Origin: Macrostomum lignano
Lineage: Eukaryota
Assembly: GCA_002269645.1 (NCBI GenBank)
Contig: NIVC01000322.1
Coordinates: forward strand, 124,001-188,000
Length of the DNA stretch: 64,000 bases
Direction: 5' to 3'
Below, piece by piece: positions 1 through 64,000 of the stretch. Position 1 is the first letter of the stretch. Every line of letters starts with the position of its first letter. Made by a program: the position numbers and the translations under genes. Below the pieces are notes generated by a model. It was not told the origin of the DNA. It did no database searches and worked only from the letters and a program-made list of their open reading frames with translations.

Positions 1-500
1 GGATGTGATTCTCCTTGGGTGTGATTCTCCTTGGGTGTGATTCTCTTCGGGTGAGATTCTCCTCGGGTGTGATTCTCCTTGAATGTGATTCTCCCTGGGT
101 GTGATTCTCCTTGAGTGTGATTCTCCTTAAGTGTGATTCTCCTTGAGTGTGATTCTCCTCGGTTGTGATTCTCCTCGGGTGTGATTCTTCCCGGGTGTGA
201 TTCTTCTCGGGTGCAATTCTCCTCGGGTTTAATTATCCTTGGGTGTGATTCTCCTTGGGTGTGATTCTTCTTGGGTGTGATTCTCCTTGGGTGTGATTCT
301 CCTTGGGTGTGATTCTCCTTGGGTGTGATTCTCCTTGGGTGTGATTCTCTATGGGTGTGATTCTCTTTGCAGTGTGAATCTCTTCGGGTGTGATTCTCCT
401 TGGATGTGATTCTTCTCTGCTGCGATTCTCCTCGGGTGTGATTCTCATTGAGTGTGATTCTCCCTGGATGTGATTCTCCTTGGGTGTGATTCTTCTCGTG
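1..500. repeat. Minisatellite, ~16-bp unit GGGTGTGATTCTCCT(T/C)
   Basis: Direct tandem repetition visible; runs off the left edge. Shares the GATTCTC core with the 2150-2950 array. Confidence 0.95.
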
Positions 501-616
501 AACTGTTCTATTCCTGACATGTGAAGGCGTGACTCTCTCTTTGGTATGTCTGTCTGGGCTGTGCCTAAGCTCTATCGGATTGAAATGCTTCTATGAAACA
601 TCTGGCACACCGTCAC

Positions 617-1114
617 CTGTCCACACTGTCGATCCTTCGACTTGCCGTCGGTCCCAGCGATCCGATGCAGACCACAAAGCAGCCGATGCCGACGTCCATC
701 AGTCCCGTGCCGAAGCTGTGCGTCTTACTGAAGTCGTTGTTCCAGCATGGCTGGTCCCTGGCGAAGATGCACACGGCGGTGCTGATGTACACTATCGATC
801 GGTAGATTGCCAGCAAGTCATTGTACGGCGGCGGAGGTCTTGTTATTTGCTTAGTCTCGGCGTCAACAGGTGCTTGCTGACCGTTCTCCAGCGCTTTTAT
901 GAATGCTGCATCCGTTTGTGCGCCGGCTTCGAGGTCTGGAGGCGTTGAACTGGCGCCCTGAGTCAGCCTCTTGTGCAGCCGACAGCCAAGGTACACCGCC
1001 ACGCAGACGGCATTGAATGTGAGGGAGAAAATAGCGTAGTTCTTCACTGGGAAGTCAAGTACGCAGACTGTGAATGGGATTGTCAGGATGCAGAACTGAA
1101 GCCAGGTGGCCGAT
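617..1114 (-). CDS. PIGW: PIG-W/GWT1-like GPI inositol acyltransferase, exon 3 (gene continues left of window)
   Basis: Translation contains LAIYRSIVYISTAVCIFARDQPCWNNDFSKTHSFGTGLMDVGIGCFVVCIGSL, recognisably matching the GWT1 motif (YR..T..ILAVDF..FPRRFAK..GTSLMD.G.G.FV). Acceptor ttgcag at 1116/1115, donor ag|gtgac at 616. Phase 2 matches the upstream exon. Confidence 0.72.
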
Positions 1115-1897
1115 CTGCAATTCCGGGAGTTGGTGAAGTGGCTCTTTGAAAACGGTACTTAGGCCAAGAAGCGTCCCAGAGACACTTGCGTCGCTTCAGA
1201 GTCGTTTCAGACTTGTTGCAGGTAACACAGGTAAAATAGGATAGAAATGACTCCAAACAACTCTTAAGCGATGAGACTTCACGGTAAAAGTCGCAAAAAA
1301 GTCGTCAAAGAATCGCATAAGAGTCACTTTAAGGTGCTTTATTGTCTACGACTCTGAAACGCCTTTGGGGCGACGCAAGTGACCCCGGGGCCGTAGAGTC
1401 GTATTTGAAGCGTGCCAGAGTCTCTGTAACAGCACTGAGTTGTGTTTGAAGCGCATTTGCGTCGTTTGAAGACTAAGAGTCACTTCTCTAGCAAAAGTAA
1501 GTTAAGCGCCAACTCAATGACTCTTGCACGACTCTTTTAGGATTCTAAAACTCACTTGACGGGCTTGCAACACAACAGTCACTTCTCAGTCGTTGAGTTC
1601 TTAAAAAGCCCTAAGAGTCGCCCCATGGTCGCCAGTGTCACTAAAGAGCTGTTAGCCACTCTCTCTCCGACTTTACGACCGCCTGTTGCTAAATTTAGCT
1701 TCAAGTGTTAGTTCATTCCTAGTCAATTTGTCCCACTAGCAATTGTACAATTTGGTAGCAGAGCGTGGTTAAAGACCTGCCAACCAGCCCGTCTTATAAG
1801 ATTCACCACAACGATCTTCATAGCAGAGAATGACTACGCGCATTATCTCCATCAAAGACTCTACTCTGTGCAGATGTCTCTCGCCCCTCACTCAGAC

Positions 1898-2105
1898 CTG
1901 GGCAGCAGCCGCAGCTTCCTGCTCGTCAGCAGATAGTCAACGCAGCGAACCAGCAGGATAGCAAAAATGAACACGCAGGTGCACAGAAAGGTCTCGTAGT
2001 ACTTTGACCTGGGCGGCATGTTCGTCAGCTCTCGGGTGAACGGTGGGCGAGGTAGAGAGTCCACCCGGAAGTAGTTTAGGATGAACAGGTGCGGCTTCCA
2101 CTGTT
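1898..2105 (-). CDS. PIGW: PIG-W/GWT1-like gene, exon 2
   Basis: Open frame QWKPHLFILNYFRVDSLPRPPFTRELTNMPPRSKYYETFLCTCVFIFAILLVRCVDYLLTSRKLRLLP with a hydrophobic segment. Acceptor ccttccag; donor GT at 1897 (alternative gtgagg donor 6 nt further, same phase). Phases 1 in and 2 out fit both neighbouring exons. Confidence 0.6.
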
Positions 2106-2149
2106 CTGGAAGGAGGCGGGTGCAGAGCTCTGGTTAGGAGTTGTGTCTA

Positions 2150-2952
2150 GGAACGATTCTCTGTTGGGCGACTTTTTATAGGGCCACTCTTTATTGGGCG
2201 ATTCTCCATGGGGCGATTCTCCATGGGATGATTCTCTCTGGGGCGATTCTCTCTGGTGCGATTATCAATTATCTATGGGGCGATTCTCTCTGTGGTAATT
2301 TCTCTGGAATGATTCTTTCTGGGGAGATTCTCTTTAGGGCGATTCTCTCTGTCGTGATTCTCTCTGGGGCGATTCTCTCTGGGGCGATTCTCTCTCGGGC
2401 GATTCTCTGTCGAGCGATTCTCTATGGGGTGATTCTCTCTGGGGCGATTCTCTATGGGGTGATTCTCTATAGGCCGATTCTCTCTGGGACGGATTCTCTA
2501 TGGGGTGATTCTCTATAGGCCGATTCTTGTTTGGAGTGATTTACTCTGGGGCGATTCTCTATGGGGTGATTCTCTCTGGGGCGATTCTCTATGGGGCGAT
2601 TCTCTCTAGTACGATTCTCTCAGTGGTGATTCTCTCTGGGCGATTCTCTCTGGGGCAATTATCTCTGGGGCGATTATCTCTGGGGCGATTCTCTCTGGTG
2701 CGATTCTTGTTTGGAGTGATTTACTCTGGGGCGATTGTCTATGGGGCGATTCTTGTTTGGAATGATTTACTCTAGGGCGATTGTCTATGGGGTGATTCTC
2801 TATGGGGTGATTCTCTATGGGGTGATTCTCTCTGGGGCGATTGTCTATGGGGTGATTCTCTATGGGGTGATTCTCTCTGGGCGATTCTCTCTAGGGCGAT
2901 TCTCTCTGGGGCGATTCTCTCAGTGGTGATTCTCTCTGAGGCGATTCTCTCT
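2150..2952. repeat. Minisatellite, 15-bp unit GGGGCGATTCTCT(C/A)T filling most of intron 1 of the PIG-W-like gene
   Basis: Direct tandem repetition visible. Confidence 0.95.
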
Positions 2953-2991
2953 GTAACAAATTAAATCAAACTAAAAAATGCAACTCCTCAC

Positions 2992-3133
2992 TTTTCACCG
3001 CATCGATCAGATCCTGGTCAGTAGCCAGCCTTGAGCCAATCTGCAGTTGCTGATGCCGCTTATCATGCAGCATCAGCGCTTGCCGCAGTTCTGGCGGCAG
3101 GTTCTGCTGAAAAACTGCTGGCAGAGTTGGCAT
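2992..3133 (-). CDS. PIGW: PIG-W/GWT1-like gene, probable exon 1
   Basis: ATG at 3133 opens MPTLPAVFQQNLPPELRQALMLHDKRHQQLQIGSRLATDQDLIDAVK, ending at a strong a|gtgagg donor. Length 142 nt gives phase 1, as required by exon 2. Confidence 0.5.
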
Positions 3134-3189
3134 GGCACCTTAAAATTGGCTGTCAGACAGTTTCTGAGATATTCTCGTAGCAACCATGG

Positions 3190-3640
3190 AGCAGTGTGTC
3201 GTTATTTATGAGCTCTCTCTGTCTCTCTTGTGAGGGTTTTGTGTGGAGCTGAAAACGCACACAATATCCACGCACGCCTCCTTCTCCCTTCTTCTCCTTT
3301 CGCCTCTTTCTCTTGCTTGAGCAGCCCTGAGTAATACACAATAGCTACGGCTGAAATGGCTTCTCAGACCCTACAGGCAACTGCCAACCACCTCACTTGG
3401 CAAAGTGTACACTGCCGTCGCAATGCAATAGGGAGTGCATGTCGCTTATAATACAGGTATGAAATGAATGAATGCTAGCTAGTTGTGTTCTTCAGTGTAC
3501 ACTGGGGGGGGGACAAGATTGCTGTACAATAGCTAAGTACATTTGTATATACGGCTCTTTGCATGAAGCGTGTTGCAGAGAATAAACACATAAACGGTAT
3601 TTGCGCAGGTGAATCAGTTAAATTACATTACAAGCAGGTA
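3190..3640. repeat. Dispersed repeat, unclassified; second copy at ~63400-63750
   Basis: Shares cagccctacaggcaa..gccaaccac, gtgtaca..tgcaatag, aatgaatgaatgc and cttcagtgtacactggg with the right end of the window. Confidence 0.6.
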
Positions 3641-4588
3641 GATAGCTAAATAAATATTGGACTCGTGAAAATTTAGTCTTAACTTTTGGAATAAACATTT
3701 TCTTACAGCAATCCATAGACTACAAATTAGTATTGCAAGACTCATTTTAGAACTAAACCAAGCTTTCTATTTGTTTTACACAGTGTGTTCAATTTTAGTT
3801 GTTAAGCATTATTCAACCGCTTAAATTTTTCCAGGCCTTATTAAAAGCTTTCGGACGCAAATTAATACACTGTAGCTACACTATTATTACACTCGTGAAT
3901 GTAAAAATTATCCATCGTAAATGATTTTGATTGGTTTTGCATCATAAAAGCTCCAATATACGAAAAATGAAACAATGAATCATAAGTGTCTGTCAAGAAA
4001 CTTTGATAAAAACTTTTTATGAATCAGAGTATAGTAGAGGAATAACTGGTGTCAAATATATTTAAATAGATTTTTAAAAAGAAACAGCTTTGTTTGTCGA
4101 ATTGTCATTGTCATTGTCATTGTGCCTTTGTCGAATATAGTGAAAAAGTACATGTAAGCTGTTGAAACTATTCAACGCTCTTATTATAAGTATTTTTGCT
4201 TTTTAAAAAGTACATGTATTCAGGTAATGTCTTAATAATCTTAATAAATCGGGTTATAATTCCAAACTACTCAAGGATTTGATAAAAAACGAGATCCGCA
4301 AGCATCACTACAATAGAGCCCTTTTAAAACATGTCTTCGAGCATTTATTGATTATTATTCGGCCCTACTATTGGAATTTCGCTAAATATATTGTTTTTCG
4401 GCGTCAGAGGCTTGCATTGAAAAATTAAACAAATTCTGTATACTGTAAACAGAAGGCATGCTTGCATTCGGATAAGTACTTACAGACGGTTATTAACAGT
4501 CACTTTAACAACGTTAGAAATATGATTTTGTGAATAAAAGTCTCCATGCGCGGTTCCTGTTGTCAGGCGGTCCCTGCAGCTTCTCGAA

Positions 4589-5332
4589 TCAATCAAATGG
4601 CGACGGGAACTCGCACAGAACATTGGAAACAGCACCGTACGTGCCGCCGATATCCGTAAGACCCACTGGGTCCTGATATTTTCCAATTGCATTGTCTCCT
4701 CCGAAGTAGTTATCGGGCTGGTCAGTGGCCCAAAAAGCGGAATCAACGTTGATGTTGCAGCCGACCCAGTACCAGCCGCCAGCCGGCTCCGCACTGCCTT
4801 CTGGCTGAAGTCCTCCGAGCCAGAAGTTCGAATTACTACCATTGGTGAAGATCGAGTCCACGTGGCTCATCTCCTGCTCGCTGGTCACGTCGGCCCTGAT
4901 GACCAGACCGCTCTCTGACTCGCACTTCTGCCTGCTCAGCCACCACGTCCCGATGCCAGAGTACAGTCTGTACTTCACTCCGCACAGGTCCATGCCGTAG
5001 CCAGACGGACACAGCGCGCCCGCCTCGAGTCCCGGCCGCTGCTTGACGAACACCCGGCCTCTCCTGGAGCAGCCGCAGCTCCTCACCGACTTGCTGCACT
5101 TGTCGAACACGAACAGCTGGCACGGACCGTCAGCCAGGCTGAACGCCTGACAGCGCAGCTATTCGGAGCACAGAGAGGCGCAGCCAACATTGCTGACTTC
5201 GTTTGGGTAGGACTGAACAAACTCATCGTTGATGCAGAGGCTGCCGTCAATGAGGGTGTACACCTGCTGACTGGCAGCGGTGAGGCTGAGGACAAGACTT
5301 ATCCAGGCCACAATGTTCGATACGCTGACCAT
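4589..5332 (-). pseudogene. PAN/Apple + C-type lectin gene copy 1, full length with one in-frame TAG
   Basis: ATG 5332 (MVSVSNIVAWISLVLSL) to TGA 4589 = 744 nt. The codon that is AAG (K) in sister copies is TAG at 5159-5161. C-terminus WLGG..QPDN..VLCE. Confidence 0.85.
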
Positions 5333-5904
5333 TTTTGCTCGTGTAGCTGTCGGTAGCCTGCTAGGTTTTTTCTAAATTTGTCGAAGTAATAACCAGAGAC
5401 GATGCAAATTGCTTAAACTTGAAAATTTCCAACAAATAACCGATTATATTTGCTTTTTCCGACCAATTGTGGGGCTATAGCTCATCGGAGAATTTCTTAT
5501 TGGTGGAAAATTTCAACTCCCAGATGTGATTGCCACACCATGTTGACTTAAGCCCTAGCGACCACGGGCAGATGGTGCTGCGCAAAGAGATCCGGTGGTG
5601 CTGGTGTCCGCAGCGGGTGCCCCTTCGGAGAGTCCATGAGGTGGATGGCCGCTCGCCGGCTAGCCCTTAGGTAGGTAGCTTAAGAGCTGGCAGAAACTCT
5701 CAGGCCTGAAACGGTCCGAGTTTAGGCCCGAGGTACGCTCGTAGGTGAGCCTGGCCTGAGTAAAGGATGAACAGTCACAGATAAAGTGCTCCGCATTCTC
5801 GACACCGGAGTCTCTTGGTGGGCGCCGTTTTTGCTATTCCCCCAAGCCTTGACATCTCGAAAATTACTTCAGCAAGCTTTGACATCTCAGCAATTCCCCC
5901 GAGC

Positions 5905-5975
5905 AAGTACTCCCCAGATAGCAAGCATCCCTAGAAAGCAAGAACCGCCCCCTCTCCCAGAAAACAGTTTCCCCA
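5905..5975. repeat. Degenerate CCCCAGATAGCAAGCA minisatellite remnant
   Basis: ccccagatagcaagcatccc units visible. Confidence 0.7.
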
Positions 5976-6811
5976 GCTAGTGCAATCGCTCGTAATCCCT
6001 TTTTCGTCTAGTGAAATAATGCTTTCCTCATATGTATTGCAATCATCAATTTTTCAGCCAGTTCAATAACCCAGGCCTCAGCTACTGCAATAGTCTTTTT
6101 CTCAGCTAGTAAAAAAATTAACTTATTTTATGACACTTTATGCTGTACTATTTTATCATAAGTAAAAATGAACTACAAGGAATAGATCTTTTGCTCCAGA
6201 TTTTCATAAGTCATTTTTTTGGCAATTATAATCCTACTTAGCGACCAGACTTATCTTTATCAGCATATTTTCATATTTTTATACACTTTACAATGCATTT
6301 TATTGTTTTTAATATGCGCTACTCAAAATAGTACGGAGTAGCGCGTGAGAAAATACAAAAATCGCAAGTCCACAGCCGGTACCGGCTAAACTCCCTCGGC
6401 AATTCCCGCATGCATACATTATGGTTGACATGGCGCTTCTTTTATCAATTCGATCCATACCTCAGTGGTCTTCGCTGAAGCATCTTCTCATATGGCGGAA
6501 ATGCTATCATTTATTTCCATCAGTAACTTATTCAATCGAGGCTGCAATGAATTCAATGAAGGAAGAGTTATCAAGGGCGCTGGAGCATTAAACGAAAAGT
6601 CGTCGGAGTTTACCCTTGGGTTGGTACGTTGCTACTACATACTACACGGATGCAATACATTTATGAATACGAGCCAATGCAGCAAATAGTTTGGAATTCC
6701 TTCTTCCGAAAAGAAAACAGTAGTGCTTCAAAGCAGCAATTCAGGCACTGAGGTGGTATACGTGCGCCTAACTTCCTTCTCTGTATGAATTTTGCTGTAG
6801 TAATGCAGACT

Positions 6812-6912
6812 TAAGCGTCTTGCTCAAGGACACAAATCGTTTCTAGTGGGTCCAAATCGAACTCCTGACCTTTCAGTTGTGAGTCCGACGCTCTAACCAC
6901 AAGGCTAAAGCC
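6812..6912 (-). mobile_element. tRNA-derived CORE-type SINE (5' part), head-to-head with the next copy
   Basis: Reverse complement reads ggctttagccttgtggttagagcgtcggactc..gagttcgat..tgtgtccttgagcaagacgcttaa: A/B boxes followed by a MIR-like CORE start. Confidence 0.65.
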
Positions 6913-6946
6913 ATTAGATAAGGAGGCTTCTGCCAACTGCCAAAGT

Positions 6947-7195
6947 GGTTGTAGCTTAGTGTTGATAAAGCGTCGGACCCACGACTGAAAGGCATAGGTT
7001 CGATTCTCGACCGACTCGGAAAGATTTGTGTCCGTGAGCAAGACGCTTAACTCTGCATTGCTTCAGTTCACCCAGCTGTAAAATGGGTGCTCATAGTCCT
7101 TGGACGGAGAAGCCGTACGCAGCCTTCAGATGCGCCGCACAATAGCTGCGGCTAAGCTGTCGGTTGCGAATCTGGCCCAATTGGACAGGTGCAAT
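6947..7195 (+). mobile_element. tRNA-derived CORE-type SINE
   Basis: B-box ggttcgattc, then tgtgtccgtgagcaagacgcttaactc..cttcagttcacccagctgtaaaatggg, resembling the MIR/CORE domain. Confidence 0.7.
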
Positions 7196-7519
7196 CAGTT
7201 ATTAACTATTTTTCTGTAGTCAACTACATGTAAACCAATCACTCTAAACAGCTGCAACAGCAAGCAGAGCCAACTAAGCGCAGTGGTGCCTGACCCCGAG
7301 TAAGCGCAATTATCATCTGGCTTAGTCTGCAAAAAAACAAATGAGACATTTGCTGTGACACTAAATGCATACGGAATTTATTTATTTATTTCATTTTACA
7401 TTCGCCACGTCATAAATTTTGGACAGAGCACAGAAAATCCTCTGTGTGATACATGTGGGATTTACTGTGAGACAGATTGAGACCGGTGAGTTTGCTCCAA
7501 TCAGCGAAGTTTGGCTTCT

Positions 7520-7796
7520 TCGTGGTTGACATGGCGCTTCTTTCATGGTTGACATGGCGCTTCTTTTATGGTTGACATGGCGCTTCTTTCATGGTTGACA
7601 TGGCGCTTCTTTCATGATTGACATGGCGCTTCTTTCTTGGTTGACATGGCGCTTCTTTTATGGTTGACATGGCGCTTCTTTCATGATTGACATGGCGCTT
7701 CTTTCTTGGTTGACATGGCGCTTCTTTCATGATTGACATGGCGCTTCTTTCTTGGTTGACATGGCGCTTCTTTCATTGTTGACATGGCGCTTCTTT
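7520..7796. repeat. 23-bp satellite (GGTTGACATGGCGCTTCTTTCAT), ~12 units
   Basis: Direct tandem repetition with period 23. Confidence 0.95.
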
Positions 7797-7797
7797 G

Positions 7798-8025
7798 TCG
7801 GGGGTTCAATTCCCGATCCCATTGGAACGATTGGTGTCCTTCAGTAAGAAGTCACTTAACTCTGCATTTCTTCAGCTCACCCAGCTGTAAAATGGATGCC
7901 AGCTTTAGCAGGGGTAATTGAGGGTGGGTGTGTGGCGACCCCCAGTCCTTGGACTGAACAGCCGTACGCAGCCTTCAGATGCGCCAAGCAGTAGCTGCGG
8001 CTGAGCAGTCGTTTGCACACCTGTC
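7798..8025 (+). mobile_element. CORE-type SINE, 5'-truncated, same family as 6947-7195
   Basis: ggggttcaattc..gtgtcc..cacttaactctgca..cacccagctgtaaaatgg and the shared tail gtccttggac..cagccgtacgcagccttcagatgcgcc. Confidence 0.7.
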
Positions 8026-9093
8026 TAATATGGTAGGTTTAATCAATTATTATTATTATTCATTATTCATTAAAAAATATTTTAATAAAAACATTTACAG
8101 TATCAAACCACGAAATCAGCGACCTCCATTAGGGAGGCAACAAAGAAAAAAAAATAAAAAAAACGACATGTAGCTCTTAAGCTTGAGCTTTTACAGTCGC
8201 TATTGTTAGTATCCTTTGAAAGAAGATGTTTAAAGCAAAATGCATCAGCCCTAAAAGACAGCTATCTAAGCATAAAGATATCAGCATCCCCTGTGAGATT
8301 TGGCTTCAAAGCTTCCCTTTAAGCCATGGCTTAACCCTATCTCTCCCTTTGAAATACTTGTACCTTTGGCTTGGCCAACCAAAAACTTCAAATTGACCCC
8401 TTGGCATCTTAACAAATCCCATGAACTACAGCTTCTCAGTAATTCCCTGACAAGTAACTTTTGATGGAAACTGTTTATACATCAGGGTATAACTGAGGTC
8501 AAATCTATTTAAATAGCTCAAACAAATTTGCAACAAAAAAGTGACAGTTTTGTTTATTTCAGAGAAAGTTAGGTTGAAAATAGCAGTAAAATCTTGGCAC
8601 TGCTGCATAAAGTTTCAATAGCTGAACTACTCAATTCACACTCGACAACAGTGACAAAGTAACCTGCTAAAGCTCTTAACGCTCGTATTAAAGATTTTTG
8701 CTTTTTTACGTCGTTATACGAGTAGCTCGTAAAATTAGACAAATATTCCAAACTTGATTTCATAACAAACAGACAAAAGATCCACAGACACACTACATTC
8801 GAGCCCTTTTAAACGTGTCTTCGAGTAGTTATTGATTTTTATTCGCCATTATTATTGGATTGTTAAATACATCATTTTGTTGTTGCTTACGGAGTCAGAG
8901 GGTTGCACTGAGAAATTTAACAAAAATCTGTCTACTGTAAACAGAGCTAGGGAATCTTTGCATTAATATAGTTAATCATTTTTGGATACCTACCCACCGT
9001 TATTGACGTCACTTTGATACCGTTAAAAATATTATAATTTGTGAATCAATATGGAACGGCTCCTATTGTCTGGCACTGCCTAGTTTCTCAGAA

Positions 9094-9252
9094 TCAAGCA
9101 AAAGGCGACAGGCACTCGCACAGAACATTGGAAGAAGCACCGTACGAGTCGCTGATATCCGAGAGACCCATGAAATTGAGATATCTTCCTCACCGACTTG
9201 CTGCACTTGTCGAACACGAACAGCTGGCACGGACCGTCAGCCAGGCTGAACG
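9094..9252 (-). pseudogene. PAN-lectin copy 2, internally deleted relic
   Basis: FSLADGPCQLFVFDKCSKSVR is joined out of frame directly to YLNFMGLSDISDSYGASSNVLCECLSPFA*. The lectin 3' flank continues at ~8380-9090. Confidence 0.85.
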
Positions 9253-9254
9253 AC

Positions 9255-9605
9255 ATAAACAATGAAGCAGCCAAGACAATGGAATCCAGCAAACAATCAG
9301 GGGTCCTTAGTGGAATGCAGAAAAGCAGGAAAAATCTACAGCAGCCACCATCCATTTCAAAGTTAACTAAAGCTCAAAGATGAGGCAGCTGACAGGCAAA
9401 GGCGGCTTTGGCCGGAGAATATTAGATGAGCCGGGCACGGACGCCGCTCCTGGGGAGGAGCCAGCGGGTGCGCCTAAGACCGATGGCCAACTCCGAGGAG
9501 CGTAGCAACCGAGGGATGGACGCGCGGATCGGGCCACACAAGAGGGCAGTGAAAGAACTTAGGACTGACTCCCCCAAATACTCCAACTCAACCAGCGTCT
9601 CTTTT
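9255..9605 (-). mobile_element. Dispersed repeat, possibly a degraded L1/Tx1-like LINE fragment
   Basis: Same sequence recurs at ~27560-27900, ~46120-46490 and ~54940-55330. Weak YLG and PRL..GLA-like peptide resemblance only. Confidence 0.35.
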
Positions 9606-9626
9606 TTGTTTAAAAAGGTGGCTCAT

Positions 9627-11995
9627 TAATGTTTGACATGGTAGCTCTTCTATATTTGACATGGTAGCTCTTTTGTGTTTGACATGATAGCTCTTTAATG
9701 TTTGACATGGTGGCTCTTCTATATTTGACATGGTAGCTCTTTTGTGTTTGACATGATAGCTCTTTAATGTTTGACATGGTGGCTCTTCTATGTTTGACAT
9801 GGTAGCTCTTTAATGCCAACATAGTGGCTCTTCTATATTTGACATGGTGTCTTCTATGTTTGACGTGGTGGCTCTTTTGTGTTTGACATGATAGCTCTTT
9901 AATGTTTGACATTGTGGCTCTTCTATGTTTGGCATGGTAGCTCTTTAATGTTGACATGGTGGCTCTTATATGTTTGACATGGTAGCTCTTTAATGTTTGA
10001 CATGGTAGCTCTTTAATGTTTGCCATGGCGGCCCTTTTACGTTTGAAATGTTGTCTCTGTTATGTTTGACATGGTGTCTCTTCTATGTTTGACATGGTGG
10101 CTCTTTTGTGTTTGACATGATAGCTTTTTAATGTTTGAAATGGTGGCTCTTTTATGTTCGACATGGTGGCTCTTTAATGTTCGACATGGTGGCTCTTCTA
10201 TTTTTGACATGGCGGCCCTTTTACATTTGAAATTGTGTCTTTTTATATTGGGCATAATGGCTCAATAATGTTTTGACATGGTAGCTCTTTTATGTTTGAT
10301 ATGGTGGCTCCCTTATGTGTGACATGGTGTCTTTTTTATGTTTAATGTTTGACATGGAGTTATATATGTTTGACATGGTGGCTCTTTTATGTGTTTTATC
10401 TCTTTTATGAGTAAACAAACAAGCTCTTTAATGTTTGACATGGTGGCTCAATAATGTTTTGACAGGGTGTCTCTTTTATGTTTAATGTTTGACATGGAGT
10501 CACATATATGTTTTGCATAGTGGCTCTTTTATGTTTGAGAGGGTGGCTCTTTAATGTTCACCATGGTGGCGCTTTAATTTTTGACATGGAGTCACGTATA
10601 TGTTTGACATGGTGGCTCTTTTATGTTTGGCATAGTGGCTCTTTTATGTTTGACATGGTGGCTATTTTATGTTCGACATGGTGGCTCTTTAATGTTCGCC
10701 ATGGTGGCTCTGTTATGTTTGACATGGTGGCTCTTTAATGTTTGACATGGTGGCGCTTTAATGTTCGACATGGTGGCTGTTTTATGTTTGACATGGTGGC
10801 TCTTTAATGTTGGATATGGTGGCTTTTTATGTTTGACATGGTGGCTCTTTAATGTTTGACATGGTGGCTCTTTAATGTTTGACATGGTGGCTCTTTAATG
10901 TCTGACATGGTGGCTCTGTTATGTTTGACATGGTGGCTCTTTAATGTTTGACATGGTGGCGCTTTAATGTTCGACATGGTGGCTGTTTTATGTTTGACAT
11001 GGTGGCTCTTTAATGTTGGATATGGTGGCTTTTTATGTTTGACATGGTGGCTCTTTAATGTTTGACATGGTGGCTCTTTAATGTTCGACATAGTGGCTCT
11101 TTAATGTTTGACATGGAGTCACGTATATTTTTGACATGATGGCTCTTTAATGTTTGACATGGTGGCTCTTTAATGTCTGACATGGTGGCTGTGTTATGTT
11201 TGACATGGTGGCTCTTTAATGTTTGACATGGTGGCGCTTTAATGTTCGACATGGTGGCTGTTTTATGTTTGACATGGTGGCTCTTTAATGTTGGATATGG
11301 TGGCTTTTTATGTTTGACATGGTGGCTCTTTAATGTTTGACATGGTGGCTCTTTAATGTTTGACATGGTGGCTCTTTAATGTTTGACATGGTGGCTCTTT
11401 TATGTTCGACATGGTGGCTCTTTAATGTTCGCCATGGTGGCTCTGTTATGTTTGACATGGTGGCTCTTTAATGTTGGATATGGTGGCTTTTTATGTTTGA
11501 CATGGTGGCTCTTTAATGTTTGACATGGTGGCTCTTTAATGTTGGACATGGTAGCTCTTTAATGTTTGACATAGTGGCTCTTTAATGTTTGACATGGAGT
11601 CACGTATATTTTTGACATGATGGCTCTTTAATGTTTGACATGGTGGCTCTTTTATGTTTGATATCGTTGCTCTTTTATGTCTGATATGGTGGCTCTTTTA
11701 TGTTTGGCATGGTGGCTCTTAAATGTTCGACATGGTGGCTCTTTAATGTTTGGCATGGTGGCTCTTTTATATTTGGCATGGTGGCTCTTTTATGTTCGAC
11801 ATGATGGCTCTTTTATGTTCGACATGGTGGCTCTTTAATGTTCGATATGGTGGCCCTTTTATGTTTGACATGGTGGCTCCTTTATATTTGGTATGGTGGC
11901 TCTTTTATGTACGACATGGTGGCTCTTTAATGTTTGACATGGTGCCACTTTTATGTTTGACATTGCGCTTTTTTATGTTTAGCATTTTGTGTTTT
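9627..11995. repeat. 23-bp satellite ATGTTTGACATGGTGGCTCTTTA, ~100 units with higher-order repeats
   Basis: Period 23 (e.g. gacatgg at 11041 and 11064). Longer blocks recur, e.g. around 10667-10885, 10849-11091 and 11055-11366. Confidence 0.97.
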
Positions 11996-11999
11996 TAAG

Positions 12000-12510
12000 G
12001 TGTTTTAATAAAAAAATCTTTTTGCACCACTAAGATTCGAACCCAGGTCGCTACATTAGCATTCTAGTCTGTTCGCATCAGGGCTATCTCTTTTCAATTG
12101 GAGAACTTGAATTGTGGCCCTTTTAATTCAATTCTTATAGCAAATCGGTTAGAGTAAAAAGTTATGACATAATCAATTTCTCAGTCAGCCAGTATCAGTC
12201 TCAATTTAAGTTAGAAATATGGTTACGCAATTTAAATCAAGTCGTGTGTGCATTTCTTTGGCACTGTTTTCAACTTGCTGTGATGCAATCTTTATCAGAA
12301 TTGGAATTCAGTCAGTCAGTTTTTTCTCTAGCATTCTTACAATGCATTTCAGGTCGAAAGAGCTGCTTGACCTTCGCAGAAAATCAAGTTTTTCGAATAT
12401 TTAATCCCTTTAATATTGATCAATTTCTTAGCCAAGATGCATTCAACATCCCAGGAAAATTTCTGATCGAATGGTGCAAGTTTGAAGAGAATCGGTTCTC
12501 GGAGGATATC
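12000..12510 (+). mobile_element. 3' module of a Helentron/DINE-1-like nonautonomous element, truncated
   Basis: Near-identical to 16030-16550, which ends in the complete tail. Confidence 0.55.
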
Positions 12511-13422
12511 TTGTATTCGAGATTTATTGTTATAAATCAGATTTTTGAGTAATTTAATGCGATTAGAGGCCAAACTGTATATTTTAAAGACAGCCGTAGA
12601 AATGAAGCTCACTGAGCCTTTTTTCGCTGATAATGACTTCGAATAGAATGAATATACACGGTAAATTATCCTTGCTTCCTTCCTTCCAAAGAAATGATCC
12701 ACCGTACATGGTGTTGATTGGCGTTGCATAAAAACTACAAAAAGCGAAAAAATCATAGGTCACGAGAAATTCTAATGCAAACTGTTGATGCATCAGAGTA
12801 TAACTGAGGTCAACTATATTTAAGTAGATCAAATAGATATTAAATAAAAACCCAACCGTTTTGTTTATTTAAGAGAAAGTTTCTTAAAAATTGAAATAAA
12901 ATCTTGGCTTGTGAACTGCAGCATAGAGTTTAAATAGCTGAATTTTTTGTGACTTTACACTTGACAATAGTGACAAAGTGTTTTCTAAATTTGTCAAAGA
13001 AATAGCTATAGTGAACGCTCGGTATTAGGGATTTATTAAGGTTTACAAAAGTACATGTATGTAGGTAATATCTAGTACTGCACGTCATAATAAATTAGGT
13101 AATTATTGCAAATTAGATTTGATAAAACAAACAGACAAGAGATCCACGAGACCACAATGAAATCCTTACATAGCGTACGGAGTCAGAGGGTTTCTGCATT
13201 GAGAAAATTAACAAAAATCTGTGTAATAATGTAAACAGAGGACATATTTGCATTAATAGTTCATGAACTAGCAATCTTTGCCCCCCGTTGGGGGACATCT
13301 ATATAGAGTCTCTGTTCTCTACAAGTAAGTAACAAAAAAATAGTGAAATAAAGCCTTCACAAAGAAAACAGACAAAATACTCAAATGAAGTGCAATGCAA
13401 AAAGAAATCATCGCAAGACAGC

Positions 13423-13660
13423 AAGCATCCCCCAGATAGTAAGCATCCCCCAGATAGCAAGCATCCCCCAGATAGCAAGCATCCCCCAGATAGCAAGCAT
13501 CCCCCAGATAGCAAGCATCCCCCAGATAGCAAGCATCCCCCAGATAGCAAGCATCCCCAGATAGCAAGCATCCCCCAGATAGCAAGCATCCCCAGATAGC
13601 AAGCATCCCCCAGATAGCAAGCATCCCCAAGATAGATAGCATCCCCAAATAGCAAGCATC
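13423..13660. repeat. CCCCAGATAGCAAGCAT(C) minisatellite, 17-18-bp unit
   Basis: Direct tandem repetition. Confidence 0.95.
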
Positions 13661-13744
13661 CACCAGACAATAAGTAGCTAGTGCGACAATTTCTTTAGCA
13701 TTATAGCGGCTCCTTTAAAATTCACTTACTTTTACATTTGAAAT

Positions 13745-16010
13745 TGTGTATATTTTATGTTTAACAGGGTGGCTCTTTTATGTTCTACATTGTGGCTCTT
13801 TTTTGTTCAACATGGTAACTCTTTTATGTTTGATACGGTGGCTTCCAATGTCTGACATGGTGGCTCTTCTATGTTTGACATGGTGGCTCTTCTATGTTTG
13901 ACAAAGTGGCTCTTTAATGTTCGACATGGTGGCTCTTTAACGTTCGACATGGTGGTGCTTTAATGCTCAACATGGTGGCTCTTTATTGTTTGACATGGTG
14001 GCTCTTTAATGTTCTACATTGTGGCTCTTTAACGTTCGACAGGGTGGCTCTTTAATGTTTGACATGGAGTCATGTATGTGTTAGACATGGAGTCATGTAT
14101 ATATTTGGCATGGAGTCACATATATGCTTTACATGGTGGCTCTTTAATGTTCGACATGGTGGCTCTTTAACGTTCAACATGGTGACACTTTAATGTCTGA
14201 AATGATGGCTCTTTAATGTTTGACATGGAGTCACGTATACGCTTGACATGGTGACTCGTTAATGTTTGACATGGTGGCTCTTTAACGTTCGACATGGTGG
14301 CTCTTTAATGTTAGACATGGTGGCTCTTTAATGTTTTACATGGTGGCTCTTTTATGTTCGACATGGTGGCTCTTTAACGTTCGACATGGTGGCTCTTTAA
14401 TGTTCGACATGGAGTCACATATATGTTGGACATGGTGGCTCTTTAATGTTGCATGTTGGACATGGTGGCTCTTTAATGTTCGACTTGGAGTCACATATAT
14501 GTTAGACATGGTGGCTCTTTAATGTTGGACATGGTGGCTTTTTAATGTTCGACATGGTGACACTTTAATGTCTGAAATGATGGCTCTTTAATGTTTGACA
14601 TGGAGTCACGTATACGCTTGACATGGTGACTCGTTAATGTTTGACATGGTGGCTCTTTAACGTTCGACATGGTGGCTCTTTAATGTTAGACATGGTGGCT
14701 CTTTAATGTTTTACATGGTGGCTCTTTTATGTTCGACATGGTGGCTCTTTAACGTTCGACATGGTGGCTCTTTAATGTTCGACATGGAGTCACATATATG
14801 TTGGACATGGTGGCTCTTTAATGTTGCATGTTGGACATAGTGGCTCTTTAATGTTAGACATGGTGGCTCTTTAATGTTCGACATGGAGTCACATATATGT
14901 TGGACATGGTGGCTCTTTAATGTTGCATGTTGGACATGGTGGCTCTTTAATGTTAGACATGGTGGCTCTTTAAATTTTTTTCATGGTGGCTCTTAAATGT
15001 TTGACATGGTGGCTCTTTATTATTTGACATGGTGGCTCTTTAATGTTTGACATGGTGGTTCTTTAATGTTCGACATGGTGGCTCTTTAATGTTCAACGTG
15101 GTGGCTCTTTAATGTTCGAAAAAGTGGCTCCTTTATGTTTGACATGGTGGCTCTTTAATGTTTGACATGGTGGCTCTTTAATGTTTGACATTGTAGCTCT
15201 TAAATGTTCGACATGGTGGTTCTTTTACGTTTGACATGGTGGCTCTTAAATGTTTGACATTGTAGCTCTTAAATGTTCGACATGGTGGTTCTTTTACGTT
15301 TGACATGGTGGCTCTTTAATTTTCGACATGTTGGCTCTTTTATGTTTGACATGGTAGCTCTTTAATTTTCGACAAAGTGGCTCTTTAATGTTTGACATGG
15401 TGGCTCGTTAATGTTTGACATGGTAGCTCTTTAATTTTCGACATGTCGGCTCTTTTATGCTTGACATGGTAGCTCTTTAATGTTCGACATGGTGGTTCTT
15501 TATTGTTAGACATGGTGGCTCTTTTATGTTTGACATGGTGGCTTTTTCACGTTCGACGTGGTGGCTCTTTAAAGTTTGACATGGTGGCTTTTTTATGTTT
15601 GACATGGTAGCTCTTTAATGTTCGACATGGTGGCTCTTTTAAGTATGACAAAGTGGCTCTTTAATTTTTGACATGGTGGCTCTTTAATGTTTGACATGGT
15701 GGCTCTTTAATGTTCGACATGTCGGTTCTTTTACGTTTGACATGGTGGCTCTTTAATGTTCGACATGGTGGTTCTTTTACGTTTGACATGGTGGCTCTTT
15801 AATGTTCAACATGTAGGTTCTTTTACGTTTGACATGGTGGCTCTTTTATGTTTGACATGGAGTCACGTATATATGTTTTACATGGAGTCACAAATATGTT
15901 TGACATGGTGGCTTTTTAATGCTTGACATGGTGGCTCGTTTATGTTTGGCATGGTGGCTCTTTAATGTTCGACATGGTGCCACTGATATGTTTGACATTG
16001 TGCTTCTTTT
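13745..16010. repeat. 23-bp satellite ATGTT(T/C)GACATGGTGGCTCTTTA, second array
   Basis: Same unit as 9627-11995, with internal duplicated blocks. Confidence 0.97.
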
Positions 16011-16827
16011 ATGTTTAGCAGTTTCATGTTTTCAAGGTGTTTTAATAAAAAAATTATTTTGCACTACTAAGATTCGAACCCAGGTCGCTACATTAGCATT
16101 CCAGTCTGTTCGCATCTGGGCTATCTCTTTTCAATTGGAGTACATCAATTGTGGCCCTTATAATTCAATTCTTACAGCAAGTCAATTAGAGTAAAAAGTT
16201 ATGACATAATCAATTTCTCAGTCAGCCAGTATCAGTTTCAATTCAAGTTAGCAATAGGCCTATTGGTTACGCAATTTAAATCAAGTTGTGTGTTCATTTC
16301 TTCGGCACTGTTTTCGACTTGTTGTGATGCAATCTTTATCAGAATTGAAATTCAGCCAGTCAGTTTTTTCTCTAGCATTCTTACAATGCATTTCAAGTCG
16401 AAAATTTTGCTTGACCTTTGCAAAAAAGCATGTTTTTCAAATATTTAATCCCTTTAATATATAGCAATTTCTTAGCCAAGATGCATGTACCGTCCCAGGA
16501 GAATTTCTGATCGAATGGTGCAAGTTTGAAGAAAATCGGTTGAGCCATTTTTTCTGAAATCTATCGCATACCCACAGACAACTCATTTTTAGTATATAGG
16601 ACTAGCAATCTACGCCCCCCGTTGGGGAGCCAAAGAAATGCAATACACGTTTTTTTAATAAACTACATGTATCCTTGAAATCTTAAAAAATCTCCTGTCA
16701 AACCTTGTAAGCCTTGACATGTCAGTAATTCCCCCCCCCCACAAGCTTTAACATATCAACTTCCCCCCTTGACATCTCAGCAATGCCCCAAATAAGCCTT
16801 GGAAATCTAAAAATATCTGTCAACCTT

Positions 16828-16889
16828 CTAACCCTAACCCTAGCCTAACCCTAACCCTAACCCTAACCCTAACCCTAACCTAACCCTAA
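16828..16889. repeat. Interstitial telomeric repeat (CCCTAA)n, ~10 units
   Basis: ctaaccctaaccctagcctaaccctaaccctaaccctaaccctaaccctaacctaaccctaa. Confidence 0.9.
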
Positions 16890-17689
16890 AGCATTGAAAT
16901 TTCAGTAATTCTCTCTAAGAGTCATTATAGCACTACTACAGCATTATAGCGATTCCCTGCAAGCCTCGACATCGTAGAGATTCCCAAATGAATCTCTTAA
17001 CTTCGACATGAAGCTTCTTTTATTTTTTACATTACGCTTTTTTTATCAGCGATCCCTCCCCAGAGGAGGCATCAAATAATGTAATAAAAAGTTTTCAATA
17101 AACTACATGTAGCTTCTGACTTTAGCCTTGAAATCTCATTTATACCCCCGTGAACCTTGACATCTCAGATATTCCCCCCGTAAGTCTTAACATGTCAGCG
17201 ATGGCCCCCATAAACCTTGAAATCTAAAAAATCCCCTGTTATTCTGTTAACCTTGAAATCCGATAAAATATAACCCTCAACCCACACCTGACCTAAACCT
17301 AACTTTAACCCAACCTAAAGCCTTGAAATCTCAGCAATTCTTCTCCCCTAAGCCTTGACATTTTAGTGATTCCTTCTTTAAGAATCACAGCACTATAACG
17401 ATTTCCACCAAGCTTTGACATCGTAGCAATTCCCAAATGAATCTTTTAACTTCGACATGACTTTTCTTTTATGTATACATAGTGCTACTTTTATTTTTTA
17501 CATGACTCTTCTTCTATCAGCGCCCCCCCCCGTGGCGAGCCAACAAATAATGCAATAAAAAAATTGAGTAAAGTACATGAACTTTGAAGTAGCTTCTGAC
17601 TTTTGCTTTGACATCTCAGAACCCCCCCCGTAATCTCAGTTTTTCTCCCCAGCACAGCATTATAGCTGCATTTAATTTTTACATGACAC

Positions 17690-19050
17690 CCTTCATGTCT
17701 GACATGACGCTTCTTTTATTCTACCATGATGCTTCTTAATTTTTTAAATGACACTTTCATTAGTTTTTAAATGAGGCTCCTATGATTTTTTCATGACGCT
17801 TCTATGATTTTTACATGACACTTCTATGATTTTTTATATGACGCTTCTATGATTGTTTATATGACGCTTCTATGCTTTTTACATGACGCTTCTATGATTT
17901 TTTTACATAACGCTTCCATGATTGTTTACATGACGCTTCTATGATTGTTTACATGACGCTTCTATGATTGTTTACATGACGCTTCTATGATTTTTTACAT
18001 GACGCTTCTATGATTATTTCATGACGCTTCTACGATTTCTGCAGGACGCTTCAATGATTTTTACATGACGCTTTTATGATTTTTACATGACGCTTCTATG
18101 ATTGTTTACATGACGCTTCTATGATTGTTTATACGACGCTTCTATGATTTTTACATGACGCTTCTATGCTTTTTACATGACGCTTCTATGATTGTTTACA
18201 TGACGCTTCTATGATTGTTTCATGACGCTTCTATGATTGTTTACATGACGCTTCTATGATTGTTTACATGACGCTTCTATGATTGTTTACATGACGCTTC
18301 TATGATTGTTTATACGACGCTTCTATGATTTTTACATGACGCTTCTATGCTTTTTACATGACGCTTCTATGATTTTTTACATGACGCTTCTATGATTGTT
18401 TCATGACGCTTCTATGATTGTTTACATGACGCTTCTATGATTTTTTACATGACGCTTCTATGATTGTTTACATGACGCTTCTATGATTGTTTATACGACG
18501 CTTCTATGATTTTTACATGACGCTTCTATGCTTTTTACATGACGCTTCTATGATTTTTTACATGACGCTTCTATGATTGTTTCATGACGCTTCTATGATT
18601 TTTTACATGGCGCTTCTATGATTGTTTACATGACGCTTCTATGATTTTTTACATGACGCTTCTATGATTGTTTACATGACGCTTCTATGATTGTTTAAAT
18701 GACGCTTCTATGATTGTTTACATGACGCTTCTATGATTGTTTACATGACGCTTCTATGATTGTTTACATGACGCTTCTATGATTGTTTACATGACGCTTC
18801 TATGATTTTTATATGACGCTTCTATGATTGTTTACATGACGCTTCTATGATTGTTTACATGACGCTTCTATGATTGTTTAAATGACGCTTCTATGATTGT
18901 TTACATGACGCTTCTATGATTTTTTACATGACGCTTCTATGATTGTTTACATGACGCTTCTATGATTTTTTACATGACGCTTCTATGATTGTTTACATGA
19001 CGCTTCTATGATTTTTTACATGACGCTTCTATGATTTTTACATGACGATT
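17690..19050. repeat. 23-bp satellite CATGACGCTTCTATGATTGTTTA (22-23-bp variants)
   Basis: Period 23 (catgacg at 18721 and 18744). Confidence 0.97.
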
Positions 19051-19784
19051 CTTTTTAAAAAGTCTTTTAGTTTTCCTGACGTTGAAAAGCTTTAATTAAA
19101 AAATTATACTCTATGAAAATTCGAACCATCGTCGCTGCATTTAACAGTTCAGTTTGTTCACCTCTAGGCTAGCTCTCATCGTTTTGATAACATCAAATTT
19201 TGCACTTATATAATTCAACACTTTAAAATCCAAGCATAGAGTAAATCACACGAAGCAGTTATGACATAATCAGTTTCTCAGTCAGTCAGTATCAGTTAAC
19301 AATATGGTTACGCAATCTAAATCAAGTCTGGTGCTACGCTTCCACACTGCATTTTCAATTCAAGTCGGAGTTACAATTCAGTTATGATGCAATCTATTTC
19401 AGAATCAGAATTCAACCAGTCAGTTTTTTCTCTAGCATTCTTACAATGCATTTCAAGTCGAAAAGTTTGCTTGACCTTTGCAAAAAAGCATGTTTTTCGA
19501 ATATTTAATGCCTTTAGCATCAAGAAATTTCTTAGCCACGATGCATGTACAGTCACGGGAAAATTTCTGATCGAACAGTGCAAGTTCGAACAAAATCGGT
19601 ACAGCCATTTTTTCTCTAATCGATCACATAGACACAGACAGACCATTTTTAGTATATAGGATTTTGGATACTTACCCACGGTTATTTACGGTCACTTTGA
19701 TAACCTTATAAATATAACTCTGTTATTAAATCCCTCCATCTAGGCTTCATCTTGTCTGGTGGTGCCTGCAGTTTTCCAGTAGAA

Positions 19785-20525
19785 TCAGTTAAAAGGCGAC
19801 AGGCACTCGCACAGAACATTGGAAACATAAATAGATGTGTCGCTGTTATCCGTGAGACCCATTAAATCGAGATGTTTTGCAATAGCATTTTCTCCGCCAC
19901 CATTGTTTTTCGGCTGGCCACTGGCCCAGAAGCTGCCAACGGCGGTGTTGCAGCCGATCCAGTACCAACCGCCAGCGGGCTCCGCACTGCCTGCTGGCTG
20001 GAGGCCTCCGAGCCAGAATCTCGAATTACTATTGTAGGTAAAAATCCAGTCCACGTGGCTCAGTTCCTCAGCGCTGGTCACGTCGGCCATGATGACCAGA
20101 CCGCTCTCTGACTCGCACTTCTGCCTGCTCGGCCACCACGTCCCGATGCCAGAGTACAGTCTGTACTTCACTCCGCACAGGTCCATGCCGTAGCCAGACG
20201 GACACAGCGCGCCCGGCTCGAGTCCCGGCCGCTGCTTGACAAACACCCGGCCTCTCCTGGAGCAGCCGCAGCTCCTCACCGACTTGCTGCACTTGTCGAA
20301 CACGAACAGCTGGCACGGACCGTCAGCCAGGCTGAACGCCTGACAGCGCAGCTTCTCGGAGCACAGAGCGGCGCACCCAACATTGCTGAGTTCGTTTGAG
20401 TAGGTCTCAACAAACTCATCGTTGATGCAGAGGCTGCCGTCAATGAGGGTGTACACCTGTTGGCTTGCAGTGGTGAGGCTGAGGACAAGACTCATCCAGG
20501 CCACAATATTTAATACGCTGGTCAT
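19785..20525 (-). CDS. PAN/Apple + C-type lectin secreted protein, copy 3 (intact, 246 aa)
   Basis: MTSVLNIVAWMSLVLSLTTA signal-like N-terminus; PAN-like CAALCSEKLRCQAFSL..CQL; C-type lectin domain with CPSGY..C, W..SRQKC, WLGG, WYW, FWA.GQP, VLCE. No introns. ATG chosen by alignment to sister copies. Confidence 0.88.
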   Translation of the reverse strand: MTSVLNIVAWMSLVLSLTTASQQVYTLIDGSLCINDEFVETYSNELSNVGCAALCSEKLRCQAFSLADGPCQLFVFDKCSKSVRSCGCSRRGRVFVKQRPGLEPGALCPSGYGMDLCGVKYRLYSGIGTWWPSRQKCESESGLVIMADVTSAEELSHVDWIFTYNSNSRFWLGGLQPAGSAEPAGGWYWIGCNTAVGSFWASGQPKNNGGGENAIAKHLDLMGLTDNSDTSIYVSNVLCECLSPFN

Positions 20526-21006
20526 TTTTGCTTGTAGGCTGGTGTGTTTTCTAAATTTGTCAAAGAAATAACGAAAGACGATGCAGATCGCTTCTAACAT
20601 AAAAATTTCCAACAACAAGCCGATTATATTTGTTTTTTTTCTGACCAATCGTGTGCTAGCTTTTTGGGAAACTTTCATTGGTAGAAAAATGAACTTCCAG
20701 AGGTGAATGCCGAGCCATGTCTACTGTGTCCTTGCCTGGCAACCACGGGCAGTGATGCCGCGCAGGGAGATCCGGTGGTGCCGGTGTCCGCAGCGGGGTG
20801 CCCCTTCGGAGAGTCCGGGAGTTGGATGGCCGCTCGCCCGGTATCCTAAAAGTAGCGGATGAGCTGGCAGAGATTCTCGGGGCTCTCGGGCCTGTAAATG
20901 TCAAAAAAGGTCTGGGTTTGGGCCCGAGGTAGGTGAGCCTGTCCTGAGTAAAGGCGGAGCATCCACAGATGAGGTGCTCCGCATTTTCGACCCCGGAGAT
21001 GCAGAA

Positions 21007-22441
21007 TGTGTGAAGTTATGAACCGAGTACGCAAACGAGACTAGTATTTAGAAATTGTAAGTAGAAAAACACACACAAACTCTTAAGCGCGGTGTCGCAG
21101 TATTTATTAAATTGAACTCACTGAGTCAGCATAAATTACTAGATTAAGATTAGGGTGGGTACTGGGCAACAAAGAGAGAGAAAGTGAATAAGATAACTCC
21201 AGCCCACGACGCTGGGGTGGCAAGGGTGCACTTTAACTAAAGCTATAAAATAAATAATAAACAAATAATAATATTATTACTGAGTGAACTATTAAGTGGT
21301 TAATGCCATACGTATAACTAAGCTATCTGACATCTCCCCCCTAAAGTTCGAAACATTCCCCAGCAAAGTTCGTTCGAAGTCAGAGTCAGTTCAAATTCAG
21401 GATAAAAGTTGCAGGCGTTCAGGTGGCTGCCTCCGACGCTGCGGGTAGCGCCTCGCCGGACTGCTCGGCCGGTCAGCGGCGGCGGTGGCCGCGCCATCCT
21501 GCGGCGCGTCATTGCCGCCGTCGCCTTCGCTTGGCTCGGTGGGCGGCGAATGCGTTTCATCGGAGACACCGGCCGGTGGCAACGGGTTGGCCTCCGGCAG
21601 CGAGCTCATCAGCAGTTGGTCCGTGTGCCGCCGATGGAGAGCGCCGCCGACCTCAATGTCGCAATTGCGGGATCAAGCGGACACGACGCTGCCCTCCGCC
21701 CAGCGGGTGCCGCCGCCAGCCTTTGCCTCGCGCAGTAGAACTCGGTCGCCGACTTGAAACTCGCGTGCATGCGGCTGCTGCTCGACTTGCCGCTCTTGAC
21801 GCTGCTGCATGCTGTTCGTCAGCGATGGCATCAGCAGGTCCAGCCGACTGCGCAGTCTGCGGCGGATGAGCAGCTGGCTGAGAGACTCGCCGGTGATCGA
21901 GTGCGGTGTGTTGCGGTAGGACAGCAGCATCCGCTGCAGTGCCGCCGTTGAGTGCCCGCTCTTGAGCAGATGTCGCTTGAGCACCTGAACGAATCTCTCC
22001 GCTTGGCCGTTCGTTGCCGGATGGAACGGCGCCGAGAAAACATGCCGAATGCCGTTGCGCCTTGTGAACTCGCCGAACTCCGCGGAGGTGAACTGCGGGC
22101 CGTTGTCGGAGACCAACACCCTGGGAATGCCCAGTCTGGCGAAGATCTCGCAGAGTCGCTCGATGGTGGCAGCAGACGTAACGCAGTGCACCTGATGAAC
22201 CTCTGGCCACTTACTGAATGACCAGGTACGTGCGACCGTTAACGAGGCCGATGAAATCCAGGTGCAGCCTCGCTCAAGGTTCAGCATGAAACGGCCAAGG
22301 TTGCACCGGCGCTTTGGGCCGGTCGGCCTGGTTCAGCATGCAGGTCCGGCACGACTTGACGGTGTTCGCGTCGCTAACAGATAATAATAATCTAACTGAG
22401 TGAACTGGCCAGTGCCATACGTATAACTAAGCTATCTGACA
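21007..22441 (-). mobile_element. Internally deleted Ty3/gypsy LTR retrotransposon remnant
   Basis: Integrase core SKWPEV..LGIP..LVSDNGPQFTS..HPATNGQAERFVQ (ORF 21673-22287). Polypurine tract (plus strand tctccccccc at ~21331) abuts an LTR at ~21007-21330. The LTR start is repeated at ~22395-22441. Confidence 0.8.
21409..22287 (-). pseudogene. Ty3/gypsy integrase fragment (frameshifted)
   Basis: SDNGPQF (D,D35E core), TPHSITGESLSQLLI.RRLRSRLDL and FQVGDRVLLR motifs. Confidence 0.9.
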
Positions 22442-24119
22442 TAGCTTAGATATGTCAGAAATCACAGATAGCTCTGATAACAAAGATGAGATGCTCTGCA
22501 TTCTCGACACAGGAGATGCAGATTAGGCATTCCTCATTTTCCCTTAGAGGTAGCGTTCCTTAGCGAAGCATCCATGACCTGAGAGGGCCATTGCTTCCGG
22601 GCCTTGATCTCCCTGCCGTTGAGTCCAAGCAGGGCCCTGCGGAGAACGGGAGAGGGACAGGGGACGACCCGCATAGGCACTGCTATTGTAACATAATCAT
22701 GGAGAGGGCAGTGCCCCCTATCACAATCTTAATGATCCGTCATCTGAGAGGGTCAATGAGCTGACAATTATTGTCACAGACACTCATTTTAGCGCCACAG
22801 ACACTTATTTTAGCGTCACAGACACTCGTTTTAGCGCCATAGGCACTCATTTTTGCACGCTAAAGTAAATTCAGAGTTCAATTTTGAGTTGAAAAGTTCT
22901 TCCACTGGGAGTTGCCTTGCTGATGGGGGTAACGAAGACTTGATGCTCAGCTGTTGAACTGACAGAACAATACAAGCGTTTGCTTGCAATTGTTCAACTT
23001 TTGACCGCATCTTGAGCGGCTTTGACAGTCAGGCCTTGAAGCTTTTCTATTTATGGCTTCATCATTCTGAAGACTTACAAGCATTTAAAGCATCAATCAT
23101 CAGGTCAACAGCAGCATGCTTGAACCAGCCCATCACTGCAGCCAATGATTTAGCCTATAAAACTCAACACCAGGCAGTCCTGACAGATTGAACTCTTAGA
23201 GTGAAATTGAGATGGATAATTTGAGAAGCTAGTAGTTTATAGATATGATAGAATAATACAGGTCGAAAGTACAAAACTTCCGTGACCTCCTTAAACTCAA
23301 GCATGCAGTGACTTCACTGTCAACACCCACAAGTTTTATCTGACGCTCTTTACCACAAGCTTAGAGAAAAAATGCTATCGTTGAACTGTATCATTTGGCA
23401 TTCGCAAGCATTTTAATTGGAGAGGGTGTCTTGGTGGGCGCCTCTGTCTCTTGATAGGTTGGTGGGCGCCCCTGTTGGTGGGCGCCGTTGCTCAAATTCC
23501 CTCCGTAAGCGTTGACATGTCAGCAAATCGATCCCCCGAGCAAAGATAGAAAGCCTTCCCCAGATCGCAAGCAGCCCCTCCCCCAAAAAATGCAAGCATC
23601 CCCCAGAGAACAAGCATTCCCCTGATAGTATAAATACCCCCAGATACCAAGCATCTCCCCTATAGCAAGCATCCCTAGATAGCAAGAACCACCCTCCCAG
23701 AAAGCAATCTAGTACAACAATTTCCTGAGCTAGCCAGTGCAAAAATCATTTACTCAGGTGCTAGTAGTGCAATTCTCTGTTAGACATCGAATGCAAAATT
23801 TTTCTCATCTAAGTGCGATAATCCTTTTGTCATCTAGTGCAATAATCGTTTTCTCGTGTATTGCATTAATCACTTCTTCAGCCAGTGCAGTATTCCATGT
23901 CTAATTAGCTAGAGATGAATAATTTAACCTATTTTTGACATTTTATGCATTACTATTTACTTTTAGTAAAAAAGAACTACAACGATTCGATCTTGTGCTC
24001 CTCATTATCATAAAAATCATTGGAAATCTATAATCCTACTTAGCAGTCTCTACAGCAACTTTTTAATGTTCTTATATACAGTGCAATGAATGTTGGTATA
24101 TTTATTATGCACTACTCAA

Positions 24120-24216
24120 AATAGTACAGAGTAGCGCATGAGAAACTACAAAAATCGCAAGTCCACAGCCGGTACGTCTAGCCTAGCGGGGGCCCACGGT
24201 GGATCCACTGGCTAGC
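24120..24216 (+). mobile_element. Putative Helitron-like 3' terminus (GC-rich hairpin followed by CTAG)
   Basis: gtccacagccggtacgtctagcctagcgggggcccacggtggatccactggctag. Related copies at ~6320-6390, ~33720-33815 and ~43180-43275. Confidence 0.4.
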
Positions 24217-24632
24217 CAGGGATGTCAAGTTGCAGGGCCAGCCGTGCGTTGAGTCCGACGCACAAACTCAAGTCAGGACTGGGGTCTGAGAACCTCGACA
24301 GTGGCGTCTCAGTGGCCATCGACATGACAGCTTCATGACATCGATATGGAGCGTTGGCCAGGGCCTGCGGCTACATCTGTGAAGAACGCGGTTGCGACGC
24401 CCAAGACCCGAAAAGAAGAACTGCAGCATGTGGACCGAAAAAACAATAACGGGACAGGTAGTCCATTTTAAGAAATCAAACAAAAAATATAGCCTGCTTA
24501 TTATCCTGTTTTCAATACATATTAAAAACGAAACCTCTGTCTGTGTGTATGGCTGTACATGGATTGCTATGGACTCCCAAACCGCACAATCAAATGACAC
24601 CAAATTTTGCACCCATCGTAAACTCATTACAG

Positions 24633-24991
24633 GGGGGCCGTAGCCGAGCGGTAGCGCAGCTGCTCTGGTGTGCCAGCGACCCAGGCTCGATTCCAAGTGC
24701 AGTCACATTATTTTGGGGCTGAATTGGAATCTTGGCTTGGCTCTGCTCGTGCAATTAACGGCCTTGAGAGCCAACCCCCCAAGGCGCAGTGAAGTGTACA
24801 TGCCTAACGATTAATATAAAGTTAGGGCCGCTGTACACTCCTGTGTGAGTGTGTGCCTGCGTACGTATCCGCGCGCTTGTATGCCTGCTCAGGGGAGTCG
24901 GCGGAATGGGCAGTAATGCCTCTCGCCGGTTGTGTGCCTATGTCGCTTAAAGTGCGCCAGGGTGCACACAACCCCCCTGCCTCTAATAAAA
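24633..24991 (+). mobile_element. tRNA-derived SINE with AATAAA/A-tail and 13-bp TSD
   Basis: TSD aaactcattacag at 24620-24632 and 24992-25004. The empty site is visible in the paralog at ~43681. Head ggggccgtagccgagcggtag..ggctcgattcc. Confidence 0.85.
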
Positions 24992-25079
24992 AAACTCATT
25001 ACAGAGAAGGCTTTAGGTTACCTTAGAATCTCCTAATTTCAACTCTTCCTACTTAAAAGTGCAAAAGACTGCTAGCAAA

Positions 25080-25953
25080 ACGCGATTTTTTAAACTTAAT
25101 CCTCCATAGCGTTGCTCCACTTGCCCTTCACAGAAGCAGTATTTAACGAGGCATTGCTGCGCATTGAGGACAAAATTTTAGAACTGGCAGATCGTCCCTT
25201 GAAAATTTTTGGACTTCCAGTACCTGGAAAAACATCAACAAGAGAATTTGAGTAGGAAGATGCTGCGAGAAACTAGCTTTGACCGCGAGCAGCTTCGTCA
25301 GTTCATTGAGGAAAATGAACCCCGTCTACTACCTGAGCAGGCAGAGGCGTACCAAGAATTAATACAAAGAGTGAATGACAATGTAGGAGGAATACTTTTC
25401 CTAGATGCTCCAGGGGGCGACAGAAGAAACTTTTCTGATTAACCTCCTTCTGTCAAAGGTTAGACACGGAGGCGATATTGCAGTTGCTGTCGCTTCCTCT
25501 GGAATCGCAGCCATGCTACTTCAAGGTGGTTGCACTGCTCACTCAGAACTAAAATTGCCACTTGATCTGTCAAGAGTTGAAAAACCACCTGTGCAACATC
25601 AAGAAGAACAGTGGCAAGCCTGCAAGCTTATTGTCTGGGATGAGTGTACCATGTCCCACAAACTGGCTTTCGAAGCACTTAACCTGACGCTAAAGGATCT
25701 GCGCAGCAACAACCAGCTCATGGATGGTGTCACCTTGCTGCTCTATGGAGACTTTAGACAGACGTTGCTTGTAATTCCGCGCGGCACCCCAGCCCAAGAT
25801 GAGATCAATGATTGCCTCAAATCTTCTCATCTGTGGCCATCAGTTGAAAAGCTGCACTTGCGAACCAACGTCAAGGCTGCAGTTTATGGCGATGAAACGG
25901 CTCATCAATTTTCTATTAATCTCTTGGAGGTCTGTCCTGTTGTGAATTTGTAA
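25080..25953 (+). pseudogene. Helitron RepHel PIF1-type helicase fragment (frameshifted)
   Basis: LFLDAPGG (Walker A region), AVAVASSGIAA.LL.GG.TAHS, LIVWDECTM, GDFRQTL motifs. Confidence 0.9.
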
Positions 25954-26661
25954 CTCAATGTACTTGCCCATACGGTAGCTCTCTCTCTCCCTCTGCCAAC
26001 CCTCCCCGCCCTTCCATGCTAACAACTTATTGTGAGCTATTTTCATAAAGTACTTACTTAATTTTGGGTACCACTGCACTAGACCTAATCAATAGATGAA
26101 TTATTATTGTAGTTGTTTAGCCTTTGTCTGCGATTTTCTCACCCCTGATTATTATTATCCCTCCCCCTCCGTGCCCTCTCATTGGCTGTCACTGTTATCT
26201 GCAATTCTTGTTTTCTATACCCACAGTCGCGTTCTGTGTGGCTGCAGCAAATCCCCGCTCGCTCTCTCTGCCCACCCCGCCTTTTCTCTTACCCTGCAGC
26301 TTTTGCCCCACCCCATGTTGTACTGACATTGATTTGATCGGTTTCTCCTCTGGCTCCTTCGCCGCTCCGACCATAACCAATAAAAACAATATACAATCGT
26401 GCTAGCAATCGTATCCAAACATAGACGCTTTGAGCACCGAGTGAGCAACCTACGCTCCAGTAAGTATCATTCTGCTTTTGTTATTTGGGGCTCTAGCTCC
26501 ATTAGGTCATCGTCACCAGGGCCTGTGCGTTCGCTGCGACCCTGGTTGCCGGCCTTCTGCCCGCGCGTTTGTGCGACAGTGGGTTGGCAAGCAGCAGGAC
26601 TGGGGCTGAGTCTCCCTGCTCGTACAGAGCGCGAGACGAAGCTGGCTGGTCCGTCTCGGGA

Positions 26662-26880
26662 CACAACAGTCCCGAGGATGGGCTGTCACCAATTGCTGCA
26701 TTCGGTACAATCGTATCTTCTGTGCAGGAGCTCTCAGAGTACAGAGTAGCGCATGGGAAAACACAAAAAATCGCAAGTCCACAGCCAGACCGGAAACAGG
26801 TGGCCGGAATCAACTTGGGGTCATCCCGTTTCTCTCACATGGCCAACTTTATGTTGCATGCTCACGCGTTGAAATCTACA
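26662..26880 (+). pseudogene. Scrambled Helitron helicase pieces
   Basis: Contains gaggatgggctgtcacc (also at 34153) and a ..FSHGQLYVACSRV-encoding segment, joined to the Helitron-end-like sequence. Confidence 0.65.
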
Positions 26881-26899
26881 GCTAGCCTTTTCCTCTTTG

Positions 26900-28320
26900 C
26901 TCCCCGGGGGGGGATTTGGTGTATCTTCAAGCACTGTCATAAGCATCTGTGAAAGTCATTACAACTGGACTATATTCAGACTGCATGGACTGTAATATAG
27001 AAATTTTTCTAAGTCCAAGTTTTTTACGAGCTACATTTATCAGAAATACGAAGTTCCCTACTTTAATACGAGTAAATTTCTTGGTTACTAAGTTTTCAAA
27101 CGTTCTTGACACAAGGGACCAACCCCAGAACACGAAACTCAAAGACATTGGTTGAACTATTTGTTGCGAACCTTCTGAAGCAAGCATCAAGTAACCTTCC
27201 CTCCAGACCAGAATAGAAATTTGGCTTTGATTTGCTAAGAAATTGGCAACTTCAATACTAAATATCATTTTATCACTCCTCACACATGTTCCCTATCCAA
27301 TTTTGCATTGTCTAGCATATTTACTCTGCTTAGCTTCTCTATAGTACTTAGACACTATTGTTAATTTTTCCGATTTCTCGATGTTAGGAGTCTCATATTC
27401 TATTCTACGAGCTATTCTAGAAGTATACTTTTTAAAGCGAGTTTTCTCCAAGTTTTGTTTAAGTCTATTAACAAGTTCTTGTTTGAGTATGATTTTAGAT
27501 TCGAGAATGTATGCAAAAATAGTTCCGGGGATCGGAATTCTGCGGGTTTCAACGGCTTATAGACTTATAATGAAGAAAAGCCAAGGAGGCAAGAGAGGCA
27601 AGGCTGGAGAAAACTTAAGCATGCACAAATAATGAGGCAGCCAAGACAATGGAATCCAGCAAACATGTAGGGACCTCCAGTGGAATGCAGCAACGTAGGA
27701 AAAATTTACAGTAGCCATTAACCATTTCAAAGTTAATTGAAGTTCACCGGCGAGGCGGCTGACAGGGGAAGGTGGCTGCAGCCGGAGAATATTTGATGAG
27801 CCCAGCATGGGGGCCACTCTTGTGGAGGAGACCGACGGCCAACCCCGAGGAACGTAGCAACCGAGGGATGGACGCGCGGACAAGAGGGCAGTGAAAGACT
27901 TCCCCCAAATACTCTAACTCAACCAGAGTAAATTGATGAGTCTAACCGCCTCACCCTCGCCCCCTCCCCGTAGCAACTCGCGTGTTAAATGCTAATCCTA
28001 TTGCAAGCGCTGTTTGTGAAAAACTTGCCGTCGCTAACCACGCGACATCCAACTCAAACCATCAACGGCAGGGGATGAAATTGGGGGTATTTTTGAGAAT
28101 AGACGGGAGCTCAGCCCTAGGGGCACTTCTTTCTTCCTCGCTTTTAACGAGCTTAATTCACAAACTGAAGTCCCATGCTCTATTTGAGTTAACGACAAAG
28201 ATGAGACAAGGAATTAAGAATATAAAAAACCGCCATCTCGGTTGTAAGCTCTCAAGAACACAGCAGAATCCACTAGAACTAGAAGATGGCATAACATTAG
28301 AAAAATAGAGTCTTGCATGA
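26900..28320 (-). mobile_element. Degraded non-LTR retrotransposon fragment, probably L1/Tx1-like ORF2 C-terminus
   Basis: Long mostly open minus-strand frame ending WREGYL..MSLSFVFWGWSLV..FLINVARKK, resembling the degraded zinc-finger region of L1/Tx1. Duplicated at ~45480-46885. Confidence 0.4.
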
Positions 28321-29381
28321 GCGATTCCCCCTATGAGTCCATTTCAGTAATTACCCATGAGCCTTGAATCTCAACAATTACCCATAATAAGCCTCATAAA
28401 TTCCCGCCCGAGCCTTGACAGCAAAACAATTTACCCTGTGAGTCTCATGACATCTTAGCAATTTACAATGAGTCATTTATGTTGGACAGGGTGAAGTCAA
28501 GTCTCAGTTGCAATGCAGTCTTGTTCGAATGTAATTTGTTGTTCGAGTTGTTAATTTTTCGATAATTAAAATTAGATGCACTCATACATTCATTTGAGCA
28601 ATCTTTGACCCGCGAAGCCACTTGGTGGGGTAATGCGAACCGGCCTTACACGGATAGCTTCTCAGAAATGATCCATCATCGAGTACATAGTGTTGCTTGG
28701 CGTTGTAAAAAAACTCCAAATTACGAAAGAATAATTACAAGTAGCTTTTGATGCAAACTGTTTGTGCATCAGACCATTACTGAGCTGAGGTCAACTATAT
28801 TTAAGAAGATCAAACAGATTTTAAATTAAAAACTGACTGCAGTTTCGTTTATGGCAGAGGTTTGTTTAAAAATTGAAGTAGAAGCTTGTCTCATGAACAA
28901 GCTGCAGCATCAAGTTAATAGCTGGATTTTTAATTGTGGCTTCACGCTCGACAAGTGCCGAGGAAAACTGTATTGAATGCACGGTACTGGGGTTTTGTGC
29001 TTTTACATAAGTACATGTATGTATGAGCAAGGTAGTATCTAGTGCGTCGTAATAAAATTCGTTAATAACTATAAAAAAATTGATTTGATAAAACCAACAG
29101 ACAGAGATCCACAGACACTACAATGGAGCCCTTTTAAACATCTGCCTTCCGGCAGCTATTGATTATTATTCGGCCCTTATATTAGAGTATTTTGAATACA
29201 TTGCGTAAGGTTTGTTAATAATTTAAAAAAATCTGTGCACTGTAAGCAGACGGGATGCTTGAATTATGACATGCGGTTATATAAAAAAATTTGGACGTTT
29301 ACACACAGTTGTGACGATCACTTTTGATTAAATCTGTCCATCCGGTTCCATTTACTTGGCGGTGCCTGCAGTGTCTCAGAA

Positions 29382-30128
29382 TCAGTTAAAAGGCGACAGG
29401 CACTCGCACAGAACATTCGGAACAGCACCGTATGTGTCGCTACTATCCGTGAGACCCATTTTATTGACTTGTCTTGCGATTACATTTTCTCCGCCACCGT
29501 TGTTATTCGGCTGGCCAGTGGCCCAAAAAGCGGGATCAACGTTGATGTTGCAGCCGACCCAGTACCAGCCGCCCAGAGGCTCCGCACTGCCTGCTGGCTG
29601 GAAGCCTCCGAGCCAGAAGTTCGAATTACTATTGTTGGTGAAGATCCAGTTCACGTGGCTCATCTCCTGCTCGCTGGTCACGTCGGCCATGATGACCAGA
29701 CCGCTCTCTGACTCGCACTTCTGCCTGCTTAGCCACCAGGTCCCGATGCCAGAGTACAGTCTGTACTTCACTCCGCACAGGTCCATGCCGTAGCCAGACG
29801 GACACAGCGCGCCCGCCTCGAGTCCCGGCCGCTGCTTGACGAACACTCGGCCTCTCCTGGAGCAGCCGCAGCTCCTCACCGACTTGCTGCACTTGTCGAA
29901 CACGAACAGCTGGCACGGACCGTCAGCCAGGCTAAACGCCTGACAGCGCAGCTTCTCGGAGCACAGAGAGGCGCAGCCAACATTGCTGACTTCGTTTGGG
30001 TAGGACTGAACAAACTCATCGTTGATGCAGAGGCTGCCGTCAATGAGGGTGTACACCTGCTGACTGGCGGTGGTGAGGCTAATTAGGACAAGAGTCATCA
30101 AAGCCACAATGTTCGATACGCTGACCAT
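29382..30128 (-). CDS. PAN/Apple + C-type lectin secreted protein, copy 4 (intact, 248 aa)
   Basis: MVSVSNIVALMTLVLISLTTA..CASLCSEKLRCQ..WLGGFQP..QPNN..VLCECLSPFN*; 747 nt, open. Confidence 0.88.
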   Translation of the reverse strand: MVSVSNIVALMTLVLISLTTASQQVYTLIDGSLCINDEFVQSYPNEVSNVGCASLCSEKLRCQAFSLADGPCQLFVFDKCSKSVRSCGCSRRGRVFVKQRPGLEAGALCPSGYGMDLCGVKYRLYSGIGTWWLSRQKCESESGLVIMADVTSEQEMSHVNWIFTNNSNSNFWLGGFQPAGSAEPLGGWYWVGCNINVDPAFWATGQPNNNGGGENVIARQVNKMGLTDSSDTYGAVPNVLCECLSPFN

Positions 30129-31239
30129 TTTTGCTCGTAACTGTTGGGTAAGCTTTTGGGTTTTGAAGTGTGTCAAAGTAAATTACGAGAGACGATGCAA
30201 ATCGCTTTTAGCATAAAAATTTCCATTTACTAACCGATAATATTTGCTTTTTCCTGACCAATCGTGTGCTACCTTTTCGGGAAATTTTTCATTGGTGGAA
30301 ATGAAAAAGAAAATGAGGTGAGTGTCACACCATGTTGACTGTGCCTTGGCCCTGGCAACCACGGGCACCGATGCCGCGCAGGGAGATCCGGTGGTGCCGG
30401 TGTCCGCAGCGGTGTGCCTCTCTGGAGAGTCCTGCAGGTGAATGGTCGCTCGCCCGGTAGCCCTAAGGTATCGAGGCCGAGCTGGCAGATATTTTCGGGT
30501 CTGAAAACGTCAAAGAACGTCCGGGTTTGTGCCCGAGGTAGGCGGGGCATTCACAGATGAAGTGCTGCACATTCTTGACACTGGAGATGCAGAATGGGCA
30601 TCCTTACTGCAGATTTTCCCATGGAGGTAGCGTTTTTTAGCAAAGCACCCATGACCTGATAGGGCCATTGCTACCGGGCCTTGGTGTCCCTGCCGTTGAG
30701 TCCTAGCAGGGTCCTACGGAACGGGAGAGGGACAGGGGATTGCAACAAAGACTCCCCCAGTGGGAGCCAGAGAAAGAAATATTTTAGCTCCAGAGTGCCC
30801 CAGACGAGACCTTACCAAACGAAAATTAAATTCTTTTCTGGGTTCTTTTGACCACTTTGACCTCCCCGATATGGGTCCCCCATTTCAGTTGAGCCTTGAC
30901 ATCTTAGCAATTCCCCCAGCCTTAACATCTCATGTTATATGTGCGCTATATGAACTATTGCGTATAAGACGCACGTTAAATTTCATCAATTCATTATGTG
31001 CTAGAATTGAGAGCTCTTAATGAGCCGCCACTAAAAGAAAGAGAAAGAACAAGCCACTGCTGCAGGATAAAAAAGAAAGTACGTTGGTAACTCGCTACAA
31101 TTAAACAATCACATACTTCGACTTTAATGTCGTTAATCTAGAAGAGTCCATCGAAACGGAAATAATAGTCATAGAAGATGCAGAAGACAAAACATCTCAA
31201 GAATTCCCTCAGAGATATTTGAAATCTCAGCAATTCGAT

Positions 31240-31562
31240 CCCCCAATAGCAAGCACCCCCAGATAGCAAGCATCCCCAGATAGCAAGCACCCCCAGATAG
31301 CAATCATCCACCAGATAGCAAGTACCCACCAGATAGCAAGTACCCACCAGATAGCAAGCAATCCCCCAGATAGCAAGCACCCCCAGATAGCAAGCACCCC
31401 CCCCCCAGATAGCAAGCACCCCACCCCAGATAGCAAGCACCCCACCCCAGATAGCAAGCACCCCACCCCAGATAGCAAGCACCCCACCCCAGATAGCAAG
31501 CACCCCACCCCAGATAGCAAGCACCCCCTAGATAGTAAACACCCTCCAGATAGCAAGCACCC
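31240..31562. repeat. CCCCAGATAGCAAGCA minisatellite (17-21-bp variants)
   Basis: Direct tandem repetition. Confidence 0.95.
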
Positions 31563-31762
31563 TAGCACCTAAGCGTTGCTTGTGCAATAATCCTTTTCTT
31601 AGCTAATGATAATGAATTTAACTTATTTTATTTTATGACATTTTATGCTCTACTATTTTAATATTCGTAAAAATACGTCATAACAATAAGATATTTTGCT
31701 CCTGATTTTCCTAAAAGTCATTTTTTGCCTATCTATAATCCTACTTAGCGATCGGAATAATC

Positions 31763-33639
31763 GGGAGTACGAGATCTGCTAGCAGGAAATCTGCTAGCCG
31801 AAGTTTGCTAGCGAGAAATTTGCTTGCCGAAATCTGCTAGCCGAAGTTTGCTAGCCGAAATCTGCTAACCGAAGTTTGCTAGCCGAAATCTGCTAGCCGA
31901 AATCTGCTAGACGAAATCTGCTAGCCGAAGTTTGCTAGCCGAAATCCGCTAGCCGAAATCTGCTAGCCGAAGTTTGCTAGCCGAAGTTTGCTAGCCGAAA
32001 TCCGCTAGCCGAAATATGCTAGCCGAAATCTGCTAGCCGAAATATGCTAGCCGAAATCTGCTAGCCATAATATGCTAGCCGAAATATGCTAGCCGAAATC
32101 TGCTAGCCGAAATATGCTAGCCGAAATATGCTAGCCGAAATCTGCTAGCCGAAATGTGCTAGCCGAAATCTGCTAGCCGAAGTTTGCTAGCCGAAGTTTG
32201 CTAGCCGAAATATGCTAGCCGAAATATGCTAGCCGAAATCTGCTAGCCGAAATCTGCTAGCCGAAATATGCTAGCCGAAATGTGCTAGCCGAAATCTGCT
32301 AGCCGAAATGTGCTAGCCGAAATATGCTAGCCGAAATCTGCTAGCCGAAATCTGCTAGCCGAAATATGCTAGCCGAAGTTTGCTAGCCGAAATCTGCTAG
32401 CCGAAATCTGCTAGCCGAAATCTGCTAGCCGAAATCTGCTAGCCGAAATATGCTAGCCGAAGTTTGCTAGCCGAAATCTGCTAGCCGAAATCTGCTAGCC
32501 GAAGTTTGCTAGCCGAAATCTGCTAGCAGGAAATTTGCTAGCTGCCTTGCTCTCGTAGCTGTTGCATGTTATTTGCTGTGTTTTGATTCCGATTTGAGCT
32601 GCTTTGATTCGTACGAGTAAATATATAACTTATATACCATATACTGCCACTACCAGCCATTAAGACTGAAAGTTGTGTGTATAGATAAGTTTAAATTTAA
32701 CTACCTGAACTACAGCTGCCTGAGCTACCTGAACTACGGCCTTACAGCTGATAATGCTAAAACATTATCAAATGTCTAAGAGTAAAATAGGACAAAAAAT
32801 ATAAATGATTTTGACGATTTCCAAGTGCAGTTTTAGCATATACAGTACTTTAGCATACAGTAACACACATGTTGGTGTACAGTATCTATAGCTAGATACA
32901 TGTATGTCCAAGGTACAATTTACTATAGCTATATGTATTGTTAATGTATAGATATTTTCCATCGCTTACGGCACTGTGTACAAGCAAAAACTCTATGCAG
33001 GTGTGGCCCACAAGCTCTTACCCTGTGATCATGGATGTAAAATATTTTCTTTATTCAATAGCTTGTATATGAACTTTTCAATCCACCTACGTTAAAACCT
33101 AAATGTTTTCTTTTTGTTTATGGCATCATCTACTGATTGCGTTTTAACACGTACATGTACGAGAACCCACGGCGAAGGCTAGGCGGCAGATTAAGTCGTC
33201 CAGATTGGACAATAAAAAATGTCTCTAGCAAATTACAACTTCGTAAATTGCTGTTCGCCGGTTTTGGTTAGATTATCGCTAGCAGATTTCGGCTAGCAAA
33301 ATCCTCGCTTGCAAAATTCCTGCTAGCAAACTTCGGCTAGCAGATTTCGGCTAGCATTTTTCGGCTAGCAGATTTCGGCTAGCGGATTTCGGCTAGCAAA
33401 CTTCGGCTAGCAAATTTCGTCTAGCAGATTTCGGCTAGCAGATTTCGGCTAGCACATTTCGGCTAGCAAACTTCGGCTAGCAGATTTCGGCAAGCAAATT
33501 TCTGGCTAGCAAACTTCGGCTAGCAGATTTCGGCTAGCACATTTCGGCTAGCAAACTTCGGCTAGCAGATTTCGGCAAGCAAATTTCTCGCTAGCAAACT
33601 TCGGCTAGCAGATTTCCTGCTAGCAAATTTCATAGACCC
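31763..33639. mobile_element. Foldback-type nonautonomous DNA transposon with arms of 14-bp GCTAGCCGAAAT(C/A)T repeats and 8-bp TSD
   Basis: GAATAATC flanks both ends (31755-31762 and 33640-33647). Termini GGG..CCC. The right arm is the reverse complement of the left (gctagcaggaaatctgctagccgaagtttgctagcgagaaatttgcttgccg). Confidence 0.85.
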
Positions 33640-34089
33640 GAATAATCTCCACCAGTAAATTTTTATATTAGCATACTCAGGACAATGAATGTTGGTATAT
33701 TTATTATGTACTACTCAAGAAAGTACAGAGTAGCGCATGGGAAAATACAAAAATTGCAAGTCCACAGCCAGTACGACTAGCCTAGCGGCGGTCCACGGTG
33801 GATCCACTTGGCTAAGCTCAGAATGTCAAGTTGCGGGGCCAGACGTGCGTTCAGACGGGACTGAGGACCTCAACAGTGACGTCTCAATGGCCTTCGACAT
33901 GACAGCATCATGATATCGATATGGCCTGCAGCTACATCTGTGACGTACGCGGTTGCGGCACCCAAGATCCGAAAAGGAGGACTGAAGCATGAGGGGCGAA
34001 CAAAACTTATCTCGTATGCCATAACGAAACGAGACGAGACGGATCGTCCCTTGAACATGTTTGGACGTCCAACAGCCGCAAAGAATCAA

Positions 34090-34825
34090 CAAGAGAGCCG
34101 TGGTGATGAAACGGCTCATCGATTTTCTATCAATCTCTTGGAGGTCAGTACCGAGGATGGGCTGTCACCAATTGCTGCATTCGGTACAATCGCATCTTCG
34201 ATGCAGGAGCTCAAGGCTACTAAGTTTACCTGAACCTGTCGCACAGATTTTCTGACATTGACTGGCTGTCAGAGAGAGCCATTTTGAGTCCCAGGAATGA
34301 CGCAGCTAATAGTATCAACTCCCAGCTGCTCAATGAGCTGCCTGGCAATATCATCAGCTACAAGTCAATTGACACAGCAATGACTGGTGACAATGCTGTA
34401 GAGTTTCCTATGTATTGAGCTCTTAAGCTCTCTAGAGCCTCCTGGAACGCCAACGCACAACCTGCAGTTAAAAGTGGGTGCACCAGTAATGCTACTGCAC
34501 ATTTTAAATGACCCACACCTGTGTAAAACGGCACCAGAGGCTAATCGTCAAGCAACTCTTTCTGAATTTGATTGAGGCAAAATTTGGGACAGGATCCGGC
34601 AAAGGGCAATCTGTGTTTATTCCCAGAATTCCAATTATACCATCGGACCCGCCTTTTCAATCGAAGCGAGTACAGTTTCCAGTGAAGGTCTGCTTTTCCA
34701 TGATCATCAACAAAGCCCAAGGACAGTCGCTAAAGTTGGCCGGAATCAACTCAGTCACCCTGCTTCTCACATGGGCCAACTTTATGTTGCATGCTCACGC
34801 GTCGAAACTGCAGCTGGCCTCTTAA
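34090..34825 (+). pseudogene. Helitron helicase C-terminal fragment
   Basis: LQLKVGAPVMLL, RLIVKQL..NLIEA, VFIPRIPIIPSD.PFQ.KRVQFPVKVCFSM.INKAQGQSL. Confidence 0.9.
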
Positions 34826-35000
34826 TCCTTGCTCCCAGGGCAAAATTCCTTGTTCTAGTTTCTACAATACAACCAGGAATTTGATTTATCCTCAAGAACT
34901 GCCTAGACTTATAGACTTAGAGACTTATTGTAGACTTATAATGAGGCAAAGCCAAGGGAAGTAAGTGAGGCAAGGCTGGGGAAAACTGAAACAGGCATAA

Positions 35001-35634
35001 GAGACCTACTTAAGCGCACTGAACAAAGTCAGATGCGCCGCTCTGTGCGCCCAGAACCAGCGCTGTCATGCTTCAGAGTATACTGTATACATGCTTCAAG
35101 CAGCTGTTCGTGTTCGACAAGTGCAGCAAGTCGGTGAGGAGCTGCGGCTGCTCCAGGAGAGGCCGGGTGTTTGTCAAGCAGCGGCCGGGACTCGAGGCGG
35201 GCGCGCTGTGTCCGTCTGGCTACGGCATGGACCTGTGCGGAGTGAAGTACAGGCTGTACTCTGGCATCGGGACGTGGTGGCCGAGCAGACAGAAGTGCGA
35301 GTCAGAGAGCGGTCTGGTCATCATGGCCGACGTGACCAGCGAGCAGGAGATGAGCCACGTGGACTCCATCTACTCGAACTACAGCTCTGGTCAATCGATC
35401 TGGCTCGGAGGCTTCCAGCCAGCAGGCAGTGCGGAGCCGGCTGGCGGCTGGTACTGGGTCGGCTGCAACATCAACGTTGATCCCGCTTTTTGGGCCACTG
35501 GCCAGCCGAATAACAACGGTGGCGGAGAAAATGTAATCGCGAGACAAGTCAATAAAATGGGTCTCACGGATAACAGCGACACATTTATTTATGTTTCCAA
35601 TGTTCTGTGCGAGTGCCTGTCGCCTTTTAACTGA
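35001..35634 (+). pseudogene. PAN-lectin copy 5, plus strand, 5'-truncated and frameshifted
   Basis: ETYLSALNKVRCAALCAQNQRCH from 35001, then a foreign segment replaces AFSLADGPC and shifts the frame. Resumes QLFVFDKC..VLCECLSPFN*. No signal peptide. Confidence 0.88.
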
Positions 35635-36453
35635 CTCTGGGAAACTGCAGGCACCGCAAGACAGGGAACCGGATGGAGAGATTTAATCACAAAATTATAT
35701 TACTGAAGCTATCAAAGTGACCGTCAATAACCGTGTGAAGGTGTCCAAAATTGATTATATAACTACATGTAATAATTCAAACATCCCGTCTGCTTACAGT
35801 ACACATATTTTTTATAAATTTCTCAATGAAAACTGACGCAATGTATTCAGAAAAATTGCAATAGAAGGGCCGAATAATAATCAATAACTGCTGGAACAGA
35901 GATGTTTAAAAGAGCTCCATTGTAAGTGTGTCTGTGGATCTCTGTCTGTTGGTTTTATCAAATCAAGTTTTTTTGGAATTTGCAGCTTGTTCATTAGCCA
36001 AGCTTTTACTTCGATTTTTAAGCAAGCCTTCTCTGCAATAAACGAAACTGCAGTTTGTTTTTTATTTAAAATCTGTTTGAGCTACTTAAATATAGTTGGC
36101 CTCAGTTATACTCGGAAGCATAAACAGTTTTCATCGAAAGTTACTTGTCATCATTCTTTCGTAGTTTGGAGTTTTTCTACAACGCCAAGCAACATAATTT
36201 ACTCGATGGATCATTTCTGAGAAGCGATCCGTGCTAAGGCCGGTTCGCATCACCGCCAAGTGGCTTCGCGAGTCAAAGATTGCTCAAATCAATGTATGAG
36301 TGCATCTAATTTTCCTAGATAAATTTGTTAAAAAGAATTCGCACAGCACATTACATACGATTGAATGTCCTCTACAAAACTTGTAAAAATATCTGTTCCC
36401 TATACTAAAAACGGGTTGTCTGTCGATAGGCATGTGATTGATTTCAGAATGAA

Positions 36454-37000
36454 ACTAGCAATCTAGTACCCCCCTTTGGGGTGCCAAATAAACAAGGAAC
36501 AAAAATTAATCCATCACAAAGCCCATTTTCCTAAGGATCAAGTTTTTCTTCAGTTTTGTAAATCATCTCATTCGAGTAAAATTGTTACGGACAAAGATAT
36601 TTGCTATGAATCTCTTGTTTTCTTAAAGTAACAACATGGCAACAAAATAAAGCCTTCACAAAGATAACAGGCATTCCCCCTGAATAGACAGCATTCCCAA
36701 GACAGCAAGCAACCCCCGAGATAGCAAGCATCCCCCAGATAGCAAGCATCGCCCAGATAGCAAGCATCCACCACACAGCAAGTACATGTAGCTAGTGCAG
36801 CTATTTCCTCTGCTAAAGCAATAATAGCTTTCTCAGGTAGTGCAATAGTCTCAGCTAGTTGCAATAGTCGTTTTTTCAGCCAGTGGAAAAAGCTCTTTTC
36901 ACATCTTGTGCAATAATCATTTACTCATCAAGATTTCTCTCATCAAGTGAATTAATCCTCGCCTCAGCTATAGTGCAATAAAGAATCCCCTTGTCGACTA
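36454..37000 (+). mobile_element. Head of a Helentron/DINE-1-like element with CCCCAGATAGCAAGCA remnant
   Basis: actagcaatctagtaccccctttgggg matches the heads at 13267 and 16601. It abuts a reverse-oriented tail at ~36385-36453. Confidence 0.5.
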
Positions 37001-37021
37001 TAAAAAGGCTCATGCTTGGGG

Positions 37022-37342
37022 AATCGCTATAGCCCAGTGCTCTAGCGCGGCTCTCATGTGCCAGCGGCCCAGGCTCGATTTCAAGTGCAATCACATTAGC
37101 GTGGGGCTAAATTGGAATCTCGGCTGGGGTCTGCTCCCCTTCCCAAGGCACAGTGAAGTGTTTCCTCACAGTGAAGTTAGGGCCGTTGCACACTCCTGTG
37201 TGAGTGTGTGCCCGTGTTTATGACTGCGTACGTATCCGCGCGCTTGTGTGCCTGCTCAGGGGAGTCTGCGGAATGGGCAGTAATGCCGACAATGTCGCTT
37301 AAAATGCACCAGGGTGCACACAGTCCTTGCTTCTAATAAAAG
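37022..37342 (+). mobile_element. tRNA-derived SINE, same family as 24633-24991
   Basis: Shares ccaggctcgatt..aagtgca.tcacatta..ggggct.aattggaatc, gttagggccg..cacactcctgtgtgagtgtg and ..ggtgcacaca..ctaataaaa. Confidence 0.8.
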
Positions 37343-38784
37343 ATGGGTTGCAAAACTTTTTATTGATAAAGCGATTTACTCGCACTAAATGACAAGGATC
37401 TTTAAAACTGCTTAGTGATTATACAATATTAGAGATAAAAATGACATTCTTGGTAGCTCAAAGCAGCTTCATAGCTTTATAGCTTGCGATAGCTGTACCA
37501 AGAAGAAATAATTCGCCTTTTCTACCTTGAAAAACGTGTGAAAAATTCCTGCAAAATCTTCGCAAATGAAATCACACTATTGCCATAAGCATGCAAACTT
37601 CGCAGGGCTTTCTAGAATTTAGAAAAGTCATTTTACAGAAGACGCATATCCAATATTAATTTTTTTATTCTCCACTGTTTGTCAATTTCCACACTCTAAA
37701 TTTACTTACTGGAAACTGATCTGGATACTGGAGTTGGTACCATTTTTTTTACAAATTTTTAGATAAATCTTTGCAACTTCCGTTAGAATCAGGTTCCATA
37801 TCCAAACCTAGGTTAGGCGAAATATTATTTGAGCAAAATTCAGACCCGGTTGTAAAACTCAAATAAGCAAGCTACATGTTGCAGCAACTTTACTTGTGAG
37901 AATTGGCATCCGGCACCGGGTTGGTGCGACATGCAAACATTGGTCTTGGCAACTGCAAAGCAAACTCTGATATTTAACACCGATCCAGACGGGGCTGACT
38001 AAAAATTTTCCTGCTTTGTTTTGTACAGGACATTCAATCGAATGTAATGTGTTGTGCGAATTCTTTTCAACAAATTTATTCAGGAAAATTAGATGCATTG
38101 ATTTGAGCAATCTTTGACTCGCGAAGCCACTTGGCGCGGCGGTGATGCGAACCGGCCTTAGCACGGATCACTTCTCAGAAATGATCCATGAGAAGAGTAA
38201 ATGAGTCAGAAATGAGTAAATTATGTTGCTTTGCGTTGTAGAAAAACTCCAAACTACGAAAGAATGATGACAAGTAACTTTCGATGAAAACTGTTTATGC
38301 TTCAGAGTATAACTGAGGCCGACTATTTTTAAGTAGCTCAAACAGATTTTAAATAAAAAACAAACTGCAGTTTCGTTTATTGCAGAGAAGGTTTGCTTAA
38401 AAATCGAAGTAAAAGCTTGGCTAATGAACAAGCTGCGAATTTCAAAAAACTTGATTTGATAAAACCAACAGACAGAGATCCACAGACACACTTACAATGG
38501 AGCTCTTTTAAACATCTCTGTTCCAGCAGTTATTGATTATTATTCGGCCCTTCTATTGCAATTTTTCTGACTACATTGCGTCAGTTTCCATTGAGAAATT
38601 TATAAAAAATCTGTGTACTATACGCAGACCGGATGTTTGAATTATTACATGTAGTTATATAATCAATTTTGGACACCTTCACACGGTTATTGACGGTCAC
38701 TTTGATAGCTTCAGAAATATAATTTTGTGATTAAATCTGTCCATCCGGTTCCTCTTGTCTGGCGGTGCCTGCAGTTTCCCATAA

Positions 38785-39531
38785 TCAGTTAAAAGGCGAC
38801 CGGCACTCGCACAGAACATTAGAAACAGCACCATTCGTGCCGCCAATATCCGTTAGATCCATGAAATTCAGGGATTTTACAATCGAATTTTCTCCGCCAC
38901 CGTTGTTATTCGGCTGGCCAGTGGCCCAAAAAGCGGGATCAACGTTGATGTTGCAGCCGACCCAGTACCAGCCGCCAGCCGGCTCCGCACTGCCTTCTGG
39001 CTGGCGGCCTCCGAGCCAGATCGATTGTCCAGAGCTGTAGTTCGAGTAGATGGAGTTCACGTGGTTCATCTCCTGCTCGCTGGTCACGTCGGCCATGATG
39101 ACCAGACCGCTCTCTGACTCGCACTTCTGTCTGCTCGGCCACCACGTCCCGATGCCAGAGTACAGCCTGTACTTCACTCCGCACAGGTCCATGCTGTAGC
39201 CAGACGGACACAGCGCGCCCGCCTCGAGTCCCGGCCGCTGCTTGACGAACACCCGGCCTCTCCTGGAGCAGCCGCAGCTCCTCACCGACTTGCTGCACTT
39301 ATCGAACACAAACAGCTGGCACGGACCGTCAGCCAGGCTGAACGCCTGACAGCGCTGGTTTTGGGCGCACAGAGCGGCGCACCCGACTTTGTTAAGTTCG
39401 CTTGAGTAGGTCTCAACAAACTCGCCGTTGATGCAGAGGCTGCCGTCAATGAGGGTGTACACCTGTTGGCTGGCAGTGGCGAGGCCGAGCGCAAGACTCA
39501 TCCACGCCACAATGTTCGATAGGTTGGTCAT
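38785..39531 (-). CDS. PAN/Apple + C-type lectin secreted protein, copy 6 (intact, 248 aa)
   Basis: MTNLSNIVAWMSLALGLATA..CAALCAQNQRCQ..WLGGRQP..QPNN..VLCECRSPFN*; open. Confidence 0.88.
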   Translation of the reverse strand: MTNLSNIVAWMSLALGLATASQQVYTLIDGSLCINGEFVETYSSELNKVGCAALCAQNQRCQAFSLADGPCQLFVFDKCSKSVRSCGCSRRGRVFVKQRPGLEAGALCPSGYSMDLCGVKYRLYSGIGTWWPSRQKCESESGLVIMADVTSEQEMNHVNSIYSNYSSGQSIWLGGRQPEGSAEPAGGWYWVGCNINVDPAFWATGQPNNNGGGENSIVKSLNFMDLTDIGGTNGAVSNVLCECRSPFN

Positions 39532-39840
39532 TTTTGCTTGTAGGCTGCTGGGTTTTTGTCAAAGTAATAAAAGAGAGACGATGAAGATCGCTTCTAACAT
39601 AAAATTTCCTATAACAAGCCGATTATATTTGCTATTTTTCTGACCAATCGTGTGCTTGCTTTTCGGGAAATTTTCATTGGTGGAAATGAAAATGGGGTGA
39701 ATGATAAACCATGTTTACTGTGTCTTGGCCCTAGCAAACCACGAGCAGCTAGTGCTGCGCAGGAAGATCCGGTGGTGCCGGTGTCCCAATTGGGTGCCCC
39801 TTCGTAGAGTCCGGGAGGTGGATGGTCGCTCGCCCGGTAG

Positions 39841-40137
39841 CCGCTGCTTGACAAACACCCGGCCTCTCCTGGAGCAGCCGCAGCTCCTTACCGACTTGCT
39901 GCACTTGTCGAACACGAACAGCTGGCACGAACCGTCAGCCAGGCTGAACGCCTGACAGCGCAGCTTCTCGGAGCACAGAGCGGCGCACCCAACGCTGCTG
40001 TCCTCGTGCTGGTAGGACTCAACAAACTCATCGTTAATGCAGAGACTGCCGTCAATGAGGCTGTACACCTTTTGGCTGGCAGTGGTGAGGCCGAGGACAA
40101 GACTCATCCACGCCACAGTGTTCGAAACGTTGATCAT
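39841..40137 (-). pseudogene. PAN-lectin copy 7, 5' half only
   Basis: MINVSNTVAWMSLVLGL..RGRVFVKQR is then fused to the upstream-flank sequence of copy 6 (cgctcgcccggtag|ccgctgc). The lectin domain is absent. Confidence 0.88.
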
Positions 40138-41089
40138 TTTTGATCGTAGCTGTCGGTAGCCTGCTGGGTTTTTTTAAATTTGTCAAAGTATTAACAAGAG
40201 ACGATGCAAATGGCTGTTAACACAAAAATTTCCATTTACTAACCGATAATATTTGCTTTTTCCTGACCAATCGTGGGCTAGCTTTTGCGGAAATTTTTCA
40301 TTGGTTTAAAAATTTTAATCCCCAGAGGTGAATGTCAAACCATGTTGACTGTGTCTTGGCCCTGGCAACCACGTGCAGCTAGTGCTGCGCAGGGATGTCC
40401 GTTGGTGCCGGTGTCCAGGAGGTGAATGGCTGCCCGCCCGGTAGCACTAAGGTATCGCAGACGAGCTGGCACAACTTCTCGGGCCTGAAAACGTCAAAAA
40501 AGGTCTGGGTTCGGGCCAGAGGAAGGTGAGCTTGTCCTGAGTAAAGGCGGAACATTCAGAGATGAAGTCAACACCGGAAAAATGCAGAATGGGCATCCTT
40601 CACTGCAGATTTTCCCATGGAGGCGTGACCTGAGACCTGAGAGGACCATTGCTACAGGGCCTTGATGTCCCTGCTGTTGAGCCCACGCAGGGCCCTGTGA
40701 AAAACGAGAGATCGAGGGTCAGAGATGACCCATAGAGGCACTGCTATTGTAGCATAATCACGAAAGACATTTTCGTGATTATCCATATCACAATCCTCAT
40801 GGTCCGTCATCTGAGAGGGTCAATGAAATGGCACTCATTTTGGCGCCAAAGGCACAAAATTCCGTGATCCTCCTTAAGTCAAGCATGCAGTGAATTCCCC
40901 TGCCAACACCCACAAGTTTTATCTGACGCTCTTGACCGAACGAACTCAGAGAAAAATGCCATCGTTGAACTGTAATTTGGCTCTCAAGGGAGTTTTAATT
41001 GAAGAGGGTGTCTTGGTGGGCGCCCCTGTCTCAATTTATGGGCGCCGTTGTTCCAATTCCCTCCGTAAGCCTTGACATCTCAGCAATTC

Positions 41090-41528
41090 GATCCCCCGAG
41101 CAAGCATTCCCCAGATAGCAAGCATTCCCCAGATAGCAAGCATTCCCCAGATAGCAAACATTCCCCAGATAGCAAGCATTCCCCAGATAGCAAGCATTCC
41201 CCAGATAGCAAGCATTCCCCAGATAGCAAGCATTCCCCAGATAGCAAGCATTCCACAGATAGCAAGCATTCCCCAGATAGCAAGCATTCCCCAGATAGCA
41301 AGCATTCCCCAGATAGCAAACATTCCCCAGATAGCAAGCATTCCCCAGATAGCAAGAATTCCCCAGATAGCAAGCATTCCCCAGATAGCAAGCATTCCCC
41401 AGAAAGCAAGCATTCCCTAGATAGTAAGCATTCCCAAGATATCAAGCATTCCCCAGATAGAAAACACCCCCTAGATAGCAAGCAAAAGCAAGCATTCCCC
41501 AGATATCAAGCATTCCCCAGATAGCAAG
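41090..41528. repeat. CATTCCCCAGATAGCAAG minisatellite, 18-bp unit; resumes at ~42475-42825
   Basis: Direct tandem repetition. Confidence 0.95.
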
Positions 41529-42474
41529 TGTGGTATCTGGCCTGTTGAGTGCTCTTGCACTTTTTGAGTTGTTTTGCGTGCGCCCTAGGCGGCCATACCC
41601 AGACCAGTTCTGGCTGGTTGGGGGAAGGGGGGGGGGCGCTCGGCCCAGCTTGATTCTTTCCCGGCGGCGGCCACTGATTGGCTGGGCTTGTGTTTTTGTG
41701 TTTTTCTTTTTGGCCCCCAGTCAATCAGATCTGCTCGGTGGGCACGCTGATTGGCTGAGGGGTCGTCTCTTTTGTTTGGCGTCTCTCTCTCGCGCTGTCT
41801 GCCCCTCTACCCTGTTAAGTGGTATATAGTGCTCAAGCCTGGCCCAGTCAGCTCCCCGCTCACCGTTCCGCGCCCCGTGCCTAACTCTTCAAACTAACCT
41901 AGCGATATTCAAGCGAGACGTAAAGACGGTCTCTTACTGCGAAGAATCTTAATTTTGCATGCGATACTCAAGCGAGCCGTGTCTATACGGTCTCTTACTG
42001 CGAGGACTCAATTGATTGGAAGCAAATAAAGCGGTCAAGTGGTGGCGATATTCGAACGAGCTCCACAGTTTCTGGCACCGGTAAGACCCCCGAGTTCATT
42101 CGCTTCTTTAGCTTTTCCGAGGCCTTGCCGTAGCAGTGGTTCCATAACTAGAGCGTCATCACGCCTGCGACTGTGATCACTGCAGCACAGCAGCGTTGTA
42201 TATTGTGTATTATTGTAGTACTGTACCGGTTACTTTATATAGTGTGTACAACCTACAGTATCGAAAATAGAAGCACTCGAGAGTGTCACCACACCTCGAG
42301 CCGCAGCGTGAACTCTGAGTGTCACAACACCAGAGGGATCGAACTATTATCGCAGAGCGTCGTCACGCCTGCTCGTATCCATAAAAGTACAGACAGAGCG
42401 TCACTACGCCTGTTATATTACATATAATATATTGTACTCGAGACTGGGCACCCAAACCGACCCGGGTCACGACA
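41529..42474. mobile_element. Solo LTR (~946 bp) inserted in the minisatellite
   Basis: Starts TG (tgtggtatc), ends CA (gtcacgaca), with 4-bp TSD CAAG on both sides. TATA-like gtatatag at ~41823. No coding sequence. Confidence 0.75.
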
Positions 42475-43789
42475 CAAGCATTCCCCATGATAGCAAGCAT
42501 TCCCCAGATAGCAAGTATCTCCCCGATAGCAAGCATCCCTAGATAGCAAGAACCGATCCCCCTCCCAGATAGCAAGCATTCCCCAGATAGCAAGCATCCC
42601 TAGATAGCAAGAACCGACCCCCAAAAAAAGCAAGCATTCCCCAGATAGCAAGCATCCCCAGATAGCAAGCACCCCATAGATAGCAAGCACCCCTCCACAA
42701 AAAAGCAAACATTCCCCATATAGCAAGCATTCCCCATATAGCAAGCATTCCCCAGATAGCAAGTATCTCCCCAGATAGCAAGCATCCCTGGATAGCAAGA
42801 ACCGACCCCCCTCCCAGATAGCAATCTAGTAGTAGTCTCTTAGTCATCGAATGTAATAATTTTATCATCTATGTGCGATAATCCTTTTGTCATCTAGTGC
42901 AGTAATGGTTTTCTCATGTATTGCATTAATCACTTTTTTCAGCCAGTGCAATAATCCATGTCTTAGCTAGAGATAAATAATTTAACTTTTAGTATGGCAT
43001 TGTATGCATTACTATTTTACTATTAGTAAAAATGAACTACAACTATTCGATCTTGTGCTCCTGGTTTTCATAAAAATCATTGGAAATCTATAATCCTACT
43101 TAGCAGTCTGTACAGCAACTTTTTAATTTTTTATATACAGTGCAATGAATGTTGGTATATTTATTATGCACTACTCAAAATAGTACAGAGTAGCGCATGA
43201 GAAAATACAAAAATCGCAAGTCCACAGCCGGTACGTCTAGCCTAGCGGGGGCCCACGGTGGATCCACTTGGCTAGCCAGGGATGTCAAGTTGCAGGGCCA
43301 GCCGTGCATTGAGTCCGACACACAAACTCAGGTCAGGACTGGGGTCTGAGGACCTGTCGACAGTGGCGTCTCAGTGGCCATCGACATGACAGCTTCATGA
43401 CATCGATATGGACGTTGGCCAGGGCCTGCGGCTACATCTGTGAAGAACGCGGTTGCGACGCCCAAGACCCGAAAAGAAGAACTGCAGCATGAGGACCGAA
43501 AAAACAATAACGGGACAGGTAGTCCATTTTAAGAAATCAAACAAAAAATATAGCCTGCTTATTATCCTGTTTTCAATACATATTAAAAACGAAACCTCTG
43601 TCTGTGTGTCTGGCTGTACATGGATTGCTATGGACTCCCAAACCGCACAATCAAATGACACCAAATTTTGCACCCATCGTAAACTCATTACAGAGAAGGC
43701 TTTAGGTTACCTTGGAATCTCCTAATTTTAACTCTTCCTACTTAAAAGTGCAAAAGACTGCTAGCAAAACACGATTTTTTTAACTCAAT

Positions 43790-44533
43790 CCTCCATAGCG
43801 TTGATCCACTTGCCCTTCACAGAAGCAGTATTCAACGAGGCATTGCTGCGCATTGAGGACAAATTTTAGAACTGACAGATCGTCCCTTAAACGTTTTTGG
43901 ACTTCCAGCACCTGGAAAAACATCAACAAGAGAATTTGAGTAGGAAGATGCTGCGAGAAACTAGCTTTGACCGCGAGCAGCTTCGTCAGTTCATTGAGGA
44001 AAATGAGCCCCGTCTACTACCTGAGCAGGCAGAGGCGTACCAAGAAGTACTGCAAAAAGTGAATAACAATGTAGAAGGAATACTTTTCCTGGATGCTCCA
44101 GGGGCGACAGAAGAAACTCTTCTGATTAACCTCCTTCTGTCAAAGGTTAGACACGGAGGCGATATTGCAGTTGCTGTCGCTTCCTCTGGAATCGCAGCCA
44201 TGCTACTTCAAGGTGGTTGCACTGCTCACTCAGAACTAAAATTGCCACTTGATCTGTCAAGACCTGACGCTAAAGGAACTGCGCAGCAACAACCAGCTCA
44301 TGGATGGTGTCACCCTGCTGCTCTATGGAGACTTTAGACAGACGTTGCTTGTAATTCCGCGCGGCACCCCAGCCCAAGATGAGATCAATGATTGCCTCAA
44401 ATCTTCTCATCTGTGGCCATCAGTTGAAAAGCTGCACTTGCGAACCAACGTCAAGGCTGCAGTTTATGGCGATGAAACGGCTCATCAATTTTCTATTAAT
44501 CTCTTGGAGGTCTGTCCTGTTGTGAATTTGTAA
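43790..44533 (+). pseudogene. Helitron helicase fragment, duplicate of 25080-25953 with an internal deletion
   Basis: ORFs 43897 and 44249 carry the same motifs; the DECTM segment is missing. Confidence 0.9.
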
Positions 44534-45479
44534 CTCAATGTACTTGCCCATACGGTAGCTCTCTCTCCCTCTGCCCACCCTCCCCGCCCTTCAATGCTAA
44601 CAACTTATTGTGAGCTATTTTCATAAAGTACTTAATTAATTTTGGGTGCCACTGCACTAGACCTAATCAATTGATGAATTATTATTGTAGTTGTTTAGCC
44701 TTTGTCTGCGATTTTCTCACCCCTGATTATTATTATCCCTCCCTTTCCGTGCCCTCTCATTGGCTGTCACTGTTATCTGCAATTCTTGTTTTCTACCCCT
44801 AGTCGCGTTCTGTGTGGCTGCAGCCAATCCCCGCTCGATCTCTCTGCCCACCCCGCCTTTTCTCTTACCCTGCAGCTTTTGCCCCACCCCATGTTGTACT
44901 GACATATTTATTGGTGTGCGCTCCTGTCCCCTCCCCCTCGCTGACCTTTTGATCGTTTCTCCTCTGGCTCCTTCGCCGCTCCGACCATAACCAATAAAAA
45001 CAATATACAATCGTGCTAGCAATCGTATACAAACATAGACGCTTTGAGCACCGAGTGAGCAACCTACGCCCCAGTAAGTATCGTTTTGCTTTTGTTATTT
45101 GGGCTCTAGTACCATTAGGTCATCGTCACCAGGGCCTGGGCGTTCGCTGCCACCCTGGTTGCCGGCCTTCTGCCCGCCGTTTGTGCGACAGTGGGTTGGC
45201 AAGCAGCAGGACTGGGGCTGAGTCTCCCTGCTCGTACAGAGCGCGAGACGAAGCTGGCTGGTCCGTCTCGGGATATCTTCTGTGCAGGAGCTCTCAGAGT
45301 ACAGAGTAGCGCATGGGAAAACACAAAAAATCGCAAGTCCACAGCCAGACCGGAAACAGGTGGCCGGAATCAACTTGGGGTCATCCCGTTTCTCTCACAT
45401 GGCCAACTTTATGTTGCATGCTCACGCGTTGAAATCTACAGCTAGCCTCTTCCTCTGCTCCCCGGGGGGGGGGGAATTT

Positions 45480-46885
45480 GGTGTATCTTCAAGCACTGCG
45501 ATAAGCATCTGTGAAAGTCATTACAACTGGACTACATTCACAGACTGCATGGACTATAATATAGAAATTTTTCTAAGTCCAAGTTTTTTACGAGCTACAT
45601 TTATCAGAAATACGAAGTTCCCTACTTTAATACGAGTAAATTTCTTGGTTACTAAGTTTTCAAACGTTCTTGACACAAGGGACCAACCCCAGAGCACGAA
45701 ACTCAAAGACATTGGTTGAACTATTTGTTGCGAACCTTCTGAAGCAAGCATCAAGTAACCTTCCCTCCAGACCAGAATAGAAATTTGGCTTTGATTTGCT
45801 AAGAAATTGGCAACTTCAATACTAAATATCATTTTATCACTCCTCACACATGTTCCCTATCCAATTTTGCATTGTCTAGCATATTTACTCTGCTTAGCTT
45901 CTCTATAGTACTTAGACACTATTGTTAATTTTTCCGATTTCTCGATGTTAGGAGTCTCATATTCTATTCTACGAGCTATTCTAGAAGTATACTTTTTAAA
46001 GCGAGTTTTCTCCAAGTTTTGTTTAAGTCTATTAACAAGTTCTTGTTTGAGTATGATTTTAGATTCGAGAATGTATGCAAAAATAGTTCCGGGGATCGGA
46101 ATTCTGCGGGTTTCAACGGCTTATAGACTTATAATGAAGAAAAGCCAAGGGAGGCAAGAGAGGCAAGGCTGGAGAAAACTTAAGCATGCACAAATAATGA
46201 GGCAGCCAAGACAATGGAATCCAGCAAACATGTAGGGACCTCCAGTGGAATGCAGCAACGTAGGAAAAATTTACAGTAGCCATTAACCATTTCAAAGTTA
46301 ATTGAAGCTCACCGGCGAGGCGGCTGACAGGGGAAGGTGGCTGCAGCCGGAGAATATTTGATGAGCCCAGCACAGGGGCCACTCTTGTGGAGGAGACCGA
46401 CGGCCAACCCCGAGGAACGTAGCAACCGAGGGATGGACGCGCGGACAAGAGGGCAGTGAAAGACTTCCCCCAAATACTCTAACTCAACCAGAGTAAATTG
46501 ATGAGTCTAACCGCCTCACCCTCGCCCCCTCCCCGTAGCAACTCGCGTGTTAAATGCTAATCCTATTGCAAGCGCTGTTTGTGAAAAACTTGCCGTCGCT
46601 AACCACGCGACATCCAACTCAAACCATCAACGGCAGGGGATGAAATTGGGGGTATTTTTGAGAATAGACGGGAGCTCAGCCCTAGGGGCACTTCTTTCTT
46701 CCTCGCTTTTAAGGAGCTTAATTCACAAACTGAAGTCCCATGCTCTATTTGAGTTAACGACAAAGATGAGACAAGGAATTGAGAATATAAAAAACCGCCA
46801 TCTCGGTTGTAAGCTCTCAAGAACACAGCAGAATCCACTAGAACTAGAAGATGGCATAACATTAGAAAAATAGAGTCTTGCATGA
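45480..46885 (-). mobile_element. Degraded LINE-like fragment, duplicate of 26900-28320
   Basis: Near-identical ORFs (45554/26927, 45945/27381, 46547/27982). Confidence 0.4.
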
Positions 46886-47942
46886 GCGATTCCCCCTATG
46901 AGTCCATTTCAGTAATTACCCATGAGCCTTGAATCTCAACAATTACCCATTATAAGCCTCATAAATTCCCGCCCGAGCCTTGACAGCAAAACAATTTACC
47001 CTGTGAGTCTCATGACATCTTAGCAATTTACAATGAGTCATTTATGTTGGACAGGGTGAAGTCAAGTCTCAGTTGCAATGCAGTCTTGTTCGAATGTAAT
47101 TTGTTGTTCGAATCGTTAATTTTTCGATAATTAAAATTAGATGCACTCATACATTCATTTGAGCAATCTTTGACCCGCGAAGCCACTTGGTGGGGTAATG
47201 CGAACCGGCCTTACACGGATAGCTTCTCAGAAATGATCCATCATCGAGTACACAGTGTTGCTTGGCGTTGTATAAAAACTCCAAACTACGAAAGAATGAT
47301 TACAAGTAGCTTTTGATGCAAACTGTTTGTGCATCAGACTATTACTGAGCTGAGGTCAACTATATTTAAGAAGATCAAACAGATTTTAAATTAAAACTGA
47401 CTGCAGTTTCGTTTATGGCAGAGATTTATTTAAAAATTGAAGTAGAAGCTTGTCTCATGAACAAGCTGCAGCATCAAGTTAATAGCTGGATTTTTAATTG
47501 TGGCTTCACGCTCGACAAGTGCCGAAGAAAACTGTATTGAATGCACGGTACTAGGGATTTGTGCTTTTAAAAAAGTAAATGTATGTATGAGCAAGGTAGT
47601 AGTATCTAGTGCGTCGTAATAAAATTCGTTAATAACTATAAAAAATTGATTTGATAAAACCAACAGACAGAGATCCACAGACACTACAATGGAGCCCTTT
47701 TAAACATCTGCCTTCCGGCAGCTATTGATTATTATTCGGCCCTTATATTAGAGTATTTTGAATACATTGCGTAAGGTTTGTTAATAATTTAACAAAAATC
47801 TGTGCACTGTAAGCAGACGGGATGTTTGAATTATGACATGCGGTTATATAAAAAATTTGGACGCTTACACACAGTTGTGACGAGCACTTTTGATTTGTCC
47901 ATCCGGTTCCTCTTACTTGGCGGTGCCTGCAGTGTCTCAGAA

Positions 47943-48685
47943 TCAGTTAAAAGGCGACAGGCACTCGCACAGAACATTCGGAACAGCACCGTATGTGTCG
48001 CTACTATCCGTGAGACCCATTTTATTGACTTGTCTCGCGATTACATTTTCTCCGCCACCGTTGTTATTCGGCTGGTCAGTGGCCCAAAAAGCGGGATCAA
48101 CGTTGATGTTGCAGCCGACCCAGTACCAGCCGCCCAGAGGCTCCGCACTACCTTCTGGCTGAAGTCCTCCGAGCCAGAAGTTCGAATTACTACCATTGGT
48201 GAAGATCCAGTCCACGTGGCTCATCTCTTGCTCGCTGGTCACGTCGGCCATGATGACCAGACCGCTCTCTGACTCGCACTTCTGCCTGCTCGGCAACCAC
48301 GTCCCGATGCCAGAGTACAGCCTGTACTTCACTCCGCACAGGTCCATGCCGTAGCCAGACGGACACAGCGCGCCCGCCTCGAGCCCCGGCCGCTGCTTGA
48401 CGAACACCCGGCCTCTCCTGGAGCAGCCGCAGCTCCTCACCGACTTGCTGCACTTGTCGAACACGAACAGCTGGCACGGATCCTTGGCAGGGTAAACGCC
48501 TGACAGCGCTGGTTTTGGGCGCACAGAGCGGCGCACCCGAATTTGTTGAGTGCGCTTGAGTAGGTCTCAACAAACTCATCGTTGATGCAGAGGCTGCCGT
48601 CAATGAGGCTGTACACCTGTTCGCTGGCTGTGGCGAGGCCGAGTACAAGACTCATCCAGGCCACAATATTCGATACGCTGGTCAT
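47943..48685 (-). pseudogene. PAN-lectin copy 8, full length with a net -1 frameshift
   Basis: ATG 48685 (MTSVSNIVAWMSLVLGL) to stop 47943 = 743 nt. ctggctgacggtccg of sister copies is ctgccaaggatccg here (~48478-48492). Confidence 0.85.
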
Positions 48686-49794
48686 TTTTGCTCGTAGCGT
48701 CGGTAAGGCTGCTGGGTTTTTTAATTTGTCAGAGTAATACAAATAAACCATGTAAATTGCTTTTAGCAGTAAAATTTCCAACAACTAGCCGATTATATTT
48801 GCTTTTTTCTGACCAATCATGTGCTAGCTTTCTTGGGAAATTTTTCATTGGTGGAAGTGAAAAAGAAAATGAGGTGAGTGTCACACCATGTTGACTGTGC
48901 CTTGGCCCTGGCAACCACGTGCACCGATGCCGCGCAGGGGGATCCGGTGGTGCCGGTGTCCGCAGCGGTGTGCCTCTCTGGAGAGTCCTGCAGGTGAATG
49001 GTCGCTCGCCCGGTAGCCCTAAGGTATCGAGGCCGAGCTGGCAGATATTTTCGGGTCTGAAAACGTCAAAGAACGTCCGGGTTTGTGCCCGAGGTAGGCG
49101 GGGCATTCACAGATGAAGTGCTGCACATTCTTGACACTGGAGATGCAGAATGGGCATCCTCACTGCAGATTTTCCCATGGAGGTAGCGTTTTTTAGCAAA
49201 GCACCCATGACCTGATAGGGCCATTGCTACCGGGCCTTGGTGTCCCTGCCGTTGAGTCCTAGCAGGGTCCTACGGAACGGGAGAGGGACAGGGGATTGCA
49301 ACAAAGACTCCCCCAGTGGGAGCCAGAGAAAGAAATATTTTAGCTCCAGAGTGCCCCAGACGAGACCTTACCAAACGAAAATTAAATTCTTTTCTGGGTT
49401 CTTTTGACCACTTTGACCTCCCCGATATGGGTCCCCCATTTCAGTTGAGCCTTGACATCTTAGCAATTCCCCCAGCCTTAACATCTCATGTTATATGTGC
49501 GCTATATGAACTATTGCGTATAAGACGCACGTTAAATTTCATCAATTCATTATGTGCTAGAATTGAGAGCTCTTAATGAGCCGCCACTAAAAGAAAGAGA
49601 AAGAACAAGCCACTGCTGCAGGATAAAAAAGAAAGTACGTTGGTAACTCGCTACAATTAAACAATCACATACTTCGACTTTAATGTCGTTAATCTAGAAG
49701 AGTCCATCGAAACGGAAATAATAGTCATAGAAGATGCAGAAGACATAACATCTCAAGAATTCCCTCAGAGATATTTGAAATCTCAGCAATTCGA

Positions 49795-50359
49795 TCCCCC
49801 AATAGCAAGCATCCCCCAGATAGCAAGCATCCCCAGATAGCAAGCACCCCCAGATAGCAAGCATACACCAGATAGCAAGTACCCACCAGACAGCAAGCAC
49901 CCCACCCCAGATAGCAAGCACCCCACCCCAGATAGCAAGCACCCCACCCCAGATAGCAAGCACCCCCTAGATAGTAAACACCCTCCAGATAGCAAGCACC
50001 CCACCCCAGATAGCAAGCACCCCACCCCAGATAGCAAGCACCCCACCCCAGATAGCAAGCACCCCCTAGATAGTAAACACCCTCCAGATAGCAAGCACCC
50101 CACCCCAGATAGCAAGCACCCCACCCCAGATAGCAAGCACCCCACCCCAGATAGCAAGCACCCCACCCCAGATAGCAAGCACCCCACCCCAGATAGCAAG
50201 CACCCCACCCCAGATAGCAAGCACCCCACCCCAGATAGCAAGCACCCCACCCCAGATAGCAAGCACCCCACCCCAGATAGCAAGCACCCCACCCCAGATA
50301 GCAAGCACCCCACCCCAGATAGCAAGCACCCCACCCCAGATAGCAAGCACCCCACCCCA
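49795..50359. repeat. CCCCACCCCAGATAGCAAGCA minisatellite, 21-bp unit; resumes at 52028-52142
   Basis: Direct tandem repetition. Confidence 0.95.
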
Positions 50360-52027
50360 CCCGGCGGTAAAAATCACGTCGAAATGACGTCGATATTCGC
50401 CTTTTAAAGACTATCGCCGAATTAGTTGTCGGTTGAACCTTCATTCGACGTCGAAATTTCGATATGAATTATTTTATCTTCTCATTTGCCAAATATATCA
50501 TTTATGATATTTTACAATGTTTTCTTCAACGTGATTGCGAGTTTACAAAATTGACCTAAAAATTCAGTACAACAGAGGTTATATTTTTTGTTTTAACTCA
50601 GCGCTAGATACGCGCATTTTTTAAAATATCGCCATGCGATGTCGATTTATTATTTTTGATGCCTAACTTATATACATAAATGTTTAACTTATACTTCTGT
50701 ATTACGCATGGCAGCTTCTTCCTTTCAATGCATTTTTTATATTTGTCGCTGTATTAATGTGTGATTGTGTGTCATAAATTGTGTGTATAATTTGGTTTAA
50801 CATAATATTGCTGCCTAGAGTTTTAATCGTTTATATATGTATAAGCGAATCAATAAAGTAGCCATAAATTTTTTATTGTTTGTTTTGCTGTCATTGCTGT
50901 TAATTATCTTTCCAGTCAAGAGGAACAACAAAGATAATTGTTCATTTTCCTCTTTTATTTGCTTTGCTGTTATTGTTACTTCTCATTTTTTATTTCACAT
51001 TTTACATTTTTGAGTGTAGTTCTAGTTAGACTCAATATCATCTTTTGTCCATTATGTCATGCTTTTGCTAGTTCTTTATCAAGTCAAAATTGCAGAAAGT
51101 AAAGAAGTTGTAGTTTGTGTTTGTAGCATATGCTCATAGTTACAGTAAAAACTAAATTGCAATGGCCAAATAATTGCTGAGCTCTAAGCAAAAGAAGAAA
51201 TAATTAAAATAAAGACTGATAGAATAAATATATTTTGTATGTAGTTTTTATAATTGCTTATAAACCCTACCGTTCTTTAGTATGATGCTATTAGATGTAT
51301 GTAGTTTAGTATATCAGAGCAGACCATTTTTAGTATATATATTTTGAGATTAGAGATTTAGTATAGGTGCATTTATTATATTTAGATGTTGCTATTGATT
51401 AAGTGTAACTACTGTATTAAATGTATACTCTGTTGCCATTGCGTGTATCCGTGTATCATTGCTCACAGTTTTTCATCGTTTTTTTCTCATCGTTGCTTTC
51501 TGTTCGCAATTGCTGGATGCCGATTTCCATGATCGTTTCCAATTGCTGCTGAATTGGAATTGAATACACGGTACTATACTTTTTTCATGGTTGCAAGATT
51601 ATTGCAATTTGCGCGGATAGCAAATGAAACGTCAGCCCTAATTAGCATTTTTATGCCTTAACACTTCTTTTACTGCTTAGAGTATTTCAGCGTATGAGTT
51701 ATAAAACTTATGTTCCGTCAGCTGTAAGTTACGTACATGTAGTTTATGGCTAATTGTATGAAACATTGCTCTAGCATATTAATAATATTAAGTACTAGTA
51801 TTAATAGCCATCATATTAAAATCGAAAATTTGTCGAAAATCGCCATTTACTTTCTGTGATCGACGAGTATAAACGACGTCGATTTTTCGCCATCAATAGT
51901 GGAAAACACGACGTCGCATACTCGACATCTGATGGCGAAAATTTCGACGTCGAAATCGTGGTTCAAATCGACATGAAATTTCGACGTCGCTTTTCGACGT
52001 CATTTCGACGTGATTTTTACCGCCGGG
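50360..52027. mobile_element. Nonautonomous TIR DNA transposon, CMC/EnSpm-like, 2-bp TSD
   Basis: Perfect terminal inverted repeats cccggcggtaaaaatcacgtcgaaatgacgtcga / tcgacgtcatttcgacgtgatttttaccgccggg, with CA on both sides. Subterminal TCGACGTCGA-like repeats and an AT-rich interior. Absent from the paralogous site at ~31500. Confidence 0.85.
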
Positions 52028-52342
52028 CAGATAGCAAGCACCCCACCCCAGATAGCAAGCACCCCACCCCAGATAGCAAGCACCCCACCCCAGATAGCAA
52101 GCACCCCCTAGATAGTAAACACCCTCCAGATAGCAAGCACCCTAGCACCTAAGCGTTGCTTGTGCAATAATCCTTTTCTTAGCTAATGATAAAGAATTTA
52201 ACTTATTTTATTTTATGACATTTTATGCTTTACTATTTTAATATTCGTAAAAATACGTTATAACAATAAGATATTTTGCTCCTGATTTTCCTAAAAGTCA
52301 TTTTTTGCCTATCTATAATCCTACTTAGCGATCGGAATAATC

Positions 52343-53925
52343 GGGAGTACGAGATCTGCAGGAAATCTGCTAGCCGAAGTTTGCTAGCGAGAAATTTGCT
52401 TGCCGAAATCTGCTAGCCGAAGTTTGCTAGCCGAAATCTGCTAGCCGAAGTTTGCTAGCCGAAATCTGCTAGCCGAAATCTGCTAGACGAAATCTGCTAG
52501 CCGAAGTTTGCTAGCGAGAAGTTTGCTAGCCGAAATCTGCTAGCCGAAATCTGCTTGCCGAAATATGCTAGCTGAAATATGCTAGCCGAAATATGCTAGC
52601 CGAAATATGCTAGCCGAAATATGCTAGCCGAAATATGCTAGCCGAAATATGCTAGCCGAAATGTGCTAGCCGAAATCTGCTAGCCGAAATATGCTAGCCG
52701 AAATCTGCTAGCCGAAATGTGCTAGCCGAAATATGCTAGCCGAAGTTTGCTAGCCGAAATCTGCTAGCCGAAATCTGCTAGCCGAAGTTTGCTAGCCGAA
52801 ATCTGCTAGCAGGAAATTTGCTAGCTGCCTTGCTCTCGTAGCTGTTGCATGTTATTTGCTGTGTTTTGATTCCGATTTGAGCTGCTTTGATTCGTACGAG
52901 TAAATATATAACTTATATACCATATACTGCCACTACCAGCCATTAAGACTGAAAGTTGTGTGTATAGATAAGTTTAAATTTAACTACCTGAACTACAGCT
53001 GCCTGTGCTACCTGAACTACGGCCTTACAGCTGATGATGCTAAAACATTATCAAATGTCTACGAGTAAAATAGGACAAAAAATATAAATGATTTTGATGA
53101 TTTCCAAGTGCAGTTTTAGCATGTACAGTACTTTAGCATACAGTAACACACATGTTGGTGTACAGTATCTATTGCTAGATACATGTATGTCCAAGGTACA
53201 ATTTACTATAGCTATATGTATTGTTAATGTATAGATATTTTCCATCGCTTACGGCACTGTGTACAAGCAAAAACTCTATGCAGGTGTGGCCCACAAGCTC
53301 TTACCCTGTGATCATGGATGTAATATATTTTCTTTATTCAATAGCTTGTATATGAACTTTTCAATCCACCTACGTTAAAACCTAAATCTTATTTTCTTTT
53401 TGTCTATGACGTCATCTACTGATTGCGTTTTAACACGTACATGTACGAGAACCCACGGCGAAGGCTAGGCGGCAGATTAAGTCGTCCAGATTGGACAATA
53501 AAAAATGTCTCTAGCAAATTACAACTTCGTAAATTGCTGTTCGCCGGTTTTGGTTAGATTATCGCTAGCAGATTTCGGCTAGCAAAATCCTCGCTTGCAA
53601 AATTCCTGCTAGCAAACTTCGGCTAGCAGATTTCGGCTAGCAGATTTCGGCTAGCGGATTTCGGCTAGCAGATTTCGGCTAGCAAACTTCGGCTAGCAGA
53701 TTTCGGCTAGCACATTTCGGCTAGCACATTTCGGCTAGCACATTTCAGCTAGCAAACTTCGGCTAGCAGATTTCGGCTAGCACATTTCGGCTAGCAAACT
53801 TCGGCTAGCAGATTTCGGCAAGCAAATTTCTCGCTAGCAAACTTCGGCTAGCAGATTTCGGCAAGCAAATTTCTCGCTAGCAAACTTCGGCTAGCAGATT
53901 TCCTGCTAGCAAATTTCATAGACCC
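52343..53925. mobile_element. Foldback-type element, duplicate of 31763-33639 with different arm copy number
   Basis: TSD GAATAATC at 52335-52342 and 53926-53933; same termini and central region. Confidence 0.85.
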
Positions 53926-54299
53926 GAATAATCTCCACCAGTAAATTTTTATATTAGCATACTCAGGACAATGAATGTTGGTATATTTATTATGTACTAC
54001 TCAAGAAAGTTTACCACTTGGCTAAGCTCAGAATGTCAAGTTGCGGGGCCAGGCGTGCGTTCAGACGGGACTGAGGACCTCAACAGTGACGTCTCAATGG
54101 CCTTCGACATGACAGCATCATGATATCGATATGGCCTGCAGCTACATCTGTGACGTACGCGGTTGCGGCACCCAAGATCCGAAAAGGAGGACTGAAGCAT
54201 GAGGGGCGAACAAAACTTATCTCGTATGCCATAACGAAACGAGACGAGACGGATCGTCCCTTGAACATGTTTGGACGTCCAACAGCCGCAAAGAATCAA

Positions 54300-54820
54300 C
54301 AAGAGAGCCGTGGTGATGAAACGGCTCATCGATTTTCTATCAATCTCTTGGAGGTCAGTACCGAGGATGGGCTGTCACCAATTGCTGCATTCGGTACAAT
54401 CGCATCTTCGATGCAGGAGCTCAAGGCTACTAAGTTTACCTGAACCTGTCGCACAGATTTTCTGACATTGACTGGCTGTCAGAGAGAGCCATTTTGAGTC
54501 CCAGGAATGACGCAGCTAATAGTATCAACTCCCAGCTGCTCAATGAGCTGCCTGGCAATATCATCAGCTACTAGTCAATTGACACAACAATGACTGGTGA
54601 CAATGCTGTAGAGTTTCCTATGTATTGAGCTCTTAAGCTCTCTAGAGCCTCCTGGAACGCCATCGCACAACCTCCAGTTAAAAGTGGGTGCTACTGCGCA
54701 ATTTAAATGCCCCAAAGCTGTGTAACGGCACCAGGCTAATCGTCAAGCAACTCTTTCCGAATTTGATTGAGGCAAAAATTGGGACTGGATCCGGCAAAAG
54801 GCAATCTGTGTTTATTCCTT
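54300..54820 (+). pseudogene. Helitron helicase C-terminal fragment, duplicate of 34090-34825 (shorter)
   Basis: Near-identical nucleotide sequence through ..ggcaatctgtgtttattcc. Confidence 0.85.
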
Positions 54821-54939
54821 GTTTATTTACAAGGAATTAGATTTATCCTCAAGAACTGCCTAGACTTATAGACTTAGAGACTTAGATACGCATTAAACCC
54901 GGCCGGTCGATCGATCGATCCACTCAGCTTTAGATATAA

Positions 54940-55680
54940 GATTGTAGACTTATAATGAGACAAAGCCAAGGGCAGTAAATGAGGCAAGGCTGGAGAAAAC
55001 TGAAGCAGGTATAAATATTGAGGCAGCCAAGACAATGGAATTCAGCAAACAAGCAGGGCCCACAGTAGAATGCAGCATCGCCGGAAAAAAACGCTACAGC
55101 AGCCACCATCCATTTCAAAGTAAAGAAGCTCAAAGGCGATGCAGCTGACAGGCGGAGAGTGGAGAATATTGAATGAGCCCGGTACGGACGCCGCTTCTAT
55201 GGAGGCGTCCAAGACCGACGGCCAACCCCGAGGAGCGTAGCAACCGAGGGATGGACGCGCGGACCGGGCCGCACAAGAGGACAGTGAAGAACTCAGGACT
55301 GACTTCCCCCAAATACTCTGACTCAACCATAGTTAGAAACGGATGAGTCTAACCGCCCCACCCTCGCTGTAAGGCTGTTGAATGCTAATTGCAAGCGCTG
55401 TTTGTGAAAAACTTTCCGTTGTTAACCACGCGACATCCCACCCCATCGACGGCAGCTGGGGATGAACTTGTGGGTATTTTTAAAATAGATGGAAGTTCAG
55501 CCCCGAGAGGCACTTTTTCTTCCTTGCTTTTGGAGAACTTAATTCACAAAATAAATGCCTATCTGTTATTTGAGTTATCAAAAAAGATGAGACAACGAAA
55601 AATATAATAGTCTACCGCCATCTCGGTTGTAAGGTCTCAAGAACACAGCAGAATCCGTTAGAACTAGAAGAGAGTCTTAC
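54940..55680 (-). mobile_element. Diverged copy of the LINE-like repeat (cf. 27560-28320)
   Basis: Shares gtagcaaccgagggatggacgcgcgga, gatgagtctaaccgcc and ccgccatctcggttgtaag blocks. Confidence 0.4.
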
Positions 55681-58229
55681 ATCAGCAACCCCCTATGAGT
55701 CCAATTCAGTAATTTCCCCATGAGTCTTCACATCTCAGCTATCCCCCTGTAAGCCTTGAAATCTCCGAAATTATCCACAAGGCTCACCGGATTATAGCAA
55801 TCCCCCCCGAGACTTGACATCAAAGCAATTTACCCTATGAGTCGCATGACTTCTTAGCAATTCCCCAATGACTTTTTATGTTCGACAGGGTTAAGTTAGT
55901 TCTAAGTTGCTATGCAGTCTTATGCTCTGCTTCCAAACTGTGTTTTCCAAATTGTTGACACAATTAAACTCTGAGTCACAATTCAGCGCGTCAACTGATG
56001 TTAAATAAAAAGGCTGTTGTGAAATCTTAATCAGGAAAAGAATTCAGTCAGTCAGGCTTTTTGTTTTGCATTCATTATGATGTAACCGCCCTTGATGACC
56101 GTCCGCTCCGCGGGGAGGAGAGCGTAAGACCATAGGGGGCAATTATGACCGTAGGCTGCCTATGACCGGGCAATGACCTGACGGACCTCCAGCACCAGAC
56201 TGTCCCACTTTGGTAGCGTTGTTGTGACCATGCAGAGGGCCAAGGACCCACATGGACCCCACCTGTAGCCAAGGTGCAATAATTGGTCACTCGGTCACAG
56301 TGTGACCGAATGGCTGCCACCACTCTATGTGACTGGCGCACCTGGATCTTACAACCAGACATTTCGAGGCTAGAGCCCCGTCTGGATTGGTTACCAGGGG
56401 ATTTAGGCTAACAGGTGGGACGCATGCAGCCGAGTTACAGGGACTCTGCTTGGGGCATATTTGGGAACTCTGGGATCAATCTGGAGCATTTCTCAGCAGG
56501 GGATCCTTTGTGGCTGTGAATGAGGCGGACTTGCGGCTTCAATTACTAAGAGTAGTGTGAGGTGAACATGTACTAGCTATAGTTTAGATTGCTCAGGGCG
56601 AAGGGACGCGTAAGTAGGGTGTTGCAACCTTTCTACTGCCATTCTGTTCCATGACTCGCTAATTACCTCTACTGCACGCACACGCGGACCCGCAGCACGC
56701 ACTCACAGGCGGGCTTTGCACGGGGGAGGGCTATTAGCTTACCCAAATTTCCTTATGCTTTGCCACCCAAGGAGAAAGGCTCAGCAAGCCATGAGTGAAA
56801 TGATAGTGAAGGTGTGAAAAATGAGGTGTTTAGTAATCGGTAACAATTAGACCCTTAGGCGAAATAATCAGGCAATTAGGCGGCTTAACTATTGAGTAAA
56901 ATACAGCAAAGTACGGTACACAAATGGCTCAGTTCTTTAGTCAAGCAATGGAAAATAAGCAAACCCCCGATAAGCCAAGGCAATCAGAGTACAAATTAGT
57001 ACAGGAACTCACCGGCAGCCTCACAGAGAGAGAGCGTTGGAGTGACCTGGCGCGGCTGTAGACTGCGGACAGTGTAGCGGCGATGCGCTGAAGCGACGAG
57101 GCGCTGATGTGGCACAGGCGATGCTGAGGATTCTGGGCGGTGTCAGACCGCGGGCCGACAGGCGAGCTCGCTTGGGGAGCTAAAGGAACTTGGCGGTATC
57201 AGACCGCAGGCCGGCAGAGGTTCGTCCTATAGACGAACGGGGGGTCAGACCGGCGTCTGACGGCAAGTCTGAGGATAGGACGAGAAGGAATCCGGTAGGC
57301 TTGAAAACCTAACCTTACCTTCCGGGAGGGTTTTACCAAAAAAAAGAAAGCAAGAAAGACTTGTGGCTCTCACGCCGGAAATCGCTTCCTCAAATAGTCC
57401 TCACGGTCGCCGCTCCGAGGTCGTTTCCATGACTCCCTCTCTCTGATTGGCTGCCGGGAAAATGACGTCAGAATGAGTCATGATGAGAAGCATGAGATCG
57501 GCATAGCAACATGAGAAATGGGACAATTGCGCAATCCAGAGGAGGGGTGGGGGGAAATGAGCACGGCGGGGGCTCGAAGAAGTGTTGCGCAAGCAAGCAT
57601 TGAGAACAATGGGATCCAGATCAAGAACAAAGGAAATGGAAATCGGGGATAATTGGGAAGAACCGAGAACAATAGAAAAGTAAACATTGGAGAAAAGGTG
57701 CTAATTGGGTGCGAACAGGAGAACAAAAGAACTAGAAAATCTGGGAAAATGTGATAGTTAAGCAATATAAAGGTTATTGATAACAAAAGAATCAAAAACG
57801 AGAACAATAGAAGTGGAGGAGGGGTGGGTGTCACATGAGAAATCTTGAGAAGAGAACAATGGCCTGAGAAAAAGGTTGCGCAAGAGGGGGGATGAGTCAT
57901 CGGGATGAGGGAGGGGTCAGAAGCCTTGCATCACCGTTTGGGATTCTAATAGGATATGGGGCGATGGTGAGCACAGGCAATACTGTAAGCACGGGGTGAG
58001 AAGGGGACAGCGCAAGAAAAACATAAGAAGTACATAATACTTGGGGTGGGGCGCATCAAAAATGGGGAAGGCAGAGCCGGCAGGGGATGCAACAGAGCGG
58101 GAGTCAGTTGGCCTGGTCAGGGACCCGGCCCAGTCTCTACAGCTCTGCCCGGTGGGTCTAAGGAGATCTGGGAGATTCCGAAAAAATTCCCCCACCAGAT
58201 CCTGCGACCAGAGCGTGGATACATCAATT

Positions 58230-58430
58230 AGTCAAAACTTCGGCTTGACCTTTGCAATAAAGATGTTTTTAAAATATTTAATCCCCTTAGCATTGAAGAA
58301 TTTCTAAGCCTCGACACTCGTCACTGAAAACTTTCTAATCGAACGGTACATTTATTATGAAAATCGGTTGAGCATTTCATTCTGAAATCAATCATATACC
58401 TATCGACAGACAATCCGTTTTTAGTATAGG
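58230..58430 (+). mobile_element. Helentron/DINE-1-like 3' tail
   Basis: gaaaatcggttgagc..cgacagacaatccgtttttagtatagg matches the tails at ~16540-16600 and ~19590-19660. Confidence 0.5.
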
Positions 58431-59203
58431 GAACAAATTTTAGTATATTTTTACAAGTTTTGTAGAGGACATTCAATCGTATGCAGTAAAGTGTTGTGCG
58501 AATTCTTTTTAACAAATTTATCTAGGAAAATTAGATGCACTCATACATTGATTTGAGCAATCTTTGACCCGCGAAGCCACTTGGCGGTGATGCGAACCGG
58601 CCTTAGCACGGATCGCTTCTCAGAAATGATCCATTGAGTAAATTATGTTGCTTTGCGTTGTAGAAAAACTCCAAACTACGAAAGAATGATGACAAGTAAC
58701 TTTCGATGAAAACTGTTTATGCTTCAGAGTATAACTGATGCCAACTATATTTAAGTAGCTCAAACAGATTTTAAATAAAAAACAAACTGCAGTTTTGTTT
58801 ATTGCAGAGAAGGTTTGCTTAAAAATCGAAGTAAAAGCTTGGCTAATGAACAAGCTGCAAATTCCAAAAAACTTGATTTGATAAAACCAACAGACAGAGA
58901 TCGACAGGACACACTACAATAGAGCTCTTTTAAACATCTCTCTTCCAGCATTTATTGATTATTATTCGGCCCTTCTATTGGAATTTTTCTGAATACATTG
59001 CGTCAGTTTTTATTGAGAAATTTATAAAAAATCTGTGTACTGTAAGCTGGGATGTTTGAATTATTACATGTAGTTATATAATAAATTTTGGACACTTACA
59101 CACGGTTATTGACGGTCACTTTGATAGCCTCAGTAAAATATTTTTGTGATTAAATCTGTCCATCCGGTTCCTCTTGTCTGGCGGTGCCTGCAGTTTCCCA
59201 TAA

Positions 59204-59497
59204 TCAGTTAAAAGGCGACAGGCACTCGCACAGAACATTGGAAACAGCACCGTTCGTGTCGCTGATTTCATTAATACCCAATAGACCCTCGAATCTTCCA
59301 ATTAAATTATCTTTGTCATCGTACGCTCGTAATTATTCGGCTGGCCAGTGGCCCAAAAAGCGGCATCAACGCTGATGTTGCAGCCGACCCAGTACCAGCC
59401 GCCCAGAGGCTCCGCACTGCCTGTTGGCTGGCGGCCTCCGAGCCAGATCGATTGTCCAGAGCTGTAGTTTGAGTAGATGGAGTCCACGTGGCTCATC
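59204..59497 (-). pseudogene. PAN-lectin copy 9, 3' fragment with frameshift
   Basis: MSHVDSIYSNYSSGQSIWLGGRQP..QPNNY, then a shifted frame DDKDNLIGRFEGLLGINEISDTNGAVSNVLCECLSPFN*. Lectin 3' flank lies at ~58430-59200. Confidence 0.88.
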
Positions 59498-60250
59498 TAA
59501 GAATTTCTTAGGCCTCAATAATGTCAAAAATGTCAAACCTCGTGTCCGGGTTTGGGCACGAGACGTGACTACTTAGAGGCAGAATGGGGTTGTTTTTAGG
59601 CAGATTTAACGCAAAAACCAAAATTATACTACTATTGTAAAAAGAAGTACATGTAAGTAGTATATGGAAACGATATCCTAAGCGTACTGAATTTCAGTAT
59701 CTTCTTCACATGACCACCCAAATTGCGCGGAAATTTCGGTTCGTGCAATTTTCTTGCGTAAATTTCATGTAATTGCAATTATCTTGAGGCAAAGCGTAAG
59801 AATTGCAATTTTCTTGCAAGGAAAATTGCAATTCTCGCAATAGCTAATGTTCTTCTTACACTACTTATTTAGTAGAAATAACAGCATTTCAGCTAGCAGC
59901 TATTCCTACTCAGTAGAAATTGCTATTATTCCAGAGAAAAAAGGTTTTTGGAATACTTTTTGTCCGCAGGCACGTTCAGGTGATATGAGTTTCAATTTTC
60001 AGGTAATTTAAGGTACAAACATCTAAATCATATACCATGAATTGCTGGAAGAACATATAATAAAAGCGAAATCTGATAAGTTTTCTAAAAGTTTTTTTTG
60101 TAAAAACAAAATTTGTAAAAGCTACAATATAGTTTATACGTTTTGCGCTTAAAATTATGACATGTATCTTTTGTTTTATGGTTTAAGCGAGTGAATTATT
60201 TTTTAAAAAAATTGCTTTTTTTCGTTTTCGATTTATGAAAAGTTCCGCTC

Positions 60251-60640
60251 ATGTCAGCAGGTCATGAGCGGAACGATCCTGAAATCCTCTATGAAAAGCA
60301 ACAGATTGAAGAAGTCAATGAATTTAAATACCTGGGTATCATCTTTGAACCCAATAACAAATTTAAAAGATGCATTGCCTATGAGATCAAACAAAGTAAT
60401 TCTGCAATGTTTTCACTGCTGCACAAAGTCAAAGACACCACGCTGGACATCATGCTCATCGGTAGACTATTCAACTCTCTGGTCCACCAGTTAATAACGT
60501 ACGGTTGTGAAATCTGGGGACCTCTAGCAATTAACCTGTACTGATCTCAAGAGTCAAGACCATCGACAAAATCAAACAAATTTCTACAAATACCTTCCAA
60601 ACCTACCTCAAACCACTTGCAACTCTGTTATAGCTACCTG
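60251..60640 (+). pseudogene. Non-LTR retrotransposon reverse transcriptase C-terminal fragment
   Basis: IEEVNEFKYLGIIF..LFNSLV..ITYGCEIWG, typical of the LINE RT thumb region. Confidence 0.85.
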
Positions 60641-61234
60641 CTAGCTTTCATGTTATCCCCTTGTGCTACATCTCCTTTTTACATGTCCCTGCCTATTTTT
60701 ATGTACAAATACCGATGCAATTGCTACTGCATTACGCGTCTATTCGTATACCGTAAATACTTTAATTTCTAACAATTAAAGCCTACCTAACTCTTTGTTT
60801 TAAACGCAATATTTTTGGTTATTTCCTTTTTAAAAAATATCTTTCATTCTTAGAAGCCTAATAAAGTAATATTGCCAACAGTCTTTACATTCGATGTTTG
60901 ATATTGACTGATTAATACCTATATACCTATCTTAACCACCTAATAGATGAATTGCTCTCCACCAAGTTCATGCTGTACTTGTTTTATAATTCTTTACCAA
61001 AATCTCTTTCGTTTCATTAGCCGTTAAAGTCCGTTCGAAGATTCGTAGAAAATTTTTAGCCACTCTTTCAAGAACTATATATATATTTTTTCAAAACTCG
61101 TACTTTTACTAAATTTACCCTTTACTGGCTTCTAGTTGAATTACTATTAAATACTATTAAATACTGCTTTAAATAAAAATAATGCTTAACTAGTAGATTA
61201 GCAATGGTTCACCAGCAGTTTTGCAAGATTAGTA

Positions 61235-61676
61235 TCACTCCCTTCTAGATTAGTACCATTCCCACTTAGATTAGTACCATTCCCACTTAGATTAGCACCA
61301 CCCCGCCAAATAGTACCACTTCCACCCAGATTAGAAACCACTTCATAAGATTAGAAACCACTTCATAAGATTAGAAACCACTTCATAAGATTAGAAACCA
61401 CTTCATAAGATTAGAAACCACTTCATAAGATTAGAAACCACTTCATAAGATTAAGAAACCACTTCATAAGATTAGAAACCACTTCATAAGATTAGAAACC
61501 ACTTCATAAGATTAAGAAACCACTTCATAAGATTAGAAACCACTTCATAAGATTAAGAAACCACTTCATAAGATTAAGAAACCACTTCATAAGATTAAGA
61601 AACCACTTCATAAGATTAAGAAACCACTTCATAAGATTAAGAAACCACTTCATAAGATTTAGAAACCACTTCATGA
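61235..61676. repeat. Minisatellite GATTA(A)GAAACCACTTCATAA, 20-21-bp unit
   Basis: Direct tandem repetition, degenerate at the left end. Confidence 0.95.
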
Positions 61677-62480
61677 TACTCGTACTCTTTGCAAATCAAC
61701 CCTTAATCAACTAATGATTAGTATCGCTGTGTAGAAAAAAACGTTGCCCCAGAAATGTATCATTAAAAAAAAATTTTAAAACTCTCTATGAAGCTGACTT
61801 TCTGCTTAGTCTATATGCCTGTTAATGTCTGCCAAAAACGCGGCTATTGTGCCTATTGAATGATGGTCGAAAACGGATTTATATTATGACTTTTCATTTT
61901 ACGAGCGTGTAGGGGCAGCCAGCCGCGAGCAGTCAATTACCGGTAGAGTAGAATACGCCCCTGTGCTCAAATTTTGTTGCGCAACGTACAGTCTGCCATC
62001 ATCCCCCAAGCAGTCCGCAGTTATCTGACGCACCAGTTTGCAGCTATACGCTCATAAGTATGGAGAAACTACCTCAGCAGTTTTCAGTCTGTCCCCTGTG
62101 CAGTCTGCAATGATCCCTTCGACAATCTGCTGTTCCCCTCAGCAATCTGCAGTCATTCCATTTGCAATTAGCAACTGTTCCCTTAACAATTCTCATTTAT
62201 TCCCTCATCAGTCTGCAGTTCTCGTCTCGACCGGCTCCTCAGGCTCCTCAGCAAACTGCAATTTTCCTTTTAACAATCTAAAAATTTTTGGTACATACAG
62301 GCAGTGGGATCACTAATAATCCAAGCAGCTTTTTACAAATCAAATTTGTTTAGCGACTTGTGCTGAATAGACAAAAATAGTTCATTTTTTAGTTCATTAT
62401 TTAGTGTGCCTTGTTAGTTAAGCAAAAATGTTCCAAGTAGTCGATGCACAAGCTACAAAAAAATAAATTTAATTTTAACT

Positions 62481-62561
62481 GTCCGCTGTGAGGCAGACTT
62501 GAACCTGGGACCTTATATAGCCTAAACCTAGTCCTAGTGCCTACAGTGCGGCTACTCCGCC
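62481..62561 (-). other. tRNA-like segment (SINE head or tRNA relic)
   Basis: Reverse complement ggcggagtagccgcactg..cccaggttcaagtctgcc has A/B-box-like motifs; no convincing cloverleaf. Confidence 0.4.
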
Positions 62562-62839
62562 TATTGATCGGGGGGCAACAAAATCAGCCATATATTCTTC
62601 AGAACTGCAGTTAAATACATAGCAGTGAGAGGCTGCTCAGTGTGTACAGGTTGTGTGCAGGCGGAGGGAGCCGATGCACAGTTGAGTGAAATCTATAAAT
62701 AGCAATTTTCTATAGAGTCCGCCAGTCAGACAGCCAGGGTCAGAATGTGCACACGCAGCCACTGAGCATTTTCCTCTCCCTTGCACACAGCAGCAAGTAT
62801 TGGGGCCTAAACAGTGAAGAGGGAAAAGTTGTGGCGCAA

Positions 62840-63352
62840 TCATTTTTTAAATTGGAATTCAGCCAGTCAAGAATTCAACCTGGTTTGGTCTCCCATTAAA
62901 AGCATTGGGAAAACTCGTTTTTTAAATATTTAATACCTTTAGCATTAAAGAAGTTTTAAATGGCTTTTTACCAGATAATTACAAAAATGTTTGCGAAAAC
63001 GCCATCAAAATTGGTCAATCAGTTCAATCTCCAGAGCGTTACAGGAACACTCACACAAAGTCAGTTCGTGTAAAAGTCATACGAAGCAGCTATGACATAA
63101 TCAATTACTCAGGACTGTTTCACTTTGTTGTGATGCAATCTTTATCAGAATCAGAGTTTCAACCAGTCAGTTTTTTCTCTAGCATTCTCACAATGCATTT
63201 CAAGTCAAAAAGTCTGCTTGACCTTTGCAAAAAATCATGTTTTTCGAATATTTAATCCCCGTAGCATCGAGCAATTTCTTAGCCAAGACACATGTACCGT
63301 CACGGGAAAGTTTCTGATCGAATGGTGCAAGTTTGAAGAAAATCGGTCAAGG
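62840..63352 (+). mobile_element. Helentron/DINE-1-like 3' module, truncated
   Basis: gatgcaatctttatcagaa..ccagtcagttttttctctagcattc..tttctgatcgaatggtgcaagtttgaagaaaatcgg matches 16320-16540. Confidence 0.55.
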
Positions 63353-64000
63353 CAAGCGAACTCTGATATCTTCATGGACAAGCAAGCAATCAAGCAAATA
63401 AAGGTCTCTCTCGGCCTGGCTGTACAGCTGAAAACGGACACGGTATCCAAGCCACACTTTCCTTTGGCTTTCAGTGCAGCTGCTCTCCTTCCTCTCCCCG
63501 TCTCTTTCTCTTGTTTGAGCAGCTCTGAGCAATACACAATGCGGCTGAAAGTGTTACTCAGCCCTACAGGCAATGCCAACCACTCCACTGCCAGAGTGTA
63601 CATTGCTGCAATAGAGAGAGAGCTTTAATAGTATGGAATGAATGAATGCCCAGACGTCCGTCTTCAGTGTACACTGGGGCAAGATTATAAGTACATGTAC
63701 ATGTACAAGTCATTAGGCTGGTGAATCAGTTACACTACAAGCAGGTTGAAACTGGATTATTTTACCAACAGGATTTGGTGCACATTTAGTATTTTAGCTC
63801 GTAACTTAATTTGAATATTGAATATATCGTGCTTTTAAAAAAAGTTATTATTGCCAATAAACACCTAAGAATTACAAGTACATTGCAAGGCTTGCTTACA
63901 ACAAGGACTGCTCAAGTAGAAGGACGGAAAACTGCGTTTTTGGAAAAATTTAGGAGGCAGGTTTTACCGAAAAACCATTACGACAATACGGAGAATGGAG

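Follow-up and report, generated by a model that had tools for sequence, protein, structure and literature searches.

Locus and gene family

The window, by which we mean the whole 64,000-nucleotide stretch of Macrostomum lignano DNA that was analysed, contains nine copies (c1–c9) of an intronless gene with a product of ~248 amino acids, as located by tblastn with one copy as query. Only c3, c4 and c6 are intact, while c1, c2, c5, c7, c8 and c9 are broken. The copies match the numbering of an earlier note on this DNA, every sequence statement of which was reproduced; the interval that it gave (19785–39531) does hold copies 3–6, but copies 1, 2, 7, 8 and 9 lie outside it. All data come from one assembled sequence, in which the copies and the segmental duplication are arranged as follows.

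4592–5332 (−): c1, full-length pseudogene interrupted by an in-frame TAG (5159–5161)
9097–9260 (−): c2, fragment in which an internal deletion joins the core start to HV2 and the tail (junction 9186/9187)
19785–20525 (−): c3, intact, 247 aa
29382–30128 (−): c4, intact, 248 aa
35068–35634 (+): c5, 5′-truncated and without signal peptide (homology begins at ~35000)
38785–39531 (−): c6, intact, 248 aa
39715–40137 (−): c7, 3′-truncated within the core, after VFVKQR, and continuing at 39840 into the c6 5′ flank
47943–48685 (−): c8, pseudogene with a 1-bp deletion (48488/48489) amid a cluster of private substitutions
59204–59500 (−): c9, frameshifted fragment, C-terminal part alone
23776–34623: segmental duplication bearing c4; its twin, 42836–54818, bears c8

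The cluster is repeat-rich, with 18–21-bp arrays (minisatellites) adjoining most copies, and c5 and c6 form an inverted pair. The other open reading frames in the window are mobile-element fragments only, and no dedicated diversification enzyme or signal sequence was found there. The cluster grows and decays via local duplication, truncation and pseudogenisation.

The small, secreted product is composed of a signal peptide, a PAN/apple-like domain and a divergent C-type lectin-like domain (CTLD). The family profile matches solved CTLDs (E = 7.6e-6) and PAN domains (E = 7.5e-4), and the CTLD scores below the Pfam Lectin_C threshold. The CTLD was modelled by AF2 with a pLDDT of 81, and all of Foldseek's 50 best matches to the model (50/50) were CTLDs, which we take to establish the CTLD fold at the level of the predicted structure. 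The comparison with solved CTLDs (mosquito mosGCTL-1, codakine, mannose receptor CRD4, langerin and CEL-I) gave a Foldseek probability of 1.0 and TM scores of 0.6–0.76 at sequence identities of just ~20–24%. Motifs in common with these structures are a WIGL-like WLGG, QPN or QPD (the latter in c1) at the EPN position followed by Glu-Asn, and an Asp at the WND position, where LTD replaces WND in the window copies and the Asn ligand is lost. The long-loop cysteine pair (C2–C3) is absent from the window copies and present in the M. lignano proteins P0006 and P0007. The window CTLD differs further from the solved CTLDs compared in its fusion to a PAN-like domain on the N-terminal side. The proteins may bind glycans or other ligands. 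Their closest relatives are M. lignano proteins (48–56% identity), and the family is lineage-restricted, known so far only from Macrostomum-type flatworms.

A near-identical core

A central block of ~240–270 nt (CQLFVF...GIGTWW, on to ADVTS) is 96–98% identical at the nucleotide level, with values of 96.2–98.3% in all 15 pairs formed by the six copies that span it.

29678–29915 (−): core in c4
4885–5122 (c1), 20078–20315 (c3), 35098–35335 (c5), 39084–39321 (c6) and 48239–48476 (c8): equivalents of the core
9187–9229 (c2) and 39840–39927 (c7): partial core

Outside the core, the same gene is 81–95% identical in its N-terminal part and 73–96% in its C-terminal part. The core is an outlier because even the non-coding flanks are only 78–86% identical. 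As the earlier note had claimed, the near-identity extends to synonymous sites, with dS of 0.02–0.14 in the core versus 0.11–0.51 in the C-terminal part. Regional dS values are 0.07–0.10 for the core, 0.16–0.24 for the N-terminal part of the PAN-like domain, 0.37–0.49 for the signal peptide, 0.14 for the middle, 0–0.08 for the tail, and 0.8–1.2 and 0.5–0.6 for the variable blocks HV1 and HV2, which hold only 13–15 synonymous sites each and, in HV1, an indel in the alignment. At amino-acid-invariant codons, synonymous variation occurs at 8/73 in the core versus 14/45 in the C-terminal part (Fisher p = 0.008); the same test against the N-terminal part (7/36) gave no significant difference (p = 0.25). 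The core was previously placed inside the lectin domain. Instead, it extends over the PAN-like domain's C-terminal half, the linker and, from β1 through α1, the first third of the CTLD.

This block is also the best-conserved protein part of the family across species, so that its invariance is partly plain strong protein conservation, and the synonymous excess is modest. Among distant family members, synonymous sites in the core vary freely (pS of 0.51 for L001 and 0.34 for the M. lignano paralogue in L002), with 14–19 identical core residues encoded by other codons. Core GC is 0.63 and its GC3 is 0.86–0.87, versus 0.59–0.74 in the flanks; in L001 and L003 the GC3 of the core is not elevated (0.68–0.70). 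Because pS against distant members reaches 0.34–0.51 and GC3 is raised, the sequence indicates that the near-identity of the core reflects homogenisation and not nucleotide-level constraint. It is kept in the pseudogenes as well (c1, c2, c5, c7 and c8), which fits conversion and not selection acting on each copy.

Variable blocks

Two blocks downstream of the core, HV1 and HV2, exist in discrete versions.

29606–29677 (−) in c4; 39009–39083 in c6; 35336–35410 in c5; 48167–48238 in c8: HV1
29417–29485 (−) in c4; 19820–19888 in c3; 35531–35599 in c5; 38820–38888 in c6; 47978–48046 in c8: HV2

The two main versions of HV1 (IFTN.. and IYSNYSSGQS..) differ at 19–28 of 75 nt and by a 3-nt indel. HV2 has at least three versions, and its halves, HV2a and HV2b, reassort independently of each other. 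The motif versions (IFTN/IYSN, EPAGG/EPLGG, ENVIARQVNKM and DIGGT/NSDT/SSDT) are distributed among the copies exactly as the earlier note had listed. Its proposal that the variable segments lie on ligand-binding loops holds for HV2, which covers the β3-turn-β4 hairpin surrounding LTD at the WND position as well as the β4–β5 loop and is the only block to adjoin canonical ligand-binding positions. HV1 corresponds to helix α2 and the loop preceding WLGG and includes no sugar-binding loop, and the long loop that carries QPN, the counterpart of EPN, belongs to the less variable parts.

In the sense of positive selection, the term hypervariable is not supported: dN/dS exceeds 1 in no segment, ranging from 0.1 to 0.7 throughout, and the variable coding sequence is mostly no more diverged than the 78–86% identical non-coding flanks. 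Because synonymous sites in the variable blocks vary as much as elsewhere, these blocks look like old lineages that have been kept and shuffled, not the product of rapid amino-acid change. A combinatorial diversity was also proposed; with three intact copies, the functional repertoire visible in the window is small.

Mosaic copies and recombination

Recombination among the copies is strongly supported. The PHI test was significant (p = 2e-4; observed 0.25 versus 0.46 ± 0.02 for permuted data, ~11 SD below the mean), and remained so on third codon positions alone (p = 0.005 and 2e-4) and for c1 taken together with the three intact copies (p = 0.002). Between 46 and 54% of informative site pairs are incompatible, and the Hudson-Kaplan Rm is at least 11–16. 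Runs of concordant polymorphic sites, in a GENECONV-like test, gave p ≤ 5e-4 in many pairs, and triplet tests gave p ≤ 5e-5 for c5, c8 and c4. Trees of different segments conflict at 97–100% bootstrap: the N-terminal part groups c1 with c4 and c6 with c8 (99.9% each), HV1 groups c1 with c8 (97–99%) and c5 with c6 and c9 (99.9%), HV2a groups c4, c5 and c8 (100%) and HV2b groups c3 with c5 (100%). One tree fitting all segments is excluded, as the earlier note had maintained.

Individual blocks show 0–3 differences to one copy versus 9–28 to the others. The clearest mosaic, c5, has five blocks from four lineages, in the order c6-type (3/75 differences), c4-type (0/25), c1/c6-type (0/12), c4/c8-type (2/126) and c3-type (1/26). 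Correspondingly, HV2b of c3 (19820–19846) differs from c5 at 1/27 nt and from the other copies at 10–12/27. Positions 38889–38971 of c6 are identical over 83 nt to c4 and c5, while the blocks on either side differ from c4 by 25–38%. Copy c9 combines a c6-type HV1 with the c4/c8-type EPLGG and a private HV2a. The exchanged tracts are short, ~12–130 nt. The clearest mosaics (c5, c8 and c9) belong to the six pseudogenes and fragments.

The c4/c8 pair supplies a second line of evidence. The ~11-kb duplication is ~1% diverged (3.8 kb of flank on either side), yet within it lies one strongly diverged patch.

29569–30368 (−): c4/c8 divergence patch, a probable post-duplication conversion tract or tracts

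Mismatches between c4 and c8 number 72 in 30368–29869 (500 bp, 14%) and 15 in 29768–29569. Inside the 500-bp patch c4 resembles c1 and c8 resembles c5/c6; in the second patch c8 resembles c1. Accordingly, c4 is c1-like from its 5′ part through HV1 (13/213, 4/238 and 5/72 differences) and c8/c5-like downstream of 29568 (2/126), whereas c8, a recent duplicate of c4, has a c6-like 5′ part (21/210) and a c1-like HV1 (2/88). The best donors within the window still differ by 6–10%, so either the true donors are to be sought elsewhere or the exchanges are more ancient than they seem. With the block chain of c5, the 14% patch and the significant PHI, run and triplet tests, the earlier proposal that short-tract exchange generates the mosaics is borne out.

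Origin of the mosaics

The probable explanation, and the best reading of these data, is in our view interlocus gene conversion in the germline, within a family whose copy number rises and falls. Short stretches would be exchanged among copies, including pseudogenes, by such interlocus (ectopic) conversion, with unequal or illegitimate recombination probably acting in the cluster as well. In the central 240–270 nt, which encode the best-conserved stretch of the protein, exchange together with purifying selection would bring all copies to near-identity and would have driven core third-position GC to 0.86, as expected under GC-biased conversion. A few old, strongly different versions of HV1 and HV2 would persist and be transferred blockwise between copies. 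The identical core may serve as a homology anchor from which tracts extend into the variable blocks, and selection may keep the different block versions.

The cluster is of a kind that invites assembly or polishing errors: the 96–98% identical core and the ~99% identical ~11-kb twins are sequences in which assemblers and polishers swap copies, and a single assembled sequence is the sole source. The mosaics could then be read chimeras of paralogues joined across the core, with c4 and c8 as haplotypes placed in tandem. We regard this as improbable. The window contains no N and crosses 2.3-kb satellite arrays, which suggests long reads, and several switches lie outside long identical stretches, between blocks that share at most 12 identical bases, making read-level chimeras unlikely; c8, for example, turns from c1-type to c4-type between alignment columns 590 and 592–602, and c5 contains 12-nt and 26-nt blocks. 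Reads from swapped blocks that differ by 25–38% would not mis-map, and even if c4 and c8 were alleles, their patch would represent exchange with other copies. Unequal crossing-over between misaligned tandem copies, with no non-reciprocal conversion, would account for copy-number change, for the ~11-kb duplication, for the c5/c6 inverted pair and for the junction at 39840, where the c7 core meets the c6 5′ flank, and one crossover in the core would yield two-part chimeras such as an N-terminal/C-terminal split. As the sole process it is likewise unlikely, since internal blocks of 12–130 nt bounded on both sides by another lineage (the five blocks of c5, the 83-nt block of c6 and HV1 of c8) demand two close crossovers each, and the patch in c4/c8 lies within a duplication that is collinear and has intact flanks on both sides. 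We infer conversion rather than double crossover.

By analogy with proposals for snail FREPs and with chicken immunoglobulin genes, pseudogene cassettes might be copied into expressed genes by a programmed or somatic process that uses the core as anchor. Intact genes amid broken copies bearing alternative cassettes, an invariant anchor adjoining variable blocks, short tracts and minisatellites near most copies are formally compatible with this scheme, which we nevertheless judge very unlikely: all variation is fixed in one germline assembly, as ordinary evolutionary conversion would also yield, the pseudogenes are themselves mosaic and hence have received sequence, besides being possible donors, the intact genes number just three, and the remaining open reading frames are mobile-element fragments, with no dedicated enzyme or signal sequence in the window. 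That no exchange took place, with the core fixed by a second DNA or RNA function and the variable blocks arising by repeated, convergent or targeted mutation, is hardly credible. In c3 and c4 an alternative frame runs through the core without a stop, and the first 30 nt of the core match a distant M. lignano paralogue at 29/30 positions, but this frame is stopped in the intact c6 (a stop present), in L001 (four stops) and in L003 (one), and Rfam gave no matching family. Convergence cannot produce blocks with 4–26 linked differences in common, some of them synonymous and one an indel, and PHI is significant on third positions alone. Together with the core pS of 0.34–0.51, the alternative-frame stops and linked block differences refute this explanation as far as sequence allows.

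The earlier interpretation is thus partly supported. Sequence swapping between copies is a well-known feature of gene-family evolution, and this cluster is a clear but ordinary example.

Comparison with known systems

The earlier note had likened the cluster to FREP or Sp185/333-type diversification. In the purple sea urchin, the Sp185/333 (SpTransformer) genes are described as small and tightly clustered, with short tandem-repeat flanks, segmental duplications and block mosaics (PMC5103432). The window resembles them in its 18–21-bp arrays near most copies and in the ~11-kb duplication carrying c4 and c8. Sp185/333 diversity, however, is described mainly as elements of one exon being present or absent, while the blocks in the window are alternative versions at the same positions, and the Sp185/333 and window genes have no sequence or domain relationship. 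The FREPs of Biomphalaria are a secreted invertebrate lectin-type family for which conversion-like mosaics have been proposed; they combine IgSF and fibrinogen domains, and the special claim made for them is somatic diversification. The window genes lack both domains, and their likeness to FREPs is one of analogy only.

Interlocus conversion in clustered families of immune-type receptors and lectins is known from MHC class I and II, KIR, the CTLD-type Ly49/NKG2 receptors and plant NLR clusters, where short non-reciprocal tracts, a homogenised framework, shuffled old motif versions, tree conflict and raised GC are found. The window cluster differs from these in its free-living flatworm host and its PAN-like and CTLD domain pair, as well as in having few intact genes in the window and no segment with dN/dS above 1. 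Like these receptor clusters, it contains clustered paralogues and pseudogenes, short tracts and segment-wise tree conflict, and it combines a homogenised framework with shuffled old versions and raised GC in the converted segment.

Copies and layout of the lectin-like gene cluster

A tblastn search of the window with one copy as query recovered nine related stretches, c1-c9, of an intronless gene for a secreted lectin-like protein of ~248 residues, comprising a signal peptide, a PAN/apple-like domain and a C-type lectin-like domain (CTLD). The state of each copy was determined from three-frame translations.

Copies of the lectin-like gene in the window
c1: 4592-5332, minus strand, broken by an in-frame TAG at 5159-5161
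c2: 9097-9260, minus strand, internal deletion that fuses the core start to the gene end
c3: 19785-20525, minus strand, intact, 247 aa
c4: 29382-30128, minus strand, intact, 248 aa
c5: 35068-35634, plus strand, 5' part missing
c6: 38785-39531, minus strand, intact, 248 aa
c7: 39715-40137, minus strand, joined at 39840, within the core, to the c6 5' flank
c8: 47943-48685, minus strand, 1-bp deletion at 48488/48489
c9: 59204-59500, minus strand, 3' fragment, frameshifted

The numbering is the same as that used in the earlier note, whose span for the family holds c3 to c6 but leaves the other copies outside. The N-terminus of the intact copies is a hydrophobic, signal-like peptide. The duplicated unit of ~1.5 kb extends ~420 bp into the 5' flank and 320 bp into the 3' flank, and the copies sit amid satellite arrays and mobile-element fragments. 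Two twin segments of ~11-12 kb carry c4 (23776-34623) and c8 (42836-54818). Together with their 3' flanks, c5 and c6 form an inverted pair ~1.6 kb apart (35001-36380, plus strand; 38018-39414, minus strand) with 91% identity, and the subgroup also includes the c9 region (58375-59498; 88.6-91% identity). At the c7/c6 junction (39837-39842) the truncated c7 breaks in the core after VFVKQR and is followed by the c6 5' flank. This junction marks a deletion or an unequal exchange, one of whose ends fell within the core. Just upstream of its core, c8 carries six private substitutions and the 1-bp deletion within ~12-20 nt (48481-48492). These private states match no other copy in the window, so a complex mutation may have produced them, or a donor outside the window may have supplied them.

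Arrays of AGATAGCAAGCAYCCCC with an 18-21-bp unit are found at 5852-5949, 13416-13667, 23544-23709, 31240-31562, 36662-36785, 41099-41528, 42475-42763, 49831-50359 and 52028-52142. They lie 0.5-1.1 kb upstream of c1, c4, c7 and c8, farther from c3, and between c5 and c6; their lengths differ between twin copies, and they appear to be part of the duplicated unit. Large satellites with a 23-bp unit, the longest reaching 2.4 kb, occupy 9599-11963, 13753-16016 and 17702-19052. In both twin segments 14-bp arrays form inverted pairs ~0.7 kb apart (31770-32542 with 33278-33631; 52362-52825 with 53564-53917). A 375-bp repeat (24631-24996), with a weaker copy at 37013-37322, is 92.8% identical to M. 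lignano contig NIVC01001023.1 (3666-4036 of locus L002, which holds distant family members).

Other coding matches in the window
613-1047, minus strand: ORF matching GWT1 (E=1.4e-15), probably a host-gene exon
21673-22287, minus strand: retroelement integrase core (rve; E=1.4e-10), just upstream of c3
25209-25953 and 43897-44337, plus strand: PIF1-like helicase fragments (E=2.5e-39 and 4.9e-19), one per twin segment

A narrow family with a divergent lectin fold

Protein searches returned just eight relatives with 37-56% identity, all from M. lignano or two Logan contigs, and exact-match queries with the c4 protein and with protein P0001 gave no hit. The family appears to be narrow, because a profile search for further homologues added just four proteins, with M. 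lignano and Logan contigs again the sole sources. In the L002 locus two members lie 3-4 kb apart: an uncalled, intronless, frameshifted copy at 6211-6962 and an intron-containing gene at 10235-11231 (protein P0006). Thus, the family is clustered and decaying in this M. lignano locus as well.

Pfam gave nothing at E<=0.01 for the intact copies and, at E<=10, solely sub-threshold PAN and Lectin_C matches. Across family members the best values, all below the Pfam cut-offs, were E=0.0034 for Lectin_C (in two of seven members), 0.01 for PAN_4 and 0.2 for PAN_3. The domains were therefore assigned by comparing a family profile with the PDB and by structure modeling. The profile matched solved CTLDs with E=7.6e-6 to 3e-3 (mosGCTL-1, 7.6e-6; codakine, 3.3e-5), and its N-terminal part matched PAN domains (microneme protein 5, 1hky, E=7.5e-4; MIC4, 0.044). 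A full-length AF2 model from seven sequences was discarded (pLDDT 43, reaching 70-85 solely at residues 41-70). AF2 modeling of the CTLD alone (c4 residues 105-248, 12 sequences) gave pLDDT 80.8 and pTM 0.79, and the best 50 Foldseek matches of this model in the PDB were all CTLDs (probability 1.0, TM 0.59-0.76). The c4 CTLD is thus predicted to adopt a C-type lectin-like fold, with two helices, two sheets and a long loop region.

Of the CTLD framework the window copies retain WLGG at the WIGL motif, C1 (QKCES) and C4 (VLCEC). The long-loop cysteine pair C2-C3 (EDC ... WND..C) is missing from all of them but present in the M. lignano family proteins P0006 and P0007. In canonical C-type lectins the EPN position determines sugar preference. 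This position reads QPN in c4, c5, c6, c8 and c9, QPD in c1 and QPK in c3 (motif segments: c1, 4693-4775; c3, 19889-19968; c4, 29486-29568), and is followed by G-E-N, or GDN in c1. In the HMM alignment to mosGCTL-1 the WND position is LTD in every copy, with threonine replacing the asparagine ligand. Canonical Ca2+ site 2 combines EPN or QPD, a glutamate and the Asn-Asp of WND, a combination that the window copies lack. These sequence features predict a divergent CTLD with an incomplete canonical Ca2+/sugar site, in which sugar binding is not assured because LTD replaces WND.

The core is the outlier along the gene

A core of ~240-270 nt covers the C-terminal half of the PAN-like domain, the linker and the first third of the CTLD. 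All pairs among the six copies that span it share 96.2-98.3% nucleotide identity, compared with 81-95% in the N-terminal and 73-96% in the C-terminal part. In a sliding window along an extended alignment, a check proposed in the earlier note, the non-coding flanks showed 78-86% identity and the core 96-98%; the variable coding parts resembled the flanks apart from two drops, to 68% and 78%. Thus, the core, and not the flanks, is the outlier. Divergence at synonymous sites (dS) follows the same segments, where HV1 and HV2 are variable blocks that exist as a few discrete versions.

Synonymous divergence (dS) by gene segment
Signal peptide: 0.37-0.49
PAN N-terminal part: 0.16-0.24
Core: 0.07-0.10
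HV1: 0.8-1.2
WLGG..EPxGG: 0.21-0.26
Middle: 0.14
HV2: 0.5-0.6
Tail: 0-0.08

These values bear out the claim that the block is nearly identical even at synonymous sites. Synonymous variation affects 8 of 73 amino-acid-invariant codons in the core, proportionally fewer than in the C-terminal part (14/45; p=0.008) but not significantly fewer than in the N-terminal part (7/36). Much of the core's invariance reflects protein constraint, because it is the best-conserved part of the protein across species as well. Over longer distances its synonymous sites are free: pS reaches 0.51 in the comparison with the distant locus L001, with different codons at 19 of 52 identical residues, and 0.34 in that with the M. 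lignano paralogue of L002 (14 of 56). The pseudogenes carry the same core, and its GC3 is 0.86-0.87 versus 0.59-0.74 in the adjoining flanks, with no such elevation in L001 or in a further homologue, L003. The high GC3, the free distant synonymous sites, the low dS and the core shared by pseudogenes therefore argue for homogenization by exchange, and together the data point to a GC-biased process of this kind on top of protein constraint. Two other candidates were rejected: an overlapping reading frame is open in c3 and c4 but closed in c6, L001 and L003, and no Rfam family or tRNA, as expected of a structured RNA or tRNA-derived element, was found in the entire window.

Copies are mosaics of discrete blocks

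The motif versions listed per copy in the earlier note are correct, and at the nucleotide level the block boundaries are sharp. This is best seen in c5.

Differences between c5 and other copies, by block
35336-35410: 3/75 to c6; 19-26 to c1, c3, c4 and c8
35411-35435: 0/25 to c4
35436-35447: 0/12 to c1 and c6; 4/12 to c4, c8 and c9
35448-35573: 2/126 to c4 and c8; 18-27 to c1, c3 and c6
35574-35599: 1/26 to c3; 8-11 to the rest

Similarly, c8 joins a c6-like 5' part (21/210 differences) to a c1-like HV1 (2/88) and a c4-like remainder (3/208). In the intact c6, an 83-nt stretch that matches c4 exactly sits between blocks that differ by 25-38%. No single tree fits these patterns, as had been claimed, and segment trees conflict at 97-100% bootstrap: the N-terminal part groups c1 with c4 and c6 with c8 (99.9% each), HV1 groups c1 with c8 (97-99%) and c5, c6 and c9 (99.9%), the first half of HV2 (HV2a) groups c4, c5 and c8 (100%), and the second half (HV2b) groups c3 with c5 (100%) and c4 with c8 (99.8%). 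The PHI statistic was 0.25 versus 0.46 +/- 0.02 in permuted data (p=2e-4). Restricting the test to third codon positions left it significant (p=0.005 and 2e-4), as did restricting it to c1 and the intact c3, c4 and c6 (p=0.002). Hudson-Kaplan Rm was 11-16, runs of concordant polymorphic sites reached p<=5e-4 in many pairs, and triplet tests gave p<=5e-5 for c5, c8 and c4. The recombination signal thus goes beyond what selection on amino acids explains.

Comparison of c4 and c8 dates part of this exchange relative to duplication. Their flanks diverge by ~1% over 3.8 kb, and within them lie two diverged patches, one with 72/500 differences (14%; 30368 to 29869), in which c4 has c1 states and c8 has c5/c6 states, and one with 15/200 (7.5%; 29768 to 29569), in which c8 has c1 states. 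Even the two cores, at 3%, diverge more than the flanks. Therefore c4, c8 or both were overwritten after duplication; the best donors in the window still differ by 6-10%. The twin segments, which are interrupted by satellite-length changes, could be two haplotypes placed in tandem.

In the c4 model HV1 corresponds to helix α2 and the loop preceding WLGG, and HV2 to the β3-turn-β4 hairpin, with LTD at the WND position, together with the β4-β5 loop. The proposal that the variable segments map to ligand-binding loops therefore stands in part, for HV2 but not for HV1, which lies on helix α2, and the QPN long loop is among the less variable parts. Nei-Gojobori counts give dN/dS values of 0.26-0.27 for HV1 and 0.61-0.65 for HV2; because these values are below 1, the simple count shows no sign of positive selection, a candidate that was rejected for both blocks (0.26-0.65).

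Discussion

These data are best read as germline interlocus gene conversion within a cluster in which copies come and go, accompanied by some unequal or illegitimate recombination, for instance at the c7/c6 junction. The short-tract conversion advanced in the earlier note agrees with the five blocks of 12-126 nt in c5, the c4/c8 patches and the triplet tests (p<=5e-5). Crossover would account for part of the layout, but by itself, without conversion, it cannot explain the short internal blocks. An assembly or polishing artefact, in which the mosaics would be spurious, is unlikely given the switch points and the divergence between blocks. We reject nucleotide-level constraint combined with convergence, since convergence cannot yield blocks in which 4-26 differences are linked, synonymous changes and an indel among them.

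Under germline conversion, framework segments would be homogenized by exchange between copies, while a few old HV1 and HV2 versions would persist and be shifted between copies as blocks. The identical core may act as an anchor for tracts that extend into the variable blocks, and selection may keep the HV versions. Programmed or somatic diversification finds no specific support here; only exchange of that kind would make the cluster notable. It is highly improbable, in our estimate, that the cluster works as a cassette system in which broken copies donate HV1/HV2 cassettes to the three intact, putatively expressed genes at a high germline rate, or even somatically, with the GC-rich core and the conserved middle and tail as homology anchors. 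Such a system would be a lectin-based counterpart, in a flatworm, of chicken immunoglobulin pseudogene conversion.

The cluster is a compact, well-resolved example of the evolution of a lineage-specific secreted lectin-like family in a free-living flatworm, in which a single 750-bp gene combines a homogenized framework with shuffled old cassettes and pseudogenes join the exchange. Trees, dN/dS scans and orthology calls of the family mislead unless done segment by segment. If the proteins act in immunity or reproduction, the family would be a handy model for selection on cassette versions. Our literature searches turned up neither an account of the family nor flatworm mosaics of this type.

The earlier note had likened the cluster to the FREP and Sp185/333 systems. 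The Sp185/333 (SpTransformer) genes are small and clustered, with flanking short repeats and segmental duplication (PMC5103432), and, as far as this source describes them, their likeness to the window cluster is architectural alone. Sp185/333 is a two-exon gene with element patterns, whereas each window gene is one ORF that encodes PAN and CTLD domains, and protein searches gave nothing but Macrostomum-type CTLD proteins. The likeness to FREP is one of analogy alone, as FREP-type IgSF and fibrinogen domains are absent from the family by family profile, Pfam and Foldseek. Many clustered receptor and lectin families show the same evolutionary behavior, and what the cluster contributes to this known phenomenon is a further taxon and domain architecture, not a new mechanism.
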